A stretch of DNA of 64,000 nucleotides from a virus (lineage: Duplodnaviria; Caudoviricetes). A model generated the notes under the pieces. It made no database searches, had not been told where the DNA came from, and saw only the letters and a program-made list of their open reading frames with translations. Each line of letters opens with the position of its first letter. Position 1 is the first letter of the stretch. The stretch lies in the IMG/VR virus record IMGVR_UViG_3300017722_005389; one strand, written 5' to 3'. Shown piece after piece: positions 1 to 64,000 of this stretch. The translations under genes were made by a program, and so were the position numbers.

Positions 1-1572
1 AGTAAATTAAATGAGCTTTCTACAGGAGTTTTATATGGTGGAACTATAACAAGTGATTACACTATCAATAAAGTTGATATTGAGGCAGGTGTAGGACAAT
101 TACTAATAAAAGAAGATAACTGTGAATATTTAAGACAATTTTCATGGGAAACTATTATTAATTATGAAATAACTGATGTAGGTTCTTATGAATATACAGT
201 TATTTATGTAGATAGATTTGGAACAATTCGTCAAAGGAAGACTATGCTTACCGATGAAGAATTAGAAACTAATATTGTTTTAGCTATTGTATTTCATATA
301 GACAATATAAAGGTCAATCAAATCATTAATCAAAAGACAGTTCCATTAGATACACCAGGAAGAGTTATAACTTTCTTAAGAAAGCTTGGTTTAATGAGAA
401 TAAATGGTCTTTCTGTCGAACCAAATATAGCAAGTTTGAAATTAAATCGTTCTGAAGGAACAATATTTGGGCTTGGAGTTAATTATTTTAGCGGTTCTAC
501 AAATGTAGATGAATTATATCTTTCTGGTGAAACTTTTTGTAATATTCTTTATGTTTATAAGAATGGTACAGGTGGATTTGTTTATGATAACAATGGAGGA
601 TTGTTTTATTCTGATTTAGATCCTAATTTTTATGATGATGGAACTGGAATTTTGCAGGCTTTGGGTGTTGATGAATGGACAGTGCAAAGATGTTTTTTAT
701 TCCCAGAGAATCCTTCAGAACTTGTAATTTACTATGGGCAGTATAAATATGTTTCTTATGATGAAGCTAGAGCCTCTTTGGAATATGAAGTTTTTGATGA
801 AGATGAAATTTCCAAAAGAAATGCAGTGTTCCTTGGATATATTATTGTAAAAAATGGAACAACTGATTCATCAGATTTGAATGATTGCAAAATATTACAA
901 TCAGGGTTCATAAGAAATTTACCTATTGGTGGTGGAGGAAGTGGATCTACAGGAAGTACTATTTCACAAGATTTAGATTCTGTTTTAACTATTGGAAATA
1001 ATGCAGGTTCTAATGATATAGATTTGAACAATAATGATTTGTTGAATGTTGATAATATAAATTTAAATACTATTAATGGTGCTGCTTATCCTCCAACAGG
1101 AAGTACAATTGTAGATGCATCAGGGGTTACTTATGATAATGTTTCTTCTGGATTAAGTTCTACAGATGTTCAAGGGGCTATTGATGAATTAAATTTTCTT
1201 ATAGGTGGTATTACTGTAACCTCTGATAAAGGTTCATTTGGAGCGAGTGCAGATGCATCTACTCTTGGATTATTAGGGTATATTACTATACCTTATAATG
1301 GAACTATTACAGGATGGCAAGTTATTGGGGATGCAGTAGGGAGCTGTGTATTTGATATATGGAAAACTGCATCAGGAATTATCCCAACGGTAGCAAATAC
1401 AATTGCAGGGAGTGAGAAACCTACATTAACATCTCAGCTAATTAATTCTGATTTAAGTTTAAGTACATGGACTACAACTATTACTGCAGGAGATATAATT
1501 GGTATCAGTTTAGATTCGGCATCTTCATTGACAAGCATATGGCTTACAGTATTTACAACTAAATTACCTTAA
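1..1572 (+). CDS. Virion structural/tail-associated protein, 5'-truncated
   Basis: Frame 1 is open from base 1 through the track ORF at 244; G/S/T/N-rich C-terminal half typical of phage tail fibre/baseplate proteins. Confidence 0.55.
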   Translation, partial: SKLNELSTGVLYGGTITSDYTINKVDIEAGVGQLLIKEDNCEYLRQFSWETIINYEITDVGSYEYTVIYVDRFGTIRQRKTMLTDEELETNIVLAIVFHIDNIKVNQIINQKTVPLDTPGRVITFLRKLGLMRINGLSVEPNIASLKLNRSEGTIFGLGVNYFSGSTNVDELYLSGETFCNILYVYKNGTGGFVYDNNGGLFYSDLDPNFYDDGTGILQALGVDEWTVQRCFLFPENPSELVIYYGQYKYVSYDEARASLEYEVFDEDEISKRNAVFLGYIIVKNGTTDSSDLNDCKILQSGFIRNLPIGGGGSGSTGSTISQDLDSVLTIGNNAGSNDIDLNNNDLLNVDNINLNTINGAAYPPTGSTIVDASGVTYDNVSSGLSSTDVQGAIDELNFLIGGITVTSDKGSFGASADASTLGLLGYITIPYNGTITGWQVIGDAVGSCVFDIWKTASGIIPTVANTIAGSEKPTLTSQLINSDLSLSTWTTTITAGDIIGISLDSASSLTSIWLTVFTTKLP

Positions 1573-1574
1573 TT

Positions 1575-1838
1575 ATGAATTGGAAATTATTAAATAGGAG
1601 AGAAGTTCCTCAACAGCAAACATATTTTCAGTATGATGAAGAGGGTAATCCTATAGAGGGGGCTGAGACTACATTTGATTATGTGATGGTATATACTCTT
1701 GTGGAATATAATTTTCCTGAGAATAGTCAAACGGTACAAGTGGAAATCACTCATTTTAATCCTCAATCGGAGGAAGAGATTGAAATAGGGATACGTAATA
1801 GAGGAATTACTGAACAGCGTAAACTTTCTAATGGATAA
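1575..1838 (+). CDS. Small tail-associated hypothetical protein
   Basis: 87 aa ORF tightly packed between two structural-type genes. Confidence 0.6.
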   Translation: MNWKLLNRREVPQQQTYFQYDEEGNPIEGAETTFDYVMVYTLVEYNFPENSQTVQVEITHFNPQSEEEIEIGIRNRGITEQRKLSNG

Positions 1839-1840
1839 AT

Positions 1841-4045
1841 ATGGCAAATAGATTTTGGGTAGGTGGTGGAACAGGAAATTATAATTCCACAACAAATTGG
1901 TCTGCATCATCAGGTGGGGCATCGGGTGCTTCTGTGCCAACAAATACAGATGATGTATTTTTCAATGCGAGTAGTGGAAGTGGAACTGCAACTATAAATG
2001 TTGCATCCAATTGTTTGAGTTTAAATCTAACAGGATTTGCAGGTACTATAAATTTTGCAAATACTTTATCTTTAAATGGTACTTCTATAAATTTTGGTAC
2101 AGGGGGATATACTGTTTCAGGTGCAAGTAATTTAAGATTATTAACTGCAATGACTATTACAAGTAATGGAACTATCTACACAGGAAATGTTGATTTTGCA
2201 GGGAATGTTATATATACGCTTGCAGATAATATGTCTGTATCAGGTACGGTTATTTTTTCAACTTCAGGTAATGCAACTTTAAATGGGAATACTTTTAATA
2301 TTAGAGGTAATTTAACTCATTCGGGTAATGGAACTGTATTAGGAACAACTTCATTTATTTTAGGTGGAACAGGAACTTGGAATCATACTGCTTCGGGTGC
2401 TATAAGAAATAATTTAACTGTAAATACTATAGGGACTATCACATTAGGAACAAATGTAAGATATAATACAGGCACTTTGACGTATACTACAGGAACTGTT
2501 GTAACTACAGGTTCTACTTTAAATATTGCTACAGCAACAACTTTAACTACAAATGGTATTACTTGGAATAATATTTCATCAAGTGGTTCAGTTGTTATAA
2601 CATTAGGAAGCAATTTAACTTTAACAGGAACATTAACTGTGACTTCAGCATTAAGTTTTACTTTAGGTGGAAACAGTTTAATAAGTACAAATGCTAATTT
2701 ATTTTTGGATAATGGGTCATTTACTTTACCTGCAAACCAAACATTTAAATCTTTACTTACAGGAAATCTTACAGCAGCAATAAATAGTAATACTTTAACT
2801 TTAACAGAAAATATTACATTGGCAGCACCTACTACAGGTACTTCATCAATTGTATATGGAGGAACAGGAACTTGGACTGCATCAACTTCTGCACATATTA
2901 TAAACAATAATTTCACAATAAATACAGCAGGAACATTAACCATATCGGGTATAGTGTATAAAGGGACAAATACTTTTACCTATACTGCTGGTACAATCGT
3001 AGATACGGGGGCTACCGTTGTAGTGGGTAGTAGTGCAGGTGGAACTACTTGTAATGTCGCAGGAAAAACTTGGGAAAAATTGTTGATAAGTGGAGGAGTA
3101 ATCACTCTCACAAGTAATATAAATGCGGTTACATTAGGAACAACCGCTAATACTGCAATTTCTTTTACTCTTGGAGGGAATACATTAAATTTCACTCATT
3201 TGGAATTAGGTAGTCTTAATACCACTACATTACCTTCTGCGTGGGTTTGTCAAAATATCAATTATACACTTGCTTCATCAGGGACAATAAATGGATTCAG
3301 TATAACAATAAATGGAAATATTGTACAATCGGGTAATGGTGTTTTAAATGGAACAACTACGTTTACTTATGGAGGAACAGGCACTTGGTCAAGAACAGGT
3401 ACTACTTATTTTACAAACAGTTTTACAATTAATACTGCAGGCACTTTAACATTTTCAGGTGGAAGTATTGGTGGAGGCATTTTTACATATACTGCAGGGA
3501 CTGTTAATGTACAAACAGGTTCTATATTATATATAAGACAAGCTAGTACTACTATGAATCATGGTAATATTGTTTGGTATGATGTTATATTGGGTACCGC
3601 ATTAGGTGCAGGGGGTATTCCAAGTTTAGTTTTAAATAATAAACTAACTTGTAGTAATTCTTTAATATTGGGAACATCTTCTACAGTTTTTTCAGGTACT
3701 GATGGTACATTTGATACTTATGATTTATATTTTGGTTCGCCTTTATCTTCAAGTCAAACAACAAGACTTGTTGCTACAAAAACATATACTGTAAGAAGAT
3801 TGGTACAATGTACGCAAGCTCCATCTACATTTCCATTAATTTTAAATAGTACAGTAGCAGGTACAAGAGCAATATTTACAGTTCTTAAAGGTTCAACTAT
3901 AGATATAGGGTTTTTAAATGTAACAGATATAAATTCTTCTTTAGGAAAAAAATTATATTCCTATAGAGGGGTGATATCAAATTCTTTAAATTGGGCACAA
4001 TTGCCAACAGATGTAAAACCTGCGACTTCTATATTTGTAAATTAA
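1841..4045 (+). CDS. Repetitive G/T/N-rich beta-helix-like structural or adhesin protein (tail fibre-like)
   Basis: N-term NRFWVGGGTGN..W; three internal repeats GGTGTW..N.T(I/V)NT.GT.T..TYT.GT. Confidence 0.55.
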   Translation: MANRFWVGGGTGNYNSTTNWSASSGGASGASVPTNTDDVFFNASSGSGTATINVASNCLSLNLTGFAGTINFANTLSLNGTSINFGTGGYTVSGASNLRLLTAMTITSNGTIYTGNVDFAGNVIYTLADNMSVSGTVIFSTSGNATLNGNTFNIRGNLTHSGNGTVLGTTSFILGGTGTWNHTASGAIRNNLTVNTIGTITLGTNVRYNTGTLTYTTGTVVTTGSTLNIATATTLTTNGITWNNISSSGSVVITLGSNLTLTGTLTVTSALSFTLGGNSLISTNANLFLDNGSFTLPANQTFKSLLTGNLTAAINSNTLTLTENITLAAPTTGTSSIVYGGTGTWTASTSAHIINNNFTINTAGTLTISGIVYKGTNTFTYTAGTIVDTGATVVVGSSAGGTTCNVAGKTWEKLLISGGVITLTSNINAVTLGTTANTAISFTLGGNTLNFTHLELGSLNTTTLPSAWVCQNINYTLASSGTINGFSITINGNIVQSGNGVLNGTTTFTYGGTGTWSRTGTTYFTNSFTINTAGTLTFSGGSIGGGIFTYTAGTVNVQTGSILYIRQASTTMNHGNIVWYDVILGTALGAGGIPSLVLNNKLTCSNSLILGTSSTVFSGTDGTFDTYDLYFGSPLSSSQTTRLVATKTYTVRRLVQCTQAPSTFPLILNSTVAGTRAIFTVLKGSTIDIGFLNVTDINSSLGKKLYSYRGVISNSLNWAQLPTDVKPATSIFVN

Positions 4046-4059
4046 AAACATTATAACAC

Positions 4060-4524
4060 ATGGCAAAATATTGGACTGATGATGAAGGTCTTGAAAACAT
4101 GAAAAAATATTGTGTTGAACAAGATAGATGTCAATCGGAAGTTAGAAGCAAACTTATAGATCACCAAATATACGGTGAAAGAACGGAAGGTATCATAGCG
4201 GATTTGATTTCCGAAGGATACATAGATGAGCAAAGGTTTGCAAATTCATATACCAGGGGGAAGTTCAGAATGAATCATTGGGGCAAAACAAAAATCAAAC
4301 AAGGATTAAAGCTGAAGCAGATATCGGAGTATTGCATCAAAAGAGCTTTTAAAGAGATTGATGATGAAGTTTATTTAGAAACCTTATCAAATCTTCTAAA
4401 GAAAAAAGTATCTTCAATATCTGGAAATACTTATCAAAAGAAACAAAAACTAATTCAATACGCTCTTTCAAAAGGCTTCGAAAATTATGCTATTGAAATA
4501 GCTTTAGAAAATGTTAGCTTCTAA
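4060..4524 (+). CDS. recX: RecX regulatory protein, Bacteroidota type
   Basis: YC..QDRC..EVR.KL, GYIDEQRFA..Y.RGKFR.NHWG..KI, K.I.YAL.KGF motifs. Confidence 0.9.
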   Translation: MAKYWTDDEGLENMKKYCVEQDRCQSEVRSKLIDHQIYGERTEGIIADLISEGYIDEQRFANSYTRGKFRMNHWGKTKIKQGLKLKQISEYCIKRAFKEIDDEVYLETLSNLLKKKVSSISGNTYQKKQKLIQYALSKGFENYAIEIALENVSF

Positions 4525-4561
4525 TGAAAGTTTGAAAATTACTTTACTATTTATATCAAAA

Positions 4562-5341
4562 ATGATTTTACTTACAGAATCACAATTAAAACTATTAGTA
4601 GAACGTCAAGGTGATTTGGATTTTATTAAAACTTCAAATGAAATTTTTAATATTCTTTTTAAATTTACAAATTCTTTAGATGAAATTAAAAAAGATGGAT
4701 TACTCAGAAACGCTTTGGCAAACTTCCAAAGTAAGTTTCCTGAAATTTCTTTAGAAACCAAAAGAAGAAATCAAAAAATTGCGGATGTAATTTTGAAATA
4801 TACCATAAACTCAGAAGATTATTTTACTGAATTTGAAAATAAAGAACTTTCTTTTGAGATTTATTTTATTACCAATAAATTCAGATCTTATGGAGTTTAT
4901 GATGAACAGGGAATTATAAAAATTTATTGTGAAATGAATTCTTTAAAAGAATCATTTTCAGAAGCGTTTTTGAAACGTAAAGGTGAATTATCGCATGAGC
5001 TGAAACATTTTTATGACGATCAAAAAACAAAATTTAAAGCAAGTTCTAATTACCAGTATGCACCATCAAGATTGGTAAAAGGAAAAGAGAAAGATTTGAT
5101 GACAAAAAAATATTATAATCAGGCTTTTGAAAAAAATGCCTTCTTCACTACAATTTTACAAAAAGCAATTGAAATTTATGATTCATTGAAAGATGAATAT
5201 GGCACAAAAAATGAAGCGATCAAAGCTACATATAATGAATTAGAAGATTATATGGAAAGTCTTTATGATGATGGTTATTTTTCTGCAGACATAAAAAGAT
5301 ATATGCTTTCGAGGCTTTATACTTCTTTGGAAAAATTATGA
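4562..5341 (+). CDS. Leader-bearing protein with zincin HExxH motif
   Basis: Start re-called to MILLTESQLKLLVE (track 4511), TATTTATA at 4548; LSHELKH. Confidence 0.65.
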   Translation: MILLTESQLKLLVERQGDLDFIKTSNEIFNILFKFTNSLDEIKKDGLLRNALANFQSKFPEISLETKRRNQKIADVILKYTINSEDYFTEFENKELSFEIYFITNKFRSYGVYDEQGIIKIYCEMNSLKESFSEAFLKRKGELSHELKHFYDDQKTKFKASSNYQYAPSRLVKGKEKDLMTKKYYNQAFEKNAFFTTILQKAIEIYDSLKDEYGTKNEAIKATYNELEDYMESLYDDGYFSADIKRYMLSRLYTSLEKL

Positions 5342-5363
5342 TATTTATAATAAAATTATTCTA

Positions 5364-5852
5364 ATGAAAAAAATTTTGATTCTTGAGGAGACTTATAAAC
5401 TTCTTTTTGAAAACATCAATGATTATTCGAAATGGAAAAGAAAAAATGTTACATTGAGAGGAATGAAATCACTTGGTGTTGATAATGGAGTTTGGGGTTC
5501 CTTTGGAAGAGGATTATATACTGAGCCTTTAAGTAATAAAGCAATGGCAAAACAGTATGGTGATGTTTATTTTGTAGTAAATGCTGTTCCAAAAAATCCT
5601 AAAATTGTAAATGGAATGAATAATGCAGAACTATGGAGACAAGATTTGGTTGAAAAATTCTGTAAAGCACATGGGGTTGATTATAGTGTAGGATTTTTTG
5701 AAGAGCACACTTCAATAGAAGAAGAAATGTTGAAATTAGGTTATGATGGCTTTATGATCAAAGGACGAGAAATGGTAAATTACAAACCTGAAAATATTAA
5801 ATATTTTAGAAATGAAGATGAATTAAAACGTTATTTTGAATCTATTAATTAG
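5364..5852 (+). CDS. Leader-bearing ADP-ribosyltransferase-like protein (ART-PolyVal-like)
   Basis: Leader MKKILILEETYKLLFE; FGRGLYT, YG.VY, NP, GYDG, E.V.Y.P pattern. Confidence 0.5.
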   Translation: MKKILILEETYKLLFENINDYSKWKRKNVTLRGMKSLGVDNGVWGSFGRGLYTEPLSNKAMAKQYGDVYFVVNAVPKNPKIVNGMNNAELWRQDLVEKFCKAHGVDYSVGFFEEHTSIEEEMLKLGYDGFMIKGREMVNYKPENIKYFRNEDELKRYFESIN

Positions 5853-5894
5853 AAGAAATATAAAAAAAAGTTAAATACTAGAAAATAAATAATT

Positions 5895-5928
5895 AAAAAA
5901 AGGTGCTAAAAATTTTAGCACCTTTTTG
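5895..5928. terminator. Bidirectional intrinsic terminator
   Basis: AAAAAGGTGCTAAAA/TTTTAGCACCTTTTT hairpin between convergent genes. Confidence 0.85.
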
Positions 5929-5930
5929 TT

Positions 5931-6335
5931 TTAATGTTTCAATGTCAGAAGATATTTTGTTTTTGCGGTTAAAGCCATAACTTCATCAAGAAGATTTTTT
6001 ATAAAGCTTTCTTCAATCTGCTCATAATACCCCATAATTTTTTTGCAGAAGCCTTCCATGTATTTCATGGAACAACCTTCACTGTAAGGTTTGAATCTCA
6101 ATCCAAACTCACCATTGGTACGTTGGTGAGCCCCCATATAAACTTCAACGAGATTGTCGCTTAAATCTGAGATACCTTCATAAAATGCTCCCAAAGCCAT
6201 ATGCTCTGAATAGAAAGTTGTTTGTTGATGCCAGAATTTGATTTGAATAGTGGCATGTTCAAGACATTGAAAAAGGTCTAAAGAATTCAATTCTTCCATT
6301 GAATCTCCAAATCCCATTGAATTTTTATACTCCAT
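5931..6335 (-). CDS. Ferritin/Dps-like four-helix bundle protein (DUF5856-like)
   Basis: HWQ-like WHQQT, EH.ALG.FYE, D.LVE.Y.G, L.DE...L..KT.YLLTL. Confidence 0.7.
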   Translation of the reverse strand: MEYKNSMGFGDSMEELNSLDLFQCLEHATIQIKFWHQQTTFYSEHMALGAFYEGISDLSDNLVEVYMGAHQRTNGEFGLRFKPYSEGCSMKYMEGFCKKIMGYYEQIEESFIKNLLDEVMALTAKTKYLLTLKH

Positions 6336-6401
6336 ATTGAAACTTTTATTATAAATACTCTGTTAAGGATAAAATAAACAAGTATTAAATAAAAAAAGAT
6401 T

Positions 6402-6719
6402 ATGAAAGAATTAACAGAACGTACACTAAAGGAAGCATTGAAGGAAAATAAATTGGTTTTTAGTTACTATGGAGCCAAATGGTGTTCGCCATGTAATGCA
6501 ATACATCCAATTGTTGAAGAACTCTCAAAAGAAAATGATAATATTTTCATTGGAAAAGTAGATGTGGAAACAAATCCAGAACTTTGTGATGAATATGGCA
6601 TAAGAAGTATTCCAGCTCTCATATTTTATAAGAATGGAGAACCTGTTGAAAGATTACTTGGATTTCATAGTAAAGCTGATCTTCAAGCAGTTATAGATAA
6701 ACTTTCTAAGGAAAACTAA
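6402..6719 (+). CDS. trxA: Thioredoxin
   Basis: WCSPC active site, KVDVE, GIRSIP, F.KNGE. Confidence 0.9.
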   Translation: MKELTERTLKEALKENKLVFSYYGAKWCSPCNAIHPIVEELSKENDNIFIGKVDVETNPELCDEYGIRSIPALIFYKNGEPVERLLGFHSKADLQAVIDKLSKEN

Positions 6720-6723
6720 AATT

Positions 6724-6768
6724 ATATTCCGCCAAAAGTCAATATTTTTATCACTTTTGGCGGAATAT
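6724..6768. repeat. Perfect 16-bp inverted repeat (terminator or operator) between trxA and thyA
   Basis: ATATTCCGCCAAAAGT / ACTTTTGGCGGAATAT with 13-nt loop. Confidence 0.75.
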
Positions 6769-6810
6769 GAACTTTTTAATAGAATATTGAGTTGTTATAT
6801 TTAAACCATT

Positions 6811-7647
6811 ATGATTAATAAAGCAGATTTATACTTCAAAAGAAACCTCAACCTAATTCTTGATGAAGGTTGTTGGGATGAAAACCCAAGACCTAAATAT
6901 AAAGATGGAACCCCAGCACATACCAAATTCATCACTCAGGTTTATGAGGAATATAATATTTCTAAGGGAGAATTCCCTATAACAACATTAAGACCGACTG
7001 CTATCAAAACAGGCATCAAAGAGATTCTTTGAATATATCAAAAGCAAACAGCTTCACTTCAAGTTGCTCGTGAAATGGGCATAAATTGGTGGGATGAATG
7101 GAATATAGGTGACGATACTATAGGATTAAGATACGGTGCGACTGTTAAGAAGTGGGATATTATGAATAAAGTTTTAGATTCAGTAAAAAATAATCCATTT
7201 TCAAGAAGACATATCATAAACCTTTATCAAGAATCAGATTTAGCTGAAAGTGCTGGATTACACCCTTGTGCATTTTTAGCTGAATTCCATGTAAGAAAAG
7301 TTAATGGTAATTATATTTTAGATTTGACCTTATATCAAAGAAGTTCAGACTATATTATGGCAAATATTATAAACAAGTGCCAGTATTTAGCTTTGCAAAT
7401 GATGGTTGCTGGACATTGTGGATATAGCGTAGGAAAGTTTTGCCATTTCGTTGGGAATTTACATATTTACGATCGACATATGCCTGCAGTAGAAGAACTA
7501 TTGAAAAAAGAACCATTAGAAAATAATCATCCGTATATAGAATTGAATACTCAAAAGAACTTTTACGAATATTCTTTGGAAGATTTTAAAATTCACAATA
7601 CAAAATTTGTAACCAATATCGTAAACAAATTAGAAATCGCAATATGA
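6811..7647 (+). pseudogene. thyA: Thymidylate synthase interrupted by an in-frame TGA at 7030-7032
   Basis: Track ORFs 6811-7032 and 7075-7647 are in the same frame; FPITTLR..A.K..IKEIL*IYQ, W.EW, YG, L.PC, LYQRS.D, N..QY, HIYDRH. Confidence 0.85.
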
Positions 7648-7886
7648 AAAATTCTGTAGCAATATTAGATATTCTTGAGTATGCTAAAAACATTATGGAA
7701 TATAAGCATCGTGAAGCCAGGTTAATGATAACCAAAGAACTTATGGGAATTTGTAATCCTTATTTATTCAAAAGTGCTATTATTTATGATGTGATATATA
7801 ATAAAGTTAATGAGACTGTAATCCTAAAGGAATTTACAGATTTTGTTGGAGTTAAAGAAGATTTTCAAGTTATAATAATAATATAG
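7644..7886 (+). CDS. Hypothetical protein
   Basis: ATGA overlap with thyA stop. Confidence 0.6.
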   Translation: MKNSVAILDILEYAKNIMEYKHREARLMITKELMGICNPYLFKSAIIYDVIYNKVNETVILKEFTDFVGVKEDFQVIIII

Positions 7887-7889
7887 TTT

Positions 7890-8072
7890 ATGAATGAAAT
7901 GAAATTTTTTGCCACAGGATTGCTTGGGATTACTTTAACAATAGCTATATATACTATATATGAAAACTTAAAAGCGCACTATTTTTATGCTAATGGATTC
8001 ATAATTTTAATAATTTTTATTATTTGGATCCTAATATTTTATATAATTTACAACACTTTTAAAAAATCTTAA
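7890..8072 (+). CDS. Small membrane protein (2 TM)
   Basis: Two hydrophobic stretches. Confidence 0.55.
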   Translation: MNEMKFFATGLLGITLTIAIYTIYENLKAHYFYANGFIILIIFIIWILIFYIIYNTFKKS

Positions 8073-8091
8073 ACATTATAATACCAAACTA

Positions 8092-8502
8092 ATGAAAAAA
8101 CCTAATCCTTTATCAGACTTTGAACAAACTTTACTTTGGATGGCAATAAGATATGCTATGAATAGACAATCCATTGCCTCAGCAACTTTACCTACAGATA
8201 TTATATCAAATTGGTATCATAGGTTATCAAAAAATGATATGGAACGAACTGTTATAGATCTCCAAAGAAATTTGCAAGATTTCGAAGAAAGAGCATTTGG
8301 TGATCCAGGAATTGATAAACCTATTTGGATAAAATTTATGAATGCTTTAGATGAAAATTGTCATATAAAGGTTAAACTTATTAATGATACAGAAGAAATT
8401 GTTTTTCCCTTTGAAGGTGAATATATTCCGTTAGCAAGCTATATTTCAACCCCATATAGACACATCTTCATTCCTAAAGAAAATATAAAAGAGTTCTTAT
8501 GA
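8092..8502 (+). CDS. Hypothetical protein
   Basis: Packed ORF, phage-like composition. Confidence 0.65.
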   Translation: MKKPNPLSDFEQTLLWMAIRYAMNRQSIASATLPTDIISNWYHRLSKNDMERTVIDLQRNLQDFEERAFGDPGIDKPIWIKFMNALDENCHIKVKLINDTEEIVFPFEGEYIPLASYISTPYRHIFIPKENIKEFL

Positions 8503-8546
8503 TGAATGCATATTTTATTATGCAAAACCCCCCATTTTAACTAAAA

Positions 8547-8966
8547 ATGTATAATATAATATTCAAATTTATGAAAAATGTAAGTACAGTTATTTTAGAT
8601 AGAGATGATCTTAAAGAAAGTTATATTCAATTTGATGAAATTACATTAGAAAGTTTTAAAAATTTTCTTAATGAAGATGTATTTCAAACTTTGAATGAAA
8701 GCCTTGTAATATTTACAGATTATGACCTTAGAACGAAGATTATTAATAATCCATATGGTAACAAGACTTTTTCTAAAAATGAGCTTATAAAGGTTTCTTT
8801 TGAGGATTATGAGTATACTTGTTCAGATGGATGTTGTCATGATTATGGTACTATTGTAACCGTAAATGGAACTGAATTGCCAAATCATAATTATCAGGAT
8901 CCAGGAAATACCGTTGAGCAGGTTTTAAATTATTTAGGTTACAATGTTGAAATCGATTATATATGA
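8547..8966 (+). CDS. Hypothetical protein (C-term CSDGCC.DYG...VNG motif)
   Basis: Packed ORF. Confidence 0.6.
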   Translation: MYNIIFKFMKNVSTVILDRDDLKESYIQFDEITLESFKNFLNEDVFQTLNESLVIFTDYDLRTKIINNPYGNKTFSKNELIKVSFEDYEYTCSDGCCHDYGTIVTVNGTELPNHNYQDPGNTVEQVLNYLGYNVEIDYI

Positions 8967-9004
8967 TATAAAAAATGATAATTAATAGATATTTATAATA
9001 AAAA

Positions 9005-9436
9005 ATGAAGTCTATTAAGATTACTGAAGAGGTTTATAATAAATTACTTTCGGAGAAAAAAAAGAAGCGAGATAGATGTCTCAGAATTGCCGATAGAGTG
9101 TATGATAAACCTTCTTCATATAAATCAGGTGCTGCTGAAAGATGTAGACAAGGTAAAATTTGGAAGGGATTAAGTGAAGATTATATTAAAAATTTGATTA
9201 ATGAAATTATTTCTGAAGATGAATCTCTTCACAAATGGTTTTCAAGAAAGGGGGCTCCAGGAAAATCTGGTGGATGGGTAGATTGTAATACATGTAGAAA
9301 CGTTGATGGAAAAACAAAATGCAAAAGTTGTGGAAGGGAAAAAGGAGAAACAAGAAGTAAGTATCCATCTTGCAGACCTACACCTGGAAAATGTAAAGAT
9401 ACTGGAAAGGGAAAAACTTGGGGAAAAACAAAATAA
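9005..9436 (+). CDS. Leader-bearing basic Cys-rich protein
   Basis: TATTTATA at 8990; MKSIKITEEVYNKLLSE; second Glu site then L.KWF..GGWVDC..CGR..KYP.C.P module. Confidence 0.7.
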   Translation: MKSIKITEEVYNKLLSEKKKKRDRCLRIADRVYDKPSSYKSGAAERCRQGKIWKGLSEDYIKNLINEIISEDESLHKWFSRKGAPGKSGGWVDCNTCRNVDGKTKCKSCGREKGETRSKYPSCRPTPGKCKDTGKGKTWGKTK

Positions 9437-9455
9437 TTTTTAAACATCTTTCAAA

Positions 9456-9926
9456 ATGATAAAAGCATTTGCTTCAGTAGAAAGGGAATTTGTGGAAGAT
9501 TATAAATTTAATGCTGACGAATATTGCTTTTTTGATAACCCTGAGTCTGCAAGAGAAGATTTAGAACCCTTTAAAGAAGATGAAGATTTGGCATATGTGA
9601 TCGAAGTTGAAATTTACGCCAAAATGTTTAATATTTATGACAGAATTCATAGAAGTAAATTGTATACATCTTTACCCCAAAAAACCAATGTAGGAAGGTT
9701 TGTAATAAATAAAGATAGCCTCATTTGTTTTCTTATGGGAGATTTAAATAGAGATTCAGAAAATTTAGAGGTAAGTGATAGCACAGATAAGTTATTTTCT
9801 TTATCAATAAAAAATGCAATACAAGAATTAGGATATGAAGGTTATGTTTCGATGTTTGAATCTTTATCGAAATACACTGTATTCAATCCAGATAAACATG
9901 TAGACGTTATAAAAGTTTTTATATAA
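9456..9926 (+). CDS. Possible degenerate ART-PolyVal-like protein
   Basis: FF.N...A, GYEGY, YTVFNP resemble the ART-PolyVal C-terminus. Confidence 0.35.
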   Translation: MIKAFASVEREFVEDYKFNADEYCFFDNPESAREDLEPFKEDEDLAYVIEVEIYAKMFNIYDRIHRSKLYTSLPQKTNVGRFVINKDSLICFLMGDLNRDSENLEVSDSTDKLFSLSIKNAIQELGYEGYVSMFESLSKYTVFNPDKHVDVIKVFI

Positions 9927-9928
9927 CT

Positions 9929-10171
9929 ATGGAAAGGTTTAACAAAAGAATATTTGGCAATTTTTCAAATAATATGGCAATTATAAAGAAAATTGTAAAT
10001 CAACCAAAGAAAATTTTAAATTCTGAGGAACCTTCTTTAAAGGAGGAAATTGTTATTGAAGAATCTATTATTGAAAATGTCACTCCCATTGAAGAAATAG
10101 TAGAAGAAAATGAAAAAATTATCACTTCTGAAGAAAAGCCTAAAAAAGGTCGTAAAAAAAAATCTGAATAA
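9929..10171 (+). CDS. Acidic/basic low-complexity hypothetical protein
   Basis: E-rich core, KPKKGRKKK tail. Confidence 0.55.
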   Translation: MERFNKRIFGNFSNNMAIIKKIVNQPKKILNSEEPSLKEEIVIEESIIENVTPIEEIVEENEKIITSEEKPKKGRKKKSE

Positions 10172-10209
10172 TTTTTCTACAAATTTAAAAAAGTTTAAAA
10201 AATATTTCA

Positions 10210-10217
10210 TACCTTTG
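10210..10217 (+). promoter_or_regulatory. Bacteroidota sigma70-type -7 box
   Basis: TACCTTTG upstream of 10237. Confidence 0.6.
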
Positions 10218-10236
10218 TTGAAAATAAATTTAAACT

Positions 10237-10626
10237 ATGAAAAATTTAACTTCATCATCAAACAGAGGAACTCATAAGTTTTCTGAAGGAGATTTTATTT
10301 GGAATGCTTCAGAAAAAAAGAAAGGTGTCTTTCACAAAGATATCGATGGAAATTCATTTATTTCTTATGGTAAAAACTATATATCGTTTAATGTAGATTA
10401 TTCTATAATTGAAAGATATATGCATCAAGATAACTTTCAAATGTTTTCATTAAAATCTAAAGTAGTACATTCTTCTAATGAGATTGTTATGACTACTGGA
10501 AACGCAAAACATAATTCTTTTGAAGGCATCAATCTTTTAACTGGAGAAACAAAATATTTTTCTCTGGAGCGTAATTGGACTGATATAACAAATGATTATC
10601 ACATGACCTTAACAAAATACTTTTAA
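10237..10626 (+). CDS. Hypothetical protein
   Basis: ORF behind host-type promoter. Confidence 0.65.
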   Translation: MKNLTSSSNRGTHKFSEGDFIWNASEKKKGVFHKDIDGNSFISYGKNYISFNVDYSIIERYMHQDNFQMFSLKSKVVHSSNEIVMTTGNAKHNSFEGINLLTGETKYFSLERNWTDITNDYHMTLTKYF

Positions 10627-10637
10627 ACAATTTTACT

Positions 10638-10934
10638 ATGATTACAACAATTTTAATTACCATCGCAATTACCGCAACTGTTATAGCCATATTCGGGTGG
10701 CTAACTTATATTTCATTCACCATGAAAAATAAAGTAAACTTATACTTTTTCAACGAAGCAGAAAGACATCTTTATGAAAGAATTCGTGAATTGGAAGATG
10801 AATTAAGTAGTAAAGCTGGTCTGCAATACACTCGTGATCAACTTGAAGATTTTCAAGATAGAATTTACCATCTTGAAAGGTCTTTAGAAGACTGCAGAAA
10901 TTCTAAATGTGGAAGTACATCCTGTAAACCTTAA
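10638..10934 (+). CDS. Membrane-anchored coiled-coil protein
   Basis: N-terminal TM helix then heptad-like region. Confidence 0.6.
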   Translation: MITTILITIAITATVIAIFGWLTYISFTMKNKVNLYFFNEAERHLYERIRELEDELSSKAGLQYTRDQLEDFQDRIYHLERSLEDCRNSKCGSTSCKP

Positions 10935-10945
10935 AAAATACTATT

Positions 10946-11329
10946 ATGAAAATGTTATTTATTTTTTTATTTATTTCTTCTGTTGCTTTTTCTCAACAAT
11001 ATACTATCTCAGAAGCATATTATATGGAGACAGGTGAAAATATTGAATTTTCTTCCACTACTGTTGAATTTAAATTTGAGAAATTATATTTGAATGATGA
11101 AGAATACGTTTTTTCTGAAAAACAAATTTTAGACAATGGTGATTTAGTTTTGAACTATTCAGACAAATATTCAAAAGTTGCCATATATGTAAGAGGAAAT
11201 GAAATTTTGGATATAATTGAACATCCTATGATCGGAGAAGTAATTGTTTATGAACTTCCAAAAGAAAACAAAATGTTGCCTTCAGAGAGTATAATAGCCT
11301 TGGATTCAAGATTGAAAAAATGGAAATAG
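10946..11329 (+). CDS. Secreted hypothetical protein
   Basis: Signal peptide MKMLFIFLFISSVAFSQ. Confidence 0.6.
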   Translation: MKMLFIFLFISSVAFSQQYTISEAYYMETGENIEFSSTTVEFKFEKLYLNDEEYVFSEKQILDNGDLVLNYSDKYSKVAIYVRGNEILDIIEHPMIGEVIVYELPKENKMLPSESIIALDSRLKKWK

Positions 11330-11341
11330 TTTTCTAAAGAT

Positions 11342-11381
11342 AAAAAAAAATCCCCATCTTTTTAAAGGTGGGGATTTTTTT
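11342..11381. terminator. Bidirectional intrinsic terminator
   Basis: A-run ATCCCCA(T)CTTT / AAAGGTGGGGAT T-run between convergent genes. Confidence 0.85.
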
Positions 11382-11388
11382 AGTTATT

Positions 11389-11856
11389 TTATTTCGTTTT
11401 TGATAATATACAAGTGAATAAATTAGTAAGTTCGGTAAAATCAATTCCTTTAGACATAACTTCTGTAAGAGCATCGCCTATTTCAACCATACCAGGAGAC
11501 TTTTTACTTGAAATTGTCTGCAATATTAATTTTGTAGTTTCTGGATATTTTTTCATGCCTTCTAGTGTGGCTCCAATTCCAGCTTCTATTAAACATGGCT
11601 CAATTTTTTTAAGCATATCTGGAGGTAATGAAGAAGAACCACCAGCATTTTTAAACGCATCATCAGCACCTTTGCCAACAGTATATGTGCCACCAGCATA
11701 ACCAGGTATAGATATTTGTTCTTTAACAACTTGTCTTATAACATTAGTTAACTTTCTTTTGGATTCTACAACATTCATTGGAGCTTTTGAAGTTTCACCC
11801 TGTTCTTTAATAATTGACTTAACAATTTGTCTTAATTCACTTAATTTAATTTTCAT
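11389..11856 (-). CDS. Leader-bearing hypothetical protein (double leader)
   Basis: MKIKLSELRQIVKSIIKEQ plus internal KLTNVIRQVVKEQ; motif at 11884-11891. Confidence 0.7.
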   Translation of the reverse strand: MKIKLSELRQIVKSIIKEQGETSKAPMNVVESKRKLTNVIRQVVKEQISIPGYAGGTYTVGKGADDAFKNAGGSSSLPPDMLKKIEPCLIEAGIGATLEGMKKYPETTKLILQTISSKKSPGMVEIGDALTEVMSKGIDFTELTNLFTCILSKTK

Positions 11857-11993
11857 AATTTTTTAGGTTTATTATAATTTATATATAAATAGTTTATATC
11901 CCAAAGAAAACAAAATTATTTTCTTTAAAATTAATACATGATATTTCTATACTGACCATCACCACCTGTTGTTTTTTTATAGACATAATCTTT

Positions 11994-12080
11994 TTAACTT
12001 CCGATTGACAAAGGCTTATTCATTTCTTCTTTAATAATAAATTTGACAAGCTTTCTGAATTCGCTTAATTTAATTTTCAT
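11994..12080 (-). pseudogene. Leader-only 28-aa stub (MKIKLSEFRKLVKFIIKEEMNKPLSIGS)
   Basis: Translated by hand; not in the track; stop 9 codons after the IIKEE leader. Confidence 0.5.
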
Positions 12081-12116
12081 ATATTTTATAATAAAAATTA
12101 AGTTTCAAGATAAAAT

Positions 12117-12148
12117 TTTGGTTTCTTCAAAAGAAATATATATCTTTG
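12117..12148 (+). promoter_or_regulatory. Bacteroidota sigma70-type promoter
   Basis: TTTG (12117) - 20 nt - TATCTTTG (12141). Confidence 0.7.
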
Positions 12149-12176
12149 TGCTTTATAAATATTTAATTTATTTCTT

Positions 12177-13010
12177 ATGAAATTCATTTATTCTATCTTT
12201 AGAAAATATAAGTTCTCATTATTACTTATATATTTTTACATGTTAGTTGCACAATTATTATTTTTGGCTGAACCATTCATACTTGGGAAGGCTATTGATG
12301 GATTGTTAACAAAAAATTATATTTGGTTAATAGTATTTTTAGCTGTTGAACTTTTACACAATGTTTTTATGTATCGAAGAATGGTGTTTGATACTAAAGT
12401 ATATGTTAAAATTTATAATGACATAATCTTTAATTTCTTAAGAAACAACAAAGAGGTTGACATTTCAGCTAAGATCGCAAGAACAGATATGTCACGTAGT
12501 ATAATAGGTTTTTTAGAAGGAGATATTCATTTTTTTATAATGGCAATTGTTACTGTCATCGGAAGTCTTTTTTTTATATTTATGCAGCATGCTTTAACTG
12601 GAGTTATTGTAGTTTGTTCGATACTGCCTATTACAATAACTGCAATAGTATTCTATAAAAAAATTGCCCAGTCTACTAAAGTTGGAAACACTCATTACGA
12701 ACAAAAGGCTAGTATTATGCATTCTGAGGATGAATCTCAAATTGATACTTATTTCAAAAGAAGAGCCAGGATCATTGTGATGCAATCCACATTACAAGGA
12801 AGAAATTGGGTTTCATTGAATGTTGCAAAGACAATTTTTCTTGTCTTATCATTATTTATTTTCACAAGTAAAAATATAGATATGACTCAAGGAGAAGCTA
12901 TTGCAATGTACGCCTACCTCAATCAGTTTATAATAGCTTTAATGTCTATTCCAATTGCAATGGAAACTATAACAAGAATTAAAGATGTTATAGGTAGAAT
13001 TAAATCGTAA
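12177..13010 (+). CDS. ABC transporter six-TM membrane domain, stand-alone
   Basis: L.EPF.LG.AID.LL, RR..DT.VY, multiple TM helices; no Walker motifs nearby. Confidence 0.7.
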   Translation: MKFIYSIFRKYKFSLLLIYFYMLVAQLLFLAEPFILGKAIDGLLTKNYIWLIVFLAVELLHNVFMYRRMVFDTKVYVKIYNDIIFNFLRNNKEVDISAKIARTDMSRSIIGFLEGDIHFFIMAIVTVIGSLFFIFMQHALTGVIVVCSILPITITAIVFYKKIAQSTKVGNTHYEQKASIMHSEDESQIDTYFKRRARIIVMQSTLQGRNWVSLNVAKTIFLVLSLFIFTSKNIDMTQGEAIAMYAYLNQFIIALMSIPIAMETITRIKDVIGRIKS

Positions 13011-13180
13011 ACAATTGAACTTCTTTAGAAAAAATAATGTTTCTATTTAAAATAAACTCTGTTCAATGTTCACAATAGTAAAAAGGTTAGAAAATGGATA
13101 TATAATCATGGCACCTGATGGTGAAACCGCATATATCACTGAATCACAATATCAAAATTTAAAATTAAAAAATAAGATGT

Positions 13181-13459
13181 ATGAAAAAGTTTGAAATTGA
13201 AAGTTTAGATTCCGACTATCTTGATCCTATGCAAGTTATGTATCATGCCTGTTTTCAATGCCTCATAAATTTTGTTGAAAAAGAATCTGGATTAAGACAT
13301 TGCACATACAAAGATGATGATCAAAAAAAACATATTGATATAGCTTGTGAACTTTATGTTTGGTGGATAAAAAACCGAGAAGATCTGGATACAGATACAG
13401 ATGAATCTCAAGAAAAATTAGAACAACTTGTCAAAATAAGAAATTTTCTTTGGACTTAA
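13181..13459 (+). CDS. Hypothetical protein
   Basis: LY.WW...R, L..LVKIR.FLWT phage-type motif. Confidence 0.6.
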   Translation: MKKFEIESLDSDYLDPMQVMYHACFQCLINFVEKESGLRHCTYKDDDQKKHIDIACELYVWWIKNREDLDTDTDESQEKLEQLVKIRNFLWT

Positions 13460-13471
13460 AATAAATGAATT

Positions 13472-13774
13472 ATGAAAAAAATTGAAGACAAAATTAAATT
13501 TGTAGAGAAGTCAATTCTCGAAATCAAATCAATGATGGAAAAATCTAATGCTTTATATAAATTAGGTGTGGATATATTAGAAGTTGATATGGGTATTGAA
13601 TTAGTTATTGAATCATTTAAGTATATTTTCAATGAAAGTATATGTGAAACGATCTCATGGTGGATATTCGAAGATGTTGAAAAAACCATAGATGTAAATG
13701 GTAAAACATACAATCTTGAAAAATTAGAAGATTTATTAAAATTTATTAATGACGATTATAAAGGTGTATTATAA
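13472..13774 (+). CDS. Hypothetical protein
   Basis: ISWWIFE, LEDL..FI pattern. Confidence 0.6.
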   Translation: MKKIEDKIKFVEKSILEIKSMMEKSNALYKLGVDILEVDMGIELVIESFKYIFNESICETISWWIFEDVEKTIDVNGKTYNLEKLEDLLKFINDDYKGVL

Positions 13775-13873
13775 TTTCTTAGGAGCAATCATTGTTCTTT
13801 TGAAAGGATTTTTTAGTACAAATTTTAGATATAAAACAAATAAAACTAAATGAGACAAATACCTTGTTAGGCT

Positions 13874-14140
13874 ATGTTTAAAATATTCAAGAGTTACATT
13901 AAATGGAAACTTATCTCTATAATAAAGGATAAGCTGATACACTATTTATCGGAGAAACACAATTATTCACAAAGACAAAATGAATGGAAGTGCAAGGTTT
14001 ATGATGGTAAATGCTTAACAAAGGAACGATTTGAAAAAGAGCAAGAGGAGCAGATACGATGGTCGAATGAGCAATGGAAAGTTAATCATCATAAATATGA
14101 AGCGGTTTTGGAGATACTTAGAATAGTGGAGGGTCTGTAA
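13874..14140 (+). CDS. Hypothetical protein, cassette-like (GTTAGGC core site 2 nt before ATG)
   Basis: GTTAGGC at 13866-13872; attC-like arm follows the stop. Confidence 0.65.
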   Translation: MFKIFKSYIKWKLISIIKDKLIHYLSEKHNYSQRQNEWKCKVYDGKCLTKERFEKEQEEQIRWSNEQWKVNHHKYEAVLEILRIVEGL

Positions 14141-14147
14141 ATATTGT

Positions 14148-14361
14148 CTATAACGGTTCTCGGCTATACGTCAGGTTTTTTGCGAATTTGAAACACTAAA
14201 ATTAAAATATATGATGCGAGTAATTGAAATGACACACTCTGAAAAAGTAGAGATGTATCAAATGATTGAAAAAGACAGATTGATAGAAATGCTGATAGAG
14301 GCAAATAATGTTATTAACCGACTAACGGAAGTAAAAAACTTGCGTATAGCCGATGTTAGTG
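14148..14361 (+). mobile_element. Long integron attC-like site with an ORF start in its loop
   Basis: CTATAAC..CGGCTATACG-T-CAGGTTTTTT pairs with AAAAAACTTG-CGTATAGCCG..GTTAGTG; one extrahelical base. Confidence 0.65.
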
Positions 14362-14450
14362 GTTCGTTGCCATGCCATCATAACTATATACAAAAAGACA
14401 CTTATTGGAAAAGTTGCACTCATTGTGGAATGATAGCCCCATTAGGGTAA
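14211..14450 (+). CDS. Hypothetical protein spanning the attC-like R' site; C-terminal CxxC
   Basis: Junction reads LRIADVSGS; ACCACTAAC follows the stop. Confidence 0.6.
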   Translation: MMRVIEMTHSEKVEMYQMIEKDRLIEMLIEANNVINRLTEVKNLRIADVSGSLPCHHNYIQKDTYWKSCTHCGMIAPLG

Positions 14451-14508
14451 TGACCACTAACTAAAATATATATACACCTCAAAACAACTCACTTCAAAAA
14501 ATAAAATT

Positions 14509-14886
14509 ATGGAAATTAAAAAATTTGAAATGTACCTAGATGGTGGTACAATTGAACTAACGACAGATAAAGGAATTTTCTGTTTTGACAAAAGAATTAG
14601 AAGTAGTACAAAGGGTAGATTATACGATGGTTATCCTAAAGATGATAATTCTAACCTAATAGAAAATTCAGTTGATTTGGAACAAGAACTAATTGAACAA
14701 TTAAAATTGTTTAAGAGTGACTTCTATCAAAGTTCAATTGATTACTTTATTAACTCAAACAAAAATAATATTAGTGTTAACGAAGTGGAGTTTTGTAATT
14801 GTGGTAATCCAAGTGGTGGACATCATTGCTATGTAGATGAAAATATAATTGAATGTGCTGATTGTGGGAAACAATTACAAAATTAA
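14509..14886 (+). CDS. Hypothetical protein with C-terminal Zn-ribbon segment
   Basis: CNC..CADC; AACACTAAC at the stop. Confidence 0.6.
   Translation: MEIKKFEMYLDGGTIELTTDKGIFCFDKRIRSSTKGRLYDGYPKDDNSNLIENSVDLEQELIEQLKLFKSDFYQSSIDYFINSNKNNISVNEVEFCNCGNPSGGHHCYVDENIIECADCGKQLQN
14684..14759 (+). repeat. 76-bp exact direct repeat, copy 1 (copy 2 at 15522-15597)
   Basis: AAGAACTAATTGAACAA...TAACTCAAA occurs twice, encoding ELIEQLKLFKSDFYQSSIDYFINS. Confidence 0.9.
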
Positions 14887-14978
14887 CACTAACTAATCGC
14901 TAACCGCAATACTCTTATATTATTAATATGAATGTAAAAGAATATTTGAAATGATAATATTTATATATAAAAGAAAAG

Positions 14979-15488
14979 ATGAATGATTTGAGAAAGTTTA
15001 TTAAAAATATTATAAAAGAATTTTTAAATGAACAACAAATGTTAAACAGTGATGGTATATGGTATCACGGTAGTGATTTTAAAAAACCAAATTTTGATTC
15101 TGATTTTAAACCTATTTTTTTTACTAAAAGTAAAGAGTATGCTGAAGGTTATGGTAAGTTTGTTAATTCATATAAATTAAACATAAAAAATCCATTAGAT
15201 ACAAGAATAGAAAAAGATTTAATATTTTATAATGAAAAATTCATACCTTGGACTAAAGAGTATAAATACACTGAAAAAGATGGTAGATATAATACATTAG
15301 ATAAAGGATTGGCTGTTCCTATGATAACAGCAAATTTATTGTATCTGTTTTTACGAAAATCAAAAAGAGAAGGATTAAATCATAATTATGATGGTGTTAT
15401 TGTTGATGAATCGGGATTTGAATTTGATAACGAGTTGGCAAAATATTCTTTATTTCCTTTGTCATTCACACAAATTTTAAATATATGA
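14979..15488 (+). CDS. Leader-bearing ADP-ribosyltransferase (ART-PolyVal-like)
   Basis: MNDLRKFIKNIIKEFLNE; WYHGS, IFFT.SKEYA..YG, L.IKNPLD, YDGVI, F...QI; TATTTATA at 14958. Confidence 0.7.
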   Translation: MNDLRKFIKNIIKEFLNEQQMLNSDGIWYHGSDFKKPNFDSDFKPIFFTKSKEYAEGYGKFVNSYKLNIKNPLDTRIEKDLIFYNEKFIPWTKEYKYTEKDGRYNTLDKGLAVPMITANLLYLFLRKSKREGLNHNYDGVIVDESGFEFDNELAKYSLFPLSFTQILNI

Positions 15489-16027
15489 AAAAAGTAGAAA
15501 TGGTAAAAACAATTGAGTTCAAAGAACTAATTGAACAATTAAAATTGTTTAAGAGTGACTTCTATCAAAGTTCAATTGATTACTTTATTAACTCAAAAAA
15601 AATAAATATGGAAAACTTAAAAGTAAAATACTTAGGCGTTGTTATTGGATATACTTATGATGGGAAAAAAATAGAATTTTTAGATAATGAACATTCTAAA
15701 GAAATTCAAAAAACACTATCAGAAGGTCACACAATAGGTCTATCATCAAGACGAATGGGGACTGTTGGCGAAAATGGTTATGTTAATTATGAAAAAATAA
15801 CTGAGTACAATGTTATCAATCGTCTTGATGAAATAATTAACTCAAAACAAAAAATACAAATGATAACCGAAGAAGAATACTTAAAAGCAAAGCAGATAGT
15901 TCAAGAATATGAAAAACAATTGGATATATCTAATGTTAGTTGTAGTTATATTGATAAATTAGGTAATGATGAACTAAAACAACGTGAAATAGATAGAAAA
16001 TGGGCTAAGGATAGAAATATATTATAA
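15485..16027 (+). CDS. Mosaic hypothetical protein (real start may be MENLK at ~15608)
   Basis: Contains repeat copy 2 and GTTAGTTGTA at 15935. Confidence 0.55.
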   Translation: MKKVEMVKTIEFKELIEQLKLFKSDFYQSSIDYFINSKKINMENLKVKYLGVVIGYTYDGKKIEFLDNEHSKEIQKTLSEGHTIGLSSRRMGTVGENGYVNYEKITEYNVINRLDEIINSKQKIQMITEEEYLKAKQIVQEYEKQLDISNVSCSYIDKLGNDELKQREIDRKWAKDRNIL

Positions 16028-16104
16028 TTACAACTAACTATCGCTAACCGCAATGCTCTTATATTACTAATATTGCTGTATAAGCCTAATAATTTCAATT
16101 AAAT

Positions 16105-16977
16105 ATGATAATATCTATCTCTGGAAAAAAACAGTCTGGTAAAGACACGATTGCTGACATTATAAAGTCACTCATATATTGCCATATTGATGGCACTGAA
16201 CTTACAGAAGAAAATTTTGAATCTATAAGACATTGTAGGATTCATAATTACAAAGTCAAAAAATTCGCAGGAAAGCTTAAAGAAGTTGCAGCAATAATGC
16301 TTGGATGTAATCCTAAAGATTTTGAATCAGAAGAATTTAAAAATAGCATCCTTGGAGAAGAATGGTGGTACTATCAAGATAATGTGAACAATAAGTTTTT
16401 AGCCCCTTATTTGACTAAGTTTAGGTCTGAATCAGAAAATAAATTGTTACTTGAAAACAATTATGCTCTTTTGATGAGAACGACTCCAAGAACATTCCTT
16501 CAGAGATTGGCAACAGATGCTGTCAGAGAAAATTTACATTCTTGTTCTTGGATAAATTCCACCTTAGCAGATTATAACCCCAAAGAATTTTGGGTTATAA
16601 CAGATACAAGATTTGAGAATGAATTAAATGCTATAAAATACAAGGAACCTAAATTTTTTAATATTAGAGTTGAAAGATTACAATCTTTTGAAGATTGGTG
16701 TAACCAATATAAAGATTATGTAACTTTTATCAAAAATTTTGAACACATGGATGATAAGATATCTTCTAATGGTTTTTGGAGTTTATTGCATACCTCTAAA
16801 GGATATTTTAAACCTAATGAAGAAACCTTTACAACTCTAATTAATAATCTCAGTCATGAAAGTGAAACTCAATTAGATCATTATAATAACCTGGATTTTT
16901 TTATTGAAAATAAAGGTTCTATTGGAGATTTAATAGATAGAGTTAAATGGTTTATGATCGAAAATAAATTACTTTAA
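16105..16977 (+). CDS. Deoxynucleoside monophosphate kinase (T4 gp1-like)
   Basis: ISGKKQSGKDT P-loop, KFA..LK, PR..LQ..., VITD.RF.NE, H.SE. Confidence 0.8.
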   Translation: MIISISGKKQSGKDTIADIIKSLIYCHIDGTELTEENFESIRHCRIHNYKVKKFAGKLKEVAAIMLGCNPKDFESEEFKNSILGEEWWYYQDNVNNKFLAPYLTKFRSESENKLLLENNYALLMRTTPRTFLQRLATDAVRENLHSCSWINSTLADYNPKEFWVITDTRFENELNAIKYKEPKFFNIRVERLQSFEDWCNQYKDYVTFIKNFEHMDDKISSNGFWSLLHTSKGYFKPNEETFTTLINNLSHESETQLDHYNNLDFFIENKGSIGDLIDRVKWFMIENKLL

Positions 16978-17006
16978 TTTGAAACTGTAAATAACTGTTA
17001 AGTAAT

Positions 17007-17037
17007 TTTGTTTTTTCAGATGTATTTTCTACCTTTG
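17007..17037 (+). promoter_or_regulatory. Bacteroidota sigma70-type promoter
   Basis: TTTG - 19 nt - TACCTTTG. Confidence 0.7.
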
Positions 17038-17075
17038 TAGAACTATTTTATCACAAAGTAAAAATTTAATTTCTC

Positions 17076-17267
17076 ATGGAAAAAAATGTAATTGAAATCG
17101 AACTAAACAAATGGCTTTACAAAGGATGCTTTATTGAAAAATTTGAAAACTCTGCGTTCTTTGAGAATTATCAAGTTTATAAAAATAATGAAAAACAACA
17201 CATGGTCGGCATGTGCATGACTTTTGCTGAAGCCAGAAAGTTATGCGAAAAAAATGAGTGTTTTTAA
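17076..17267 (+). CDS. Hypothetical protein
   Basis: Downstream of promoter. Confidence 0.55.
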   Translation: MEKNVIEIELNKWLYKGCFIEKFENSAFFENYQVYKNNEKQHMVGMCMTFAEARKLCEKNECF

Positions 17268-17297
17268 AACTATTTAAAACTTAAAACAACTGTTTAA

Positions 17298-17525
17298 ATG
17301 CAAAATAAATTCGAAAGATATAAGCAAAATTTAGAAAAAAGAATTGAGCTTTCTAAAGAAATTTTAGAAATTACTAATTCTATAATTTTTGACTTGAAAA
17401 ATACAGAAACTGTAAACACAATAGATGTTGCAATTCAGGAATTAAAGATTGAAATCGAAAATATGCAAAACCTTTTGAATGAATTAAGAACCTTTATAAA
17501 TTATGTCGAATCAAATGAACAATGA
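17298..17525 (+). CDS. Coiled-coil hypothetical protein
   Basis: Packed ORF. Confidence 0.55.
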   Translation: MQNKFERYKQNLEKRIELSKEILEITNSIIFDLKNTETVNTIDVAIQELKIEIENMQNLLNELRTFINYVESNEQ

Positions 17526-17682
17526 AACAAAAACAGCTGTTGAACATCTTTTTGAAGTTTATATGGATAAAAAGCTGAAACTTACTTTAGAAGATTTTAA
17601 AATAGCTTTGGAAATTGAAAATCAACAATTTAAAAATGCTTTTCAATCAAGTTTACTTCATGAAAAGAGTAATAATGACTAA
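17515..17682 (+). CDS. TAVE(W/H)L-family small protein (not in track)
   Basis: MNNETKTAVEHLF..ALEIENQQ, translated by hand. Confidence 0.6.
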   Translation: MNNETKTAVEHLFEVYMDKKLKLTLEDFKIALEIENQQFKNAFQSSLLHEKSNND

Positions 17683-17696
17683 AAAATGACAATTCT

Positions 17697-18080
17697 ATGA
17701 CAAAACAAGAAATTGATAATTATCTCCAATCTATTGGAGGATTAAAAAATGGCTTCAGATTGGAATCTAAGCCAATAGTAGATTCTGATTTCTTCGCAGT
17801 TAGAGAAGGATGGTTTCAGCTTATTAAAGATTTGATTGCAGATTTGATTGAACTTGGTTGGAATAAAGAAGTTTGCCAAGTAAAAGAAAAATTCGGTGGA
17901 CTCAGATTCTATATTAATGATGGAAATGATGAAATGCACGATAGAGTCCATAAAGCTGAAACAGAAAGCTGCACAATTTGTGAAATAACTGGTAAACCAG
18001 GAAAGCTTAGAACTGATATTTCATGGTATAGAACGTTATGCGATGAACAATATGAATATTTCAAGAGTAATCGGAACTAA
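17697..18080 (+). CDS. Conserved phage protein (QVKEKFGGLRFY family)
   Basis: GW..L, QVKEKFGGLRFY, S..ICE.TG.PG, W..TLC. Confidence 0.7.
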   Translation: MTKQEIDNYLQSIGGLKNGFRLESKPIVDSDFFAVREGWFQLIKDLIADLIELGWNKEVCQVKEKFGGLRFYINDGNDEMHDRVHKAETESCTICEITGKPGKLRTDISWYRTLCDEQYEYFKSNRN

Positions 18081-18132
18081 TTCTTAATTATCTTTGTTCT
18101 TAAATCATTAGAACAATTTAAAATCTTCAAAG

Positions 18133-18852
18133 ATGCTAGAACATTTAAATCTCACCAATGTAATGGTGTTTGATATTGAAACGGCTTCCTCACATAAAAG
18201 TTATTCTCATATGAGCGAAACTTTTCAAAAACTTTGGGAAAGTACTATTCATAAAAGGGAAGCTAAAGACGATGAATCACCCGAAACAACTTATTTTGAA
18301 AACGCTGGATTACATGCAGAATTCTCAAAGATAGTTACAATTTCTGCAGGATTTTTTGAAAGGGTTTCTGAAGATGTTTATAATCTTCGAATGAAGTCTT
18401 TTTATTCTCATGATGAAAAAGAAATTCTTTCTAAGTTCAGTGAAATTTTGAACACCAGAACGCCTAACAAGCACTTTTTGCTTGCACATAACGGAAAACA
18501 TTTTGATGTTCCTTATCTTTGCAAAAGATTGTCAATTCATCAGATGCCAATTCCATCATTCATAGATACATATGATTTGAAACCTTGGGAATCTAAATGG
18601 ATCCTCGATTCAAAAATAATGTGGGGATTTGGAAGTGAAGCCAAAATTTCATTAAAAACTCTTTGTGGAATATTTGATATTCCAACACCCAAAGATGATA
18701 TTGAAGGTAAGGATGTAACCAGGGTTTATTGGAATGAAGAAGATGGTATCGAAAGAATTCAAACCTATTGTAAAAAAGATGTTCTTGCAACTGCGAGAGT
18801 TTTCTGTAAAATTATCCAAAGAAATATAACTATTAATCCATTAGAATTATGA
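18133..18852 (+). CDS. PolB-exonuclease-like 3'-5' exonuclease (DEDD)
   Basis: VFDIET, AEF.KIV.IS, HNGK.FDVPY, SL..LC..F.IP.PK, YC.KDV. Confidence 0.85.
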   Translation: MLEHLNLTNVMVFDIETASSHKSYSHMSETFQKLWESTIHKREAKDDESPETTYFENAGLHAEFSKIVTISAGFFERVSEDVYNLRMKSFYSHDEKEILSKFSEILNTRTPNKHFLLAHNGKHFDVPYLCKRLSIHQMPIPSFIDTYDLKPWESKWILDSKIMWGFGSEAKISLKTLCGIFDIPTPKDDIEGKDVTRVYWNEEDGIERIQTYCKKDVLATARVFCKIIQRNITINPLEL

Positions 18853-19142
18853 ATCCAAATAAAGTAGATAAAATCCTTCATGAGCTTTATCGTAAAGCAT
18901 TCAAAGCCAGTACACCTTCAGGTGATTGGGATGAATTGTATGCAAATGCACCTTTAAATGAATTTAATCAAAAAGTTATTCCTTTTATGGATTATGAATG
19001 CGAACAAGAAGTTATGGAAGAAATACTTGAAACCACTTTGAAAGAATATAAAGTTCCAAAGTGGAGAAAACGTTCTTTTGAAATAACTTTCTGGCTTGGC
19101 TGTTCACCTAAAAGTAAAAAACTTAAAACTGTAGAACAATGA
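18849..19142 (+). CDS. Hypothetical protein
   Basis: ATGA overlap; LGCSP C-terminus. Confidence 0.6.
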   Translation: MNPNKVDKILHELYRKAFKASTPSGDWDELYANAPLNEFNQKVIPFMDYECEQEVMEEILETTLKEYKVPKWRKRSFEITFWLGCSPKSKKLKTVEQ

Positions 19143-19321
19143 ATAAAGCAATAGAAAAAATAGATGACATTCTTGTTGCAAATATTGACAACAATGAAGA
19201 TATTTTAATCATTCGTAATTTCATTAATAAGAAAAACGAGATTATTTTGAATCGTCAAGAGGCAGCTATTTTGCTTGTCGAACTTTTCAATTTCTTAAGC
19301 AAAACAAAAAACAAACCATAA
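19139..19321 (+). CDS. Hypothetical protein
   Basis: ATGA overlap. Confidence 0.5.
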   Translation: MNKAIEKIDDILVANIDNNEDILIIRNFINKKNEIILNRQEAAILLVELFNFLSKTKNKP

Positions 19322-19328
19322 TCAACTC

Positions 19329-19847
19329 ATGAGTTTTATTGTAGTAGATGTCGAAGCTGATGGAACTATACCTGGAAAGTATTCAATGGTAAATTTTGGT
19401 GCAATCATTGTTGACCCAAGTTTATCAAAAACTTTCTACGGAGAAACAAAACCTATTTCTGAAGAGTATAATCCTGAATCTTTAGCTATCTCAGGTAAAT
19501 CCAGAGAAGAACATTTATCTTTTGAAGACCCTTCAATAGTAATGCAAAAATTCTCCCTTTGGATAAAAGAAAATTCCAAAGGGAGACCTATTTTTATTTC
19601 AGATAATTTAGCTTTCGATTGGCAATATATAAACTACTATTTTCACTTCTTTACTGGAGAAAATCCTTTTGGATACTCAGGAAGAAGAATAGGTGATTTA
19701 TATTGCGGATTAGTCAAAGATACTTATGCAACATGGAAACACCTTAGAGATACCGCACACGATCATAACCCTGTTAATGATGCCAAGGCAAACGCTGAGG
19801 TTCTTTTGAAAATGAAAGAAATGGGGCTAAAAATTAATTTGAAATAA
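19329..19847 (+). CDS. DEDDh 3'-5' exonuclease/exoribonuclease (Rv2179c-like)
   Basis: VDVEADG, FDWQ, H.H....DA..NA. Confidence 0.8.
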   Translation: MSFIVVDVEADGTIPGKYSMVNFGAIIVDPSLSKTFYGETKPISEEYNPESLAISGKSREEHLSFEDPSIVMQKFSLWIKENSKGRPIFISDNLAFDWQYINYYFHFFTGENPFGYSGRRIGDLYCGLVKDTYATWKHLRDTAHDHNPVNDAKANAEVLLKMKEMGLKINLK

Positions 19848-19848
19848 T

Positions 19849-20088
19849 TTACTTTTTAGGAGAACCACCTATGTATGCAGCTTTACCTAACATAGAATCT
19901 ATTTCTTGAGAAATAACAACAGGATTATACCCTTTCTTGTTTATGATTGATTGTTGTGCAATTTTAGGAACCTTGCTCCACGCATCAATTAAATTATTTA
20001 ATGCCTGAATAGAAGCTTGATCTACTTCTTCTTTGATAATTTTTCTGATTAAGTTAGTGAACCCTTTTTGTGAAACTTTGTTATACAT
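19849..20088 (-). CDS. Small leader-bearing protein
   Basis: FTNLIRKIIKEE; motif at 20105-20112. Confidence 0.55.
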   Translation of the reverse strand: MYNKVSQKGFTNLIRKIIKEEVDQASIQALNNLIDAWSKVPKIAQQSIINKKGYNPVVISQEIDSMLGKAAYIGGSPKK

Positions 20089-20157
20089 GATATTAGATTT
20101 TTATTATAAATATCATCAAATACTATAATTATTTAACCTATTTAAAAAAATAAAACT

Positions 20158-20523
20158 ATGGAAGATCGTATTTTAATCAATAATGTTTGGTATGTAAGAG
20201 AAGACTTAATTGAGGATGTAATTGAAGACATTCATACAACGGATTTTCTTGGAAGTATTTATGAAACCGAAAATTATTCTTGGGAAGCCACAAGACTTTT
20301 TAAGGATGATTTAGAAAATTTTTATGATGATTTTCATATTGAATTTATTAATAAGTCATTAAAAAAACAAGAGCCTGAAATTTGGGATTCAATGACATGG
20401 ATAGAAGGTGTTTATAATAATGATCCTGGTAGTATGACTTATGTAAAAGAAGTTATGAATGAAAATGGATTGTTACATTTCAAAGCATTCTTGAAAGAAT
20501 TGAAAAAAAGAGGATGGTTCTAA
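20158..20523 (+). CDS. Hypothetical protein
   Basis: Packed ORF. Confidence 0.6.
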   Translation: MEDRILINNVWYVREDLIEDVIEDIHTTDFLGSIYETENYSWEATRLFKDDLENFYDDFHIEFINKSLKKQEPEIWDSMTWIEGVYNNDPGSMTYVKEVMNENGLLHFKAFLKELKKRGWF

Positions 20524-20553
20524 AACATTATTTATAAATAAAAATAACTTCCT

Positions 20554-20778
20554 ATGGAAAATGAACAGACTGCTTTGGAGTGGTTACAAGAAATATTATA
20601 TCAGCATCTCTCACATGAACAAATGAGTCAATTTGAGGGATTGTTTATTCAAGCTTTAGCAATAGAACGATTTCAAATTGAAAAAGCTGCCATTTGGATG
20701 CCAGATCATTTTGGAACAGAATTTATTCCAGAATTAGGAAGACAATATTATGAAAAAAAATATAGAAAAAATAATTAA
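20554..20778 (+). CDS. TA(V/L)EWL-family small protein
   Basis: QTALEWL..ALAIER.QI..YY..KY. Confidence 0.6.
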   Translation: MENEQTALEWLQEILYQHLSHEQMSQFEGLFIQALAIERFQIEKAAIWMPDHFGTEFIPELGRQYYEKKYRKNN

Positions 20779-20786
20779 AAATAGTT

Positions 20787-20889
20787 TCTCATGTGGCGGA
20801 AAGGTGTAGACGCAAGATCGTAGGTAGCATCGTTCACAGCCAGCCTTAAACGTGGTGAACATAACAAGTTCGAATCTTGTTCTTGAGAT
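20787..20889 (+). tRNA. tRNA-like RNA, class II (Leu-like D/T arms), non-canonical anticodon arm
   Basis: TCTCATG/CTTGAGA acceptor, TGGCGGAAAGGTGTAGACGC D-arm, ACAAG-TTCGAAT-CTTGT T-arm; no clean anticodon stem; no encoded CCA. Confidence 0.6.
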
Positions 20890-20892
20890 AAC

Positions 20893-20927
20893 AAAAAAAT
20901 CCACATTTAAAAGTGTGGATTTTTTTT
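20893..20927 (+). terminator. Intrinsic terminator
   Basis: AAAAAAATCCACA / TGTGGATTTTTTT. Confidence 0.85.
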
Positions 20928-20997
20928 ATTTATAAATAGTAAGAAACAACTTAAAGTAAAAAACTTCTAACTTCTTACACTATTTATACATAAAAAG

Positions 20998-22359
20998 ATG
21001 CAAAAAATAATTCTCACAGAAAATCAATATAATTTTCTTTTGAATGAATCTGAAGCATATCCTTTCAGTGTTTATAAAGAAGGTGAAAGCTATATTTACT
21101 CATTTACTATCAGTGACGATAAGTTAGGAGATATTGAATATCTTTGCTCAATATATCCAAATCCTTGGCAAAAATATTATTACGATTTTGCATTCATCAC
21201 TAAGAAAGGTCAATCTACAAAAGAAAGAGTAGGTGGAGATTTAGAATTCATGAATAGTGTTCTAAAAACTATTGCTGAATGTATTATAGATTTCATTAGA
21301 AGAAAAGATATCGTAAAAATAATAGCATTTGAAGGGGATAGAATCAGGGAAAAAGCCTATTCAAGATTCTTCAAAAGACATCCATATTTTTCACAGTTTG
21401 AAATCGATGATACTTACACTAAAAGTGGTTTTGTTGAAATTCATGTAAACAAAGGAATAGAAACTATCGAAGAAAAATGGAGTCAGAAATATAAGAATTC
21501 TATTGACTGTAATAATCCAAAAGGATTTTCTCAAAAAGCCCATTGTCAAGGAAAGAAAAATAAATTCCTCAACGAAACTTATAAATTAACTTTTCAAGAT
21601 AAACAAGATATTGAAAAAGATATTCGTGATGAATATAATGGGTATTTAAAAGATATAACCAACAGAAATAAAGAAACAAAAATGTGGAGGACCATAATTG
21701 ATAATGTAAAAGGAAAATTTAGTGAAGATGACTATAATACTTTTTTGGATAGTTTTGGTCTTATTGCAAGACGAGAAATAGAATCTCCAATGAGATATAA
21801 TGAATTTTATTCAAAAAATAAAAAATCTATGACTGAAAAATTCATAAATAGAAAGAAGAGAGATGCTCCAACAACCTTTAATTATCCAATGAAAGCTGTT
21901 ATTGAGGATATTGATGAATACTATCAAAATATTTCTAAAGAAGAATTAAGTTCAATAAAGAAGTTTTTAAGAATTGTTGCTATAAGAATTGCAAGTGGAG
22001 CAGGTGAATCTATTGATAGAAAATTGGTTAGGAATGCTTTTTTCAACACTCCAACATCATTCCAAAAAATGTTTTCAGAAAAACCAAATAGTTATCTCTG
22101 GAGAGGAGATTATTCGCATCCTTCAGATGAGGATTATGATAAAGAAGACAAAGACTATTTATCTATGCAAAGCTTTAGCATTTACAAAAATATAGCTCAA
22201 AGTTTTGGTAGCCATTTTTCGGCTTCAAATATAAAATCATATGGTGGTTCATTCTCAGTACCAAAATTTTTAGAGTATGGTAATTCACCTATAATAGGAA
22301 GTACTGCCCTTGCAGATGATGAAGGTGAGGTGATGTTTTTTGATGTAGAATATAAATAA
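20998..22359 (+). CDS. Leader-bearing multidomain protein with C-terminal R-S-E ADP-ribosyltransferase-like domain
   Basis: MQKIILTENQYNFLLNE; KWSQKYK.SIDC.NPKGFSQKAHC module; YLWRG, QSFS..K.IA..F, DEGEV; TATTTATA at 20981. Confidence 0.6.
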   Translation: MQKIILTENQYNFLLNESEAYPFSVYKEGESYIYSFTISDDKLGDIEYLCSIYPNPWQKYYYDFAFITKKGQSTKERVGGDLEFMNSVLKTIAECIIDFIRRKDIVKIIAFEGDRIREKAYSRFFKRHPYFSQFEIDDTYTKSGFVEIHVNKGIETIEEKWSQKYKNSIDCNNPKGFSQKAHCQGKKNKFLNETYKLTFQDKQDIEKDIRDEYNGYLKDITNRNKETKMWRTIIDNVKGKFSEDDYNTFLDSFGLIARREIESPMRYNEFYSKNKKSMTEKFINRKKRDAPTTFNYPMKAVIEDIDEYYQNISKEELSSIKKFLRIVAIRIASGAGESIDRKLVRNAFFNTPTSFQKMFSEKPNSYLWRGDYSHPSDEDYDKEDKDYLSMQSFSIYKNIAQSFGSHFSASNIKSYGGSFSVPKFLEYGNSPIIGSTALADDEGEVMFFDVEYK

Positions 22360-22487
22360 AATGGATGCTGTAAACTGAATAGATTAAGTTGGCAAATAAA
22401 TATTTTAAAAAAATCCTTAGAAAATAATATATTTCTAAGGATTTTTTTTTTATCTTTGTTGAAATTTATCTTTTTAACCAAAATTTT

Positions 22488-22814
22488 ATGGACTTACTAT
22501 CAATAACAAAAATTTTAGCAAAGAACAATATTCCAACATCTATTCACTATAATTTTGAAAAGGATCAATTCTATATCGATTTAGATACAAGAGCAAAAAG
22601 TGAGCTTCATTTGTATGAAGATGGCGTACTTAGAGGCAGATATTCTTATGAAACCAATCTTAATTTTGAAGATGAAGTTAGTGATTTAATTAGAACTTTA
22701 TGTGTAGAATTCTCCAGAGCGTTATATGGAAGAGATTACTATAACCAAGCCTGGGCTGATTTATGTGAAAAAAATGATGTTCCTTTGAATATTTCTGAGT
22801 ATTATAGACAATAA
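22488..22814 (+). CDS. Hypothetical protein
   Basis: TATCTTTG at 22451 upstream. Confidence 0.6.
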   Translation: MDLLSITKILAKNNIPTSIHYNFEKDQFYIDLDTRAKSELHLYEDGVLRGRYSYETNLNFEDEVSDLIRTLCVEFSRALYGRDYYNQAWADLCEKNDVPLNISEYYRQ

Positions 22815-22815
22815 A

Positions 22816-23244
22816 TTATTCTTCAGGTATTAAATTATCAAATTTGTCATATAGTGCCTCTATTTTTCCATATTGGGTTTCAAGTTCAGCATATTCTTTT
22901 TCTAATCTTTGAGAAACAAGTTTAAGAGGATAATATTTATTAAATTCGTTTAATGAGAAAATAACAGTTTCAGAATTAGCTTTTATAATATATTTAAACT
23001 GATCACCGTTTGCATTCATTTGAAGTTGACCATAATTTAGTAATTTATAGCTTATAACGAATTGTCTTAAGTTCTCTGGTAATTTGGATAAAGTTTCTTT
23101 TGTTACATTAACATAATAATCATTTAATTTTTTTTGTGGGTTATTTTCTTCATATCCAAAAGGTACAGCCGATTGTTGTTCAGAAATAATTTTTCTAACC
23201 AATTTGGTTAAATCCCTTTCATTAAGTCTTACGATTTTCTTCAT
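22816..23244 (-). CDS. Leader-bearing hypothetical protein
   Basis: MKKIVRLNERDLTKLVRKIISEQ; motif at 23255-23262. Confidence 0.7.
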   Translation of the reverse strand: MKKIVRLNERDLTKLVRKIISEQQSAVPFGYEENNPQKKLNDYYVNVTKETLSKLPENLRQFVISYKLLNYGQLQMNANGDQFKYIIKANSETVIFSLNEFNKYYPLKLVSQRLEKEYAELETQYGKIEALYDKFDNLIPEE

Positions 23245-23304
23245 TTTTTTTTAATATAAATAGAATACTTTTAAAAATTTTTAAACAATTTAAAAAGAAA
23301 TAAT

Positions 23305-23544
23305 ATGACAGCAGATAGAATTAAAGAAATACAAATGGCATCTGCCTACCCTAACAGTCAAAGTGTTCAACAAGCACTATTACAAGTATGGAATGAATGT
23401 ATACAAGAAAGAATGTATAGTGAGGAAGATTTAAAAAAAGCAATAGATTTAGCAAGAGTATTCAGTAAAATTACTGAAAATGATGGGTATGACGAGTTCG
23501 AGTATACTCCTATTGAAATTATTCAACAATTTAAAAACAAATAA
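23305..23544 (+). CDS. Small hypothetical protein with YSEED module
   Basis: QERMYSEEDL...IIQQFK. Confidence 0.6.
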   Translation: MTADRIKEIQMASAYPNSQSVQQALLQVWNECIQERMYSEEDLKKAIDLARVFSKITENDGYDEFEYTPIEIIQQFKNK

Positions 23545-23545
23545 T

Positions 23546-23839
23546 ATGACAGCAGTAGAATTTTTAAAACAGAATCTTCCATCACTTTTTTTAGAAGATT
23601 CTGGGCATTATGCGAAATTATTTAAACAGGCTTTTGAACTTGAAAATCAGCAATTGGATCAAGCTGAACAGGATGGTTATAGACAGGCTTTAATTACCAT
23701 AGTCAATAAAATAGCTAATTTAGATGGAGAAGAGTTTCTTCAGAGTAAGGATATTTGGAATCATCCTGTTATAGAAAATCGGGTGGGAGAAGTCTTTGAT
23801 GTTGCAGAATTATTAAATCAATTTGTTAAACAACTATAA
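23546..23839 (+). CDS. TAVE(F/W)L-family protein
   Basis: Start re-called to MTAVEFL (track 23480). Confidence 0.6.
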   Translation: MTAVEFLKQNLPSLFLEDSGHYAKLFKQAFELENQQLDQAEQDGYRQALITIVNKIANLDGEEFLQSKDIWNHPVIENRVGEVFDVAELLNQFVKQL

Positions 23840-23848
23840 AATATTATT

Positions 23849-24070
23849 ATGACAGCAGTAGAATGGTTAGTAAATGAATTAAAAGATAATGGAATACCAT
23901 ATCTTGATTTAGCTTATGAAATAATTGAACAAGCCCTCGAAATGGAAAAGCAGCAAGCTGAAAGAAGTTACAGCAAAGAAGAAGTTGATGACTTGTTAGA
24001 TAGATTACTTGAAGGTAATATGTGTTCTGTTGTAGGAGAGGAATTAATCGAAAAATTTCAAAAGAAATAA
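23849..24070 (+). CDS. TAVEWL-family protein with YSKEE module
   Basis: MTAVEWL..ALEMEKQQ..YSKEEV. Confidence 0.65.
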   Translation: MTAVEWLVNELKDNGIPYLDLAYEIIEQALEMEKQQAERSYSKEEVDDLLDRLLEGNMCSVVGEELIEKFQKK

Positions 24071-24167
24071 TACTTCCTCAAAAGAAAATATTAATTTTTC
24101 TTTGGAAATGTCATTTTTGTTTCTTATATTTGTGGTACAATTAAAAATAATTAAAAATTGTGAACTT

Positions 24168-24419
24168 ATGGGTAAATATGAAACAATGAAACTAAATGAA
24201 TTTGGTAAAAAAGTTTGGAAGCATAAAACCAACAAAAGATTATTCTTAGAACAATCATATTCTTGGAAAGAACGATTGGTTTTGATAGAGGAATATGAGG
24301 ATAAAAGAAATGTTGTAATGGCATTTGAACTTAATAGTTTTGACTTTTCAGCATGGACACCAATGTCTAAAGAAGAATATGATTCAGTCAAATCTTCTTA
24401 CAAAGAAATTTATAATTAA
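24168..24419 (+). CDS. Hypothetical protein
   Basis: Start re-called after TATATTTG box at 24125. Confidence 0.5.
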   Translation: MGKYETMKLNEFGKKVWKHKTNKRLFLEQSYSWKERLVLIEEYEDKRNVVMAFELNSFDFSAWTPMSKEEYDSVKSSYKEIYN

Positions 24420-24438
24420 AATAACAATTATCACTATT

Positions 24439-24678
24439 ATGAAATTTAGAATAATCAAGAAAAGGTTTTATAGAGTAGAAGGAAGCTTTGAAGCATATTA
24501 CATTCAAGTTGAAAAGAAGCGATTTTTGCGCAAACCAAAATTTGTGTATCCTAACATAGAGGGTATAAATGATGGGCAAATAAGGACAATTGAGCAACTA
24601 AAGAACGCTTTAATGTATTTGATTGTAGATAGTGAAACAATAGAAGATAGAATTATTGATGACATAAATGACCTATAA
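24439..24678 (+). CDS. Hypothetical protein
   Basis: Start re-called to MKFRIIKK. Confidence 0.55.
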   Translation: MKFRIIKKRFYRVEGSFEAYYIQVEKKRFLRKPKFVYPNIEGINDGQIRTIEQLKNALMYLIVDSETIEDRIIDDINDL

Positions 24679-24865
24679 TATGACAGTGCAAGAAATGATT
24701 AGATTATTGTCAGAGTTTCCTCTTGATGCAAATGTTGAAATAACATTGCACACCGAAGACGATTCAGAAATATTTGGTTTTAGAGATGAACACTTAGAGA
24801 TTGATGGGTTAAATGATTGGTTTGATGATGAAAATACTGTACGTTTTGATGTTTGGAAAAAATAA
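24668..24865 (+). CDS. Hypothetical protein
   Basis: MTV.E.I..L..FP.DA.V motif. Confidence 0.55.
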   Translation: MTYNMTVQEMIRLLSEFPLDANVEITLHTEDDSEIFGFRDEHLEIDGLNDWFDDENTVRFDVWKK

Positions 24866-24895
24866 AATATTATTAAAATAAAATATTATTAAAAT

Positions 24896-25090
24896 ATGGC
24901 ACGTAAAAAAATTTCAAAAAAGAATTTCAAGGAAGTAATGTCCTCTATCATAGAGATGTTTGAAAGCGGTTCTAAAGAAGAGCAAAGTATATGGGTTAGC
25001 TGTATGAATAATTTGCTTGACGATATGAGAGATGATGATTTCTTTGGTACTGAAGGACAAACAGACCCAAGAGGGGATAATAGAGATTAA
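24896..25090 (+). CDS. Hypothetical protein
   Basis: DDFFGTEGQ.DPRGD.R motif. Confidence 0.6.
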   Translation: MARKKISKKNFKEVMSSIIEMFESGSKEEQSIWVSCMNNLLDDMRDDDFFGTEGQTDPRGDNRD

Positions 25091-25171
25091 GGTAAAAAGT
25101 CCTGTAGGCAAATTTTAAAAGAAAAAGAAGGGCGGTTTTTTTTAATTTGAATATTTATATATAAAAAAACA

Positions 25172-25735
25172 ATGAAAGATTTGAAACAATTTATTAAAAC
25201 AACTATACGAGAGTTTTTGAATGAGCAAAGCTATAATCAAAAATATTATAGAGCAATACCTAATTATGAGGGTGTTGATGTTGTTTTTAAACCTAAAGGA
25301 TATTATGAAGCATTTGATGATGATGGAAACCCTATTTTCCACACTGGAGATCTTATGTTAAAAAGTGATAAACCAGAAATATCAGCATCAAAAAATGTAG
25401 GTGGTGCTGTTTTGGGTGCGTGGAGTATGTTTAGAACCAAAGGGACAAAAGAAAAGGTTGTTTATATTTATGAAATTCAAGATAAGCCGTATAAAGACCT
25501 GTCTAATGTTAGAATTGATGATTTTGAATATCTTAAAGAAGTTAGATATAATGTTTCAGTGAAAGGTATATATGTTGGTAAATTCATATACGATAAAAAT
25601 TTTAATGATAGTGCCGAAAATTTTTATAATAGATTTAGTGATGACTATTTAGACGTTGAAAATGTTGATATTGATAAATGGGATGAGTTTGTTAATTATA
25701 TTCTAACAATGAATGACACTCAACTAAAAAAATAA
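25172..25735 (+). CDS. Leader-bearing putative ADP-ribosyltransferase-like protein
   Basis: MKDLKQFIKTTIREFLNE; YYRA, ISAS, YIYE, EVRY (R-S-E order); TATTTATA at 25152. Confidence 0.5.
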   Translation: MKDLKQFIKTTIREFLNEQSYNQKYYRAIPNYEGVDVVFKPKGYYEAFDDDGNPIFHTGDLMLKSDKPEISASKNVGGAVLGAWSMFRTKGTKEKVVYIYEIQDKPYKDLSNVRIDDFEYLKEVRYNVSVKGIYVGKFIYDKNFNDSAENFYNRFSDDYLDVENVDIDKWDEFVNYILTMNDTQLKK

Positions 25736-25953
25736 GTGCGGGGATTTTTCTTACAATTCTCTAACGAAAAAATTAAATCGTTCAATAGAAGACGATGAAA
25801 TTCATATAGACTGTTATAATATTCAAGCGGAAATGGATGAAATAAAAATGGCTATTGTTACATTAGCATTTTGTTCTTTAGAAGGTTCATTTTCTTCACT
25901 TGATGATGAAACTCATTTTGAAACTTTTAATTATTCTGAAGAAGATTAAACCT

Positions 25954-26502
25954 ATGACATATAAAATAATTTCAACAGAAAATTATCTGCTTATTGTAGA
26001 TGATTCAGAGATTAAAATAGGAGATATTGTATTAGAACAATATGTTGATGGTACAATAGGATTAGAACAGATTGATACTTTGAATGACATTCATTCTTTA
26101 TTGCATAAAAAAGTAATAGCTCATTTACCTTTAAATGGAGCTTCCATTCTCGATGGTGTAGATTTATTGCCTACTCTTGAAGATGAGGCAGAAGTGATGG
26201 CTGAAGAGTATTCTAAAAACTATTATTATGATAATGCACAAGATGATGTTTATCATGGATTTTTCCAAGGCTATAACAAAGCCAAAGAGCAATTCCGTTA
26301 TACAGAGGAAGATATGAAAGAAGCCTTTAAAGCAGGGCAATTAGATAAAGGTAATAATTGGTATGGAGGAGATTTTAATGAATTTATCCAATCCCACCAA
26401 CAACTAAAGATGCCTATTGGATTTGAGTTTGAAGTTAAAGATACATACATCAAAAACGGAATTTTAGTTAAAACTCAATGGGTAGGAAAATATATTTACT
26501 AA
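25954..26502 (+). CDS. Hypothetical protein (KIIAHLPL/YTEED modules)
   Basis: Start re-called to MTYKIIS (track 25900). Confidence 0.6.
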   Translation: MTYKIISTENYLLIVDDSEIKIGDIVLEQYVDGTIGLEQIDTLNDIHSLLHKKVIAHLPLNGASILDGVDLLPTLEDEAEVMAEEYSKNYYYDNAQDDVYHGFFQGYNKAKEQFRYTEEDMKEAFKAGQLDKGNNWYGGDFNEFIQSHQQLKMPIGFEFEVKDTYIKNGILVKTQWVGKYIY

Positions 26503-26520
26503 TTTTTAAAAAAATCAATT

Positions 26521-26709
26521 ATGACAATTCAAGAAACGTTAAAAAAGCTGATAACAGCAGAAAATTATGCAGAAGTAAGAGTGACTATTTCTGATGATTT
26601 TATTTCTTTTGTGAAAGATATGCTTCCTAGTGATTATGATTATATTTCTGAAAAAGAAGAAGGCTATCAACTACTATTACAATTTTTAAAAGATGTAAAA
26701 ACATTTTAA
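26521..26709 (+). CDS. Hypothetical protein
   Basis: Packed ORF. Confidence 0.5.
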   Translation: MTIQETLKKLITAENYAEVRVTISDDFISFVKDMLPSDYDYISEKEEGYQLLLQFLKDVKTF

Positions 26710-26710
26710 A

Positions 26711-26926
26711 ATGGTAAAAACTATTATTGGTTTTATTTTATTGATTGCAGTAATGTTTTTCATTGCAAAATCTTGTGAACCATCAGACCCTTATGAACAA
26801 GGAATGCATTGGGATTATAGCATAGAATGTGAAAATGGCTTTGTTTACAAAGTAAAAAACAGGGCTGCCATGCAAATATTTAACAGCGATGGAACACCTT
26901 TAAGATGTGGGCATAAAATTTATTAA
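26711..26926 (+). CDS. Small exported/membrane protein, possible lipoprotein
   Basis: Hydrophobic N-term ending IAKSC; CENG..LRC. Confidence 0.55.
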   Translation: MVKTIIGFILLIAVMFFIAKSCEPSDPYEQGMHWDYSIECENGFVYKVKNRAAMQIFNSDGTPLRCGHKIY

Positions 26927-27004
26927 TTTCAAAATACACTGTGATGAAAATCCTAGCAAATATCTCAACGCATGAGAACAGATAAAAAATAAATAAACAA
27001 ATCA

Positions 27005-27262
27005 ATGTTAAAAAATAAACAAGATTTTAAAAAAATCAAATATTGTTTAATGGTAACAAAACCAACAGAAAAGGAACAAAATCAAAAAATTTTATATCTG
27101 GTAGGATATGTTCATAAACCTACAATAGAAGATATTTCAATTCTTAAGGAGGAATTTATGATGGATGAAGCATATGGATTCTGTGATATTTTAGATCAAT
27201 TACAAATAACTCTGGCACCAAAAAATATTGTCGAGAAATTTATAAACCACATGCAAAAATAA
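27005..27262 (+). CDS. Hypothetical protein
   Basis: Packed ORF. Confidence 0.55.
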   Translation: MLKNKQDFKKIKYCLMVTKPTEKEQNQKILYLVGYVHKPTIEDISILKEEFMMDEAYGFCDILDQLQITLAPKNIVEKFINHMQK

Positions 27263-27273
27263 TAAATAGTATA

Positions 27274-27705
27274 ATGGAACTAATAACAACTTATATTTGT
27301 AAATTATCTGATACTGGTGTTCACGATAATATATTTGGCGGAACAATACTCGGATTGATAGATCAAAGTGCTGGAGCTTATGCTGCTCAGATATGTGATA
27401 CACCAAGAATGGTAACAGTCAAAATTGATGAATTGGTTTTTAAGAATCCTGTTAAAGCTGGAACCATCATCAAAATATACGGCAAAGTTTTAGAATTTGG
27501 AAATACATCAGTAACACTTTATATCGAAGTTAGAAAACATAATGTTTATACAGGTAAACAAGAGGTTGTGGTTTCAACTAATATCAAGTTTGTAAGGATT
27601 GATGAAGAAGGCTATTCAATTCCTATATCTGAACGAGTAAAAACCAGGTATAGTGAAAGAATCGAAAAATATGGTAAAGGATTATTAAACCCTGATGAAA
27701 GATAA
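27274..27705 (+). CDS. Acyl-CoA thioesterase (HotDog fold)
   Basis: D.G.H.NIFGG.IL..ID, VT..IDEL.F..PV..G, GNTS, FV.IDEEG. Confidence 0.85.
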   Translation: MELITTYICKLSDTGVHDNIFGGTILGLIDQSAGAYAAQICDTPRMVTVKIDELVFKNPVKAGTIIKIYGKVLEFGNTSVTLYIEVRKHNVYTGKQEVVVSTNIKFVRIDEEGYSIPISERVKTRYSERIEKYGKGLLNPDER

Positions 27706-27711
27706 ATTAAT

Positions 27712-28206
27712 ATGGAAGATTTTAATTCATTAAATGAGAAACAATTGGAATCCCTCGAAAGGGGACTCTCCGATTTAAAAAATAATAGAGTTATGACAAA
27801 TGATGAATTTTGGAAGGAATTGTTATCAAAAAAAGAACAACAAGAATTATTGGATGAGGTTTATGAGAATTATAAAAAAGAAATTCTTCGCCAAAGACAA
27901 CTGCAAAAAGAAGGAGTTAATAGGTTAAGAAGTCAAGGTAAACGATTAAAGGTTTCTTTGATTGAGTTATTAACAAAAGAAGAGTTCCTCCATAAATGTC
28001 AAACCGATAAAGACTTCTCTGAAAAGTGGGGACTAACCATTGAAGAACGAGAGTTGAGCTTGGAAGAGAGAGCAACAATTTGGAATAATACACATAATCC
28101 AGCAGGTAACATCTTCACACATAACCAATATGACGAGAATAATATACCTAAACGAGCAATCTCATTAAGATACAACCATAAAACAATAACGAGTTATGAA
28201 TATTAA
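27712..28206 (+). CDS. Hypothetical protein
   Basis: Packed ORF. Confidence 0.6.
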   Translation: MEDFNSLNEKQLESLERGLSDLKNNRVMTNDEFWKELLSKKEQQELLDEVYENYKKEILRQRQLQKEGVNRLRSQGKRLKVSLIELLTKEEFLHKCQTDKDFSEKWGLTIEERELSLEERATIWNNTHNPAGNIFTHNQYDENNIPKRAISLRYNHKTITSYEY

Positions 28207-28402
28207 CATTGATGAAAATGATTTACTCAAACACTTAACATTTTGGCATAATAAAACCGATGATGAGTGCATTGAGTTGGCAACCAATGAATTTGGATTA
28301 GATGCTGAAGAAGCATTAATGAATATGCTTGAGAGGGATTTCTGTACCGAAGTAAACAATAATATCATTGAAGATTTAAAAAAATTGATTAACGATTATT
28401 AA
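28196..28402 (+). CDS. Hypothetical protein
   Basis: Overlaps upstream stop. Confidence 0.5.
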   Translation: MNINIDENDLLKHLTFWHNKTDDECIELATNEFGLDAEEALMNMLERDFCTEVNNNIIEDLKKLINDY

Positions 28403-28661
28403 TAAAAGAGATATTATAGAATCAATGTTGAATATGGAAGACCCAATTACCAAACAACATTGGATGAGTTGGGATAAAGGTGATTGCTCAGAAATAGGAT
28501 TGTGTGAGATATTATTAGCACAACTTATTAGAGAACATAAAGAAGCAAATGGACTATATTATGATACAGACTACGATAAAATAACATTAAGATATGAATA
28601 AAGAATTATAAAGAATTAAATACAAAAAATGAACCATGAATAAAAAACAACAAAATAATAT

Positions 28662-29207
28662 TTGTTAAAACTGATGATAAAGAAACATAAATTTGTTGTA
28701 AAAAAAATTCCTTTAGAAAACTTATCAGAATATCAGATTGAACAGTGCAAACTTTTTTCTGAATATAGTTTTTCAACTTCCATCACAAAATATTCCGAAA
28801 GAAATCAAAGTGATATCGAAAAAATAAAAAGTGATATCTTTCTTGGGAAAACTGCAGAGTTCATGGTTTATAACTATCTGAACAAAAATGATAAAAATCC
28901 TACAAGCCCAGACCTGAATATATATTCAGCCAAAAAAAAATCATTTGATGCGGATATATTTGTAAAAAATACAAAAATCCACGTAAAAAGTCATAAGATC
29001 AATAAATACTTCCCAGTATCCTGGATTTTTCAAAAGTCAGACCCTCTAATAATTCATAAAGATTCAAATAATTATTTAGCTTTAGTAGTACTGGATGATA
29101 TAAATTACATGTATATCTTAAATATAATGGATGCCATTTTCGAAGAACCTTTAAAGGAATCTCTAAAGAATAATAAGATTTGTATTTATGAAAAAAACTT
29201 AACCTAA
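28662..29207 (+). CDS. Possible PD-(D/E)xK-fold nuclease
   Basis: GK.AEF.V, PD, DAD, HVKS, SW.FQ. Confidence 0.45.
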   Translation: MLKLMIKKHKFVVKKIPLENLSEYQIEQCKLFSEYSFSTSITKYSERNQSDIEKIKSDIFLGKTAEFMVYNYLNKNDKNPTSPDLNIYSAKKKSFDADIFVKNTKIHVKSHKINKYFPVSWIFQKSDPLIIHKDSNNYLALVVLDDINYMYILNIMDAIFEEPLKESLKNNKICIYEKNLT

Positions 29208-29247
29208 AGAAACCAAATCATCCTTCTTTTGATATTTATAATAAAAA

Positions 29248-30216
29248 ATGCTAACACTTTTTGAAACATATAAGTTAATTTTAGAATCTAAACTTCTTTC
29301 GGAAGAGGTAAATTACTTCAAAGATAAGACAAATGTACACGATTATGACAAAGTTTTCAACAAGCAAAACGATCAACTTCCAAAGGAATACAAAAACTGG
29401 GAAGCAGAAATCGATTATATGACAATGGAAGAATATTTTCAAGAATGTGCAGAATTTCAAAATTCAACATTTGAACAACAAATAAACCTTCTATGGCAAC
29501 CAAAAGTGGATAATATTGCAACAAAAATGAAAGAAGGAGTGAAATATGATATGCCTTATCTTGATTATGTTAACGATAGACAAGAAGGCAGACATCGTGT
29601 AGCAGCTGCAACAGAATTAGGTCAAAAAAAAATACCTGTGTTAATACTTTATAAATCCCAAAAAACAATCAGACAAGAATCAACAGATTTAATAAATATG
29701 TTAGGCAAATGGGATGACTTGGTAACAAAGCATGGAAGCTATTATTGCGTTTTTCAGGGAACCGATTGGGAAGCACGTATCGAATTACTCAGACATGCTG
29801 TAGAATATTTAGACGGCTATTATTTAGATCATCTACTCGATATCAAAATTGGAACTTATAATTATAAAAGCATAGAAGAATATTTAAAATACGAAAAAAA
29901 TTATGATTATGGATACATTAATCATCGTGGTAGATACAAAAATTTTAATGAATTCTTAAAAGCCTTTGCTATTATGAAAAATAATCAAGATATGATTGAT
30001 GATGTAGTTATAGTAGAAAGTGATAGGCTTCTTTTGAAAATTTTAGATGATATTAACACAGATTTTACATCCTATTCAAGCTGTAAAGAAATGTTGAAAG
30101 GTGTTCGTAATAAGAAATACTATGTAAAAGCATACTCGCTCCAAGATGAATACACAGATCCAGAAATGTATTCAAAATACACCAAAGAAGCCCGAAAACT
30201 GTTCAATGAAGCATAA
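29248..30216 (+). CDS. Leader-bearing protein with ParB/Srx-like domain
   Basis: MLTLFETYKLILE..LLSEE; P.LDY..QEGRHR.AAA..LG...IPV; TATTTATA at 29233. Confidence 0.6.
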   Translation: MLTLFETYKLILESKLLSEEVNYFKDKTNVHDYDKVFNKQNDQLPKEYKNWEAEIDYMTMEEYFQECAEFQNSTFEQQINLLWQPKVDNIATKMKEGVKYDMPYLDYVNDRQEGRHRVAAATELGQKKIPVLILYKSQKTIRQESTDLINMLGKWDDLVTKHGSYYCVFQGTDWEARIELLRHAVEYLDGYYLDHLLDIKIGTYNYKSIEEYLKYEKNYDYGYINHRGRYKNFNEFLKAFAIMKNNQDMIDDVVIVESDRLLLKILDDINTDFTSYSSCKEMLKGVRNKKYYVKAYSLQDEYTDPEMYSKYTKEARKLFNEA

Positions 30217-30268
30217 AATGAAACTAATCCCCCAAAGGAAGCTATCGTTTCATTTTTAATAAATTATA

Positions 30269-30853
30269 ATGAGAAAGAAAAAAGTAATAGAAAACAAAGA
30301 AGCATTGAAAGCAATGTTTTATTCTGATGATACTACACAGGAACTTGCGGTGATTCTTTTGAAGCAGTATACTGATAAGGAGACTTACAGTTTTCTTAAG
30401 GAGATGTTATCTGAGGTTTCTATGGAAAAACCTGTAAGTTGGATCTGGTTAGGAATGATGTATGAATTTCCAAACAGGTTCAAGGTGAGGTTCAATTTAA
30501 GTAAAGGAAAGAACTACAAGAAGTGGAAGATTGAAGAGTTGGATGGAACTGTTGAATATGTTGACCCAAAGAAATATGCTTTTTTTCTTTCGGGTTGCAA
30601 GGTCAGAAATCAAAAGAAAACTGCTGAAAGAATTTATTCGGGTGAACCAAAATCTGTATGTGCCTGGATTGAAGCCACTGGAATGTATAAAATTGAAATT
30701 TCAGATAATCCATATTTTTCTCTAGAAAACACAAAGGAGATCCATTATAATCCCAAAAAGACACCTCATTGGGTTTTGGATGATAAAAATGTAGATGGTG
30801 AGTATTTCAGCAATTTGGTATTACATCAAGAGAAAGTTTATAAACTTCTTTAG
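30269..30853 (+). CDS. Conserved phage hypothetical protein
   Basis: RNQ...A.RI..G..K.VCAWI, YNP.K.P.W. Confidence 0.6.
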   Translation: MRKKKVIENKEALKAMFYSDDTTQELAVILLKQYTDKETYSFLKEMLSEVSMEKPVSWIWLGMMYEFPNRFKVRFNLSKGKNYKKWKIEELDGTVEYVDPKKYAFFLSGCKVRNQKKTAERIYSGEPKSVCAWIEATGMYKIEISDNPYFSLENTKEIHYNPKKTPHWVLDDKNVDGEYFSNLVLHQEKVYKLL

Positions 30854-30971
30854 AAGGGATAAATAAAAATACTGCCATACAAAACTAATAAATGTTAATT
30901 CATTTGAAATTTATAAGACTTCTAAAGAAATTTAGAGGTCTTTTTCATTTGATAATATTTATTATAAAAAC

Positions 30972-32162
30972 ATGAAAAAGTATTTACTAGTATTATTAAT
31001 CATTACATCAAACATTCTTTATTCTCAAAGTACCTGTGACAGTTTATTAGTCTATGATAGAGTTGAAAACTGGACTTGGTTTGGATTATGGAATAATATA
31101 ACCCTTCCAAATCCTACAGGATATTACACAAACGTATTCGTATCTTCAAACGCAAGTGCTGCTATAATTGGAACAGGAACTGGTACTTCTTTAATTGAAC
31201 AGGGTACATATGTATTGCCAAATGTTGTAGTAAATCCTAGTTTTGAACATCGCTTTAGATTCAGATTAGGCTCTTACAGAATCACATCTACAGGTGCTGC
31301 AAGTGGTGTAGATGGTCCAGACAATGTAGAAGTTAGACTAAGCACTAATAACGGTACATCTTATATCCCTGAAATGAGAATCACAGGATTTAGTAATGCC
31401 TATTGGAATTATAATACCAACGCAACAGCTTCAAAAATTGCAAATGGAACTCTGCAAACATTCAGCCCTATCGCAGGCGGAGATAGAACTAATACAGGTG
31501 ATGGTTATTCAATAGTAGAATTAAGAATTCCTGCAGGAACATCTAATATTGCAATCAATCTATTATGCAGAGTCAATGCAACAGGTGAAGAATGGTGGAT
31601 CGATGATATGGAACTATTTCAAATTGTAGATTGCTTGTTCCCCTTAGAACTTATAGATTTCTATGGAAAAGAATACAATAATACTGTCGAACTTTTCTGG
31701 GAAACTGCAAATGAAGTAAATACAGATTATTTTGTAATTGAAAAATCTTATGACGCTATAGAATGGGAACAAATCGGAACCACACCAGCTGCTGGAAATT
31801 ATCAATATAACTTAGCTTATAATTTTACTGATGAATCCCCTAAAAATGGTAATAACTACTATAGATTAAAACAGTATGATGCCGATGGAAGCTATGAAAC
31901 TTATCATATCATCAATGTAAATGTCAAAAATTCTGATAATCCAATTATTCATCACTCAAATGGAATACTATCCCTAAATGGAATTCAAAGCTATCATAAA
32001 TACAAACTTATCAGTACTAACGGTATTGTTATCTCAGAACAAAATATTAATGCTAACAATCTCTCCTTAGAAACTAATTATATTCCAAATGGGTTGTATA
32101 TTTTACTTCTGATGAAATCTGATAGTTCTTTTGAAACATACAAACTTTATATCAAAAATTAG
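30972..32162 (+). CDS. Secreted protein with T9SS type-A-like C-terminal sorting region
   Basis: Signal peptide; PLEL..F.G, L.W.TA.E.N..YF.IEKS.D...W..IG, YYRLKQ.D.DG; terminal LPNG(I)YIL..K..IK. Confidence 0.75.
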   Translation: MKKYLLVLLIITSNILYSQSTCDSLLVYDRVENWTWFGLWNNITLPNPTGYYTNVFVSSNASAAIIGTGTGTSLIEQGTYVLPNVVVNPSFEHRFRFRLGSYRITSTGAASGVDGPDNVEVRLSTNNGTSYIPEMRITGFSNAYWNYNTNATASKIANGTLQTFSPIAGGDRTNTGDGYSIVELRIPAGTSNIAINLLCRVNATGEEWWIDDMELFQIVDCLFPLELIDFYGKEYNNTVELFWETANEVNTDYFVIEKSYDAIEWEQIGTTPAAGNYQYNLAYNFTDESPKNGNNYYRLKQYDADGSYETYHIINVNVKNSDNPIIHHSNGILSLNGIQSYHKYKLISTNGIVISEQNINANNLSLETNYIPNGLYILLLMKSDSSFETYKLYIKN

Positions 32163-32176
32163 ATATTTATATAAAG

Positions 32177-33325
32177 ATGAAAAAAATAATCCTCACAGAA
32201 AATCAATATAGGCTTCTTTTGAAAGAAGCATCAGGAGTTCCAAACAATATTATAAATGTTGCTTCACAAATATATAATCAATTAATTAAAGATTTAAAAA
32301 ATGATGAACAATTGATCTATGATTTTAATAATACTAAATTTAAAATAAATAGAAATTTTGAAATAGGCGATGTTACTTTCAAAGACAGTTATATCAATTT
32401 AATTTTAAGTGTAGGTGGTGATGAAATAACCCCATATCAATTTGGAACAAATCCAAAAGATTATCAATATTTTACTAATGATTTGAAACTTAAACCAAAA
32501 AATGAAACCCTACCAATTATTGTTGATGTTGGTTTTATGGTTAGTACCGATACTACTGTAAAAGATTTCAAAAATCATTTGATATCCAATGAAACTGAAT
32601 ATGTATCAACCATAGCACATGAAATAAAACACGCATATGATTTAATTAAAAATCCTAAGCCTAATATAGATTCTATGGCTAACTATTTAGCAAATACAAG
32701 TATGTCAGCCTATGAGTTTGAAGAATTTTTTTATAACTTATATTATATAGAAAATGTTGAAAATTTGGTAAGACCCACAGAAATTATTACTCAAATTGAA
32801 AAACTTGGAATAACTAAAAAAGATTTTTTATCATTCATAACCTCAAATAAAGTGGTGACTCAATTAAAAGAAATACAATCATTTAGTTTTGATGACTTAT
32901 ATAATTCAATCTTAAAAGAAAGGTTGGAAAAAAATAAAAATAGAAGAGAATTAAATCACTACACTCTTGAATACACACCATTACCACCAAAAGAAGAATC
33001 TGAAATTGTTCAAGAATTAAATAATACCTTAGATAGAATATTCCAAATCCATAAAAGAAATAGAGTAGAAGGTTTCATAAATATTCTTGAAGAAATATTT
33101 GATACAAAAGAAATACCCGAAGAAATTAAGAAAAATGCAATAGAAAAATTTGAAAAGGATACCAATAAATTATTTGGTGGGAATTCAGCTAATTTTTATA
33201 GAGAAGCAGAAAAATTAATGAAAACTAAATCTACTGAAGTTTTACGAAAGATTTATGGATTATATGCTTTAACTAAAGACAATCCAGATAATGTAAAAAA
33301 TACCCAAAACATATTCAAAAGGTAA
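32177..33325 (+). CDS. Leader-bearing zincin metallopeptidase-like protein
   Basis: MKKIILTENQYRLLLKE; TIAHEIKHAYD; TATTTATA at 32164. Confidence 0.65.
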   Translation: MKKIILTENQYRLLLKEASGVPNNIINVASQIYNQLIKDLKNDEQLIYDFNNTKFKINRNFEIGDVTFKDSYINLILSVGGDEITPYQFGTNPKDYQYFTNDLKLKPKNETLPIIVDVGFMVSTDTTVKDFKNHLISNETEYVSTIAHEIKHAYDLIKNPKPNIDSMANYLANTSMSAYEFEEFFYNLYYIENVENLVRPTEIITQIEKLGITKKDFLSFITSNKVVTQLKEIQSFSFDDLYNSILKERLEKNKNRRELNHYTLEYTPLPPKEESEIVQELNNTLDRIFQIHKRNRVEGFINILEEIFDTKEIPEEIKKNAIEKFEKDTNKLFGGNSANFYREAEKLMKTKSTEVLRKIYGLYALTKDNPDNVKNTQNIFKR

Positions 33326-33336
33326 TTGAATAACAA

Positions 33337-33909
33337 ATGAAAAAAATAATCCTCACAGAGAATCAATATAGACTTCTTTTGAAAGAAAATGAAAAATCTC
33401 TTGAAAAATTTTATCAAGAAAATAATATCGATGAAGATGATCTTTCATATTTAGGTAAAGGTGATTTTGGTAAAGCTTATTCAATAGGAAATAGAAGAGT
33501 TCTAAAGATAACTTCCTCAAAAAATGAATTTGAAATTGCAAAAGAACTTAAAAATAATAATTCACCTGTATTTGATTCATTTGCAAAAATCTATAAGACT
33601 GAAATAATTGGTAGAGATATGTATATTATTTTAGAAGAATTAGATACAGATTCAAGTATACAAGATTTATATTATGAACTGCAAAATCTTTTAGATGAAC
33701 AAGGTCTTCCAATTCAATATCTTAGTTATTTAGATACAGATGAATTGAATATATCTAAAAAATTACAAAGTTTCATGGATGATATGGAAGATATCATAAG
33801 AGCTTATAGAACTTTAGGCATAGAAGCTTCTGATATAAGACCTGAGAATTTAGGTTATTCGGAAAACTTAAAATTGAAAGCATTTGATATAGATAATAAA
33901 CAAAGATGA
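33337..33909 (+). CDS. Leader-bearing Ser/Thr protein-kinase-like protein
   Basis: LGKGDFGKAY, VLKIT, alphaC Glu, DIRPEN, FD. Confidence 0.75.
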   Translation: MKKIILTENQYRLLLKENEKSLEKFYQENNIDEDDLSYLGKGDFGKAYSIGNRRVLKITSSKNEFEIAKELKNNNSPVFDSFAKIYKTEIIGRDMYIILEELDTDSSIQDLYYELQNLLDEQGLPIQYLSYLDTDELNISKKLQSFMDDMEDIIRAYRTLGIEASDIRPENLGYSENLKLKAFDIDNKQR

Positions 33910-34646
33910 AAAAAATAATCCTCACAGAAAATCAATATAGACTCCTTTTGAAAGAAGCAAAGGAAAATGTAATATACATTCCATATGACGATGATGACTA
34001 TGATGAACAAGAATCAAGCATAGATGAATACCAAGCTGCAGATGATGCCCTCAAAATTGCAAAAGAAACAGGTGTCAATATCCTAAGAGATAAAAATATC
34101 AAAGGAATACTTTATGATACTAATGAAAAAATTGTAGTAGGAGCACTATGGACTTCAGATGACTCAGATACATTCTCCTTCGATATAGCCATAACCCCAT
34201 CATACCAAAATCAAGGACTCTCATCTGAACTTATAAGTAATGCTATAGATGAATATAATAACCAAAAAAGTATGTATGATGAGATGGGAGAACCTTTCGG
34301 TATGGAAGTAGATGTTATAAATCCAAAGTTGGCGCAAATATTAACAAAACACTACGGATTTAAAACTATCAAAAATGTAAACGACACAAGAGTCTTAATG
34401 ACTATTAACGATCAAAAAGATGAAACCGTCAAGTGTAGTAACTGTGGTTGGGAATGGAAATTAAAAGATGGTGGCAAAAAACCATATTTATGTCATAAGT
34501 GTGGTCATGATAACTCAAAGGCAGAATTAACTGAAAGATGTTGGAAAGGTTACACTCAAAAAGGAATGAAAACAATGTTCGGAAAAAAATACCCTAATTG
34601 TGTTAAAAAAATAAATGATACAAGAACCCTAATAAACATCAAATGA
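33906..34646 (+). CDS. Leader-bearing GNAT acetyltransferase with Zn-ribbon and CWKGY module
   Basis: FDIAI.P.YQNQGL...L; CSNC..CHKC; LTE-RCWKGY..KG.K.MFGK.YPNCVK. Confidence 0.7.
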   Translation: MKKIILTENQYRLLLKEAKENVIYIPYDDDDYDEQESSIDEYQAADDALKIAKETGVNILRDKNIKGILYDTNEKIVVGALWTSDDSDTFSFDIAITPSYQNQGLSSELISNAIDEYNNQKSMYDEMGEPFGMEVDVINPKLAQILTKHYGFKTIKNVNDTRVLMTINDQKDETVKCSNCGWEWKLKDGGKKPYLCHKCGHDNSKAELTERCWKGYTQKGMKTMFGKKYPNCVKKINDTRTLINIK

Positions 34647-35107
34647 AAAAAATAATCCTCACAGAAAATCAATATAACTTCCTTTTGAAAGAAAATAGAT
34701 CTGAATTATACTCCTATTTAGAATCTGTTAAAGATAATATTGCTAAAGCAGCTCAAAAAGTTTATGATAATTGGGAACAAGATGAAGAAGGTTATGATGA
34801 AGTTTATGGAGGCGGAGGTATCTGCGATGATATAGCTGACGCAATGTGCAATGTAATACAAGGATATGATTGCTTTCATTTATATAATGAACATGATTGC
34901 CATACTTCTATCTATGTTTACGATACTGAAAATAAGGAAATTTATAATGTAGACATCCCTCCGTATAAATATGAAAAAGGATATGGATATACCTGGGAAA
35001 AAATACAAGATGTAGAATTATCAAATAAAGATGTTCAAATAAATGATTTAACTTACGATGAATATATTGATGAAGACGGAGAACCTCTTGAATATCTTTT
35101 TAATTAA
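34643..35107 (+). CDS. Leader-bearing acidic protein, possible Cys-His hydrolase
   Basis: MKKIILTENQYNFLLKE; GGGICDDIA..H. Confidence 0.55.
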   Translation: MKKIILTENQYNFLLKENRSELYSYLESVKDNIAKAAQKVYDNWEQDEEGYDEVYGGGGICDDIADAMCNVIQGYDCFHLYNEHDCHTSIYVYDTENKEIYNVDIPPYKYEKGYGYTWEKIQDVELSNKDVQINDLTYDEYIDEDGEPLEYLFN

Positions 35108-35131
35108 TACACTATCTCGTAATCCTAATGA

Positions 35132-35196
35132 TGAAATATTTGACTTCTAATGAAGTTTATATACTTTCTAATGAAATGTATAAGGTTTCTAATGAA
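35132..35196 (+). repeat. Three TTCTAATGAA units at 21-bp period; first 23 bp repeated at 35920-35942
   Basis: Units at 35145, 35166, 35187; TGAAATATTTGACTTCTAATGAA flanks the 35231 gene. Confidence 0.75.
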
Positions 35197-35230
35197 GTAC
35201 GCTTAAAATGCCTAAAGAATGAGAAATAGA

Positions 35231-35938
35231 ATGAAAAAAATAATCCTCACTGAAAATCAATACGAAAAATTAAAACATGATGCATCCTATTACGATGAAT
35301 CTAATACACGCATCCCTAAAGAAATAGAATTTAATAAGTTAGGCGTAGATGACGAACTTACTATATACTTCAAAGATAATGTTGATAAAGACACCATAAC
35401 CGAATTTCTTAAAGAATTTAACTCCGCAAGAAAAAAAATAGAAAATAGATTCAAACTCAAACTCGGTAGACAATATAAGGATCCAGATGCTCAATATAAT
35501 ATATTCTTTGGAAAAAATATTGTCTTCGATGATACATATAATGGATACAGCTCCGCAGAATACATAAGAGGCTATGCACAACATTCTCCCACAGACAGCT
35601 TCTACTTCAACCTACCTAAAGTCAAAGAACTTTACGATATGGCAAAAAAAGACTGGATACCAAACCCAAACTATAAAGCAAATAAATCAAGAAGCTATAA
35701 TATTAATAAAATAGAAGACATCATTATACACGAAATAGCACACGCCCTCTATTTCCAACAACCAACCTCCAAAAGAAAACAATGGGAAGAATACTTCAAT
35801 CAAGAAGGTTGGCAAAACGCCACATCATTTTATGGGCAAGAAAATGATCAAGAAATGTTTGCTGAAACCATTGTTGACCTCATTAATGGAGAATCTAATC
35901 AAGCAGTATCTGACCTTGTTGAAATATTTGACTTCTAA
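35231..35938 (+). CDS. Leader-bearing zincin metallopeptidase (MPTase-like)
   Basis: MKKIILTENQYEKL; IIIHEIAHAL, S.YG..N..E.FAE. Confidence 0.7.
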   Translation: MKKIILTENQYEKLKHDASYYDESNTRIPKEIEFNKLGVDDELTIYFKDNVDKDTITEFLKEFNSARKKIENRFKLKLGRQYKDPDAQYNIFFGKNIVFDDTYNGYSSAEYIRGYAQHSPTDSFYFNLPKVKELYDMAKKDWIPNPNYKANKSRSYNINKIEDIIIHEIAHALYFQQPTSKRKQWEEYFNQEGWQNATSFYGQENDQEMFAETIVDLINGESNQAVSDLVEIFDF

Positions 35939-36002
35939 TGAAATCTATGAGGATATTTAAAATAGAATATAATAAATAAAAAATAAAATAAAAAAAACAA
36001 TT

Positions 36003-36638
36003 ATGAAAAAAGTAGTCAAATTAAATGAATCAGATCTTACTAAATTGGTAAGAAAAATTATTAAAGAAAATCTTATCAATGAAGGGATAAGAGCTTACCG
36101 TGATTTTACAGAATTAGTTCGTATGGGAGGATTTAGTTCATCAGAATATTATATAACAATCGACACAGAACCCTTCGTATTAAAATTTACATCTACAAAA
36201 AACCCAAGTGGTATATTTTATATGGGTGATAATGATTGTGCAGGATCAGCTAAAGTTGTTGACTATGCAGTAAATTTATTTTACTCTGAAGCAAATAAAG
36301 AATTACCTTCGGATCAATTACAACCATTTGCCAAAAACATTGTAAAAACAGTTGATCAATATGCAAAAAGAAATTCTTTAATTCAATTTAAAGACTTATA
36401 TAATAATATAAAAGCCATAAATAATCCAAAGGTAATCTATAAAGTTTCATTTTTTGAAAATAATCCTTCCTCATTATCAAATATGATGTCTATGGGAAAT
36501 TTTAAAGATGTGCTTTCAAATGAACAACAACATTATCTGATAGAACATTACTTCAAAAATACTATGATGCAAGTAGTCGGAAATGGTAAAACTTATAAAG
36601 TATACTCACTATGCTATAAATCTCATTCTCTTGAATAG
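36003..36638 (+). CDS. Leader-bearing hypothetical protein
   Basis: MKKVVKLNESDLTKLVRKIIKENLINE. Confidence 0.7.
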   Translation: MKKVVKLNESDLTKLVRKIIKENLINEGIRAYRDFTELVRMGGFSSSEYYITIDTEPFVLKFTSTKNPSGIFYMGDNDCAGSAKVVDYAVNLFYSEANKELPSDQLQPFAKNIVKTVDQYAKRNSLIQFKDLYNNIKAINNPKVIYKVSFFENNPSSLSNMMSMGNFKDVLSNEQQHYLIEHYFKNTMMQVVGNGKTYKVYSLCYKSHSLE

Positions 36639-36707
36639 TACTCACTATGCTATAAATAAATTTTGGTAAATCTTAATCAGTAGATTCTATATCAAGTTGC
36701 AAAATAC

Positions 36708-36731
36708 AAAAGGGTTCAAAAGAACCCTTTT
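36708..36731. terminator. Bidirectional terminator at the +/- strand switch
   Basis: AAAAGGGTTC / GAACCCTTTT. Confidence 0.75.
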
Positions 36732-37477
36732 TTGCTTCCTTTAGGTATATTATTGGAATTTCTATATTTAACCAAAAAATCATGCAAAGCTTTTATCTTT
36801 TCATAAGGAGTACTGTTACGATAAGCATTTAAATCTGTTGTAGACAACTCACTATCTAAAAGAAACAATTTTTCCCAATCTTTGAACACTCCCATATATT
36901 CAGGATGCTCCTCTACAAAATATTCAAAGGCTGGATAATTTATATCCCCTCCAACAAATATTTCAGAAGGATTTATTTTCGCATAGTTTATTGAACCATC
37001 CGAATCTATAATATTCTTAGCCTCTTGATATGCTCTTTCAAGCTCTTCTTTAGTATGTAAATTTAAATACGCAAATTCTAAGAATCTACTCAAAGGCTTA
37101 GTCAAAACAGAATTACCTAAAGCAGGTTTAATCAATTCTTCAAAAGATTCTAATGTTTTCTGTGCATTTCTTTTTCTCGTTAAAAGAATTAAATCTTGCC
37201 TGGTCTTTGTTATTAATTTATCTAAATTTTTAATGAATTCATCACTCTGATTCTTTCTATACCATTCATCAAATCCCTCTGGATCATCCATGAATTCATC
37301 TTGCTTACTGTTCCAATCAAAATTACTTTGATAATAATGACCGTACTCGTTTTTTAATGTATCTAATACTTCTTTGGGGAATGCATTAAAATTAACATCA
37401 AAATTTACATCCTCTCTTAAAACTTTCTGCGCATTCAACACACGAAGCTGCTTAACTATGAACTCTCTTAATAACAT
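36716..37477 (-). CDS. Leader-bearing hypothetical protein
   Basis: MLLREFIVKQLR; motif at 37489-37496. Confidence 0.7.
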   Translation of the reverse strand: MLLREFIVKQLRVLNAQKVLREDVNFDVNFNAFPKEVLDTLKNEYGHYYQSNFDWNSKQDEFMDDPEGFDEWYRKNQSDEFIKNLDKLITKTRQDLILLTRKRNAQKTLESFEELIKPALGNSVLTKPLSRFLEFAYLNLHTKEELERAYQEAKNIIDSDGSINYAKINPSEIFVGGDINYPAFEYFVEEHPEYMGVFKDWEKLFLLDSELSTTDLNAYRNSTPYEKIKALHDFLVKYRNSNNIPKGSKKGFF

Positions 37478-37514
37478 ATGATTTTTTATATAAATATCTT
37501 AATTCTGTATTCTA

Positions 37515-38075
37515 TTACCCCCTTCCATAAAATGCTAATATTTTTTTTCGACCTAATTCAACATGTGCAGCCATTCTATGAGCACCATCACGAAATCTAC
37601 TATCAGTGTAAATTATTGGAGGCAACTCTTCACCACTTCTTATGATATCCATATATTCGTTAACCCTATCAAAATGCTCTAAATCTTCATAATCATCTGC
37701 TAATCTATATTTAGTAAAACTTTCAATTGTTGGAACATACATCAATTCATATTCACCTCTAAATTTACCTGTTGAATCATCCGCAAAATGCCCCATCCTT
37801 TCATATACTTCTGGCAAATCTTCAGCAGAAACAATTTCCCCTAATTTAACACCACCCCATTCAATTCTTTCATCTTCAGATATAGGCTCCACTTCAGGTT
37901 TTGGTGTCGATCTTAATAACGCTTCTAATTTAGGAATATTAGCAATTTCTTCAGGTGTGCCTTCACCGTAATATTTCAACCAGGCTAATTCAATAAATAA
38001 CTCATCGTACCCTTCATCATTAATTTCTTCATTCAATTGACGAAGCTGCTTAACTATGAACTCTCTTAACAACAT
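37515..38075 (-). CDS. Leader-bearing ParB/Srx-like protein
   Basis: MLLREFIVKQLRQLNEE; LPPII..DGAHR.AA...G. Confidence 0.65.
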   Translation of the reverse strand: MLLREFIVKQLRQLNEEINDEGYDELFIELAWLKYYGEGTPEEIANIPKLEALLRSTPKPEVEPISEDERIEWGGVKLGEIVSAEDLPEVYERMGHFADDSTGKFRGEYELMYVPTIESFTKYRLADDYEDLEHFDRVNEYMDIIRSGEELPPIIYTDSRFRDGAHRMAAHVELGRKKILAFYGRG

Positions 38076-38186
38076 ATGATTTTTATATAAATATTCTTTG
38101 GAGGAATAAAAAATTGTCTTGAGATAAGTTACATAAACATTGGTGTTACTTTATTTCATAAACCATTTAGACAAAAAAATCTTTCT

Positions 38187-39029
38187 TTATCCGTTAATAT
38201 ATCTATACAAATATGACACAAGCTTTGAACGCATCTTTATTGATAGTAATTCAAATCCGTTAAAATTATTCAATAAAAACTTGTAAGATGAATTGAAATC
38301 TTTAAGCTTTATTCTATTTCTTTTGACTTTACTTAACAACTCTGAAAAACTTGCCCAAACTTCAGAAGTTTGAGTGATATAGTCATTTCCATACCCATCA
38401 ACATAATCGATGCCTATTTTATTATTACTTCTATAATCATCAAACATGTGTCTTAATTCATGGGATAAATTATATATGTAAATGGGTATTAAATATTTTT
38501 GCACTATTTTTTTAACCTCTTCTTTTGTCAATTCACGATCATACTTCTTTTCTAATTTTCTAATACTGGCATATATTAAAGAATTTGTTTCTTGATGATT
38601 GTAATTAATTTTTATTGTGTTTGAATCAAATCCATATGCTAAATTACCATAGACATTAGAGGGCAATCTATTGGTAAAAATAACAATGCATTTTGTAATG
38701 TGTAAAAACTCTTCAAATTCATCATCAAACCCCTTTTCTGACCATTTGTTAAATATTGCATCACATTTTATTTTATAATCATCCTGTAAAATTTCTATAC
38801 CAGTACTATTTTCTAAATCATCCATGATATAATCAATTATTACACTCAAATCCAATTTAGATACTATTTCCTTAGATACTTCATATAAACTATTTTGACT
38901 GCTTAAAAATCCCTCATTAAGCATATTTTCACTATTTTTAACATTTTTTGAATACACCGAAATATCCTCAAATGAATTCTCATTCAAATATTCTATTATA
39001 GTTGCCTTTATAAACTCTCTTAACAACAT
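38187..39029 (-). CDS. Leader-bearing zincin HExxH protein
   Basis: Start re-called to MLLREFIKATIIEYLNE; LSHELRH..D, Y....EV.A. Confidence 0.65.
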   Translation of the reverse strand: MLLREFIKATIIEYLNENSFEDISVYSKNVKNSENMLNEGFLSSQNSLYEVSKEIVSKLDLSVIIDYIMDDLENSTGIEILQDDYKIKCDAIFNKWSEKGFDDEFEEFLHITKCIVIFTNRLPSNVYGNLAYGFDSNTIKINYNHQETNSLIYASIRKLEKKYDRELTKEEVKKIVQKYLIPIYIYNLSHELRHMFDDYRSNNKIGIDYVDGYGNDYITQTSEVWASFSELLSKVKRNRIKLKDFNSSYKFLLNNFNGFELLSIKMRSKLVSYLYRYING

Positions 39030-39061
39030 ATGATTTTTATATAAATATTCTTTGGAGGAAT

Positions 39062-39100
39062 AAAAAAAGCGCATGTACATTTTAGTTACATATGCGCTTT
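39062..39100 (-). terminator. Intrinsic terminator
   Basis: AAAGCGCAT / ATGCGCTTT with A-run on +. Confidence 0.7.
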
Positions 39101-39120
39101 GTGTTTATTTTTTAGGACAC

Positions 39121-39318
39121 TCAGAAATTATTATCACTATCGCTTTTAAGGTCTATAAATGGTAAAGACATTTCTACTAATTTAGGTATTGTATTACCAC
39201 CATCAAAAACCACATTATATTTTCCATCGTCAGACATCATCTTAATAAAATTGTTCTTTTCTTCTTCTTTTATTTCATGATAGACACCACAAAAAATTGT
39301 TGGTTTGTTGTTTTCCAT
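39121..39318 (-). CDS. Hypothetical protein
   Basis: Packed ORF. Confidence 0.5.
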   Translation of the reverse strand: MENNKPTIFCGVYHEIKEEEKNNFIKMMSDDGKYNVVFDGGNTIPKLVEMSLPFIDLKSDSDNNF

Positions 39319-39325
39319 ATAAGAT

Positions 39326-39856
39326 TTATTTTAAAAAATTATCAAGAAAGCTATCAACACCATCCGAATCAATGAGTTTAAATATTAAACTTTTGAATTT
39401 TAAAATTTCTTGATTAAATCTATCTTCTTTAAATTTAACAAATCTATCTAATTCTAATAGTAAATCTTCTCTCCAACTTTGAGGTTTTAATGTGAAAAAC
39501 TCATAAGAAGAACAACCATCACACAGAAAAAAATGATTATTCATACACTCATCTTTTATACAAGAACTCGTTCCACCAATACTATTTTCGACACATAATG
39601 TAGAAAAATTAGTCCATCCATAATAATCATCCTCATCTTTTTTCCAAAAATTTATTGGAACATAATCCATTACATAAATTTCTGAGCCATAGAATCTTAT
39701 ACAAAATATTTTATCCCCATTATTTAAGTCTGATAATTTTGTTTTTTCTTTTGATTTTATAACCTCTTTTTTTAATTCATCAATATGCTTCAATTGTAAA
39801 TCAATTTCATCTCTCATTTTTAAGAGTTCTTCTTTTTTTAAGTTTTCAATTTTCAT
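39326..39856 (-). CDS. Hypothetical protein
   Basis: Packed ORF. Confidence 0.6.
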   Translation of the reverse strand: MKIENLKKEELLKMRDEIDLQLKHIDELKKEVIKSKEKTKLSDLNNGDKIFCIRFYGSEIYVMDYVPINFWKKDEDDYYGWTNFSTLCVENSIGGTSSCIKDECMNNHFFLCDGCSSYEFFTLKPQSWREDLLLELDRFVKFKEDRFNQEILKFKSLIFKLIDSDGVDSFLDNFLK

Positions 39857-39867
39857 ATTTTATTTTT

Positions 39868-40071
39868 TTATTTTATGCTTCGCTCTTTCACAATAAAGTG
39901 TACAGGACACCATTCACTTTTTCTTTCTGATTCTGTTGTTTGTTCTTTCCATAATTTATCTGCTTCTTGTTCTGCATCAATTTTATTATAAAATAATAAT
40001 CCAATTGAATGTTCTTGACTAAATCTTCCATTCAGACCAATGACTTGTACTATTTCAAATATTTTTTCCAT
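39868..40071 (-). CDS. Hypothetical protein
   Basis: Packed ORF. Confidence 0.55.
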   Translation of the reverse strand: MEKIFEIVQVIGLNGRFSQEHSIGLLFYNKIDAEQEADKLWKEQTTESERKSEWCPVHFIVKERSIK

Positions 40072-40074
40072 ATT

Positions 40075-40245
40075 TTATTTTTTAAGTTGATTAAAAAAAT
40101 TTAAAATCTTCTCTAATTGCTTATCATCATTTGGATAGAACTCACCTTTTTTAAATTGCTCACCCTTCTCATATCCATATTTATCAGCAATATAAGCAAT
40201 GGCTACTTTCATTTTATAATCTTCGATAGATATCACATTTTTCAT
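40075..40245 (-). CDS. Hypothetical 56-aa protein (not in track)
   Basis: MKNVISIEDYKMKVAIAYIADKYGYEKGE..., translated by hand. Confidence 0.5.
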   Translation of the reverse strand: MKNVISIEDYKMKVAIAYIADKYGYEKGEQFKKGEFYPNDDKQLEKILNFFNQLKK

Positions 40246-40336
40246 AATATTAACAAGGTTTTATTAATTTTGAAATAAAATAAGTTTCTTCGGAGAACTT
40301 GCGCAAACATTTGTGTTATAGGTAATAAAACAAAAA

Positions 40337-40522
40337 TTATTTGTTTTTCATTTGAGGATACCACTCATCCTTAAACGCAATATAATCTTGTAAAGTGTTC
40401 ATTTCATCAAGTTCAATCCTTGTAAATAAATCTTCAATTGCAAAATAAACAATTGTTGAATTATTAGGATTCATAGCATCTTGAATCAATCTCCACGATC
40501 TTAACACAAATTCTTTTTCCAT
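40337..40522 (-). CDS. Hypothetical protein flanked by attC-like half sites
   Basis: Start re-called to MEKEF (track 40567). Confidence 0.55.
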   Translation of the reverse strand: MEKEFVLRSWRLIQDAMNPNNSTIVYFAIEDLFTRIELDEMNTLQDYIAFKDEWYPQMKNK

Positions 40523-40582
40523 AGGTATAATTTTTGTTTTACATACATATACCCAACCGTTATACACAATGCTACCAAAGTG

Positions 40583-40966
40583 CTAATATTTGAGTTCAAA
40601 GTTTTTAAAATCAATATTTATAATTTCAATATTATTAGGTTCAATATTTGAAAAATATCTAAATTCTTTTGGTTCAACCCCATTAATACCATCTTTATAC
40701 CAACCTTCACTTGAATTTATTTCATTCAGTTCCACATTTACTTTTAAAACAACAGCTTTATTAGTTTTAACCCAACCGTTTGTAAGCATTGTCTTTGAAA
40801 TAAATTCAATATCATTGGTTAAAAATATTGGTTGCATCCCATAATTTGATTTATATCTTTTATGAGCATCTTTTCTACAAAATCCCGTTTTACCAGAATT
40901 TATTTTTAACCCTTCTGTTAGTATTGAGGTTAGATATTTTTCTTTTGTTATGTGGTATAATTCCAT
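40583..40966 (-). CDS. Small ART-fold protein (H-x-x-T..I...GL; Tpt1/DarT-like)
   Basis: LYHIT..Y..SIL.EGL, IFLT, VL.V, E..Y...I.P..I. Confidence 0.55.
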   Translation of the reverse strand: MELYHITKEKYLTSILTEGLKINSGKTGFCRKDAHKRYKSNYGMQPIFLTNDIEFISKTMLTNGWVKTNKAVVLKVNVELNEINSSEGWYKDGINGVEPKEFRYFSNIEPNNIEIINIDFKNFELKY

Positions 40967-41074
40967 TATTGTATTTTTAAAAAGTGATAAAATAAAGAAT
41001 ATGTATCCATTCCATTATAGGAACCATATGACTTCTATATTAGTTCCAAAAGATGCAAATATTTTTCCCCAAAT

Positions 41075-41106
41075 AAAAAAAAGCCACTTTCTTAAGAGGC
41101 TTTTTT
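41075..41106 (-). terminator. Intrinsic terminator
   Basis: AAAAAAGCC / GGCTTTTTT. Confidence 0.7.
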
Positions 41107-41122
41107 GATTTTATGTGAAATG

Positions 41123-42124
41123 TTAAAGAGGATTTCTTACTAATCTTTGTAAATTATCTTTAATACTTAGTATTATATTTCGTATGGTACTAAGTTGCCC
41201 TTTAACCTGTTCAATTCCCATACTTTCATCAAGTTTATTAACATATCTATTTAAATCCATAATAAGTCTATCAAAATAATTATCAACTGCAGTAATTTTA
41301 AAACTATTTTCAAAAATATTCCTTTTTGATTTTTTATTTCGTGATAAATAACTTTCTGATAAAGGAAGATTTAAAATAGAAGCAATTGAATCTTCAATAG
41401 GAGCTAATATTTGATCAACTGAATTAGAAAACATTTTTTCTGTAATATTGTCATCAATATATTTGTACTTTAAAGTTTCAAAACTTCTATTGAATTGTCT
41501 TACATTATCTTTCATTTGTTGCAATTTAGCCCCTAATTCATTATTTTGTGATTTAGGCGTATTTTGCTGCTGAGGAACGTTATTTTGCTGCTGAGGAACG
41601 TTATTTTGCTGCTGAGGAGTATTATTTTGCTGCTGAGGATATAATGGTTCAACTATTGGTATTAAATCTAGCATTCGATCTATAGACATTTTAAAAGGCA
41701 AAAGTCCATATTGAAATTTTCTGATAAAGTTATCTAATTCATCATTATCCGAAATTTCATAAATTTTCTTTAAAACTGAAAAAACTTCCAATGTTGCTTC
41801 AAGGATTTTAGGAAGCCTAATTTTCAATATTGAAAGAGTATCTAAAGGAGAAGCTGAATTTGGTAATTCAACCTTAAACATGTTATAAACTGCACTAGAT
41901 AATGTACTGTATTTTTCAAAATAATTTTCGACTAAATTTGAAACCTTAGAAGTATCAGTATTATTTAAAAATCTCTTAAATTCAGTTTGAATTTCTATAG
42001 CGTTGTTATAGTTTCCTATGAGTACTTTAAATTCATTACGCATCTCTTCTTTTGGATCCCTTTCAACTTCCTCTTTAATAACTCTTCTTACTAATTTTTT
42101 TAATTCATTCAACTTGATTTTCAT
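41123..42124 (-). CDS. Leader-bearing helical protein with PQQQNN repeats
   Basis: MKIKLNELKKLVRRVIKEE; motif at 42154-42161. Confidence 0.7.
   Translation of the reverse strand: MKIKLNELKKLVRRVIKEEVERDPKEEMRNEFKVLIGNYNNAIEIQTEFKRFLNNTDTSKVSNLVENYFEKYSTLSSAVYNMFKVELPNSASPLDTLSILKIRLPKILEATLEVFSVLKKIYEISDNDELDNFIRKFQYGLLPFKMSIDRMLDLIPIVEPLYPQQQNNTPQQQNNVPQQQNNVPQQQNTPKSQNNELGAKLQQMKDNVRQFNRSFETLKYKYIDDNITEKMFSNSVDQILAPIEDSIASILNLPLSESYLSRNKKSKRNIFENSFKITAVDNYFDRLIMDLNRYVNKLDESMGIEQVKGQLSTIRNIILSIKDNLQRLVRNPL
41560..41639. repeat. 21-bp in-frame tandem repeat x4
   Basis: TATTTTGCTGCTGAGGA at 41560, 41581, 41602, 41623. Confidence 0.9.
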
Positions 42125-42225
42125 ATAACATTTTTTTTAGATTTATATTTTATTATAAATATATCACTTTGCCTAAAGTATAATCATATTTATTTTTATT
42201 TGAATCCAAATATGTTCCAGTTAAA

Positions 42226-43236
42226 TCAATCTCGTTCAGTTAATTTTATTTTATCTATAATATATTGTATTAACCGAATGGTTTCAGATGAAACATATTG
42301 ATAGTTACCAAAATTTTTATTATTAGAAGCATATTCATTTAAATCATCCTCCATTCCTTGCAAACGTTCTAAATATTTCTGTGAATACCCTTTAAGTAAA
42401 TGTATCCAATTATCATTACTTTTTAAAAAATTTGTTAACTCTTTTAAACCACTAACTATTTCATTTTTTTCCTCATTATCAATATCTTCTTCATAATCCA
42501 TTTCCAATATACTTACAGCATTTTGCAATTTAATCATTTTTTCTGAAAAATCTTTAATGCCATTAGTTTTTTCTTGTATTTTTTTATCTATATCTGGATA
42601 ATCTTCCAATAAATCATCGTCAAATTTTATTTTTGGATTTTTGTTTGAAAAATCTCTTGTAACAATATCTAGAATAATTCTTATTATCTTATTTTCATCA
42701 AATTTATTTCTTGTAATTGATACAATCATTGGATCAAAATAACCCTCAAAATAAATTGAATAAAATTCATTGTCATTTGCAATCTTTTCCCAAATATTTC
42801 GAGCTTGAGGTGTTGCTGATGGTGTTGAACTTGCCCACCCCAAAAATTTAATAAAACTCTTATAAATTAAATAACCCAAACCATATCCCCTCAACTCTTC
42901 AGGTATTCCATCTGAAAAATGAATCCTATTTTTTGGTAATCTTTCAGATGTAATAATAATATTACTTAATATTTTATTTTTATCTTTAATGTTTTTAAAA
43001 TGAGTATTAATAAATTCATCCGAAAAAATTACATGATAATCATCATAGATATAATCAGCTGTTATCTTTTCAAAAGATATTCCATCAATACCTGAAATTT
43101 TATGCCCCCTCTTTTCATAATTTGGTTTCATTGTATAATCTAAATAGGTATCGGTTAAATCAAGTCCCTCCTCAAATTCTACTGATAACTCTTGAACAAT
43201 TCTATTATATTGACTCTCAGTAATTATAATTTTCAT
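42226..43236 (-). CDS. Leader-bearing GNAT-like protein
   Basis: MKIIITESQYNRIVQE; LRGYGLGYLIY, S...A..IW.K; motif at 43250. Confidence 0.6.
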   Translation of the reverse strand: MKIIITESQYNRIVQELSVEFEEGLDLTDTYLDYTMKPNYEKRGHKISGIDGISFEKITADYIYDDYHVIFSDEFINTHFKNIKDKNKILSNIIITSERLPKNRIHFSDGIPEELRGYGLGYLIYKSFIKFLGWASSTPSATPQARNIWEKIANDNEFYSIYFEGYFDPMIVSITRNKFDENKIIRIILDIVTRDFSNKNPKIKFDDDLLEDYPDIDKKIQEKTNGIKDFSEKMIKLQNAVSILEMDYEEDIDNEEKNEIVSGLKELTNFLKSNDNWIHLLKGYSQKYLERLQGMEDDLNEYASNNKNFGNYQYVSSETIRLIQYIIDKIKLTERD

Positions 43237-43733
43237 AAATTAATTTTATTATAAATATATTATCCGCTCTAAAGCATAATAGAAAATTTTTATAGTCTTT
43301 TGATATATTTTTGATTCCTTTTGAAACATTTTTTATACTCTTTTGATATTTATTATACTTTCTAAAGAAATTATATACCTATTCTAAAATTCAGGAAGCA
43401 AAAAATTTTACAACTTTTTTTTTAATAGGGGTTTCAAAAACGCCCTTTTGATAAAAAAAAATACTTTTTTTGAAAATTCACAATTTCTTAAGAAATAATA
43501 TTTTGTTTTTTGAGGGTTTTACAAAACTTTCTTTTGTGGGTTTTTAAACTTTCTTTTGAAGGGGGTAGCTAAACTCCCTCCCCAGCTGGATTTGGACACT
43601 CTAAAGAAAATAAAAAACCCTCCAAAGAAGTATAAAAACTTTCTATTGGAGGATTAAAAAAAAATATTGTCCCAAATCAACTTTCAAAGGAAATGTCCCA
43701 CCTATTTCCAATGGACAACATAAAAAACTTTCT

Positions 43734-43955
43734 TTAGAAAATTATCATAGCTTTCTCTTGAAGTACTCTTTCGCTCATTGTTGCGAATTGAAGTGTCCCT
43801 TTTTCAAGAGCTGAGGCTTCATTAGGAGATAAGAGTTTCATCAGTTCAGGCTTCTGAATTCGGAATCTTTTGTATTTCTGACGTTTTTCGTTAATTTCGT
43901 AGAGATCAAACAGGTGGTTGTTCGAATAATTGACAATTTCGTATAATCTGTTCAT
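43734..43955 (-). CDS. Hypothetical protein
   Basis: Start re-called to MNRLYEI. Confidence 0.5.
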   Translation of the reverse strand: MNRLYEIVNYSNNHLFDLYEINEKRQKYKRFRIQKPELMKLLSPNEASALEKGTLQFATMSERVLQEKAMIIF

Positions 43956-44217
43956 AAAATTTTCTTTATTAATATACAATTTTCCAAAGAAAAATAAAAA
44001 ATTCCCAGAGAAATCATAAAAAATTTCTTTGGGAAGCAAAAAATGTCCTAATGTGTATACGAAATTTATATCATATCTCCAATATACGAAGATTCAAACG
44101 TCCCAGTCCAGGTTCAAAAGAACGTATATTCAATTTTCTTTTGAAAAAGATCAGGTTTCTCATGAAAATGTGAGTGTCCAAGGTCAAATTTCGGCTGTCC
44201 AGGGACCAGAAATGACC

Positions 44218-44366
44218 AAAAAGTGTCAAAAAACACGGTGTTTTACCAAAAAATACAACAAAAACGTTCAATTGGATGACCATAAATTGCATAAGTGATT
44301 GATTTCCAATGAAATATTAAATTTCAAAGGAAAAAAGTGTCAAAAAACACGGTGTTTTACCAAAAA
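44218..44366. repeat. 35-bp direct repeat containing a 15-bp palindrome
   Basis: AAAAAGTGTCAAAAAACACGGTGTTTTACCAAAAA at 44218-44252 and 44332-44366; core AAAACAC-G-GTGTTTT. Confidence 0.85.
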
Positions 44367-44407
44367 TGTTCAAATGAATCAGCCCTGAAACGTTCAAAAG
44401 AACGATC

Positions 44408-44605
44408 TCAGGGCTGAGGGAATTTAAAATTTTTCAAAAGGAAGTCTACTAAGCTTTCTTTTGAATAAAATGTTTGTTTAATTTTCTTAAAATGGACTGT
44501 AGCGAAGTCTACATTCTTCCAAACGACAATTTTTGTGGTACCTCTTTTGAAGGTATACGGATTTTTATCTGGTTTGAAACCCCAGGCTAGCAAAGTTTGC
44601 TTCAT
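44408..44605 (-). CDS. Hypothetical protein
   Basis: Start re-called to MKQTLLAW. Confidence 0.45.
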   Translation of the reverse strand: MKQTLLAWGFKPDKNPYTFKRGTTKIVVWKNVDFATVHFKKIKQTFYSKESLVDFLLKNFKFPQP

Positions 44606-44956
44606 AAGATATACTAAAAATTTTCTAAAGGAGGTAATGTATATGTTCAATAGTAGCAATATACGTAAAGTACTGAACTTTGGCACTGATTGCGACCTGA
44701 GCCTTCACTCAGGGTACAGCAAAGGTGGGAAGCATTTTTGAGAAAACCAAATTTTTTTGGAACTTTAACAAAAAATATTTTTGGTATTAGAATATGTTCA
44801 ATATACGAAAATTTCGATTTAGTGTTGGGTTGGATTACAAACCCCCAACTTTACAGTTTAGCCTCCGATAGTATCAAAGGTACGACTTTCTTCTGACATT
44901 TCATAATTTTTCTTAAGAAAATTTCAGTTTCTTTATATTTATTTTAAAAGCAGGCA

Positions 44957-45793
44957 ATGAAAATAATTATAACTGAATCTCAACATAAATTTTTGATAAG
45001 CGAAAATTATGATCTAACCCCAGAAGAGATGGACCAGGTTAGGGAATTAGCTAGAAAAAGAGCTGTTCAAACATTAGAAAATTTGAAGAAAAATGTAGGT
45101 GAATTAACTCAAAGGATAGAGAGAATGGAAAATATTGATTATTCAAAAATACCTCCAGATGTTGCTGAAACACTTAAAGAAACCATGGATACTCTTTATA
45201 AGGAAACATCAAGAGATTTAAAATATAATAAAAAACAACTGGAGGAATTTGATCTGGAAGATTCTATTGAAAAACTTGTTAAATGGGATTTAAGTTCTGC
45301 AAACGGTATAAGTCATGAGTTCAGATATCAAAAATATAAGAAGGAGGCATTGAATCGTAAATTAACAAAAGAAGATATAATCAATTTATTTGTCACAGCT
45401 CTCGAAGGTGGATCCAATTATTGGTATTACGTAGGAAATTCTGATAAGATTAATAATACAGGCGAACCATCATCTGAAGAAATTGGTAAGTTTATATTGA
45501 ATGGTGGTGAAGTAATATTTTATGATAAAGAGCTCGTGGAAGAAATTTTGGGGAAAATGGATGATTCTTATTATCATATTCAAGGTGATATTGTGGATGA
45601 AAAATTATTCGCTGAAGATAAAGAGAAAGCATTATTGGGGCGTGTCGATATGGATTCAATTTTGAAAGGGATCAGTATTACTAAAGAAGATTACCCTGAA
45701 GTTTGGGAAAATATATTATTGGAACAATATGATGCAAATGATGCTGACGTCTTTCTGCAGTTGTGTGTGATGGGTGAAGTTGTATTTGGTTAA
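44957..45793 (+). CDS. Leader-bearing protein with conserved ALEGGSNYW..DA.DADV.LQ domain
   Basis: MKIIITESQHKFLISE. Confidence 0.7.
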   Translation: MKIIITESQHKFLISENYDLTPEEMDQVRELARKRAVQTLENLKKNVGELTQRIERMENIDYSKIPPDVAETLKETMDTLYKETSRDLKYNKKQLEEFDLEDSIEKLVKWDLSSANGISHEFRYQKYKKEALNRKLTKEDIINLFVTALEGGSNYWYYVGNSDKINNTGEPSSEEIGKFILNGGEVIFYDKELVEEILGKMDDSYYHIQGDIVDEKLFAEDKEKALLGRVDMDSILKGISITKEDYPEVWENILLEQYDANDADVFLQLCVMGEVVFG

Positions 45794-45811
45794 AAAATTT
45801 CTAAAGAAAAA

Positions 45812-45837
45812 AAAACGCTTCCTTTTGGAAGCGTTTT
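45812..45837. terminator. Bidirectional terminator
   Basis: AAAACGCTTCC / GGAAGCGTTTT. Confidence 0.85.
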
Positions 45838-45869
45838 GGTTTTTATGAAGAGTGGTTTTTGGCAGCTGT

Positions 45870-46190
45870 TTAAAATCTAAATCTAAATATCCCACTATTA
45901 AAAAGCTTTTTAACCTGTGGATTATATTTATTTGCTGGAGCATTTTTATATTGTGAAAAATCATCTTTGGTTAATTTTCTTCCCATTCGTTTTTCTAAAC
46001 AGTTCATACAAAGAGTATTTGATTCATTACCATATTCACTCCAGATGTCATCATTTACCATATACATATCGTAATCATAAGTACCACAATCCTTACAAGT
46101 GAATCTTTCAATCTCCTCTTGAGGTATATCGGTTTCTTCTTTGATAATTGCTTTTACAATTTGTCTGAGTTCGCTTAATTTGATTTTCAT
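45870..46190 (-). CDS. Leader-bearing Zn-binding protein
   Basis: MKIKLSELRQIVKAIIKEE; CKDC..YMV...W..LC..CLE.R.GR.L...DF. Confidence 0.7.
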   Translation of the reverse strand: MKIKLSELRQIVKAIIKEETDIPQEEIERFTCKDCGTYDYDMYMVNDDIWSEYGNESNTLCMNCLEKRMGRKLTKDDFSQYKNAPANKYNPQVKKLFNSGIFRFRF

Positions 46191-46200
46191 AAAGATTTTT

Positions 46201-46914
46201 TTATCTTATTTCTTGGTGTTTGTATAGAGTGAGAGCAAGTTCCCAGTTGTTTTCTGCTATATCTATTAGTTTATCAATTGTTTCTTTGTCTTTTTTCACA
46301 CGTCTTAATTTTTTAAAGTAATAAGCCATCATTTCGCCTGGATCCGCTACAATAGTCAAATTACGTTCTCTTGCTTCTTTAAATTCAAATGCAGATTTTA
46401 TTACGTAATCAGAAAAAAAGTAATTTTTTACGCTTAATTTAACTTCCCCTGTTGTAAAGAAATATTTAGCTTCATTAGCAGTTAATTTATAGTAGGTTTC
46501 ATCAGAATTTTCAGATTTTATCAAATTATCTTCAAAAGTCCTAAGAATTTTATCATATGATAGTAGATCCCCACTAGGATTGAAAATACTATCAGTTGAG
46601 CGTTTAAATCCATTACTACCAACTTTTTCAGAATATATTTTTTCATATTCTTCTTTAGTTTTTATCTCATTTAATTCATCCCAAGAAATATTATTTAAAG
46701 GCATACCAAAATAAAAACCCCATTTTATTTCAACGCCATTTTTATTTACAAATACACCTATACCATCAGGTTTTCCTTTTTCAATATTTCCTGTAAATTT
46801 TCCTCCTTCATAAGGGAAATCTTTAAAAAAAAACTCATTCAATATTTTTTTGTTTTGTTCTTCTTTGATAATTGCTTTTACAATTTGTCTGAGTTCGCTT
46901 AATTTGATTTTCAT
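46201..46914 (-). CDS. Leader-bearing protein with a MORN-like unit
   Basis: Same leader; Y.G.F.G....GK.DG.G.F; motif at 46925. Confidence 0.65.
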   Translation of the reverse strand: MKIKLSELRQIVKAIIKEEQNKKILNEFFFKDFPYEGGKFTGNIEKGKPDGIGVFVNKNGVEIKWGFYFGMPLNNISWDELNEIKTKEEYEKIYSEKVGSNGFKRSTDSIFNPSGDLLSYDKILRTFEDNLIKSENSDETYYKLTANEAKYFFTTGEVKLSVKNYFFSDYVIKSAFEFKEARERNLTIVADPGEMMAYYFKKLRRVKKDKETIDKLIDIAENNWELALTLYKHQEIR

Positions 46915-47033
46915 GAAATTTTATTATAAATATTCTCTAAAGAAAGTTTTAAAATTTCTTCAGAAAAATTTGGAAATGCCAAAAGAAAGTGAGACTTTTG
47001 TTCCCATTAAATCACTGTTAAAACATTTGACTT

Positions 47034-47291
47034 ATGAAATCTGAGATTATTGAAAATCTTTCTAAAGAAATCAGAGTACTTTCTTCTGATGAAGTTGAGG
47101 CTGAAAAAGCTGTTTTTATGTTAGAGCGCAGCATCATGGTTTTTAATATGGACTCCAATAAGGATGCTTTGGTTGAGTATGTTAAACGCCAGCTTGATAC
47201 ACACAGAAAAGGTGCAACCTGGTATGCAGAACATTATGTATTAGCTGGTGAATCATTTTTAAAATACGTTTCTCATGGCGAAAATATATAG
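47034..47291 (+). CDS. Hypothetical protein
   Basis: Behind TTTG..GACTTTTG promoter-like sequence. Confidence 0.6.
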   Translation: MKSEIIENLSKEIRVLSSDEVEAEKAVFMLERSIMVFNMDSNKDALVEYVKRQLDTHRKGATWYAEHYVLAGESFLKYVSHGENI

Positions 47292-47646
47292 GGCATATTA
47301 TTACAGTGGCTGCAAAGATTGGAAAAAGCCTGAATGGAATCACCTGATGTACAGAGAAACCTTTCCAACTTTCAAGCAGGCAAAAAATGATGTCGATCGG
47401 ATCCTGATGTATGAAGGAAGAAAAGATATTGTTTCTGAAGAAATCGATGAGAAGAATGGAACTTATGAAATTCGCTATATCTGTGATGATGCCAGGAAGT
47501 TTCAGCATTACAAGAAAATCGAGATCCGTTGTGAAGAGGGTGTTGCTCCAAAGGCACCTAAAGCTTCTGAAGAAGTGAAAGTTGAGAAGCCAGAATCTAA
47601 ACCTCAAAAGAAAACTGAAACTTCCAAAGGGAAAAAAAAGAATTGA
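47275..47646 (+). CDS. Hypothetical protein with K/E/P-rich tail
   Basis: Overlaps upstream ORF. Confidence 0.6.
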   Translation: MAKIYRAYYYSGCKDWKKPEWNHLMYRETFPTFKQAKNDVDRILMYEGRKDIVSEEIDEKNGTYEIRYICDDARKFQHYKKIEIRCEEGVAPKAPKASEEVKVEKPESKPQKKTETSKGKKKN

Positions 47647-47702
47647 AATATATCTAAAACTTTTTAATTAATTTTATTTTTAACTTTTTAAATTTTTAAC
47701 TT

Positions 47703-47957
47703 ATGAAAACGTATAGCTTAAAGTTTTCTGTCACAGAAACACACACTCTTGAACTTAAAAAAAAACCTACAAAAAAACAACTCGATACACTTAGAAAGAT
47801 GAGTACTGGAGAAATGTTAGCAGATAGTGTACGTGCTGAATTATCTGATCTGATATATTTAGAACTTGAGCATAGTGTAGAAGATGTTACCCCTGAAAAA
47901 TATCATTGGTTTGAACTTTGTGAAGGTGATGAAAAAACTTTAACTTATAAAGGATAA
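47703..47957 (+). CDS. Hypothetical protein
   Basis: Packed ORF. Confidence 0.6.
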   Translation: MKTYSLKFSVTETHTLELKKKPTKKQLDTLRKMSTGEMLADSVRAELSDLIYLELEHSVEDVTPEKYHWFELCEGDEKTLTYKG

Positions 47958-47963
47958 AACAAA

Positions 47964-48060
47964 AGTCCTGTGGCGGAATTGGTAGACGCACCGAAAGGTA
48001 GGAACGGTATGGAACCCGATTAAATAATCCTAATTACAGGTTCAAATCCTGTCAGGACCA
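47964..48060 (+). tRNA. tRNA-like RNA, class II (Leu-like D/T arms), non-canonical anticodon arm
   Basis: GTCCTG/CAGGAC acceptor, TGGCGGAATTGGTAGACGC D-arm, ACAGG-TTCAAAT-CCTGT T-arm; ACCG/CGGT stem with 11-nt loop; ends ACAA not ACCA. Confidence 0.65.
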
Positions 48061-48073
48061 CAAATTAATAAAT

Positions 48074-48271
48074 ATGAAAAATAAGATATTAACATTAATT
48101 TTCTTTTCATTAGGAGTTTTATGTTTTTATATTTTTGCATGTCAAATTGAATATGATAATTATTTCATTACAAGTTTATGGCTGCATATTTCTCAATTTT
48201 TCTTTTTTGGAGCCATATATTATTTTCATTTAACCTTTAAAGAAAATAAAAATCATGATAAAGAAAAATAA
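48074..48271 (+). CDS. Small 2-TM membrane protein
   Basis: Two hydrophobic stretches. Confidence 0.5.
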   Translation: MKNKILTLIFFSLGVLCFYIFACQIEYDNYFITSLWLHISQFFFFGAIYYFHLTFKENKNHDKEK

Positions 48272-48315
48272 TTTTATTTCTTCAGAAAATTATTTTAAAA
48301 TTTCTTTTGAAAAAA

Positions 48316-48347
48316 TTTGGAATTCTGAAGAAGGTTTACTACTTTTG
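48316..48347 (+). promoter_or_regulatory. Bacteroidota sigma70-type promoter
   Basis: TTTG - 20 nt - TACTTTTG. Confidence 0.7.
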
Positions 48348-48382
48348 TTACTACAAATTTGAATCATTAAAATTATAGCATT

Positions 48383-48577
48383 ATGGAAGAGTTAATTAAA
48401 ATCAAATCTGAAAACGGTATACAACTGACAGATCGAGAATTGGCTGTCAGATGGTGGGGGAGACGTTCTGAAGAAGAAAAGAAAGTTCTTTTAGAAACAT
48501 ATTTACCTTCTTATGAAATAAGCAGTGTAACCTATGAAACTATGTATTGGATCTGGTTGAAGCAACAAAAATTATAA
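48383..48577 (+). CDS. Hypothetical protein
   Basis: A..WW...S.EEK motif. Confidence 0.55.
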   Translation: MEELIKIKSENGIQLTDRELAVRWWGRRSEEEKKVLLETYLPSYEISSVTYETMYWIWLKQQKL

Positions 48578-48621
48578 TTTTTCAAACGAACTATATTATT
48601 TAATTTTTAAAAACAACAATT

Positions 48622-49503
48622 ATGGAAACCACAAATCTCGGTAATCAATTTGATACACTTCTTGGTGATATCAGCAAAGAAACACGTTCAGACATGATCC
48701 AGATCGACATCAGAAACATTGATGTCAACTGGGAAGAAAATGTTCGTCAGATTTATAACAACATTGAAGCATTATCAGAATCCATCAAGGAGCATGGATT
48801 GAAAGAGCCTCTGAAGTTGTCTCGCATCAAAGGGACCGACAGGTATCTTTTGGTGGATGGTCACAGAAGATACAAAGCAATCATGTTTCTTTTGGAGCAG
48901 GGGGTTCCAGTTTCCAGGGTGAAAGCTATTCTTGTGAACAATTCCCCAGAAGTTCGTCTTTCAGAGATGATCATCACAGGAGTTCAAAAGCAACCTTTGC
49001 ATCCTGTAGAACAAGCTGAAGCTTTCTTAAGACTGCAGAAATATGGATGGGATGTTAAGAAGATTGCATCTATGCTTTCTGAAGATGGCAAAAACAGGAC
49101 GAACCTTGTATACCGCTACTTGAAACTTGCCAATGCTCCTGAAGCGATCAAACAGAGATGTTTGAAGGGTGAGATTTCCCACGACACTGTTATCAAAATT
49201 ATTGAGGATACTGGAGCCGATTATGAAAAGGTTGTGGAGACAGTTGAAGATGCTGTTGCTGCCAACACCATTGTCACAGAGACTGGTGAGAAGGTCGTGA
49301 AGAAAGTTAAAACTCGTCAAGTGGAAGCTATTGTAAAACCAAAGAAAGCTGGTTTTATGGAGAAGCTCCGTTTGGCTTCTGATGAATTCTTCAACGAAGG
49401 AGAAGAAAACGACATCCTGGAGGAATTCATCAAGCTGGATAACACTGAAGCTTCTACAGAAGATATCAAAGCGTTCTTTAGAAATATTACTAGGAAATCC
49501 TAA
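48622..49503 (+). CDS. ParB/RepB/Spo0J family protein
   Basis: N.R, L.ESI..HG...PL, YLLVDGHRR..A, L.PVE.A.AF.RL, HTH region. Confidence 0.85.
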   Translation: METTNLGNQFDTLLGDISKETRSDMIQIDIRNIDVNWEENVRQIYNNIEALSESIKEHGLKEPLKLSRIKGTDRYLLVDGHRRYKAIMFLLEQGVPVSRVKAILVNNSPEVRLSEMIITGVQKQPLHPVEQAEAFLRLQKYGWDVKKIASMLSEDGKNRTNLVYRYLKLANAPEAIKQRCLKGEISHDTVIKIIEDTGADYEKVVETVEDAVAANTIVTETGEKVVKKVKTRQVEAIVKPKKAGFMEKLRLASDEFFNEGEENDILEEFIKLDNTEASTEDIKAFFRNITRKS

Positions 49504-49515
49504 TTGTTGTTACCT

Positions 49516-49540
49516 GAACCCTCTTAGGAGGGTTCTTTTT
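49516..49540 (+). terminator. Intrinsic terminator
   Basis: GAACCCT / AGGGTTC + T-run. Confidence 0.85.
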
Positions 49541-49553
49541 AAATTGTATTTCT

Positions 49554-49748
49554 ATGGAACGCAAAATAAAATACTTTGGAATACTTGTAGTATTTCTATT
49601 GATACTTCAAATGCCAATTTTTTATAAAATTTCTAAGCTCCAATTAGGCTTCTGGATCGATTTGATAAGCTATCTATCATTAGCTTGTCATATGGCGATT
49701 TTTGCTATGGTTGCTATCGAGATAATAAAAAAAGAATTGGAACTTTAA
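49554..49748 (+). CDS. Small 2-TM membrane protein
   Basis: Hydrophobic. Confidence 0.5.
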   Translation: MERKIKYFGILVVFLLILQMPIFYKISKLQLGFWIDLISYLSLACHMAIFAMVAIEIIKKELEL

Positions 49749-49820
49749 AAAATAATTTAAAACAAATCCTTTTATTTTCATTTGAAAGTATATATATTTG
49801 TGGAATAAAATTTTTATAAT

Positions 49821-50063
49821 ATGAACCCTCCAAAGAAAAATTTACCAGATTCTTTAAAAAAATATTCCGAAGATTATTCTGAAGATGATCTGGATATATT
49901 CCTTCTATCTTTTATAGATGAGGATTATGAATTCAAAACCAGTAATGCCAATGATCCTGATATCTGGGATGGATTCAGTTACCCCGAAGAAGAATACTTT
50001 CTTCCTATGGAACCTTCAAACATTCAAGATAGCACAATACAGGTCAACCAAAGACCACTTTAA
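49821..50063 (+). CDS. Acidic hypothetical protein
   Basis: D/E-rich ORF. Confidence 0.45.
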   Translation: MNPPKKNLPDSLKKYSEDYSEDDLDIFLLSFIDEDYEFKTSNANDPDIWDGFSYPEEEYFLPMEPSNIQDSTIQVNQRPL

Positions 50064-50089
50064 ACCACATTTATTTTTAATACTTTCAA

Positions 50090-50248
50090 ATGAAAATTGC
50101 AATTTTTATTTTAGCACTCGGTATTTTCTTGGGAAGCTGCACAACTTGCAAAGAAAAATGCTGTACCGAAAAGGAAAAGCAGGACTCTACCAAAGTTGCT
50201 GTAGATACAGTTGTCGTTGACACTGTTTCCAAAGACTCAGCTAAGTAA
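50090..50248 (+). CDS. Small lipoprotein, 52 aa (not in track)
   Basis: MKIAIFILALGIFLGS-C lipobox; DSTKVAVDTVVVDTV; terminator follows. Confidence 0.7.
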   Translation: MKIAIFILALGIFLGSCTTCKEKCCTEKEKQDSTKVAVDTVVVDTVSKDSAK

Positions 50249-50269
50249 TTTTAAGTTAAGCTTAACTCT

Positions 50270-50301
50270 GGCTTCTGAAGAAATTTCAGAAGCCTTTTTT
50301 T
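50270..50301 (+). terminator. Intrinsic terminator
   Basis: GGCTTCTGAA / TTCAGAAGCC + T-run. Confidence 0.85.
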
Positions 50302-50646
50302 ATTCTAAATTAATTTCCAACTTAATTAATTTTATTTGGCTTTCTTAAGAAACCACAAAACTTTCTTTGGGGTATTTCCCCTACAGTATATATTAAAAGT
50401 GTATGTGTTCTATATTATTCAATATAATATTCTTCTTTAGTTAATACTTTTGAGATTCTTTATATCTATATTATGAAACTCAAAAGTATTGATCTAAACA
50501 GTCTAAAACGAAGTAGTGATGGGGCTTTCAGCCTATTCTATGCTTTTTATATTAATTTTTAGCATTTTTTACAAAAAAAACAGGTGGACAACTTATGTTA
50601 TTCACCTGTTTGCGGTCGAGCCATTTATTTTAGATTTAAGACACTT

Positions 50647-51285
50647 TTATTTCTTAGGCTTGGTCTTAGTCCCACTTGGCTTAGTTTTTTCCTCCTGTCC
50701 AGCTTCAGGTTCATTCTGAAGGGATGTAGATTTGTCCAAGTAATTAAAAATTTGTTTTCTTTTGGATTTGATAAAGCTTGTGAGGATGGAATCAGATTTT
50801 CCATTGATGGCTGAGAAGTTCTCAAGGATTGATATGATGTATTCGGTCATAATATAGATGACCAGGATATTGTGTAGGGTATAGAAGAAGTACTCAGTAA
50901 TTTCCGAAAGAACATCTGGGTTGTCAACATAAGAAAGATAGAAGCTGTTGGTAACGAGTAATAGTCCAAGCCAAACAAAAATTTTAAGTCCGAATCTACT
51001 AAACTTTCTGCTGACGATTGGAATTCCTTTTACTACACTGGCACAAAGTCCTGTTATTAGTTCTAGGATTGCTGCAAAAATAAATCCAACGATAGCCATT
51101 GAAGATAGTCCAAGCCAAATTTCCAACGTAGCAAAGATGGAAAAGCTAAGGATCGAGAATGGGAGTGTGAATAGAAGTAACTTTGGGTGGACAAGAGAGT
51201 TAAAGAAGTCCGAAAGGTTTGCAAAGCCAAATTGGTGGACAAACAGATCGAGCTGGGATTCAATAATGGAGATGAGTGGTTTCAT
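50647..51285 (-). CDS. Phage holin (holin family 4-like)
   Basis: Several TM helices, ELITG, S.KF.R...K, E.ISILEN; start re-called after motif at 51292. Confidence 0.65.
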   Translation of the reverse strand: MKPLISIIESQLDLFVHQFGFANLSDFFNSLVHPKLLLFTLPFSILSFSIFATLEIWLGLSSMAIVGFIFAAILELITGLCASVVKGIPIVSRKFSRFGLKIFVWLGLLLVTNSFYLSYVDNPDVLSEITEYFFYTLHNILVIYIMTEYIISILENFSAINGKSDSILTSFIKSKRKQIFNYLDKSTSLQNEPEAGQEEKTKPSGTKTKPKK

Positions 51286-51404
51286 ATTTTTTATAAATAA
51301 ATATTCAATAAATATGATAGCAGTCAAGAATTTATGGGCTGTCCAAAAGAAAAAAAGGGTAATATCCTGAAGACATTACCCTTGGTTAGTTTAAGGTGGA
51401 CAAC

Positions 51405-51875
51405 TTAGAATAGATCTGCGTTTGAATATAAAAGTTCCGAGTCTTCTTTAGAAGGTTCAACAATTACAAAAGTGTCCAAGATTTTTTCAGAGATTTTTTT
51501 GATGAATGCTTCGACTGTTGTGAAGTAGATCTTTGATCCATTATGATTAGAGCATTCAATATGGATTCCATTATCTTTGTACAGTATTACGAATGAGCTT
51601 ATCTCCCTGTCCAAGTAAAGAGGTTCTCCTCCATTAGTCCCTTGAACTTTGTGGAACAAGTTATTTTTTAAATCTTCTGGCGTGTCCAGAAATACATTCA
51701 AGGGGGTACCTTTAGGATTTCTGTAGCCTTGTTGATGTACATAGTATAAGAAATCAATAACTTCACAATACGATTGATAGATCACTTCCTTCTTATAATT
51801 TTCCAAAGAAAGTTTATAATTTCTTTCGATGGTTTTTTGTTCCTTAAGAGTGTCAAAATAATTTTGATAATTCAT
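51405..51875 (-). CDS. Hypothetical protein
   Basis: Packed ORF. Confidence 0.6.
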   Translation of the reverse strand: MNYQNYFDTLKEQKTIERNYKLSLENYKKEVIYQSYCEVIDFLYYVHQQGYRNPKGTPLNVFLDTPEDLKNNLFHKVQGTNGGEPLYLDREISSFVILYKDNGIHIECSNHNGSKIYFTTVEAFIKKISEKILDTFVIVEPSKEDSELLYSNADLF

Positions 51876-51893
51876 GTTGATTAAGTTTTAAGA

Positions 51894-52136
51894 TTAATGT
51901 TTACATCCTGCAGCGGACATAATCATAAATAATGTTACAAAAAGTATTAATTGGAACCATCTGACTCTTCTTGCGAATATAGTTTCAAGTCCATAGCAGA
52001 TTGAAAATCCGAAGCAGAATAAGGCTACTATTTCTCTAAATATAGGTTGGTCGCTGACTGCATCATAAATATCGAAAGCCCATACAAAGCTGATTGCCCA
52101 CCAAAAGATTGCTGTTATAACTTTGAAAACGAACAT
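51894..52136 (-). CDS. Small membrane protein (3 TM)
   Basis: Hydrophobic; first gene behind a hairpin-promoter repeat. Confidence 0.55.
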   Translation of the reverse strand: MFVFKVITAIFWWAISFVWAFDIYDAVSDQPIFREIVALFCFGFSICYGLETIFARRVRWFQLILFVTLFMIMSAAGCKH

Positions 52137-52228
52137 AGCTTTAAATTTTAATAGTGAAATGATAGTAAAAATACAAAAGAAATTTCAAACTTCCAAAGAA
52201 ATTCAAAATTTCTTTTGGAAGTCCAATG

Positions 52229-52489
52229 TTAAAGATGAACAAAATTCTTGCAGTAGACGAAAAAAACCAAGTTTTTTATGCAGACTGAATCTGCTCTGTT
52301 GAGAGCTTGTTCAAGGTTATTATCGATAACTGCTTGAACAAAGCTTCCACCTAACAGAACTTTATCTCTTGTCATCATAATGGTTGCAGCAATATGGCAA
52401 ACATGGTATTCATCTTCTCCAATTGGCGCAGGTATGCCATTATAAAATTGTCCGAAAGCTTTTTCAGCTAATATATAATATTTTTCCAT
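52229..52489 (-). CDS. Hypothetical protein
   Basis: Start re-called to MEKYY; GGSFVQAV..N.L..A..RAD. Confidence 0.6.
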   Translation of the reverse strand: MEKYYILAEKAFGQFYNGIPAPIGEDEYHVCHIAATIMMTRDKVLLGGSFVQAVIDNNLEQALNRADSVCIKNLVFFVYCKNFVHL

Positions 52490-52524
52490 AATAAAGTTAT
52501 TTTTGTACAATAAATCGATCAACT

Positions 52525-52716
52525 TTAGAAATTAGTTTTGAATTTATCATTCAACTGGTCGAAAAGGTCGTTGATTTTATCAACTTCTTTTTGGTAGTAA
52601 TCTTTCAACTCTTGGTGTTCAGCTTTGTCCATCTCATAGATATAAGTGTTCCTTAGAGTCAAAGTATTTGCCGTTAGGAGAACGAATTGTTCTTCTGTTA
52701 ATTTGAAATTTTTCAT
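52525..52716 (-). CDS. Hypothetical protein
   Basis: Cassette ORF. Confidence 0.55.
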   Translation of the reverse strand: MKNFKLTEEQFVLLTANTLTLRNTYIYEMDKAEHQELKDYYQKEVDKINDLFDQLNDKFKTNF

Positions 52717-52740
52717 AGTCTTTAAAGTTTTAATAGTAAT

Positions 52741-53244
52741 TTAAATATTGTTCTTAGATTCCAACCATTTTGAATATTCAAAATCTATGATGTCTTGCTT
52801 AACCTCATACACATTGTCATTGTAACGGTACAAATCATCTTCTTCTGACCAATAAATCAAGTCCAAAAATTCTTGTTCCACATAAGTTACGTTATATGTC
52901 CCATCGGCATAAACCTTTGCTGTTCCGTATACCTCACAGCTATCTTCATCAAACTCGGTTTCGGCATCCAAACCATATTCTCTACAGAGTATAGCCAAAT
53001 CTTCAAGATTAGGTGTCCACTTAGTCATATACCTTATTGAAAATTCTGTCCCATCAGCTATTTCATTTGGTTCATCTTTAACGATAAAACAGAAGTAACC
53101 ATTTTTTATATTCTCGCTGTGTATGGCTTGACCTTCATTGTATCTTTCTTCTGTGTAAGCAGCTTTGTTAATAGCATTGGTCAAAGCTTCGATTTTGTCC
53201 GAACTTCCTTTGAAAGAAGTAAAGTTGTTGCACCAATTCGGCAT
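52741..53244 (-). CDS. MPNWC-family (DUF1281/YubB ferredoxin-like) protein
   Basis: MPNWCNN, F..Y.TKW.P, F.E...E..G. Confidence 0.7.
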   Translation of the reverse strand: MPNWCNNFTSFKGSSDKIEALTNAINKAAYTEERYNEGQAIHSENIKNGYFCFIVKDEPNEIADGTEFSIRYMTKWTPNLEDLAILCREYGLDAETEFDEDSCEVYGTAKVYADGTYNVTYVEQEFLDLIYWSEEDDLYRYNDNVYEVKQDIIDFEYSKWLESKNNI

Positions 53245-53388
53245 AAGTTTAAAGTTTTAATAGTGATTTAAAAATAAGAGCGTAAGCGATTAAAATTGTC
53301 CAACAAAAATACAAAAGAAATCTTGAACTTCCAAATGAAATCCAAGATTTCTTTTGTGTAAACCCAAAATTTTTATTTTGAAATAATT

Positions 53389-53937
53389 TTATTTGTTTCT
53401 TTCGATTTCGGCATCGTACAGAACTTGCCATCTCAAAGGAATGTTTTTAATACAGACAAATTCCTCATCCTCCTCAAGTTGCATCTTATTATTCATTAAC
53501 TCAATCAGCGAGGTGTAATGATAGACAATGTCCAAACTCTCCTTCGGACAATTATTCTTTGTGTCCCAAGCGACAAAATCTTCTCTGAGGATGTTTGGCA
53601 GTTCTATTGGGGGAAACATATTATGCCAATTCTCTTTTACACAATAATCGCTGTCCATATCAAGCAAATGTTCAATGTCATTAGTTGCATAATGCATTCT
53701 ATTATATTCATCCATGTTCAAGTGAATCGAAATTCCCGAAAGTGTTTCGGCAGAACTATTGTGAATGATAGCGTGTAATTCACTCAACACTTTCTTTGCA
53801 CAATCCATTCGGTTTTGGATTTCAAGCAATTTGATTTCAAGAAGCACCATCTGTGCTAATACTTCTTTAGAGTGTACATCTTTGTTTGCATTTGGATTGG
53901 CAATCAACTCTCTGAGTTCTTTAAATTCTTTTAGCAT
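53389..53937 (-). CDS. Hypothetical protein
   Basis: Cassette ORF. Confidence 0.65.
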   Translation of the reverse strand: MLKEFKELRELIANPNANKDVHSKEVLAQMVLLEIKLLEIQNRMDCAKKVLSELHAIIHNSSAETLSGISIHLNMDEYNRMHYATNDIEHLLDMDSDYCVKENWHNMFPPIELPNILREDFVAWDTKNNCPKESLDIVYHYTSLIELMNNKMQLEEDEEFVCIKNIPLRWQVLYDAEIERNK

Positions 53938-54043
53938 AATCTTTAAGTTTTAATAGTGAATAAGTGATTTAAAATTGTCCAACAAAAATACAAAAGAAAG
54001 TTGACATTTCCAAGAGAAGCATCAACTTTCTTTTGAAATAATA

Positions 54044-54283
54044 TTATTTTTTTTCTGTTCCGTATTCTTCAATATAATACGCCACATCATTCCAAGTTAT
54101 GCCATAACTTGCATCATGATGCTTAATCATATCCTCCAAAGCCTCTTGCGCTGCTTCTTTGTCTATGGTGTATGCCGAATCGTTATATTCTATAAAATCC
54201 TGCACAGACCACTTGATGGATTCTTTTTTGTACTGCTGAAATTCAGCCAGTAATTGCTCATACATTTCTTTGTAATTTTCCAT
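54044..54283 (-). CDS. Hypothetical protein
   Basis: W...D....A...L..M...HDA..GITW motif. Confidence 0.65.
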   Translation of the reverse strand: MENYKEMYEQLLAEFQQYKKESIKWSVQDFIEYNDSAYTIDKEAAQEALEDMIKHHDASYGITWNDVAYYIEEYGTEKK

Positions 54284-54295
54284 AGCTGTTATAGT

Positions 54296-54502
54296 TTAAT
54301 AAATGTTTAATAATTCTTTTTCTACTGCATTGTAAAAGTTGATTTGGTTTACATTGTGCTTGTCTCCGTTAAACTTTTTTAGGTCTATCAAATACTTTCT
54401 TATCTGTCTTAAAAATTTCTCATTAGATTTGAAAGCATGCTTCTCTACCTCTATGAATTCTAAGACTCTTTTTTTAGTCGCATAATAAGTTACCTTTCTC
54501 AT
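54296..54502 (-). CDS. Hypothetical protein
   Basis: Cassette ORF. Confidence 0.55.
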   Translation of the reverse strand: MRKVTYYATKKRVLEFIEVEKHAFKSNEKFLRQIRKYLIDLKKFNGDKHNVNQINFYNAVEKELLNIY

Positions 54503-54523
54503 AGCTGTTATAATTTAAAGTGA

Positions 54524-54736
54524 TTAAAACCAATCCAACTCAAGTAGTGAGATTTTACCCTCTAATATGCCTTGCATTGTCTCTTTGCTAACAATCGCAT
54601 TTACCCAACCACCGCAGGTTTCTGTGATGTCAAATTTGTCCTCAGACATTCTGTAAACATCACGAGTAATCAACCCGAATTTCCAATCAATAGAATGTCC
54701 AATTGGCAAGTTCATAATTTTTTCCATAGCTGTCAT
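54524..54736 (-). CDS. Hypothetical protein
   Basis: Cassette ORF. Confidence 0.55.
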   Translation of the reverse strand: MTAMEKIMNLPIGHSIDWKFGLITRDVYRMSEDKFDITETCGGWVNAIVSKETMQGILEGKISLLELDWF

Positions 54737-54805
54737 AATAGTATAAATTTTAATTGTGAATTAATTGTAGTACAAAAATAGAAAATACTTTTCACATTTC
54801 ATAAT

Positions 54806-55111
54806 TTATTTTGAAATTTCTTTTGTAATAATTACTTTTTCAATAAATTTCCCATGTACGAAAATATCCCCCAATCCAACTTCATCTGTTGACAATACGG
54901 TTGCCAAGCAATATTCTAAGATTTCTTGTCTGTGTTCTCTTGCAATATCATCCTGCTCACCTTTCAAGCGATAAACAAACTCTCTTGGTTCATCTGCATC
55001 ATTTTCAAATGCGTGAATCAGTTTTGTGTTGACATCATAAAAGATATCAAAGGTGTTGTCATTGGTAGTGTTGTCAGCCAATTCAATTTGCTCTAAAAAT
55101 AATTCTAACAT
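54806..55111 (-). CDS. Hypothetical protein
   Basis: Cassette ORF. Confidence 0.6.
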   Translation of the reverse strand: MLELFLEQIELADNTTNDNTFDIFYDVNTKLIHAFENDADEPREFVYRLKGEQDDIAREHRQEILEYCLATVLSTDEVGLGDIFVHGKFIEKVIITKEISK

Positions 55112-55207
55112 AGCTGTAAGTGTTTAAATAGTGAATTAAAGATAGTGTAAAATTACAAAAGAAATCTCGAACTTCCAAATGAAATCCGAAATTTCTTTTG
55201 AAATAAA

Positions 55208-55660
55208 TTAAAATACTTTTGAGTAATCTTCTTTGTTAAAGAGTTTTATAATATCTCTCAATACATCTGTATAATTCTCAAGAGGAATGTTTATACTAAA
55301 TTCAACGTAACCATGCCCAGTACCATCCCCTAAAAAGTTTTTATCTGCTTTTGAGGTTTCTTTATACTTTTCATATAACTCTCCTAAGCTAATAAATTGA
55401 GTGCTTTCTCTATAACCTAATACTTTCATTTTAAACTTAACAGAATCCTTTGTAGCGTAAAATGAAGGCACTTCATATCTTTGACCTATTTTGCCTAAAT
55501 GAATAGTGCAATAGGAATTGTAGTCGTGTACTTCAACATTTATTCTAAATACATTTGAGAGGTCATTTGCTAATGTTTTTGCAAATGCTTTGTTTCTTTT
55601 AACGTTATCAATTTCGGTTCTTTCAGAATCCAACATTGCTTGAAGAAATAAGTTTTCCAT
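55208..55660 (-). CDS. Hypothetical protein, tandem paralogue A
   Basis: MENLFLQAM..SERTEIDN. Confidence 0.7.
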   Translation of the reverse strand: MENLFLQAMLDSERTEIDNVKRNKAFAKTLANDLSNVFRINVEVHDYNSYCTIHLGKIGQRYEVPSFYATKDSVKFKMKVLGYRESTQFISLGELYEKYKETSKADKNFLGDGTGHGYVEFSINIPLENYTDVLRDIIKLFNKEDYSKVF

Positions 55661-55780
55661 AATAGTATAAATTTTAATAGTGAATTAAAGATAGTGTAAA
55701 ATTACAAAAGAAATCTTGAACTTCCAAATAAAATTCAAGATTTCTTTTGTGTAAACCCAAAATTTTTATTTTGAAATAAT

Positions 55781-56239
55781 TTAAAATACTTTGGCGTATC
55801 TATTTAATTTAAACAATGATAGAATATCCTTTAGAACATCATCATAATTCTGAAGGGGAATTTGTATTCTAAACGTAACGTTACCATGCCCACTTTTCTC
55901 ATTTAAGAAATTATTATCTGCTGTAGCTGAATCTTTATATTTCTCATATAAATCTCCTAACAGCCTTCCAAAAAGTTGCGACTCACCTCTATACCCCAAT
56001 ACATTCATATTGAATATGACACCATCTTTTTTAGCAATAAAGTATGGGCAATTAAATCTTTGACTCATTGTTCCAACATAAATTTGTGAAGAATCAATAG
56101 AATCACTGATTTGCAAATTTATTTGAAATACTTTCGAAAGGTCATTTGCTAATTTTCTTGCGAAATCTTTGTTTGCTTTAATGTTATCAATTTCAGTTCT
56201 TTCAGAAATTGGCATTGCTTGAAGAAATAAGTTTTCCAT
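55781..56239 (-). CDS. Hypothetical protein, tandem paralogue B
   Basis: MENLFLQAM..SERTEIDN. Confidence 0.7.
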   Translation of the reverse strand: MENLFLQAMPISERTEIDNIKANKDFARKLANDLSKVFQINLQISDSIDSSQIYVGTMSQRFNCPYFIAKKDGVIFNMNVLGYRGESQLFGRLLGDLYEKYKDSATADNNFLNEKSGHGNVTFRIQIPLQNYDDVLKDILSLFKLNRYAKVF

Positions 56240-56366
56240 AATAGTATAAATTTTAATAGTGAAATAAATAGAATGTAAAATTACAAAAGAAACTCCAAAC
56301 TTCCAAATAAAATTCAGAGTTTCTTTTGTGTAAACCCAAAATTTTTATTTTGAAATAATTTAAAAG

Positions 56367-56579
56367 TTACATTTCACGAACCCATTCATCAGCATCATCA
56401 TTTGAGATTCCGAATTTTCTACAGAGAATATCCACAATTATATCTTGTGTAATAAACTCTTCTTCGTCATCAGTATCCATACAATTTCTTACAATGCCTT
56501 CTTCTACAAGAGAGTCAACAATTTCAATAGCCAAATCTCTAACGTAATCCAAATCTTTCGGGAAGTTAATCGTTTCCAT
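56367..56579 (-). CDS. Acidic hypothetical protein
   Basis: Start re-called to METINF. Confidence 0.6.
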   Translation of the reverse strand: METINFPKDLDYVRDLAIEIVDSLVEEGIVRNCMDTDDEEEFITQDIIVDILCRKFGISNDDADEWVREM

Positions 56580-56676
56580 AATCTTAATGTTTAAATAGTG
56601 AAATAATTTAATTGTAGTACAAAAATAGAAAATACTTTTCACATTTCATAATTTCTTTTGAAATAATTTTATTACA

Positions 56677-56910
56677 TTAACGAATTCCTTTATTCCATCG
56701 ACCTCGGAATAATCTGCCATTTTCTTTATCATTATTATTATAAGCATAAAACAAATCACCATAATGTGATGTAGATAATAAATCTACATTATCATAAACG
56801 GATAAATCCACCTCTTTTTCAGGGTAATACCAATCGGTATTATTTTTTAACCAACCCCAACATTCGATAGTTATTTTACCATTTTCCATAAAATCAGAAA
56901 AACTTTGCAT
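56677..56910 (-). CDS. Hypothetical protein
   Basis: Cassette ORF. Confidence 0.55.
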   Translation of the reverse strand: MQSFSDFMENGKITIECWGWLKNNTDWYYPEKEVDLSVYDNVDLLSTSHYGDLFYAYNNNDKENGRLFRGRWNKGIR

Positions 56911-57011
56911 AAAATAAATTTTAATAAGTGAATTAAATATTTGACCCTACAAAGATATGCAAAGCAATTCACATTTCCAAATGAAATCCAAGATTTCTTT
57001 TGAAATAATTT

Positions 57012-57851
57012 TCAATAAATTTCATCTAAGTCGATTCCGTGAGTTTCATACCACCATTCTTTTGACTTATTAGAATGTTTATCCTTTAATCTGTTATATC
57101 GTTCCAAAATTTTGTTTTGGCGTTCAATTTCATTATTAAAAAACTCATGTTCTAATACTTCTCTACACTTGTATATTTCACGAAGTATTTTACGTAAAAC
57201 ATAACCTTGTTTTAGATTAGAGGGTATATAACCACTTTCTATAATTTTTAGAGCCGTATCTTTGAGTGTTTCAACTTTATCTATTTTTTTACCATTGACA
57301 AACATTTCAAGTCTTTCAAGCCCAAATCCAACATCAATACAATTATCAAGTGGGTTGACAATATTACCAATTTCAATACCATCAACAAAAAATTCTGTAC
57401 AATAACCTCCTATTTCACCATCGCTCCAATGACAGTTTTCATCGTCTACTATTACATCCTCAATGCCCAGTTGATTATAATATCCAAGCCACTCTTTTCT
57501 GTCACTATGAATTGTAACATAATCGGGTGTAATACCTATTTTTTTTAAGAATGTAACCCAAAAGATAATAGTATCTTCAATAGACATCTCTCTGAATGAG
57601 AATAACCCAATCATATTAAAATAGAGCAAATGGGATAAATCGCCTATTTCTTCAAAGTCATTCATTCGAATACAAGCTTGAACATTTGAAACAGTATTTT
57701 TATATTCGCTATCTTTGAATTGACATTTGAATTTTTGCATTCCTGCAGGGCAAAACAAAGTTGTATTGTCATAAGGATTTACTTTGTTTTCAATGCTAAA
57801 GAAGATATTTTTTTCTTCGCAAAATTTTTGGTATTCTTCAATAATATTCAT
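57012..57851 (-). CDS. Stand-alone alanyl-tRNA synthetase aminoacylation domain (minimal AlaRS)
   Basis: TLFCPAGMQ.FK, VQ.CIR.ND...IGD..H..YFNM.G.FSF, NCHWS.G..GG.C.E, EIGN.V, ID.GFGLERL, SN..QGYVLR...R. Confidence 0.85.
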   Translation of the reverse strand: MNIIEEYQKFCEEKNIFFSIENKVNPYDNTTLFCPAGMQKFKCQFKDSEYKNTVSNVQACIRMNDFEEIGDLSHLLYFNMIGLFSFREMSIEDTIIFWVTFLKKIGITPDYVTIHSDRKEWLGYYNQLGIEDVIVDDENCHWSDGEIGGYCTEFFVDGIEIGNIVNPLDNCIDVGFGLERLEMFVNGKKIDKVETLKDTALKIIESGYIPSNLKQGYVLRKILREIYKCREVLEHEFFNNEIERQNKILERYNRLKDKHSNKSKEWWYETHGIDLDEIY

Positions 57852-57950
57852 AAAATAAAATTTAATAAGTGAATTAAATATTTGACCCTACAAAGATATG
57901 CAAAGCAATTCACATTTCCAAAAGAAATGCAAAATTATTTCAAAAGAATT

Positions 57951-58577
57951 TTAAATTCTTCCTCTGAAGTATTTAAGTTCCTCGTTATAGTTTATTTTCT
58001 TTCTAACGAAGTTTAAAATACTTTCCTTTGTAAGTTGCCCACTTGCATCACAAAGTGGATAATTTTGCGTTCTGATGATTTCAGAAGCTGGATATGGGTT
58101 GCCTTGATGATTTATGAATGCTGGCAGAAACGTTGACATTTCCAACCTGATAAAACTATTAAGCTTGACACCAGAAAACTTTTCATTTGCTTCCCAGATT
58201 GTTACAGCTGCTTTGGCTTGTTCAACATAATTCATTTGAAGCAACTCTTCTTTAGAAACCTTTAAAAGTTCTCTTGCGTGATCACCAAACATTATAAGTC
58301 CAGCAAAGCCACCACCATCAGCTTTTGGATCCATACCAGATTCACCCCACATTATAAGCAAACAGAATTTCCAATCCAATTTTCTGGCATCACCAAAAGA
58401 TTTCAATACTTTGACAAACTCTTCCCTTTCAACATCAGGAACCTTGCAAAGCAACTCTTTGACATCTGAGTGTTCAATTTCAATGGGAAGAGGTACCTTT
58501 ATTGAATGCGCATAATTTTTTGGCGCAGCAGCGATCAATGTAATACATAAAAAAATAGAAGTAAAAATTGTTTTCAT
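57951..58577 (-). CDS. Exported lytic transglycosylase (SLT/lysozyme-like)
   Basis: Signal peptide; IMWGESGMDP.A, AGLI.F, M..VEQ. Confidence 0.7.
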   Translation of the reverse strand: MKTIFTSIFLCITLIAAAPKNYAHSIKVPLPIEIEHSDVKELLCKVPDVEREEFVKVLKSFGDARKLDWKFCLLIMWGESGMDPKADGGGFAGLIMFGDHARELLKVSKEELLQMNYVEQAKAAVTIWEANEKFSGVKLNSFIRLEMSTFLPAFINHQGNPYPASEIIRTQNYPLCDASGQLTKESILNFVRKKINYNEELKYFRGRI

Positions 58578-58675
58578 AATAAAATTGTTTTAAATAAAAA
58601 AACCCTTGGGCTCACTACTTCCCAAGGGCAATTCACTATTAAACTATAAGAACTTTTTCTTTGGGAACTTATGAG

Positions 58676-58828
58676 TTATTCCCAGGAGCATTTTTGTTTT
58701 CGATTGTATTTTTTAGCGTTCTTATGGACTTTTTTAATCGCATAAAACCCATGCGGATGCTTCTCCAGATAGACTTCTCTTGCACCAGAACCGCAAGCTT
58801 TCTCAAGAATTTTATTTGATTTTTTCAT
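58676..58828 (-). CDS. Small basic 50-aa protein (not in track)
   Basis: MKKSNKILEKACGSGAREVYLEKHPHGFYAIKKVHKNAKKYNRKQKCSWE; motif at 58848. Confidence 0.6.
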   Translation of the reverse strand: MKKSNKILEKACGSGAREVYLEKHPHGFYAIKKVHKNAKKYNRKQKCSWE

Positions 58829-58863
58829 AAGTGGCTGTATATCATATTATAAATAGTATCCAA

Positions 58864-59367
58864 CTATATAAAAAGTGTATCACCAACTTTGGTGCCAGAA
58901 AATAATCTGGCTTCAGAAACTATAAATTTTCTAAATTGGGTGCTTTGCATATAGTTAAATCTGATGTCATCTTTTATTTTTGTGAGGGGTCTTCTTGTGT
59001 CCTCTTTAGTAGATTCAGATATTTGTTCTTTGGATTCAAGGAACCCGAACAAGTACAACTTGTCATCCTTCTTTTGTAGTCCAACCCCGATATTTTCATA
59101 AGGGTCCTTCCAATTGGAGTCCTCAGAAGCTTTCTTAGGAAACATAATCTTCTGAAGAATTTCTTGTCTAGCTTCTTCATAAACCTGCTCTTCAAAAGAA
59201 AGGTTTGAAAGTGTATTGATGTCATGTCCAATGCATTCATAGACATTCTTCTTGATATCTATAAGGTATTGTGCTGATTCTCCTTTGGAGTTGGTGTATT
59301 CCATACAGATGCATCTTACATCTTCGGTCAACTCATTCCAGCGATTTGAAACTTCTGTTACTTGCAT
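58864..59367 (-). CDS. Hypothetical protein
   Basis: Y.N..GE...Y.I, LY..G, T..K..I pattern. Confidence 0.65.
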   Translation of the reverse strand: MQVTEVSNRWNELTEDVRCICMEYTNSKGESAQYLIDIKKNVYECIGHDINTLSNLSFEEQVYEEARQEILQKIMFPKKASEDSNWKDPYENIGVGLQKKDDKLYLFGFLESKEQISESTKEDTRRPLTKIKDDIRFNYMQSTQFRKFIVSEARLFSGTKVGDTLFI

Positions 59368-59480
59368 AATAAATATTTTAATTGCAAATGTACAACTTTA
59401 TTTTTTAAAAAAGAAGGGTTCAAAGGAAAAAATTTTAATTTTCTTAAGAACCCTCCGAAAACTCAAAATTATACTAATAC

Positions 59481-59798
59481 CTAAAGTACAAAACAAGGTA
59501 CTGAAACTATATGTCCAGCTTCATTTCTTACAACAGCTGGATGTCCAGTTGCAGGTGCAAGACAATCAGTTCTCCCTTGAAGCTTTGCAGCTGTCAGAAC
59601 CACTGCTGAAACTATAAAGAAAGTTCCCTCTGCTGAATCGGGCAGGTCTTGAACTGTCCCAAACACTTGGGAACAAATTCCGTTTTCTATTTCAGAGAAT
59701 GTCGCAGAAACTCTTGCAACAGTCCCAGATTTTACAAATACTGTCCCATCGTTGAAAACGATATCGTGTGGGGTGCAATTGATGAATGTAGCAGTCAT
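59481..59798 (-). CDS. Conserved phage protein (N.TPH family)
   Basis: INCTPHDI, SG.VARV, LP....T..IVS, R.D...P, R...G.I. Confidence 0.7.
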   Translation of the reverse strand: MTATFINCTPHDIVFNDGTVFVKSGTVARVSATFSEIENGICSQVFGTVQDLPDSAEGTFFIVSAVVLTAAKLQGRTDCLAPATGHPAVVRNEAGHIVSVPCFVL

Positions 59799-60059
59799 AG
59801 TAGTAAAGATTTAAATGTTAATAAAATTTTTCAATGCTGCTTTGCCTGCAATGGGTTTAGTGTGAAAAAATACGGGCTTTAGGGTTTCCCACTCCCTTTT
59901 TTTTTATTTTATAAACAAAATCCCGATTTTTTCTTTGACTTCTTTATATTCACGAAATAGTCTTTTTAGTTTTAAAAAATAAATTGGTGGCGTATTAATT
60001 ATTTCACGCCTTAACTCCCAATATCTATCAATTAGTTTATCCATTCAATTTTCTTTTTG

Positions 60060-60450
60060 CTTCAAACAAATCAAACATTTGCTCTCCAGTTAGCGATAAT
60101 GTAATCCTGCAGCCATCTGTATGAGTGCCTGTTATTTCATCTTCCCTCTGCACTCAGTTGTAATACTAAATAATGCTTGTATTTCTACACACTATTCATT
60201 AGAAGGTTTTCGTTTTATACCTCATAGATTACAACTGCTCACCCTTGGGAACTGATTAACTTACATACTCAAGGTTGTCATCCTTGTACTGTTCCTGAAG
60301 ACTTTACAGGTTTCACATTATGTAATTCATTCTGACTTGTGTAACAGTCTTATTAATCAGGTAGTTTCACATCTTAATAAGACATTCACTACTTTAAGTG
60401 AGTTGTGGTGCATTAAAAAGAGCAGTTTGTCTACATGCTCAGATATACGC
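60060..60450 (-). ncRNA. Candidate large structured non-coding RNA
   Basis: ORF-free; nested perfect helices: 60123-128/60150-155, 60155-164/60228-237 (10 bp), 60270-274/60282-286, 60347-356/60374-383 (10 bp), 60386-390/60397-401, 60420-424/60436-440; GTGAAA loops on - strand. Confidence 0.55.
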
Positions 60451-60588
60451 AGAATATCAATGCCTTTCTATGTTCTTTAATAAATTATTGCGCATTAAAA
60501 TTGCAGAACCTAATCTTTCAATTTTAGTGTGAAAAAAAAGGGGGCAAATGCCAAAGGGAAATCGCCCCCCACTTCACTAATTAAAACA

Positions 60589-60915
60589 CTATATGGATGG
60601 AACTAAATTGCTTTTTAATACCTCTTGGATTCTTTCAACAACTTCCTTAGAATTTCCTCCAACATTCCAATGGGTTATTTTTGTTTTGGCTGTACCCTCT
60701 CTGCCAAGATAATTTTTGCCGTTCTTCCAATTATAGATGGTGGCAACAGTACCATCTTCGAATTGAATATACCATTCAGCATCGGTCTTATATCCCTCGT
60801 CTGATTGTGGTTTTCCGAAAATCTTTTTAAGTAAGCTGTACTCCGCATCAATGTAACCTTGAAAATGAGTTCCATTGACATCAATGTTTGACTTATTGTG
60901 TGTTACGAATTTCAT
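60589..60915 (-). CDS. Conserved phage protein
   Basis: Start re-called to MKFVTH; GT..QGYI...Y..L...FG.P, K...EW...F, TIY.WK, W.VGG. Confidence 0.7.
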   Translation of the reverse strand: MKFVTHNKSNIDVNGTHFQGYIDAEYSLLKKIFGKPQSDEGYKTDAEWYIQFEDGTVATIYNWKNGKNYLGREGTAKTKITHWNVGGNSKEVVERIQEVLKSNLVPSI

Positions 60916-61054
60916 AAGAAAATAAAATTTAATAGTGAGTGAATTAAACGACCTTACAAAGATACAACTTACATTTGGCATTTCAAAATTTTTCTTTAGA
61001 AAAAAACAAGGGCTTCAAAACTTTTTTTGCTTTCTAATGAAGCCCTTGTATATT

Positions 61055-61525
61055 TTACCAAGAAGAATGGTATTCAAAAGAAACTTCATAGTCATTCTCA
61101 AAGACACCCTCTATAGCTTCTGAAAGCATTTTTATTGTGTCTGCAACATCTTCGTAATAGTACGCTTTATACTCTGTATCACCGAAGAAGAAACCTGCGT
61201 GTGTGGGCAAATTTTCCTGACTGAAAGCATTATCTTTCTTTTCTAACACTTGCTCACAAAGGGCAATAAGTTTTTTTAGTTGGGTAATGGTTACTTCGTA
61301 AACTCCACAATCATCTTCGCCATCTTGAACGTTATCTACGAACCATTTGTGGATATGGTTTGCTTTGCGCCAGTATGCAGCACTTTCATGAATTTCCGAA
61401 ATCATTTTTGGTTTAATGTTAATGACATTGCCATTAACTTTGATTTCAACAGAAGCTTCAACATTACGGTGGTCATAATGCGCACCGATGTAAATCTTCT
61501 TTGTCAGATACATATCAAGTCCCAT
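61055..61525 (-). CDS. Conserved phage protein (MGLDMY..YWRKAN.IH.WF family)
   Basis: Start re-called to MGLDMYL. Confidence 0.75.
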   Translation of the reverse strand: MGLDMYLTKKIYIGAHYDHRNVEASVEIKVNGNVINIKPKMISEIHESAAYWRKANHIHKWFVDNVQDGEDDCGVYEVTITQLKKLIALCEQVLEKKDNAFSQENLPTHAGFFFGDTEYKAYYYEDVADTIKMLSEAIEGVFENDYEVSFEYHSSW

Positions 61526-61633
61526 AATCTTTAAAGTTTTAAAATAGTGAATAAAATAATTGTACAACAAAATTACAAAAGAAAGTTGACATTTCCAAGA
61601 GAAGCATCAACTTTCTTTTGAAATAATTAAAAT

Positions 61634-61798
61634 TTAACAATCCATATCATTTACTTGGTTTCTAAAATACTCTGTGATGTCTATTAAGGCATCCACCAAT
61701 TCTTCTTCAGACATCAATGCGAATTCTTTCGCATCTTCAACTGTTTCGATTTCGTCTGAAGAAAAATCAAAAATTGCTTCAATAAGTTTCTTTCTCAT
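61634..61798 (-). CDS. Acidic 54-aa protein (not in track)
   Basis: MRKKLIEAIFDFSSDEIETVEDA..., single cassette. Confidence 0.6.
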   Translation of the reverse strand: MRKKLIEAIFDFSSDEIETVEDAKEFALMSEEELVDALIDITEYFRNQVNDMDC

Positions 61799-61889
61799 AA
61801 TAAAGTTTTAAAATAGTGAATGAAATAAAATAATTGTCCTACAAAAATAGAAAATACTTTTGGCATTTCCAAATTTTCTTTTGAAAGAA

Positions 61890-62162
61890 TTACAAATAAT
61901 ATTCAGTAATCAAATTGGTAGCGGTTTCTTCTATGTAAATATCGCTCATTGTATCTGTTGTATTGTACCAATAGTCATCATCATCGGTTTTGAGAAACCC
62001 TTGCACTATATCATTGTTATAGATTTCAGTAGCAATCTGTTCAATTGCTTCAACTGAAGCAATATTATCTAACGGCATTTCTTGATTAGATCTTGTAACT
62101 CTAATTCTTTCCCAGGTTCTTGCAACATGAACCAATACATAATTGAAAATTGTCCTATTCAT
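61890..62162 (-). CDS. Hypothetical protein
   Basis: Start re-called to MNRTIF. Confidence 0.6.
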   Translation of the reverse strand: MNRTIFNYVLVHVARTWERIRVTRSNQEMPLDNIASVEAIEQIATEIYNNDIVQGFLKTDDDDYWYNTTDTMSDIYIEETATNLITEYYL

Positions 62163-62292
62163 AAATTTGGATTTTTGCAGGTTTATAACCATAGTTCATT
62201 ACTATCAAGCCAATTTCATTGTCAGCTTCCTTTTCAGTCAAAGGAACTCTGTTCAACTTGATGTTCTTATAAAACAAATTAAATGTTTTCAT
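62155..62292 (-). CDS. 45-aa protein (not in track)
   Basis: MKTFNLFYKNIKLNRVPLTE...; ATGA-coupled to 62289 ORF. Confidence 0.5.
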   Translation of the reverse strand: MKTFNLFYKNIKLNRVPLTEKEADNEIGLIVMNYGYKPAKIQIYE

Positions 62293-62555
62293 ACAGTATT
62301 TATTCTTATGAGTTCTGTTTTAATAACAGAAGCAAGGTTATTAAGTTGTAAGACAACATCTAAAGGGTAATATTTATAAACGGCTTCACAAGATAAGGTT
62401 TCAAAAACATCGCCACTATAAATTTTTTCTTCTAATTCGTAATCTGTATCGACATACATTTCTCTCCCCTCTAAGAGTTTAATAACTCCTTCCAACAATA
62501 CATCTTTTGGAATTTCTGTTATTGAAATAACAGAAAAGCTTTCATTGGTAAACAT
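62289..62555 (-). CDS. Hypothetical protein
   Basis: Cassette ORF. Confidence 0.6.
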   Translation of the reverse strand: MFTNESFSVISITEIPKDVLLEGVIKLLEGREMYVDTDYELEEKIYSGDVFETLSCEAVYKYYPLDVVLQLNNLASVIKTELIRINTV

Positions 62556-62650
62556 AATAGTATAATTTAATAGTGAAATAAATATAATGTAAAATTACAA
62601 AAGAAATCTCGAACTTCCAAATGAAATCCAAGATTTCTTTTGAAATAATT

Positions 62651-62860
62651 TTAATTGTTTTCTATGGTATCTAAGTAAATCATTTCATTGTTGACACAAA
62701 TATATTCTCTGTTATCGTTTCCAGTATCTGTGTACACCATTATATATCCAACTGGTGTTCCATTGAGAAACAATATAATATCTTCATTATTCTCGTCCAA
62801 GTAAGACAGCTGGGCATAGCTTGTGAAATCAAGTGTCAATTCATCTGTGTAAAATTCCAT
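62651..62860 (-). CDS. Acidic hypothetical protein
   Basis: Cassette ORF. Confidence 0.55.
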   Translation of the reverse strand: MEFYTDELTLDFTSYAQLSYLDENNEDIILFLNGTPVGYIMVYTDTGNDNREYICVNNEMIYLDTIENN

Positions 62861-62887
62861 AAGTATGATGTTTAATAGTGAGAAAAT

Positions 62888-63184
62888 TTATTGAAACTCG
62901 TAACCAACTTCGGTTACATAAAAATTAGAACCATCGAGGTTGTCATTTCTCATCTTTAACATATATATGTCAAAGTATCCAAAGGTACTTTCCTTTTCGC
63001 TGTTGAACATTATGTTCCAATCAGTTATAGTATTTGTCTCGTCATCCTCGTTGACGATTTCAGCTTCAATTTTTTCATCAAAGGCTTTTGACAAACTTTC
63101 TGTCAATGTTTTCATATTAAACCTTTGACCAACCAAAGATTCTAAAAAGTCTGCAATTTCTTTTTGCTTTTGAGTGAGAGCCAT
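62888..63184 (-). CDS. Hypothetical protein
   Basis: Start re-called to MALTQ; FDIY.L..R....YVTEV.YEF. Confidence 0.65.
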   Translation of the reverse strand: MALTQKQKEIADFLESLVGQRFNMKTLTESLSKAFDEKIEAEIVNEDDETNTITDWNIMFNSEKESTFGYFDIYMLKMRNDNLDGSNFYVTEVGYEFQ

Positions 63185-63302
63185 AGTGATAATGTTTAAT
63201 AGTGATTTAAAAATAAGAGCGTAAGCGATTAAAATTGTCCAACAAAAATACAAAAGAAAGTTGACATTTCCAAGAGAAGCATCAACTTTCTTTTGAAATA
63301 AT

Positions 63303-63476
63303 TTATTTTTCTTTCAAATCTTCATAGGTGGTTATTGAAGCAGTTACTCTTTCTATAAATAAATCTGCCCATTGGTTATCGTCCATCATGCCGATACCTT
63401 TTTGGTTTTGGTAATCTGCTAAGTCCTGCTGGATGTCATCAAGAATAGCTTTTAGCGTTTCAAAATTCATGTTCAT
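63303..63476 (-). CDS. 57-aa protein (not in track)
   Basis: MNMNFETLKAILDDIQQDL... Confidence 0.55.
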   Translation of the reverse strand: MNMNFETLKAILDDIQQDLADYQNQKGIGMMDDNQWADLFIERVTASITTYEDLKEK

Positions 63477-63509
63477 AATGTAAAATTTTATTAGTGAGTG
63501 AAATAATAT

Positions 63510-63746
63510 TTATTCTTCGTTAAACTCTGCATTATGCTCACAATCCGCATAAAAAAGGTCGGGACAATCAGATATTTCTAATGTGTGTTTGCAATACGCA
63601 CACTCAATTTCATTGTCCATTATATCGTGTAATAGAACCTCCCCACAATTCCCACACGTTACAATGTTAATATTTGCTAACGCTATAACTCTTTTTGATA
63701 GTTCAATTTGTTTTTCAACTAATTGTCTTTTTGTTACTTTTGTCAT
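63510..63746 (-). CDS. Zn-ribbon protein
   Basis: Start re-called to MTKVTK; NIVTCGNCG..LLH..C.YC..D.PDLF. Confidence 0.65.
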   Translation of the reverse strand: MTKVTKRQLVEKQIELSKRVIALANINIVTCGNCGEVLLHDIMDNEIECAYCKHTLEISDCPDLFYADCEHNAEFNEE

Positions 63747-63830
63747 AATTTTTAAAGTTTTATTAGTGAATAAAATAATGTCCAACAAAAATAGAAAATA
63801 CTTTTGGCATTTCAAAATTTATTTCCAACT

Positions 63831-64000
63831 TTATTTTGAAAGAATTAAATTTTTTATAGTCCCACTTCCAATGACATAAACGAATAAATCTTCAATGATC
63901 GTTTCTTCATCGGTCTCTGTCCTATTCAAGAGAATGAAATTGTTATCATCATCTTGATAGATGAAAGTTCCCTCTGTATCGCCATCGCTTTTCACAGACC
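63831..64000 (-). CDS. 3' end of a protein that starts beyond the window
   Basis: Open frame DGDTEGTFIYQDDDNNFILL... to TAA at 63831. Confidence 0.45.
   Translation of the reverse strand, partial: SVKSDGDTEGTFIYQDDDNNFILLNRTETDEETIIEDLFVYVIGSGTIKNLILSK

Follow-up and report, generated by a model that had tools for sequence, protein, structure and literature searches.

We propose, at a probability of roughly 0.7, that some 25 otherwise unrelated small proteins of an uncultured T4-related jumbo phage form a leader-tagged, virion-packaged set, which by analogy would follow the logic of the T4 capsid-targeting sequence (CTS) and internal proteins on a greatly enlarged scale. The combination of a Glu-terminated N-terminal leader with a promoter of virion genes most likely would tag these proteins, as in T4, for loading into the capsid and injection into the host. 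The CTS of T4 reads MKTYQEFIAE, and the gp21-type protease, which acts within the prohead, cleaves at the motif (L/I)-x-E.

Three leader classes and the limit of their conservation

The window, that is, the whole 64,000-nucleotide stretch of IMG/VR record IMGVR_UViG_3300017722_005389 that was analysed, had received a first-pass annotation listing 24 leader genes, named here by their start positions. Each of the 24 coordinates is the ATG of an ORF (79–453 aa) that opens with one of three leaders (Table 1). The leader-HMM scan suggested at that stage was run on the window: HMMs of the three classes, compared with all six-frame ORFs, gave 25 matches at an N-terminal Met (17.7–40.4 bits), each starting from model position 1–3 on or beside the Met, and none internal to a protein, with the next best match at 8.3 bits and a maximum of 9.2 bits in the reversed-sequence control. 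The 25th leader, absent from the earlier list, is an orphan that is likely a remnant of cassette turnover. A longer alternative ORF exists at three sites (from 4511 for 4562, 35219 for 35231 and 39080 for 39029); at 4562 and 39029 the promoter-like box TATTTATA lies between both ATGs, downstream of the alternative one, which supports the listed starts.

Table 1. Leader genes of the window. Evidence gives the leader-HMM score in bits and the distance of the box TATTTATA upstream of the start.
Position	Strand	Leader	Length	Cargo or context	Evidence
4562..5341	+	A, MILLTESQLKLLVE	259 aa	HELKH	18.8 bits; box ends 6 nt upstream
5364..5852	+	A, MKKILILEETYKLLFE	162 aa		26.1 bits; box 14 nt
9005..9436	+	A, MKSIKITEEVYNKLLSE	143 aa	basic, Cys-rich, two CxxC pairs	28.2 bits; box 7 nt
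11389..11856	-	B, MKIKLSELRQIVKSIIKE	155 aa		29.6 bits; box 27 nt
11994..12080	-	B, orphan, MKIKLSEFRKLVKFIIKEE + 9 residues	28 codons	no cargo	33.3 bits
14979..15488	+	C, MNDLRKFIKNIIKEFLNE	169 aa	ART-PolyVal	31.2 bits; box 13 nt
19849..20088	-	B, longer N-terminus, MYNKVSQKGFTNLIRKIIKE	79 aa		40.4 bits; box 16 nt
20998..22359	+	A, MQKIILTENQYNFLLNE	453 aa		31.8 bits; box 9 nt
22816..23244	-	B, long form, MKKIVRLNERDLTKLVRKIISE	142 aa		32.6 bits; box 10 nt
25172..25735	+	C, MKDLKQFIKTTIREFLNE	187 aa		34.3 bits; box 12 nt
29248..30216	+	A-like, MLTLFETYKLILESKLLSE	322 aa	ParB_N-like, EGRHR; Atlas lead 0.91	17.7 bits; box 7 nt
32177..33325	+	A	382 aa	HEIKH family; first of six-gene same-strand run	HMM match; box 5 nt
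33337..33909	+	A	190 aa	small, protein-kinase-like	HMM match; no own promoter
33906..34646	+	A	246 aa	GNAT-like, C-terminal Zn-ribbon	leader at start; weak Pfam
34643..35107	+	A	154 aa	no assignment	34.1 bits
35231..35938	+	A, first LTE site only	235 aa	HEIAH	HMM match; Peptidase_M13 weak
36003..36638	+	B, long form, MKKVVKLNESDLTKLVRKIIKE	211 aa	ends plus-strand run	35.2 bits
36716..37477	-	C variant, MLLREFIVKQLRVLNAQ	253 aa		27.7 bits; box 11 nt
37515..38075	-	C variant, MLLREFIVKQLRQLNE	186 aa	ParB_N-like, DGAHR	28.9 bits; box 10 nt
38187..39029	-	C, MLLREFIKATIIEYLNE	280 aa	HELRH	33.5 bits; box 10 nt
41123..42124	-	B, MKIKLNELKKLVRRVIKE	333 aa	helical, Q-rich repeat	28.7 bits; box 29 nt
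42226..43236	-	A, MKIIITESQYNRIVQE	336 aa		26.8 bits; box 13 nt
44957..45793	+	A, MKIIITESQHKFLISE	278 aa		25.4 bits; TATTTATT upstream
45870..46190	-	B	106 aa	Zn-ribbon-like, two CxxC pairs; second after 46914	HMM match
46201..46914	-	B	237 aa	MORN-like repeat (by eye)	HMM match; box 10 nt

Behind the leaders the proteins are mutually unrelated, as had been claimed: all-against-all BLASTP of residues 21 to the end found a single weak pair, 29248 and 38075, over 30 residues with the ParB-like GxHR motif (QEGRHR and RDGAHR). Identity of leader DNA, 88–100%, drops to ~30% over the next 60 nt, and conservation ends exactly at the Glu. The motif [LI]xE occurs within the first 22 residues of all 25 leaders, which are not independent samples, versus 34 of 106 other genes, and most leaders have two (L/I)-x-E sites, at residues 5–8 and 14–22. 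Every leader of the window carries the motif at which gp21 cleaves in T4. Counting against the CTS reading, [LI]xE is frequent in a proteome as K/E/I/L-rich as this one (32% of the other N-termini have it), and homology of the leaders to the T4 CTS is not statistically demonstrable. The recognisable replication and metabolic genes of the window (RecX, thioredoxin, ThyA, dNMP kinase, PolB-type exonuclease, ParB and AlaRS-like) are without a leader, as expected of a virion tag.

It is very unlikely that the conserved unit is instead DNA, a mobile cassette of promoter plus 5' end that drives recombination and gene shuffling, with a peptide that has no function of its own. Mobile regulatory cassettes do occur in T4-type phages (PMC2839356), an orphan leader-only ORF exists, and some leader DNA is 92–100% identical between adjacent genes, with an abrupt end to the identity: the leader DNA of 33337 and 32177 agrees at 96%, and 46190 and 46914 are identical over their first 54 nt, followed by identity at random level. 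Nearly all DNA in common with G001, an IMG/VR relative, likewise consists of promoter-plus-leader modules (76–82% identity to window positions 1–20000, the sole other similarity being a short stretch at 10157–10212). However, diverged copies keep their amino acids through synonymous changes (six synonymous and one non-synonymous codon differences between the leaders of 11856 and 46190, six and four between those of 23244 and 36003), an excess that indicates selection on the peptide. Moreover, the three classes retain the same physicochemical pattern and terminal Glu with different codons, operon-internal genes retain the leader without the promoter, and in one cargo family the junction Glu is invariant among 31 homologues of 23–87% identity. 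Recombination would more plausibly be a further effect of the leader modules than their function.

A promoter-like box shared with virion genes

Many leader genes had been said to possess their own upstream motif, and exact TATTTATA indeed lies 5–29 nt upstream of 17 of the 24. Gene 44957 has the variant TATTTATT instead, and each of the six without a box of its own (33337, 33906, 34643, 35231, 36003 and 46190) comes immediately after another leader gene of the same strand. Outside the leader genes, TATTTATA is found at five of ~107 other called genes in the window, including the holin gene (50647–51285, minus strand). In G001 it lies 9–20 nt before the genes for the terminase, protease, core protein, scaffold candidate and large virion-size proteins, and the leader genes there are also preceded by it. 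Judged from the genes downstream of the box, namely virion genes in G001 and the holin in the window, late rather than early expression is more likely, in agreement with the packaging reading. Counting against the T4 analogy, TATTTATA differs from the T4 late promoter TATAAATA, of which it is the reverse complement, read on the coding strand.

The close spacing of box and ATG implies very short 5' untranslated regions, and the leaders open with A-rich Lys codons, so that one might regard the leader codons as a translation-initiation enhancer for such late mRNAs. We consider this highly improbable, as head and tail genes of G001 with the same promoter and spacing have no leader, and an RNA element needs neither (L/I)-x-E nor amino acid conservation through synonymous change.

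Cargo of the leader genes

Most of the cargo has no significant family assignment, and the labels of the first-pass annotation fared unevenly. The ADP-ribosyltransferase (ART) is solid, the kinase-like fold stands at the level of a lead, and GNAT stays below the Pfam cut-off; the zincin label is backed by HExxH in four proteins, invariant in one cargo family, but not by a fold match, and the ParB-like label by the GxHR motif and an Atlas lead. The MORN and Zn-finger labels were judged by eye.

The cargo of 14979 is solidly identified as an ART-PolyVal ADP-ribosyltransferase domain. Its Pfam ART-PolyVal score, 23 bits, is below the cut-off; phmmer E-values go down to 2e-20 against ART-PolyVal domains within proteins of 1.2–4.9 thousand aa, and a candidate His-Tyr-Glu set (H30, Y58, E144) is conserved. 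The AF2 model (pLDDT 89.4) consists of a helix at residues 2–23 and then an ART-like domain, the fold matches of which are mostly ART and PARP structures; 6kyf, the crystal structure of an anti-CRISPR protein, and a cyanophage pre-ejectosome protein are listed as well. Homologues of this ART carry a class C leader (P0178, P0189, P0190, P0192, P0210), a class B-like leader (P0158, 56% identical in the ART domain) or no leader, or are embedded in giant polyvalent proteins. This leader exchange on the same cargo bears out the idea that cargo and leader recombine independently across phages. In G001, a class C leader precedes ART-PolyVal (70.6 bits), and a class A leader precedes a Tae4 amidase (37.7 bits). 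Cargo of these predicted types would fit injected effectors.

Gene 33337 has the kinase-like motifs GKGDFG and DIRPEN, and in an Atlas structure search its residues ~15–25 to 190 align with Pkinase and Phage_T7_kinase clusters (TM 0.54–0.61). Gene 33906 matches Acetyltransf_7 at E=6e-5, below cut-off, and its residues 175–203 match a 57-aa leader-plus-Zn-ribbon protein of G001. For the protein of 46914, a set of 5.8 billion proteins yielded only two homologues, of which one is a mosaic.

In the 31 homologues of the 32177 cargo, E17 and HExxH are invariant, and the leader, of 3–17 aa, has [L/I/M]-x-E at its end in every case, with xxGVP behind it (GIP in two). Leaders of 3–5 residues are too short for a targeting helix, so that the invariant Glu could instead be part of the mature domain. 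The three-residue leaders (MTE, MNE) show that no long targeting helix is needed for a cleavage motif to be present, and the view that the leader alone does the targeting may be too simple.

Such short leaders favour cleavage over docking, and would suit a leader that is only a cleavable safety or activation propeptide, which stops potentially toxic enzymes (ART, proteases, kinase) from being active in the producing cell before a phage protease removes it; the leader would then give no prohead address, and packaging, if any, would depend on the cargo. Leader helices are also modelled as separate N-terminal elements of lower pLDDT (in 32177, residues 8–18 at 67–80 in a model of 88.9). We nevertheless regard this as unlikely. 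The same 17-residue helix would have to inhibit twenty-five unrelated folds, and cleavage by a gp21-type protease, which works inside the prohead, already implies packaging. In T4, furthermore, foreign proteins need no more than the equivalent leader to be packaged (PMC8442874, PMC5694885).

The head module of relatives and a proposed capsid-targeting model

The first-pass annotation had called for the prohead protease, and a gp21-family S77 protease is found in leader-sharing relatives together with gp17 terminase, gp20 portal and gp23 capsid protein; this evidence is from relatives that have few other genes in common with the window (for G001, homologues of 5 of 131 window genes at E<1e-5). 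The T4-type head module of G001 comprises Terminase_6N, Portal_T4, Peptidase_S77 (79 bits) and Gp23 (250 bits). The protease is present in 7 of 12 searched leader-bearing large IMG/VR contigs, among them the two with a completeness of at least 90%, and class A leaders are present in all five further protease-bearing contigs. Between portal and protease, G001 encodes a 234-aa core protein with 15 [LI]xE sites, the top density in its proteome (rank 1 of 272), and the N-terminus of its capsid protein contains LLE, IKE, LKE, LYE and INE, and after this INE, near residue 66, comes AAST. IMG/VR contains 34 instances of the pattern MKKIILTExQ, as against six, none of them typical, in bacterial and archaeal genomes totalling 596 Gb.

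This co-occurrence of leaders with a T4-type head module and S77 protease, like the (L/I)-x-E sites and the invariant junction Glu, would be left unexplained if the leader were an address tag for elsewhere, be it tail or baseplate, host membrane, a phage chaperone, degradation or timing. The leaders are amphipathic and basic, a generic trait of many interaction helices, and the 57-aa Zn-ribbon protein of G001 sits among tail-size genes; however, hydrophobic stretches in the leaders never exceed four residues, so there is no secretion signal, and we judge another address quite unlikely.

All computationally testable predictions of the CTS interpretation were favourable. Packaging, cleavage and ejection of the leader proteins are inferred, as would be any anti-defence role, and could proceed as follows. 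A gene or short operon would be transcribed, probably late, from a box 5–29 nt before the ATG. The amphipathic leader of 15–22 residues may then dock the protein on the prohead scaffolding core, as the CTS does in T4, and the S77 prohead protease would cleave after the Glu of (L/I)-x-E, such that the mature protein starts directly past the junction Glu; the invariance of this Glu and the site density in the core protein support such cleavage. T4 Alt is cleaved at ITE-6 and LTE-619 (PMC5694885, PMC8442874, PMC3012670, PMC12373910). The cargo (ART-PolyVal ADP-ribosyltransferase, small kinase, GNAT-like, HExxH, ParB_N-like and Zn-ribbon proteins, to which the relative adds a Tae4-type peptidoglycan amidase) would be retained in the head with the DNA and then ejected into the host, where low copy numbers could suffice because many cargoes are enzymes. 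Promoter and leader together make up a portable module of ~75 bp, and the orphan leaders, like the neighbouring genes whose leader DNA is identical, suggest that cargo is swapped by recombination.

The principle is already known: T-even internal proteins are diverse, are injected and have only the capsid-targeting leader in common (PMC3012670, PMC12373910). It is the expansion that differs here, with leaders that probably are T4-style capsid-targeting and protease-cleaved sequences heading a large set of genes with fast turnover.

Three leader classes on unrelated cargo

The first-pass annotation had listed 24 genes in the window as opening with one of three N-terminal leaders that end in glutamate, and all 24 coordinates prove to be ATG starts of ORFs that do so (see table). 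When leader HMMs were run against every six-frame ORF of the window, they gave 25 matches of 17.7–40.4 bits, each starting at model position 1–3 on or beside the Met, and none in the interior of an ORF, so that the leaders are confirmed as strictly N-terminal. The next best match reached 8.3 bits, and the maximum in a reversed-sequence control was 9.2 bits. We regard a capsid-targeting and cleavage tag as the best-supported explanation of these leaders, with a probability of roughly 0.7, and we propose that the tagged proteins are packaged, cleaved and injected. The leaders are 15–22 aa long, amphipathic and basic, and no hydrophobic run in any of them exceeds four residues, which rules out a reading as secretion signals or signal peptides. 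Strings of these leaders did not occur in the literature searched.

The remainder of each protein after the leader (the cargo) had been described as unrelated from gene to gene, a description that stands: all-versus-all BLASTP from residue 21 to the end returned one weak pair, a ParB-like match of 30 residues between 29248 and 38075 (leader genes are named here by their start coordinates in the window). The cargo proteins are separate ORFs of 79–453 aa and include ADP-ribosyltransferase (ART), kinase-like and GNAT-like proteins as well as HExxH and ParB-like motifs. The possibility that the genes form one diverged paralogous family was rejected, as the cargo lacks mutual similarity and differs in predicted fold, family or motif.

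AlphaFold2 models of 32177 and 14979 (pLDDT 88.9 and 89.4, respectively) place the leader as an N-terminal helix before a globular domain, with lower confidence in the leader itself (67–85). For 14979, a fold search returned diphtheria-toxin and PARP-type ADP-ribosyltransferases, the anti-CRISPR crystal structure 6kyf and a cyanophage pre-ejectosome protein, a consistent list of matches with weak E-values; H30, Y58 and E144 are its conserved residues. The 33337 protein resembles small protein kinases in a structure search from about residue 15–25 on. The HExxH protein 32177 had no convincing fold match in Foldseek against the PDB or in a wide VIA-align search, and its fold does not justify the zincin label; in BFVD it matched only uncharacterised phage proteins. 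PHROGs gave no informative family for 20 leader proteins, and PDB sequence searches with three cargos gave no match. In G001, an IMG/VR relative with the same leaders, the leader-bearing cargo above cut-off includes ART-PolyVal (70.6 bits) and a Tae4-type peptidoglycan amidase (37.7 bits). As a separate observation, the GNAT-like protein 33906 ends in a small CxxC Zn-ribbon module (residues 175–203), and the same module is found in G001 as a stand-alone 57-aa leader-bearing protein among tail-size genes.

Leader classes and other features located in the window and in the relative G001
Feature	Genome	Position	Strand	Description
Class A leader	window			12 genes; MKKIILTE(N/S)QYxxLLxE
Class B leader	window			7 genes; MKIKLSELRQIVKxIIKE; longer form MKK(I/V)V(R/K)LNExDLTKLVRKII(K/S)E
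Class C leader	window			5 genes; MxDL(R/K)xFIKxxIxEFLNE, or MLLREFI...LNE
Orphan class B leader	window	12080-11994	-	28-codon ORF with little beyond the leader; 25th HMM match
Thymidylate synthase gene	window	6811-7647	+	one in-frame TGA at 7030-7032
GNAT-like protein 33906	window	33906-34646	+	C-terminal Zn ribbon
Protein 46914	window	46201-46914	-	homologue P0002
tRNA match	window	47964-48060	+	97 nt
Adjacent paralogues	window	55208-55660, 55781-56239	-	about 150 aa each
Stand-alone Zn ribbon	G001	37307-37480	-	57 aa, leader-bearing
Two further leader classes	G001	174811-184326, 210577-211059		MNLQENIxRIxxxM..(L/I)NE; MKILINE(N/T)QLSxII(N/K)E
Paralogue arrays (examples)	G001	40173-44045, 93366-96806, 150580-154260, 222371-228245		start MEKEALKRIFDFLEEK..PFLWKL.NN.PLT.E
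Mini-gene arrays	G001	190490-201926	-	56-75 aa each

Conservation of the leader and the junction glutamate

To judge from pairwise comparisons, the leaders are conserved at both the peptide and the DNA levels. Within the tandem run at 32177-35938, the first 51 nt are 92–96% identical among the first four genes, with the fifth (35231) at about 70%, and 46190 and 46914 are identical over their first 54 nt; behind the leader, DNA identity in both sets is no better than random, at about 30% across the following 60 nt. More diverged copies keep their amino acids through synonymous change, which shows that the leader peptide is under selection: the pairs 11856/46190, 23244/36003 and 43236/44957 each have six synonymous differences in the leader, with one, four and six non-synonymous differences, respectively. 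In addition to this selection, the stretches of identical leader DNA indicate recent conversion or recombination. One of only two database homologues of the 46914 protein (P0002) is 98% identical to it at residues 72–125 and then continues into an unrelated C-terminus, so that this pair shows mosaicism within the cargo, not just at the leader junction. On the gene map of a contig in JGI 3300059473, a close relative has a 32177 homologue (86% identical) about 8 kb from ParB, whereas the two genes are 16.4 kb apart in the window, and the genes between them differ in size; thus, the leader-gene region varies among near relatives.

The motif [LI]xE lies within the first 22 residues of all 25 leaders, as against 34 of 106 other genes (32%). 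Most leaders have two such sites, at residues 5–8 and 14–22, and conservation ends at the leader Glu, with a sharp drop in identity behind it. The 32177 protein has 35 homologues, of which 31, at 23–87% identity, were aligned; E17, G20, P22, the HExxH block and a few other residues are invariant in this alignment. Leaders in this family range from MTE, MNE, MKKNLKE and MREIIKNVLSE up to the 17-residue class A leader, and in every case the leader terminates in [L/I/M]-x-E and the next residues are xxGVP (GIP in two); the two G001 homologues carry the short leader MRKQMNE. Since some homologues have leaders as short as this, the Glu motif may stand for a cleavage site, or even just for the start of the domain, without a docking helix. 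The ART of 14979 recurs in stand-alone homologues that carry a class C leader, a class B-like leader (P0158, domain 56% identical) or no leader, and also within polyvalent proteins of 1.2–4.9 thousand residues that contain MuF_C, LPD23 and InPase. From the occurrence of the same ART in these different settings, it follows that leader and cargo are independent modules joined at the Glu.

The source phage, its relatives and their head module

The window is AT-rich (26–33% GC) and its gene content is phage-like, including RecX, thioredoxin, thymidylate synthase, dNMP kinase, a PolB-type exonuclease, ParB, a holin and an AlaRS-like fragment. One of the proteins it encodes is matched without a single difference by a 271,154-bp metagenome contig and by a contig from a lake metagenome, so that the source is an uncultured jumbo phage. 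No close relative was found in the isolate-phage database, where the thymidylate synthase gives a 72% match to a 636-kb uncultured phage and the matches are otherwise weak and fibre-like, or in IMG/VR by protein or exact DNA search. The standard genetic code applies, since reading through TAG or TGA brought no real gain in long ORFs and the TGA codons that terminate 24 window genes are usually backed by another stop within a few codons.

Three further features of the window stand apart from the leader genes. The TGA within the thymidylate synthase gene seems, by eye, to fall at a conserved Trp position (..GIKEIL*IYQKQT..); the resulting split into 73 aa and 190 aa is called alike in two independent assemblies, and could reflect Trp read-through, programmed suppression or a persisting pseudogene. 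A tRNA match (Rfam 37.3 bits, cut-off 29), which ARAGORN did not call, could represent a tRNA interrupted by an insertion or intron, or else a tRNA-like element. Two adjacent paralogues both begin MENLFLQAM and are not of the leader type.

A degenerate DNA pattern for MKKIILTE located 47 IMG/VR loci with many different cargo sequences; these are mostly AT-rich, and many lie on contigs of 100–340 kb and have TATTTATA upstream, a short box that we take as a promoter motif. The pattern MKKIILTExQ occurred 34 times in IMG/VR, while 596 Gb of bacterial and archaeal genomes yielded only six occurrences, none of them typical. Peptidase_S77, the family of the T4 gp21 protease, scored above the Pfam cut-off in 7 of the 12 large leader-bearing contigs searched. 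It is present in both leader-bearing contigs that are at least 90% complete, and the five contigs with no match are fragments of 36–68% completeness. Class A leaders were found in all five further protease-bearing contigs tested, while class C leaders are restricted to the window phage and the G001/G003 lineage, save for one weak partial match in a further contig, G009.

The head genes of G001 (270 kb, analysed over its full sequence) run in the order terminase, portal, two small proteins, S77 protease, a 541-aa acidic scaffold candidate and the Gp23 capsid protein, with the families Terminase_6N, Portal_T4, Peptidase_S77 and Gp23; on these assignments, this is the T4 gene order. Between portal and protease, at the position of T4 gp67/gp68, lies a 234-aa protein with 15 [LI]xE sites, the highest density among 272 proteins (6.4 per 100 residues versus a median of 1.5). 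The N-terminus of the capsid protein contains LLE, IKE, LKE, LYE and INE, with AAST after INE near residue 66. A T4-like core protein and capsid propeptide would be expected to have just these features if the protease keeps (L/I)-x-E specificity. Homologues of the G001 protease number at least 7,809 at E≤1e-10; among those listed, all at least 76% identical to the G001 protein, the window phage's own protease was absent. DNA similarity between G001 and positions 1-20000 of the window is limited to the promoter-plus-leader modules (76–82%), save for one short stretch at 10157-10212, and a G001 homologue exists for just 5 of 131 window genes; thus, the leaders are far more conserved than the rest of the region.

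G001 carries two more leader classes, a fourth one found on cargo of ART-like and other kinds and a further one on three neighbouring genes (see table), neither of which is present in the window. Separate from its leader genes, a family of about 42 paralogues forms tandem arrays, and long arrays of mini-genes begin MKNI, MRNV or MKNV.

Many leader genes had been credited with an upstream box of their own, and the counts bear this out: TATTTATA stands in exact form 5–29 nt before the ATG in 17 of 24, a TATTTATT variant precedes one, and the remaining six lie directly behind another leader gene on the same strand. Only 5 of about 107 other called window genes are preceded by TATTTATA, one of them the holin. 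Of its 33 occurrences in the window, 20 lie at most 60 nt upstream of a gene in sense orientation, where about two would be expected from the sequence share of such positions. In G001, it precedes the terminase, the protease, the core protein, the scaffold candidate and several virion-size proteins of more than 1,000 aa by 9–20 nt, and is found upstream of leader genes too, from which we infer that it marks the virion and late gene set. In T4, the late promoter has the string TATAAATA; TATTTATA is its reverse complement and hence a different sequence, and for this reason the two motifs are not equated.

Relation to known packaged proteins

In T4, the internal proteins IpI-III and Alt join the scaffolding core via a capsid-targeting sequence (CTS) of 10–20 residues, which is removed by gp21 (Mullaney & Black 1996; PMC5694885, PMC8442874). 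The CTS of the Ips is MKTYQEFIAE (PMC8442874), the cuts in Alt fall at ITE-6 and LTE-619, and foreign proteins are packaged when given the CTS alone (PMC5694885, PMC8442874). Passages in PMC3012670 and PMC12373910, citing Repoila et al. 1994, describe T-even internal proteins as a highly diverse, injected, defence-countering set with the leader as sole common part, and put the Ips known among T-even relatives at ten or more.

The leaders described here resemble this system in several respects. They are short, N-terminal and common to otherwise unrelated, non-essential proteins; they end in the gp21 motif (L/I)-x-E, and class A leaders have (L/I)TE at residues 5–8, as Alt is cut at ITE-6; the phages that share them have a T4-type head module and S77 protease; one cargo, like Alt, is an ADP-ribosyltransferase; and the loci are hypervariable, as are those of T-even Ips. 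By eye, REFI...LNE of class C looks similar to QEFIAE of T4, but ten residues are too few for statistics and homology is not demonstrable. The differences are of scale and detail: 24 genes and a remnant occupy 42 kb, compared with four proteins that bear the leader in T4 (Ip1-3 and Alt); the leaders fall into at least three classes, to which a relative adds a fourth, and they are longer (15–22 aa), usually with two cleavage motifs; and much of the cargo consists of enzyme-sized proteins instead of small basic inhibitors. Unlike T4, the present phage is uncultured and AT-rich. On the capsid-targeting reading, the leader system is a new and much enlarged form of the known T4 system, not a new kind of system.

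Two other systems were considered. The 14979 cargo is homologous to the ART-PolyVal domains of polyvalent proteins, which occur in phages and conjugative elements (Pfam ART-PolyVal, MuF_C and LPD families), and the zincin-like HExxH and ParB_N-like motifs would presumably fit an effector set of this type. However, ART-PolyVal is the only domain common to the leader cargo and true polyvalent proteins, and whereas those join several effector domains in one giant polypeptide, each domain here is a separate small ORF with its own leader, which speaks against membership; the polyvalent solution appears here in unbundled form. In phiKZ-like phages and SPN3US, the S80 prohead protease removes N-terminal propeptides of inner-body and ejection proteins after Glu, and paralogous families have identical N-termini, with propeptides mostly of more than 100 residues and the motif (S/A/G)-x-E (PMC5694885, PMC7411985, PMC10052503). 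The likeness lies in Glu-ended N-terminal segments on many proteins, for which cleavage is here proposed, but the relatives' protease is of the S77 family, the motif is (L/I)-x-E and the leaders have 15–22 aa, so that a propeptide system of this type was rejected.

A bolder extension of the capsid-targeting reading, which we hold to be rather unlikely as a whole, is that TATTTATA plus leader is a mobile unit of general use, a 'make-it-injectable' cassette, in a clade of environmental T4-like jumbo phages whose abundance, judged by the S77 homologues, is very high. Arbitrary genes would be captured by recombination at identical leader DNA, the leader classes would be non-redundant and set copy number, core position or ejection order, and in evolutionary terms the whole would correspond to giant polyvalent proteins in unbundled form. 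If so, the leader would allow injected effectors to be recognised directly in metagenomes.

Should the leaders indeed act as tags for capsid targeting and cleavage, dozens of virion-delivered proteins could be recognised by a simple sequence signature in each genome of uncultured jumbo phages, whose injected proteome is otherwise invisible. The signature would supply a list of enzymes that are candidates for host takeover or for action against host defences (ADP-ribosyltransferase, small kinase, acetyltransferase-like, HExxH and ParB-like proteins, and a peptidoglycan amidase), and the leaders themselves would be new, short tags with a defined protease site by which foreign proteins could be loaded into large capsids. 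The Ip/CTS strategy of T4 would then scale far beyond the T-even phages, and would be linked to polyvalent proteins, since one and the same ART domain would be delivered in some cases within a giant fusion protein and in others from a single gene tagged with a leader.

Follow-up and report, generated by a model that had tools for sequence, protein, structure and literature searches.

The question raised by this locus is whether the short inverted repeats within several of its open reading frames (ORFs) are accidents of AT-rich DNA, structures acting in RNA, or the borders of mobile cassettes carrying only the last part of a protein. The window, that is, the whole stretch of DNA analysed, comprises 64,000 nt of the virus IMGVR_UViG_3300017722_005389, and the region studied within it extends from 13866 to 16066; an initial annotation had read this region as a series of attC-type sites at which protein C-termini are swapped in frame. 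The source is a large phage of Bacteroidota with an orphan part of an integron-like gene-cassette system, and what is new in it is the in-frame shuffling of protein heads and tails at the cassette boxes. We consider it probable, on balance, that the region is an orphan and partly scrambled stretch of a cassette system common to phages of Bacteroidota and to some chromosomes of Bacteroidota, the joints of which would have been built by a recombinase. The system is widespread, since at least 120 viral and 62 genome contigs contain a hairpin with TCGTTTTAATG as its loop; this loop sequence is found nowhere in the window, the stretch 12-18 kb, queried by megablast, matched none of 50,697 phage records, and an Rfam scan left the region without matches, the only hit being a chance one (E = 4.5).

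The hairpin site and the units of the region

The region, whose features all lie on the plus strand, begins with a left-arm (R′-type) box, GTTAGGC (13866-13872), 1 nt ahead of the ATG of an 88-aa ORF of unassigned function (13874-14140) that lies between this box and a CTATAAC box. Scans for paired arms did not find the complementary right-arm partner, TAGCCTAAC, and the box is therefore the start of a recombinant or decayed unit; the same box, GTTAGGCAC(A), also flanks methyltransferase units in the contig L032 and in Polaribacter phage P12002L.

Next comes an attC-like hairpin site of 216 nt (14148-14363). On the sense strand its stem has 23 pairs, two of them G.T, and one bulged T, and the site runs from CTATAAC (14148-14154) through a GGTTC spacer, a 5′ arm (14160-14183) and a 147-nt loop to the 3′ arm (14331-14353), a spacer of a single T and GTTAGTGGT (14355-14363). 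Folded as RNA it gives z = -3.5, with 0 of 200 shuffles equally stable, and the long hairpin with an extrahelical T and the start of ORF 14211 in its loop, as first described, is borne out. It is the only full hairpin site within 13.8-16.1 kb; a homologous hairpin with the same bulged T and a loop of only 7 nt lies in L032 (1276-1336), and the same hairpin and head stand ahead of other tails in L043, L045 and L042.

The ORF that starts in this loop encodes 79 aa (14211-14450) and is made of a head and a tail joined at VS|G, the bar marking the junction. The head (residues 1-50, 14211-14360) is encoded by the hairpin loop and its 3′ arm, and the tail, GSLPCHH...CTHCG (14361-14447), by unit U1. 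The predicted structure has a pair of helices and a small beta domain connected by a low-confidence linker, with pLDDT < 50 at residues 48-52, precisely at the junction between helical head and beta tail; according to this model the junction is a linker.

Unit U1, the tail cassette of this ORF, measures 107 nt (14355-14461), from GTTAGTGGT at 14355 to ACCACTAAC at 14453. Directly after its TAAC there follows an array-end-type sequence (TAAAATATATATACACCTC..., 14462-14508), present in L005 too, which resembles the spacer separating the last unit from the recombinase start in relatives. The 125-aa ORF that comes after it (14509-14886) is a common 86-aa protein (14509-14766), most homologues of which end in INSKQK and a stop, fused to the tail of U2 since CTCAAAACAAAAATAA has an A-run shorter by one base in the window; in relatives the 86-aa gene is a unit of its own, with 14-bp arms GTTATTTTTGTTTT/AAAACAAAAATAAC. 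Unit U2 itself (124 nt, 14770-14893; (A)TTAGTGTTAA ... TTAACACTAAC) encodes a Cys/His-rich tail, contains an inner 12-bp stem (14791-14802/14871-14882), and starts with ATTA in the window and GTTA in L010, L013 and L015. From arm to arm, window 14771-14893 is 99.2% identical to L010 4125-4247, the flanks being dissimilar, and the same tail also lies behind at least four other N-termini (P0086-P0089).

An 88-nt direct repeat is present as copy 1 (14684-14771), which comprises the right-arm box and the 3′ end of the 86-aa gene, and as copy 2 (15522-15609), 97% identical. A diversity-generating retroelement was rejected here, as the copies differ at 3 clustered positions, which are not adenines, and Pfam revealed no reverse transcriptase. 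The conserved region normally found upstream of the dNMP kinase gene is also present twice: copy 1 (14886-14940) starts directly after TAAC, with the 3′ fragment of a different gene (14928-14953) behind it, and copy 2 forms, together with the dNMP kinase gene (16105-16977), a conserved anchor (16039-16977), before which the variable array has a precise end, ...TAAC|, in the window as in L001/L004, L005 and L006.

Between the two copies lies a composite ORF of 180 aa (15485-16027) in three pieces with read-through joints: a start with the copy of the 86-aa gene's 3′ end; a second piece (ATG 15609, MENLKVKYLG...) that is a separate gene in relatives; and a head (ATG 15861, MITEEEYLKAKQIVQEYEKQLDISNVS) with the tail of U3. 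The stops at its joints have been lost within A-runs, and a matching read-through joint is seen in P0005. Within it, a fourth unit-like pair of 60 nt (15782-15841; GTTAATTAT ... ATAATTAAC), ending at an INSKQK-type right-arm box, is the weakest of the four (fold z = -0.8). Unit U3 (104 nt, 15935-16038; GTTAGTTGTAGTTATA ... TATAATTACAACTAAC) has 16 pairs, one of them G.T, and its arms recur in L006 and L015 around other, unrelated interiors of 191 nt and 172 nt, respectively.

All the strings reported by the initial annotation lie where it had placed them (GTTAGGC at 13866-13872; GTTAGTGGT 14355/ACCACTAAC 14453; ATTAGTGTT 14770/AACACTAAC 14885; GTTAGTTGTA 15935/TACAACTAAC 16029), its junction peptides ADVSGS, NISV and SNVSCS are correct, two of the tails are Cys-rich, and the cassette logic it proposed holds, in that a unit's start and its right arm are complementary. 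The three short pairs are nevertheless not attC sites, as it had supposed, but the two halves of an R box bracketing a unit, and only 14148-14363 is attC-like. Several junctions in the region fall off the boxes: the one at 13845 that forms the left border with L005, those at which A-runs are read through, and the 88-nt duplication; with these and a single full hairpin, ordinary recombination must also have shaped it.

Chance and the architecture of the family

Across the relatives, units start with GTTA-N4-YA and end with TR-N4-TAAC, with arms of typically exactly 10 bp, and between units there is a hairpin of the form TAAC|GG(T/C)T-stem-loop-stem-T(T)|GTTA, with its best pairing on the sense strand, a form that 14148-14363 fits. 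Four stretches of the region have perfect, unit-specific inverted repeats of at least 9-10 bp with a GTTA start and a TAAC end: 14355-14461, 14770-14893 (with ATTA), 15782-15841 and 15935-16038.

It could be argued that these are chance inverted repeats in AT-rich DNA and that VSG is merely a conserved protein linker. Perfect inverted repeats of at least 9 nt are indeed not enriched in the whole window (141 versus 131±13); the window's four GTTA..TAAC units, three of which are packed together with U2 in 2.3 kb, are by themselves not significant (shuffle mean 2.2); and a homologue of the head in L042 keeps the VS peptide with other codons (GTC AGC), without the DNA box. However, 176 kb of the window and its relatives contain 42 units, whereas 200 shuffles average 7.9±3.0 and reach 17 at most, an excess of about 5-fold, related loci being partly redundant so that such counts overstate the independent events; arm complementarity is thus enriched over shuffled DNA, as the initial annotation had anticipated. 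Furthermore, the mode of arm length is exactly 10 (25 of the 42 units), whereas 9 dominates in shuffles, and homologous blocks end from arm to arm. Within one homologous tail the arms change in a compensatory manner, GTTAGTGGT/ACCACTAAC in the window against GTTATAGGT in L049 and GTTATGGGT/ACCTATAAC in L047/48; elsewhere the same head and hairpin precede a tail whose matched arms are different, GTTAGCAGTA/TACTGCTAAC; and the right arms, which lie in untranslated DNA, yet match the left arms. The chance explanation, hardly credible overall, is refuted for the family as a whole and is possible only for the weak pairs 15782-15841 and 40818-40910, the latter belonging to a minor site described at the end.

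Break points and the exchange of heads and tails

The homologues of ORF 14211 (n = 120) comprise 21 with head and tail, 39 with the head and other tails, and 60 with the tail and other heads; in public data, a single 50-residue head is combined with no fewer than 15 unrelated tails, and the window's tail, of 30 residues and zinc-ribbon-like, with no fewer than 35 heads. In 28 of the 39 head-only homologues the match ends at residue 49-50, and in 56 of the 60 tail-only ones it starts at G1; the junction is almost always VS|G (GTTAGT|GG). Among the tails, Pfam placed only P0129 above the zinc-ribbon threshold, the others falling below cut-off. The homologues therefore break at the GTT sites, a point on which the initial annotation had staked its reading.

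At the nucleotide level, 44 of 278 homology break points, again a count inflated by redundant loci, lie no more than 12 nt from a unit end, against 5.1±2.2 expected. Within 25 nt, 51 are found at TAAC ends and 16 at GTTA starts, which makes TAA|C, to the left of the hairpin, the chief break point and G|TTA a minor one, instead of the junction at GTT that had been proposed. The block of head and hairpin recurs in four contexts without a difference between TAAC|GGTT and GATGTTAG and with both flanks unrelated, and between L022 and L024 the block replaced is the hairpin plus its unit, with TATAAC at both borders; in L045 the exchange is found 13 nt into the unit and not at G|TT. Spliceosomal or intron-like signals (GTTAGT ... 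ACTAAC) were also considered and discarded, as this is a phage genome without AG acceptor or intron features, and the cassette family explains the boxes.

The hairpins as possible RNA structures

An alternative explanation is that the hairpins are RNA structures, holding the start codon in an open loop or serving in processing or termination, with the 10-bp arms insulating portable expression modules, and that the shuffling is due to homologous or microhomology recombination at shared motifs, with the regulatory PeSL cassettes known from T4-type phages as a precedent (Arbiol et al., 2010, PMC2839356; Comeau et al., 2014, PMC4122927). The two systems have in common small accessory genes, hyperplastic regions, repeated stem-loop motifs and the exchange of modules between related large phages; PeSL, however, consists of a promoter and a terminator, moves by homologous recombination, and is without unit-specific complementary ends, an AAC/GTT core, a linked site-specific recombinase or in-frame exchange below the gene level.

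We regard the RNA explanation as unlikely, while some of the evidence fits it equally well. In a manual tally of the non-Watson-Crick pairs of about 28 hairpins, read on the sense strand, 39 are G.T and 3 A.C, and in many modules the ATG lies 54-66 nt ahead of the GTTA box, within the loop. The stems of 17-23 bp would suit RNase III, and several 3′ arms end in TATATTTG/TTTGTTAT, resembling either a U-tract or the -7 box of Bacteroidota promoters. It also agrees with this explanation that the hairpin moves with the downstream gene (L022 versus L024) and that some break points lie off the boxes. Nevertheless, an arm length so sharply set at 10 bp, with fixed terminal bases, is unlike that of a helix kept by pairing alone; the core is the AAC/GTT of integron sites; identical arms surround unrelated interiors; and the array ends, in the relatives dealt with below, at a dedicated tyrosine recombinase of constant side and orientation. 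A sigma-70 scan, which does not cover Bacteroidota promoters, counted 19 promoter-like sites where shuffled sequence gave 21.6±5.2, and the one terminator-like site lies away from the hairpins.

The recombinase of the relatives

Among the window's ORFs of at least 150 aa, Pfam detected no tyrosine recombinase, serine invertase or transposase, and the array would therefore be served in trans or be a relic, which fits the initial annotation's suggestion of an enzyme acting in trans or a CALIN-like relic. When the neighbours of 182 hairpin loci were clustered without bias, the top families were N6_N4 methyltransferases (23 loci) and tyrosine recombinases of 266 aa (17 loci). This 266-aa enzyme adjoins the array in at least 14 other viral contigs, is co-oriented with it in 14 of 14 viral loci, and in most of them has its start some 40-55 nt away from the array's last unit; judged by its position, the sites are oriented such that the ORFs run inverted relative to them. 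It scores 150-158 bits, in two stretches, on the integron-integrase model TIGR02249 (cut-off 265), and 172-195 on the XerA model (cut-off 220); the array-linked enzyme of the relatives is Xer-like, not IntI. The in-frame swapping of C-termini by attC-type recombination is accordingly upheld only in part: the swap at GTTAG is visible in relatives, but the sites are not canonical attC and the linked enzyme belongs to another lineage.

The link with the window is given by L007, which encodes both the recombinase and the window's 86-aa gene at 94.7% nucleotide identity, and by L251, a contig of 180 kb in which the recombinase lies beside a unit with the arms of the 86-aa gene. No recombinase was found in two complete phage genomes of 310-325 kb with the hairpin, and no tyrosine recombinase in relatives found via a 734-aa protein (30-62% identity), a result with little bearing on the window's own genome.

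The units could also be taken for miniature transposons with terminal inverted repeats, or for segments flipped by an invertase, as in a shufflon or the G segment of phage Mu, since perfect inverted repeats bound them, one arm family holds three different cargoes, and an inverted U2 remains open in frame. Both are very improbable and were rejected: the flanks show no target-site duplication, the arms differ among units yet stay complementary, unlike the sites of a transposase, no unit is inverted in any relative compared, and the enzymes required are absent from the ORFs of at least 150 aa mentioned above. With shufflons and invertible tail-fibre segments (Rci/sfx; Gin/gix) the present system shares sites in a coding region and the in-frame exchange of a C-terminal part; those systems, however, invert resident segments between conserved repeats of one genome, while the present units show no inversion, carry arms peculiar to each unit and have alternative tails that stem from other genomes.

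Comparison with integrons and other cassette systems

The resemblance to integrons, and to clusters of attC sites without an integrase (CALIN), is considerable: single-gene units stand in arrays with imperfect hairpins of AAC...GTT core between them, the end box is complementary to the start of the same unit, the spacer is asymmetric, some stems have a bulged base, and, in relatives, a tyrosine recombinase of the Xer/IntI clade lies at the array end, its transcription leading away from the array. Among the cargo, methyltransferase genes are frequent here, as in phage CALINs. On the other hand, the R box has 10 bp (GTTA-N4-YA) instead of the 7 of integrons (GTTRRRY), the ORFs are inverted relative to the sites, so that the site lies at the 5′ end of the gene, often with the start codon, the loops reach about 150 nt, the enzyme of the relatives has 266 aa and stays under the integron-integrase cut-off, and one box lies in phase 0 inside ORFs, where protein heads and tails are exchanged. 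We know of no report of such an in-frame exchange at a box for integrons.

A classical integron remnant, with true attC sites mobilised by a host IntI, is accordingly quite improbable, despite the cassette-like layout with AAC/GTT cores and the known occurrence of CALINs in virulent phages (Qi, Rajabal, Ghaly, Tetu and Gillings, 2023, PMC9892861), where IntI1 recombined the TATAAC...GTTATA sites of PH101/TJE1 and P12002L_attC2. The AAC and GTT of the RYYYAAC/GTTRRRY consensus are always present, yet only GTTAGGC at 13866 matches it in full, and CTATAAC, GTTAGTG, GTTAGTT and GTTATAA depart from it. The attC geometry is partly there (spacers of 5 nt and 1 nt, one bulged T), but with its coding 147-nt loop the window's site measures 216 nt, against about 57-141 nt for attC and 48-130 nt for the sites of relatives, and the stretch 13.8-16.1 kb falls outside the definition of a CALIN (at least two attC close together, with ORFs co-oriented with the attC top strand). 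The only GTTA/TAAC arrays of Bacteroidota phages found in the literature are those of the "CALIN" of Polaribacter phage P12002L. Its site attC1 (PMC9892861, Table S3) is of the window's hairpin type, flanked by a methyltransferase gene between GTTAGGCAC/GTGCCTAAC; it was called by HattCI only, and among the six phage sites assayed it was the sole one that IntI1 did not recombine (PMC9892861). P12002L_attC2, for its part, starts at the GCCTAAC box of the neighbouring unit.

Polymorphic toxins, too, have a short conserved motif between a constant N-terminal part and interchangeable C-terminal domains, and swap their C-terminal toxins after VENN in CdiA or DPxGL in Rhs. In those toxins the motif is a feature of protein and homology, with orphan modules downstream; here, in contrast, the junction is a DNA box with a complementary partner past the stop codon.

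A possible mechanism and its significance

On the sense strand of the gene the module reads ...TAA|C-GGTT-(stem-loop-stem)-T-GTTA-N4-YA ... gene ... TR-N4-TAA|C, and on circularisation its two ends would close into a single attC-like site, with a 10-bp R box, an asymmetric spacer (4-5 nt versus 1-2 nt), a stem sometimes with a bulged base, and a variable loop. In the mechanism that we propose, the Xer-like tyrosine recombinase at the array end in relatives, and acting in trans if at all in this phage, would recombine the folded sense strand at TAA|C and, more rarely, act on the other strand, which in the sense of the gene would be G|TTA. In many modules the hairpin loop and the 3′ arm contain the start codon together with the first 18-50 codons, and for this reason the GTTA box comes to stand inside the ORF. 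Intragenic boxes are in phase 0 in 16 of 19 cases (a manual count from gene tables), GTT being a Val codon; a crossover there would join any head to any tail in frame, hence the free combination of heads and tails at VS|G. On a bolder reading, the box would have become standardised within coding regions, in phase 0 and in a flexible linker, as a viral analogue of exon shuffling, in which the recombinase, working on either folded strand, combines heads encoded in loops with tail cassettes of about 100 bp, a proposal to which we give somewhat less than an even chance.

If so, the phages of Bacteroidota would have at their disposal a shared library of two-part accessory proteins. Integrons are known for moving whole genes, whereas here the cassette logic reaches below the gene level and is tied, in relatives, to a different recombinase lineage; should this recombinase make the joints, viruses would possess a programmed way of building proteins from parts. 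Such a system would also account for the turnover of accessory genes (methyltransferases, small ORFans) in the large phages of Flavobacteriia and their relatives and, as a natural, phase-fixed system for the in-frame exchange of domains, might find use in the laboratory.

Throughout the window the motif CTATAACGGTT has only two good copies, with no wider repetition. A second, minor site of the same kind lies on the minus strand (40500-40910), with GTGTATAAC|GGTT and a short hairpin ahead of an ATG (about 40566-40520) and the unit-like pair GTTAAAAATA/TATTTTTAAC at 40818-40910.

Inverted-repeat units and hairpins in the window and its relatives

All the strings listed by the initial annotation for the region 13866-16066 were found where it had placed them, and the long attC-like hairpin that it had claimed is indeed present (14148-14363), with arms at 14160-14183 and 14331-14353; these form 23 pairs, of which two are G.T, and leave a single T bulged out; its fold has a z-score of -3.5, and none of 200 shuffles folds as well. 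Segments bracketed by inverted arms of their own, which run from GTTA to TAAC and are here called units, lie at 14355-14461 (U1), 14770-14893 (U2, with ATTA in place of GTTA) and 15935-16038 (U3); the U3 pairing spans 16 bp, U2 has an additional inner stem of 12 bp, and a fourth arm pair is found at 15782/15841. Three of the four GTTA..TAAC units of the window, plus U2, are clustered inside 2.3 kb; the number of all four is within the shuffle range, and perfect inverted repeats over the whole window are not in excess (141 versus 131±13 by chance). Taken alone, the evidence of the window proves nothing, and it is the relatives that settle the question.

Among the related loci, gathered through the shared dNMP kinase, the tails, and a common 86-aa gene that in the window is fused to the U2 tail (125-aa ORF, 14509-14886), the GTTA..TAAC pattern is frequent: the 59-kb contig L010 has seven units within 4.2 kb, and in this contig and in a second locus, L032, units enclose whole genes, methyltransferase genes included. 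In 176 kb, relatives included, there are 42 units versus 7.9±3.0 in shuffles, and the R'/R'' complementarity that the annotation had described is thus enriched over shuffled sequence. The commonest arm length is exactly 10 bp (25 of the 42 units; shuffles mostly give 9), with the consensus GTTA-N4-YA / TR-N4-TAAC. Compensatory changes distinguish two arm versions of one tail family; where the same head and hairpin are followed by a different tail, that tail brings its own matched arms; and the U3 arm pair encloses three unrelated interiors among the loci, its right arm lying in untranslated DNA. The pairing of the arms is there by design.

Between units, the hairpins take the form TAAC^GG(T/C)T-stem-loop-stem-T(T)^GTTA (^ marking a boundary or cut), with loops that are either short and often conserved (TCGTTTTAATG) or long (75-150 nt), with the start of the next gene inside; the L032 hairpin, homologous to that of the window and sharing its bulged T, has a loop of 7 nt. 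Non-Watson-Crick pairs, tallied by us from tool output for about 28 hairpins, are G.T on the sense strand in 39 cases versus A.C in 3; the strand kept foldable is therefore the sense strand, as DNA or RNA. The short-loop pattern occurs in at least 120 IMG/VR contigs and 62 genome contigs (L171-L232), Bacteroidota nearly throughout; a few of the latter bear the labels Methanolobus, Saccharibacteria, Gammaproteobacteria or Cloacimonadota, and these short MAG contigs are probably mis-binned phage DNA. The hairpin has a beta-lactamase-family gene (PF00144, 136 bits) as its neighbour, at a median distance of 12 nt, in five of the Bacteroidota genome contigs, and in one of these loci, L206, such a gene (536-1645) is inside a unit (531-1655).

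Exchange of protein ends and homology break points

ORF 14211 (79 aa) consists of a head, residues 1-50, and the U1 tail. Among its 120 homologues, 21 have both parts; in 39 the head is joined to a different tail, the match stopping at residue 49-50 (...ADVS) in 28 of these; and in 60 the tail follows a different head, the match beginning at tail residue 1, after xVS, in 56. In the AlphaFold model, the junction (residues 48-52) is the only low-confidence stretch, with a helical head before it and a small beta domain after it. The other two tails of the window show the same pattern: at least four other N-termini precede the U2 tail, and three different tails stand behind the head MITEEEY...ISNVS. 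Intragenic GTTA boxes are in phase 0 in 16 of 19 cases (our count from gene tables), where some 40-50% would be expected, since TAG rules out one phase for GTTAG boxes. The central claim of the annotation, that proteins swap their C-terminal parts in frame at GTT, therefore holds as a description of the products of evolution. Many of the unrelated heads found before the ORF 14211-family tail end in (A)LRQP(L/P)VS or LRI(A/H)DVS; the QP appears to derive from a CAACC that pairs with the conserved GGTTG after TAAC, and in that case the DNA site would dictate part of the peptide.

The same boundaries are found in the DNA: (i) window 14771-14893 and L010 4125-4247 are 99.2% identical from arm to arm, with dissimilar flanks; (ii) the hairpin and head block, from TAAC^GGTT to GATGTTAG, is nearly identical in four contexts, with both sides unrelated; (iii) between the loci L022 and L024, whose flanks are 98% identical, hairpin and unit are replaced as a block with TATAAC at either side; (iv) and finally, in four genomes the variable region stops at ...TAAC^, where the conserved dNMP kinase leader begins. 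Of 278 internal homology ends in the related loci together, 44 are no more than 12 nt away from the end of a unit, versus 5.1±2.2 expected; because the loci are partly redundant, such counts exaggerate the number of independent events. The majority are at TAAC and a minority at GTTA. Homologues do break at the GTT sites that the annotation had singled out, and more often at the TAAC ends. Readings as a transposon, an inversion or chance find no support in the sequence comparisons and the shuffle enrichment.

The recombinase and the proposed mechanism

The initial annotation had reported no IntI, and among window ORFs of at least 150 aa there is no recombinase. When every ORF of 182 hairpin loci was clustered, with no prior choice and with the IMG/VR part covering the matches listed, the top two neighbour families were N6_N4 DNA methyltransferases, at 23 loci, and tyrosine recombinases of ~266 aa, which form one family and occur at 17 loci. 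All 14 viral loci with the recombinase, among the matches listed, have its gene on the downstream side of the array and in the same orientation; in most of them it starts ~40-55 nt from the last unit, and the intervening spacer, TAAC^TA..ATATATACAC, is similar to window 14462-14490. Although a member of the Xer/IntI clade, the enzyme scores below the cut-offs of the XerA and integron-integrase models alike. It is also encoded by a contig that carries the window's 86-aa gene (94.7% nucleotide identity), and in a 180-kb contig it adjoins a unit bearing the arms of that gene. One such gene is present in each of four of six large hairpin-bearing contigs; two complete hairpin-bearing genomes of 310-325 kb have none, and orphan arrays therefore exist.

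Seen from the recombinase, the layout is an integron's in all but one respect: the ORFs of the cassettes are inverted, which places the site at the 5′ end of its own gene, often with the start codon inside. A classical integron, with IntI acting on these sites, is unlikely, because the consensus, the site size, the ORF orientation and the linked enzyme do not fit, and because P12002L_attC1, a published site of this very type from Polaribacter phage P12002L, is the single phage site on which IntI1 did not act (PMC9892861). That 2023 study described attC-like sites clustered in virulent phages, and its Polaribacter phage array shares the architecture described here; we found no paper on this Xer-like enzyme, on the 10-bp unit-specific boxes or on the sub-genic in-frame exchange. 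If integrons are a guide, cutting of the folded sense strand would take place at TAA^C, with which the main break point agrees. Events on the other strand would lead to G^TTA, which is the minor break point and lies inside ORFs. Hairpins and arms could also have a role as RNA, possibly coexisting with recombination; the sense-strand bias of the hairpins fits such a role, as does the place of the start codon, but it leaves unexplained why the boxes keep to 10 bp, why the core is AAC/GTT and why a recombinase stands at the end of the array.

Ordinary rearrangements and gene content of the phage

The region is also scarred by ordinary events. Two direct repeats, one of 88 nt (97%; 14684-14771 and 15522-15609) and one of ~55 nt (87%; 14886-14940 and 16030-16084), bracket an ADP-ribosyltransferase-like gene (14979-15488), and it seems that a segment with the dNMP-kinase leader at its end was first duplicated and later refilled. 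The 169-aa product of that gene has a weak ART-PolyVal match (E = 1.3e-4, below the cut-off), and its homologues in L022-L030 have the same Pfam family on record. A gene intact in three relatives (L001, L002, L006) is split into fragments at 13772-13806 (…NFLGAIIVLLK…) and 14928-14953 (…MNVKEYLK, then the stop), with ~1.1 kb of cassettes between them. Three copies are present of CTCAAAACAAAAATAAC, the box that forms the right arm of the 86-aa gene (14749-14771, 15587-15609, 15836-15866), and in these altered A-runs have removed stop codons and fused neighbouring ORFs; since the same read-through joint is found in an unrelated contig (P0005), an error of sequencing is an improbable cause.

The window is AT-rich (25-35% G+C) and densely packed with many small ORFs, and its products include a dNMP kinase, a thymidylate synthase, a holin, a ParB-like protein and a PolB-type exonuclease, to which the exonucleases of Flavobacterium and Cellulophaga phages are closest. 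Megablast with the 12-18 kb part as query gave no match among 50,697 phage records; the nearest IMG/VR relative is a 41-kb fragment, rated 15% complete, which would imply a genome of ~270 kb. A tRNA is called by Rfam at 47964-48060 (37 bits) and is absent from the ARAGORN output, and a 279-aa ORF (57012-57851, minus strand) matches class II alanyl-tRNA synthetase in its N-terminal part alone (tRNA-synt_2c, 74 bits). The phage also encodes a 277-aa membrane protein (12177-13010) with an ABC_membrane_3 match (66 bits) and no ATPase domain, and a RecX-like protein (RecX_HTH2 and RecX_HTH3; 4060-4524), a regulator of RecA.

Follow-up and report, generated by a model that had tools for sequence, protein, structure and literature searches.

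Inverted GTTA…TAAC pairs as apparent relics of an integron-like gene-cassette system in huge Bacteroidota phages

Inverted GTTA…TAAC pairs in a phage genome appear to be relics of an apparently undescribed integron-like gene-cassette system carried by huge phages of Bacteroidota. Judged by comparison with related sequences, the region at 13.85-16.1 kb of the window (the whole 64-kb stretch of DNA that was analysed) is probably a decayed array of a site-specific cassette system found in a clade of these phages, and a second relic of the system lies at ~40.1-41.0 kb on the minus strand. A first-pass annotation of this DNA had proposed that attC-type recombination swaps protein C-termini in frame. 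That idea is largely right, except for the enzyme it named and for one of its three units, unit 2.

In related IMG/VR contigs, mostly from phages of 100-460 kb, arrays alternate hairpin and body segments. Hairpin segments run from TAA/C to G/TTA (the slash marks the junction), measure 48 to ~300 nt and have covarying stems; body segments start with GTTA plus 5 nt and end with 5 nt plus TAAC, the two ends being mutually complementary and each pair unique. Compact hairpins have a fully paired 11-bp inner stem with no bulged bases, an asymmetric internal loop (5 nt versus 1-2 nt) and an invariant terminal loop, TCGTTTTAATG, which the search pattern fixed but which all inspected arrays also had. 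Pairing in the 44 distinct compact hairpins amounts to 97.3%, with compensatory changes in 10 of 11 inner-stem pairs, and their covariation score was reached by none of 500 shuffles. The general site layout, TAAC-spacer-stem-loop-stem-T(T)-GTTA, covaries and has one long example in the window, at 14151-14363; a covariance model of the compact hairpin has no significant match there, and no Rfam family matches the region or three hairpin-rich loci. The hairpin occurs in at least 120 IMG/VR stretches and in 21 genome contigs, mostly of Bacteroidota; five genomes that are 98-100% complete (309-465 kb) each have 4-8 matches to the hairpin model, clustered, and the INPHARED phage collection has one record with the hairpin, an uncultured 462-kb phage. 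Bodies follow the orientation of their hairpins (the sense ORF is the longer one in 86 of 94 units), and bodies that follow a compact hairpin contain an ATG of their own, at a median distance of 46 nt downstream.

Downstream of these hairpins, an exact complement of the GTTA extension is present in 45 of 66 cases as an 8-mer, in 30 as a 9-mer and in 21 as a 10-mer, against 3, 2 and 1 upstream and 2, 0 and 0 for a shuffled extension; the partner in place is complementary in 1, 0 and 0. One related locus alone (L005; such loci are numbered with the prefix L) has seven exact, unique end pairs. Within the window, the excess of complementarity over shuffled sequence on which the first-pass annotation depended holds for pairs prefixed by GTT (5 observed, 1.3 expected) or GTTAG (2 observed, 0.2 expected) and fails for generic inverted pairs of 9 nt set 60-160 nt apart, of which there are 112 against 120 expected. 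That generic pairs are as frequent as in shuffles favours chance inverted repeats in AT-rich DNA as an explanation. Against it stand the clustering of ACTAACTA, with 4 copies in 64 kb of which 3 lie in this region, each at or just past a stop, and the family-wide counts of 45/66 versus 2-3 in controls. The pair GTTAGTTGT/ACAACTAAC also recurs in the relative L029, in a unit with 93% amino-acid identity. The decisive support for the pairs comes from these relatives, through the L029 recurrence and the family-wide excess over controls, by which chance is already refuted; we give it a negligible probability.

At the end of the array in 22 loci, which had been fetched by the hairpin pattern alone, there is a gene for a 268-aa tyrosine recombinase of the Xer/IntI type, in several of them only as fragments. 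The 268-aa protein is encoded, for example, at L126:1177-1983. The homologues are 43-83% identical and lie on the same strand as the hairpins matched in their locus, downstream of them, and the ORFs of the arrays are directed towards the recombinase gene. In the 17 junctions read, a conserved TA..TATATA comes after the TAAC of the last body, ~55 nt upstream of the ATG of the recombinase, and no dif-like site was seen. Two loci (L051 and L006) are 95.6% identical over 1751 nt from the attI-side TAAC and are unrelated upstream of it. The protein contains PF00589 and PF13495, its best family matches are XerA and integron integrase, and its nearest solved structures are XerA and VchIntIA; its score on TIGR02249 is 156.7 bits against a cut-off of 265, and on NF040815 it is 178.8 bits against a cut-off of 220. 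Where VchIntIA (IntI4) has 81 residues the recombinase has 33, ~48 fewer between two aligned stretches, and we take the stretch between these two parts of VchIntIA to be the IntI-specific insertion, which in IntI reads extrahelical bases and which the array-linked recombinase lacks. There are 4,751 protein matches at E <= 1e-20, which must include unrelated Xer/integrase relatives; the best 120 of the 4,751 are all at least 79% identical, so the close family is abundant. Its members are annotated only as XerD. Bacterial homologues are only ~40% identical and have an extra N-terminal domain.

A tyrosine recombinase is absent from three of the five complete genomes with arrays, and neither a recombinase nor IntI was found in the window. 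The first-pass annotation was therefore correct that the window has no IntI and that its array may be a relic, and wrong to look to IntI as the enzyme: the associated enzyme is the short Xer/IntI-type protein, encoded in relatives by the phage.

Homology between loci breaks at both cores, at TAAC in ~24-26 pairs and at GTTA in ~5-6 pairs, counts that are small and non-independent. Breakpoints at GTT had been predicted and do occur, although those at TAAC are ~4 times as frequent. Where two hairpins are unrelated in class and length, the break is at the 4-nt core; bodies are common to different hairpins, and identical long hairpins stand before unrelated bodies. The same N-terminal half joined to different C-terminal halves at GTT, another expectation of that annotation, was indeed encountered: L013 and L029 or the window have in common the leader MI.E.EYLKAKQIVQEYEKQLNISDVS, and their C-termini are unrelated right after GTTAGT, each C-terminal half having its own complementary end. 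L094 and L095 provide the converse of a shared leader with different bodies. A few hybrid hairpins (L048/L082) resemble products of homologous recombination within the hairpin.

The loop of long hairpins carries an ATG and a leader of 20-45 aa. In 50 of 102 long hairpins the frame from this ATG passes through GTT (Val) and stays open as far as the body's end, and GTT is in the open frame of the body in 59 of 68 long-hairpin cases; for compact hairpins the same read-through count is 0 of 96, with frames of 12/12/9. In-frame reading, as first suggested for the window, is thus kept family-wide. Because reading passes the 3′ arm and GTT into a body that has no start, leaders and C-terminal modules would be recombined in frame. 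A model with crossover only at TAA/C, in which the hairpin always travels with the downstream ORF, would make the exon idea unnecessary; it was dropped because of these frame statistics and because bodies are shared behind different hairpins and identical long hairpins precede unrelated bodies.

The features of the window are as follows.

13855-13872, plus strand: remnant of a hairpin 3′ arm with GTTA core (..ATACCTT-GTTAGGC), 5′ arm missing
13874-14140, plus strand: small ORF of 88 aa, a cassette-type body with its own ATG 8 nt past the core
14146-14154, plus strand: end core GTCTATAAC of the preceding body, with TAAC at 14151-14154
14154-14355, plus strand: long hairpin segment (spacer 14155-14159, 5′ arm 14160-14180, loop 14181-14332, 3′ arm 14333-14353); the stem folds and the architecture matches long hairpins of L005, L013 and L029
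14211-14450, plus strand: ORF of 79 aa, with a 48-aa leader (hairpin loop and 3′ arm) and the last 31 aa from unit 1
14355-14461, plus strand: unit 1, body segment GTTAGTGGT … ACCACTAAC, ends 9/9 complementary
14458-14495, plus strand: attI-like sequence after the terminal TAAC (TAACTAAAATATATATACACCT..), the sole match to the attI profile in the window
14509-14886, plus strand: fused ORF of 125 aa, residues 1-85 being a cassette ORF that stops after ..INSKQK in L003 and L004
14684-14771, plus strand: conserved cassette tail, the first copy of a direct repeat of 88 nt whose other copy, at 15522-15609, is 97% identical
14770-14893, plus strand: unit 2, ATTAGTGTT … AACACTAAC, enclosing an 11-bp inverted repeat (14793-14803 / 14871-14881; z = -3.0)
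14888-14940, plus strand: ~52-nt repeat following a terminal TAAC, copy 1
14979-15488, plus strand: ORF of 169 aa that matches ART-PolyVal weakly (E = 1.3e-4, below cut-off)
15485-16027, plus strand: chimeric ORF of 180 aa, residues 13-41 being a copy of the cassette tail
15851-15934, plus strand: 3′ part of a long hairpin (loop with ATG 15860, 3′ arm 15921-15932), from alignment with the intact L029 cassette
15935-16038, plus strand: unit 3, body segment GTTAGTTGTAGTTATA … TATAATTACAACTAAC
16033-16085, plus strand: ~52-nt repeat, copy 2, upstream of the dNMP kinase gene
16105-16977, plus strand: dNMP kinase gene, which flanks the variable locus and is conserved (82% identity in L001 and L002)
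40070-40970, minus strand: second decayed array, with end core GTGTATAAC, then GGTTG and a truncated hairpin at ~40570-40530
40337-40522 and 40075-40245, minus strand: within the second array, a small ORF and a further ORF, with a conserved tail ..TTTTGTTTTATTACCTATAAC, and ..CCTTGTTAAT before ORF 40075-40245

Every element of the first-pass annotation was found where it had been placed, including the sites inside ORFs. The GTTAGGC core before ATG 13874 lies at 13866-13872; the ..ATACCTTGTTA ending of the arm remnant at 13855-13872 also occurs in intact hairpins of L005, L023 and L121, and no partner arm or matching end core for it was found nearby. The 88-aa ORF that follows has no family match. 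The end core at 14146-14154 leads into a GGTTC spacer and then a hairpin, in just the order seen in relatives (TAACGGTTC.. in L005). This is the hairpin that had been called attC-like: its stem is a 21-nt inverted repeat (14160-14180 / 14333-14353), 86% complementary with one bulge and with a DNA fold z of -3.5, its loop does contain ATG 14211, and its 3′ arm is followed by T and the G of the core. The leader of ORF 14211 ends in ..NLRIADVS, family leaders end in ..NLNISDVS, and the frame is preserved through GTT; the 31 C-terminal residues of the ORF are Cys/His-rich. Among the three GTT-type pairs, GTTAGTGGT at 14355 / ACCACTAAC at 14453 and GTTAGTTGT at 15935 / ACAACTAAC at 16030 are exact at 9/9, the latter reaching 94% over 16 nt when extended. 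The remaining pair, ATTAGTGTT at 14770 / AACACTAAC at 14885, is complementary at 8/9 as written, and a perfect 10-bp stem at 14771-14780 / 14883-14892 is an alternative.

The view of the ~100-125-bp units as C-terminal modules stands for units 1 and 3, which are read in frame from a start codon in the loop, and not for unit 2, which owes its connection to the ORF to a deletion and a frameshift of 1 nt rather than to clean exchange: a 1-nt deletion in an A-run makes ORF 14509 read on into it. Unit 2 codes for a Cys/His-rich tail and is probably a body segment whose hairpin was lost by deletion at a TTA microhomology; tail homology around it in L004 and L006 extends to ..ATATTA. The cassette tail is, in relatives, complementary to the cassette leader. 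No convincing match to the tails of units 1 and 2 was found among the fetched loci. ORF 15485 is a three-part fusion formed at A-runs, in which residues 47-122 match a cassette ORF of L066 at 67% and residues 123-180 one of L029 at 93%. Both this ORF and ORF 14509 became fusions when A-rich cassette tails underwent deletions and frameshifts; errors of assembly could account for the frameshifts at A-runs in the window, the A-runs concerned lying at 14758-14765, 15595-15605 and 15845-15856. Compared with the intact L029 cassette, the hairpin at 15851-15934 has lost its TAAC, spacer and 5′ arm, and the homology of unit 3 with L029 stops precisely at ..CTAAC. Unit 1 therefore has an intact hairpin and body, unit 3 only the 3′ half of its hairpin, and unit 2 none. 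The sequence at 14458-14495 is suggestive only of a weak attI-like relic, at 14458-14480 (E = 0.57); downstream of it is ORF 14509, and in relatives the recombinase gene lies ~55 nt on. In L001 and L002, too, the gene for dNMP kinase has the ~52-nt repeat in front of it. No DNA similarity of the region to deposited phages was found.

How might such cassettes move? The recombinase would act on a folded or extruded hairpin with the TAAC/GTTA box at its base. One strand would be exchanged at the core, the junction being seen as TAA/C or G/TTA according to the strand used, and replication would resolve the strand-exchange intermediate, as in integrons. An excised circle would hold a full stem built from the body's own ends, which would explain why these ends are complementary. 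We tentatively entertain, as a real possibility, that the phages encode an integron analogue with a short Xer-like integrase, an attI-like site and hairpin cassettes, in which the core is read as a Val codon and the hairpin's start codon and 20-45-aa leader are fused in frame to an interchangeable C-terminal pool; this would be DNA-level exon shuffling by site-specific recombination. It is pure speculation that the shared leaders (..NLNISDVS) act as a common address tag, for example for packaging or injection of variable effector proteins.

Other processes also join a constant N-terminal part to alternative C-termini. Shufflons and invertible segments (Rci of plasmid R64, Gin of Mu and Cin of P1) do so at sites within coding sequence, by inversion within one locus, with few fixed alternatives and duplex sites. 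Here, instead, the modules resemble cassettes and are exchanged from genome to genome, and the constant part, a hairpin segment, is exchangeable too; bodies are co-oriented with the hairpins, and alternative bodies are found in different genomes, not inverted side by side. A DNA inversion switch was rejected on similar grounds, since units 1-3 read antisense do not have consistently open frames in register, and throughout the family bodies point the same way as their hairpins. CTX phage integrates at dif through a Xer enzyme that exchanges a single strand at a hairpin-folded ssDNA site, with resolution by replication; the arrays differ in holding many sites and cassettes and in having a phage-encoded enzyme. 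Sites of the dif type are 28-bp duplexes made of two 11-bp arms and a 6-8-bp centre, and nothing like them was seen at the junctions read. We also dismissed a resemblance of GTTAGT and ACTAAC to eukaryotic splice signals because the two are reverse complements of each other.

The closest parallel is with integrons. Both have a tyrosine recombinase gene at one end of an array of small cassettes, adjoining a primary half-site, so that in relatives an attI-type site lies next to the recombinase gene, and both have imperfect hairpin sites with AAC/GTT-type cores in the attC arrangement. As in sedentary chromosomal integrons, one hairpin class is joined to many unrelated ORFs. The integron-like logic of the first-pass annotation is sustained by the hairpin with its TAAC and GTTA cores and by body ends that can pair with each other, each cassette's start with its own end, and not with the flanks in place. 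The differences are that the recombinase has 268 aa and no IntI-specific additional domain, that compact sites have no extrahelical bases and an invariant rather than variable loop, that there is no single G/TT crossover point, that ORFs face the recombinase rather than away from it, that long sites carry a start codon and a leader peptide whose reading frame continues across the core, and that the carriers are huge phages.

One could nevertheless suppose that the sites are canonical attC sites served by a host IntI in trans, the phage arrays being CALINs (clusters of at least two attC sites, as called by the IntegronFinder model, without an integrase nearby) captured from host integrons; in the window itself a single hairpin is intact, others are truncated and a recombinase is absent. 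Qi et al. 2023 found 17 CALINs in virulent phages with attC models and showed them to be functional with IntI1, their attC sites recombining with attI1 (PMC9892861); a Polaribacter phage is among the carriers, and the likeness extends to attC-type clusters without integrase in lytic phages, among them a phage of a Flavobacteriia host; they described no dedicated phage recombinase family, conserved-loop hairpin or in-frame reading. The core also matches G/TTRRRY, though only partly, and the hairpin is found in Bacteroidota genome contigs as well. We nevertheless consider this origin improbable, given an adjacent recombinase and attI-like site of the system's own (22 loci with recombinase), an enzyme below the integron-integrase cut-offs and without the IntI insertion, a conserved loop with no bulged bases, junctions at both cores, ORFs directed towards the recombinase gene and a window with no IntI.

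It is unlikely, although somewhat easier to picture, that PeSL-like regulatory cassettes, as composite terminator/promoter elements, are shuffled by homologous recombination with the recombinase as a bystander. PeSLs of T4-type phages flank small ORFs in hyperplastic regions, shuffle modules and form mini-circles (PMC2839356, PMC4122927), and they resemble the arrays in their conserved short stem-loops beside accessory ORFs, plastic regions, modular exchange and circles; here, too, a T-rich tract follows the hairpins, ORFs come next and some hybrid hairpins exist. PeSLs, however, exchange by homologous recombination between near-identical repeats and have no unique end complementarity, core-precise junctions, associated recombinase or coding function. 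Homologous exchange would leave unexplained the unique mutual complementarity of the ends of each body, breaks at 4-nt cores between hairpins of unrelated class or length, the hairpin-less attI-like half-site beside the recombinase and the tight linkage to one recombinase family. Selection on RNA, with GUUA…UAAC pairing closing cistrons for mRNA stability or processing, would fit covarying stems and DNA-strand stems that fold better than shuffles, but it has no Rfam family match behind it and accounts for none of the core breaks, the attI-like junction, the recombinase linkage and the exchange of modules between phages; we regard it as very improbable.

If the cassette system proposed here is real, integron-type cassette capture extends beyond bacteria with IntI, and a widespread clade of huge phages runs a parallel system with a simpler, Xer-like enzyme. 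It would have been likely to lie in a blind spot, as its recombinases carry only the XerD label and current Rfam models miss the hairpins. Such a system would bear on the evolution of IntI from Xer-like ancestors and would explain in concrete terms how small accessory genes turn over in phage genomes. To our knowledge there is no earlier case of a cassette recombination core lying in frame inside genes; here, leaders and C-terminal modules would be shuffled as parts of proteins.

The window has a G+C content of ~28% and a phage-like gene content that includes genes for a tail fibre, ParB, a 3'-5' exonuclease and a dNMP kinase, and DNA searches of deposited phages gave no match to the region studied. 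Its IMG/VR relatives are fragments of genomes that CheckV estimates at ~270 kb. Comparison with two of these (L001 and L002) shows window 13806-16035 to be a variable insert, with 35 nt left over from a nuclease-like gene on one side and the dNMP kinase gene on the other. The remnant (13772-13806) is 100% identical to the interior of a 285-aa nuclease-like ORF in both relatives (4607-5464), and the rest of that gene is missing from the window. Elsewhere, and in a phage context, 12177-13010 (+) encodes a 277-aa membrane ORF with a match to ABC_membrane_3 (PF13748; 66 bits). An Rfam tRNA match of 97 nt (37.3 bits) lies at 47964-48060 (+) with no ARAGORN call; its acceptor, D and T arms align, and the anticodon/variable region is ~25 nt over length, perhaps through a small insertion or because the variable arm is long.

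The first-pass annotation proposed that attC-like integron sites lie inside ORFs here and swap C-termini in frame, and inspection of the window found every sequence it listed in place. The long inverted repeat (14160-14180/14333-14353) comprises 21 nt at 86% complementarity with one bulge, and carries ATG 14211 in its loop. Two of the shorter pairs are exact 9-mers (14355/14453 and 15935/16030, the latter extendable to 16 nt); the third holds at 8 of 9 positions as originally written, with an alternative in the perfect 10-bp stem 14771-14780/14883-14892, which encloses an inner 11-bp repeat. Of the four copies of the motif ACTAACTA in 64 kb, three fall in this region, each at or just past a stop. 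Generic 9-nt inverted pairs of the same spacing are not enriched in the window (112 observed, 120 expected), while GTT-prefixed pairs number 5 against 1.3 expected and GTTAG pairs 2 against 0.2; these statistics, from the window alone, are only modest.

Relatives reveal arrays in which hairpin segments (TAAC…GTTA) alternate with body segments (GTTA+5…5+TAAC). L005, an IMG/VR contig, has seven consecutive exact GTTA+5…5+TAAC pairs, each unique, and hairpins occupy the gaps from one TAAC to the next GTTA. A search pattern built on the compact 48-nt hairpin with loop TCGTTTTAATG matches at least 120 IMG/VR stretches, many in contigs of 100-460 kb, and 21 genome contigs, mostly Bacteroidota MAGs plus Marivirga and Putridiphycobacter isolates; only one deposited phage record matches, an uncultured 462-kb phage. 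Five 98-100% complete genomes (309-465 kb) each have 4-8 copies, grouped in one to three clusters. Across 44 distinct hairpins, 97.3% of positions are paired and compensatory changes occur at 10 of 11 inner-stem pairs. Rfam searches of the window region and of three loci rich in hairpins matched no family.

The complementarity of body ends, the integron-like signature of these arrays, is specific to each unit. Among 66 hairpins with room on both sides, the exact complement of the GTTA extension was found downstream within 1.5 kb for 45 (8-mer), 30 (9-mer) and 21 (10-mer), against 3, 2 and 1 upstream, 2, 0 and 0 for shuffled extensions, and 1, 0 and 0 for the in-place neighbour. In 86 of 94 paired units an ORF lies on the hairpin strand; the ATG falls a median of 46 nt past GTTA, the median body is 326 nt, and in 74 units the stop lies no more than 40 nt from the body end.

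Several further observations concern these repeats. L016 and L069 contain an 'empty' body, GTTATAAAA-TCGTTTTAATG-TTTTATAAC, whose complementary ends close directly on the conserved 11-nt loop of compact hairpins. A 5.7-kb contig binned as a Methanolobus MAG (L135), probably a mis-binned phage or Bacteroidota contig, packs 13 exact GTTA+5/5+TAAC pairs densely, with hairpins of ~116 nt between them. Cultured Bacteroidota have the compact hairpin too (Marivirga aurantiaca, L139; Putridiphycobacter roseus, L144). A motif recurring upstream of many small ORFs in L004 (3500-7500), with ..HLSLVLKV.. in minus-strand translations, is a separate intergenic repeat family, not the hairpins.

Long hairpins (at least 80 nt) can hold a start codon and leader in the loop. 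In 50 of the 102 with a partner, reading from the loop ATG crosses the 3' arm and GTT and stops no more than 48 nt from the body end. In 59 of 68 cases the body is open in the frame that makes GTT a codon; compact hairpins show no such read-through (0/96) and even frames (12/12/9). Leaders vary and end in ..NLNISDVS or ..KKLHISDVS. The first-pass expectation that one N-terminal half should be joined to different C-terminal halves at GTT was borne out: the leader MI.E.EYLKAKQIVQEYEKQLNISDVS is common to L013 (1741-1989) and L029, and their C-termini are unrelated right after GTTAGT, each body having its own complementary ends (GTTAGTGAT/ATCACTAAC versus GTTAGTTGT/ACAACTAAC). Window unit 3 (15935-16038) is the L029 body at 93% identity, and L094 and L095 place the same body behind two different leaders.

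Homology between loci breaks at TAAC in ~24-26 locus pairs and at GTTA in ~5-6, and long hairpins that share at least 85% identity have unrelated sequence on both flanks in 47 pairs. A model with a sole junction at TAA|C and the hairpin tied to its downstream ORF was rejected when a wider census placed breaks at both cores.

In the complete genome G009, a 268-aa tyrosine recombinase directly follows an array. Homologues (43-83% identity, some of them remnants) occur in 22 loci fetched by the hairpin pattern only, in every case downstream of the matched hairpins of their own locus and on the same strand. Each of the 17 junctions read has a last body with a terminal TAAC, after which, with no hairpin between, comes a conserved TA..TATATA ~55 nt before the recombinase ATG; this is an attI-like half-site. 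Starting exactly at the recombinase-side TAAC, L051 and L006 share 95.6% identity for 1751 nt; upstream of it they are unrelated. The protein combines PF00589 and PF13495, scores under the XerA and integron integrase cut-offs, and has XerA and VchIntIA as nearest solved structures. Close relatives are abundant in metagenomes, annotated only as XerD. Three of the five complete genomes lack the recombinase despite having arrays. Recombinases with 39-41% identity to the phage enzyme are encoded by four of five Bacteroidota genomes searched, including P. roseus; the two whose ORFs were read (from a Putridiphycobacter MAG and from P. roseus) have an extra N-terminal domain of ~110 aa. M. aurantiaca has weaker matches only (34-35%). 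In G006 the gene (L127 1162-2588) is interrupted by an opposite-strand GIY-YIG/NUMOD3 homing-endonuclease gene, its last 32 C-terminal codons resuming ~830 nt beyond. A SIR2-family gene lies immediately downstream of the G009 recombinase (L126 2032-2727).

The system operates in the manner of an integron, but several defining features differ. The recombinase lacks the IntI insertion, since 33 of its residues stand where IntI4 has 81; the compact hairpins have no bulged bases and a conserved loop; and the arrays have two junction positions, with ORFs in reverse orientation. CALINs are already known in virulent phages (PMC9892861), and for shuffling the nearest analogue in phages is the PeSL cassette, but both are without recombinase linkage, end complementarity and an in-frame leader. 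Our literature search found no such system described in huge phages. As no recombination has been observed, we infer the mechanism: if a symmetric TAAC…GTTA site undergoes single-strand exchange on either strand and replication then resolves the product, exactly two junction positions would result, and an excised circle whose stem is built from the body's own ends would account for their complementarity.

The window holds two decayed arrays.

Array features in the window
14146-14154, end core of the body preceding unit 1
to 14354, long hairpin of unit 1
14355-14461, body of unit 1 (unit 1 is intact)
14211-14450, unit 1 ORF, 48-aa leader plus 31-aa body
~40.1-41.0 kb (40070-40970), minus strand, second decayed array: end core GTGTATAAC, then GGTTG; hairpin truncated into the cassette leader; small ORF; conserved tail ending CCTATAAC

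After unit 1 comes the only attI-profile match in the window, a weak one (E = 0.57) with no recombinase after it, and a compact-hairpin model search of the window gave nothing significant. ORF 14509 is a cassette ORF whose L003 and L004 counterparts stop at ..INSKQK*; in the window a 1-nt A-run deletion makes it read on into unit 2 (14770-14893), probably a body, as its preserved frame, Cys/His-rich character and complementary ends indicate. The unit 2 hairpin appears to have been lost through deletion at a TTA microhomology, as suggested by homology to the L004 and L006 tails that reaches ..ATATTA. ORF 15485 is a three-part fusion at A-runs (a tail copy, an L066-like ORF and an L029-like ORF), and the last window hairpin has its 5' half deleted. 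A-run indels in three cassette tails, ..AACTCAAAACAAAAATAA (..INSKQK*), at 14758-14765, 15595-15605 and 15845-15856 abolish the stop, so that adjacent ORFs are fused; these indels may be genuine or may be homopolymer errors. The copy in the window is accordingly a fossil, barring a recombinase gene in some other part of the genome.
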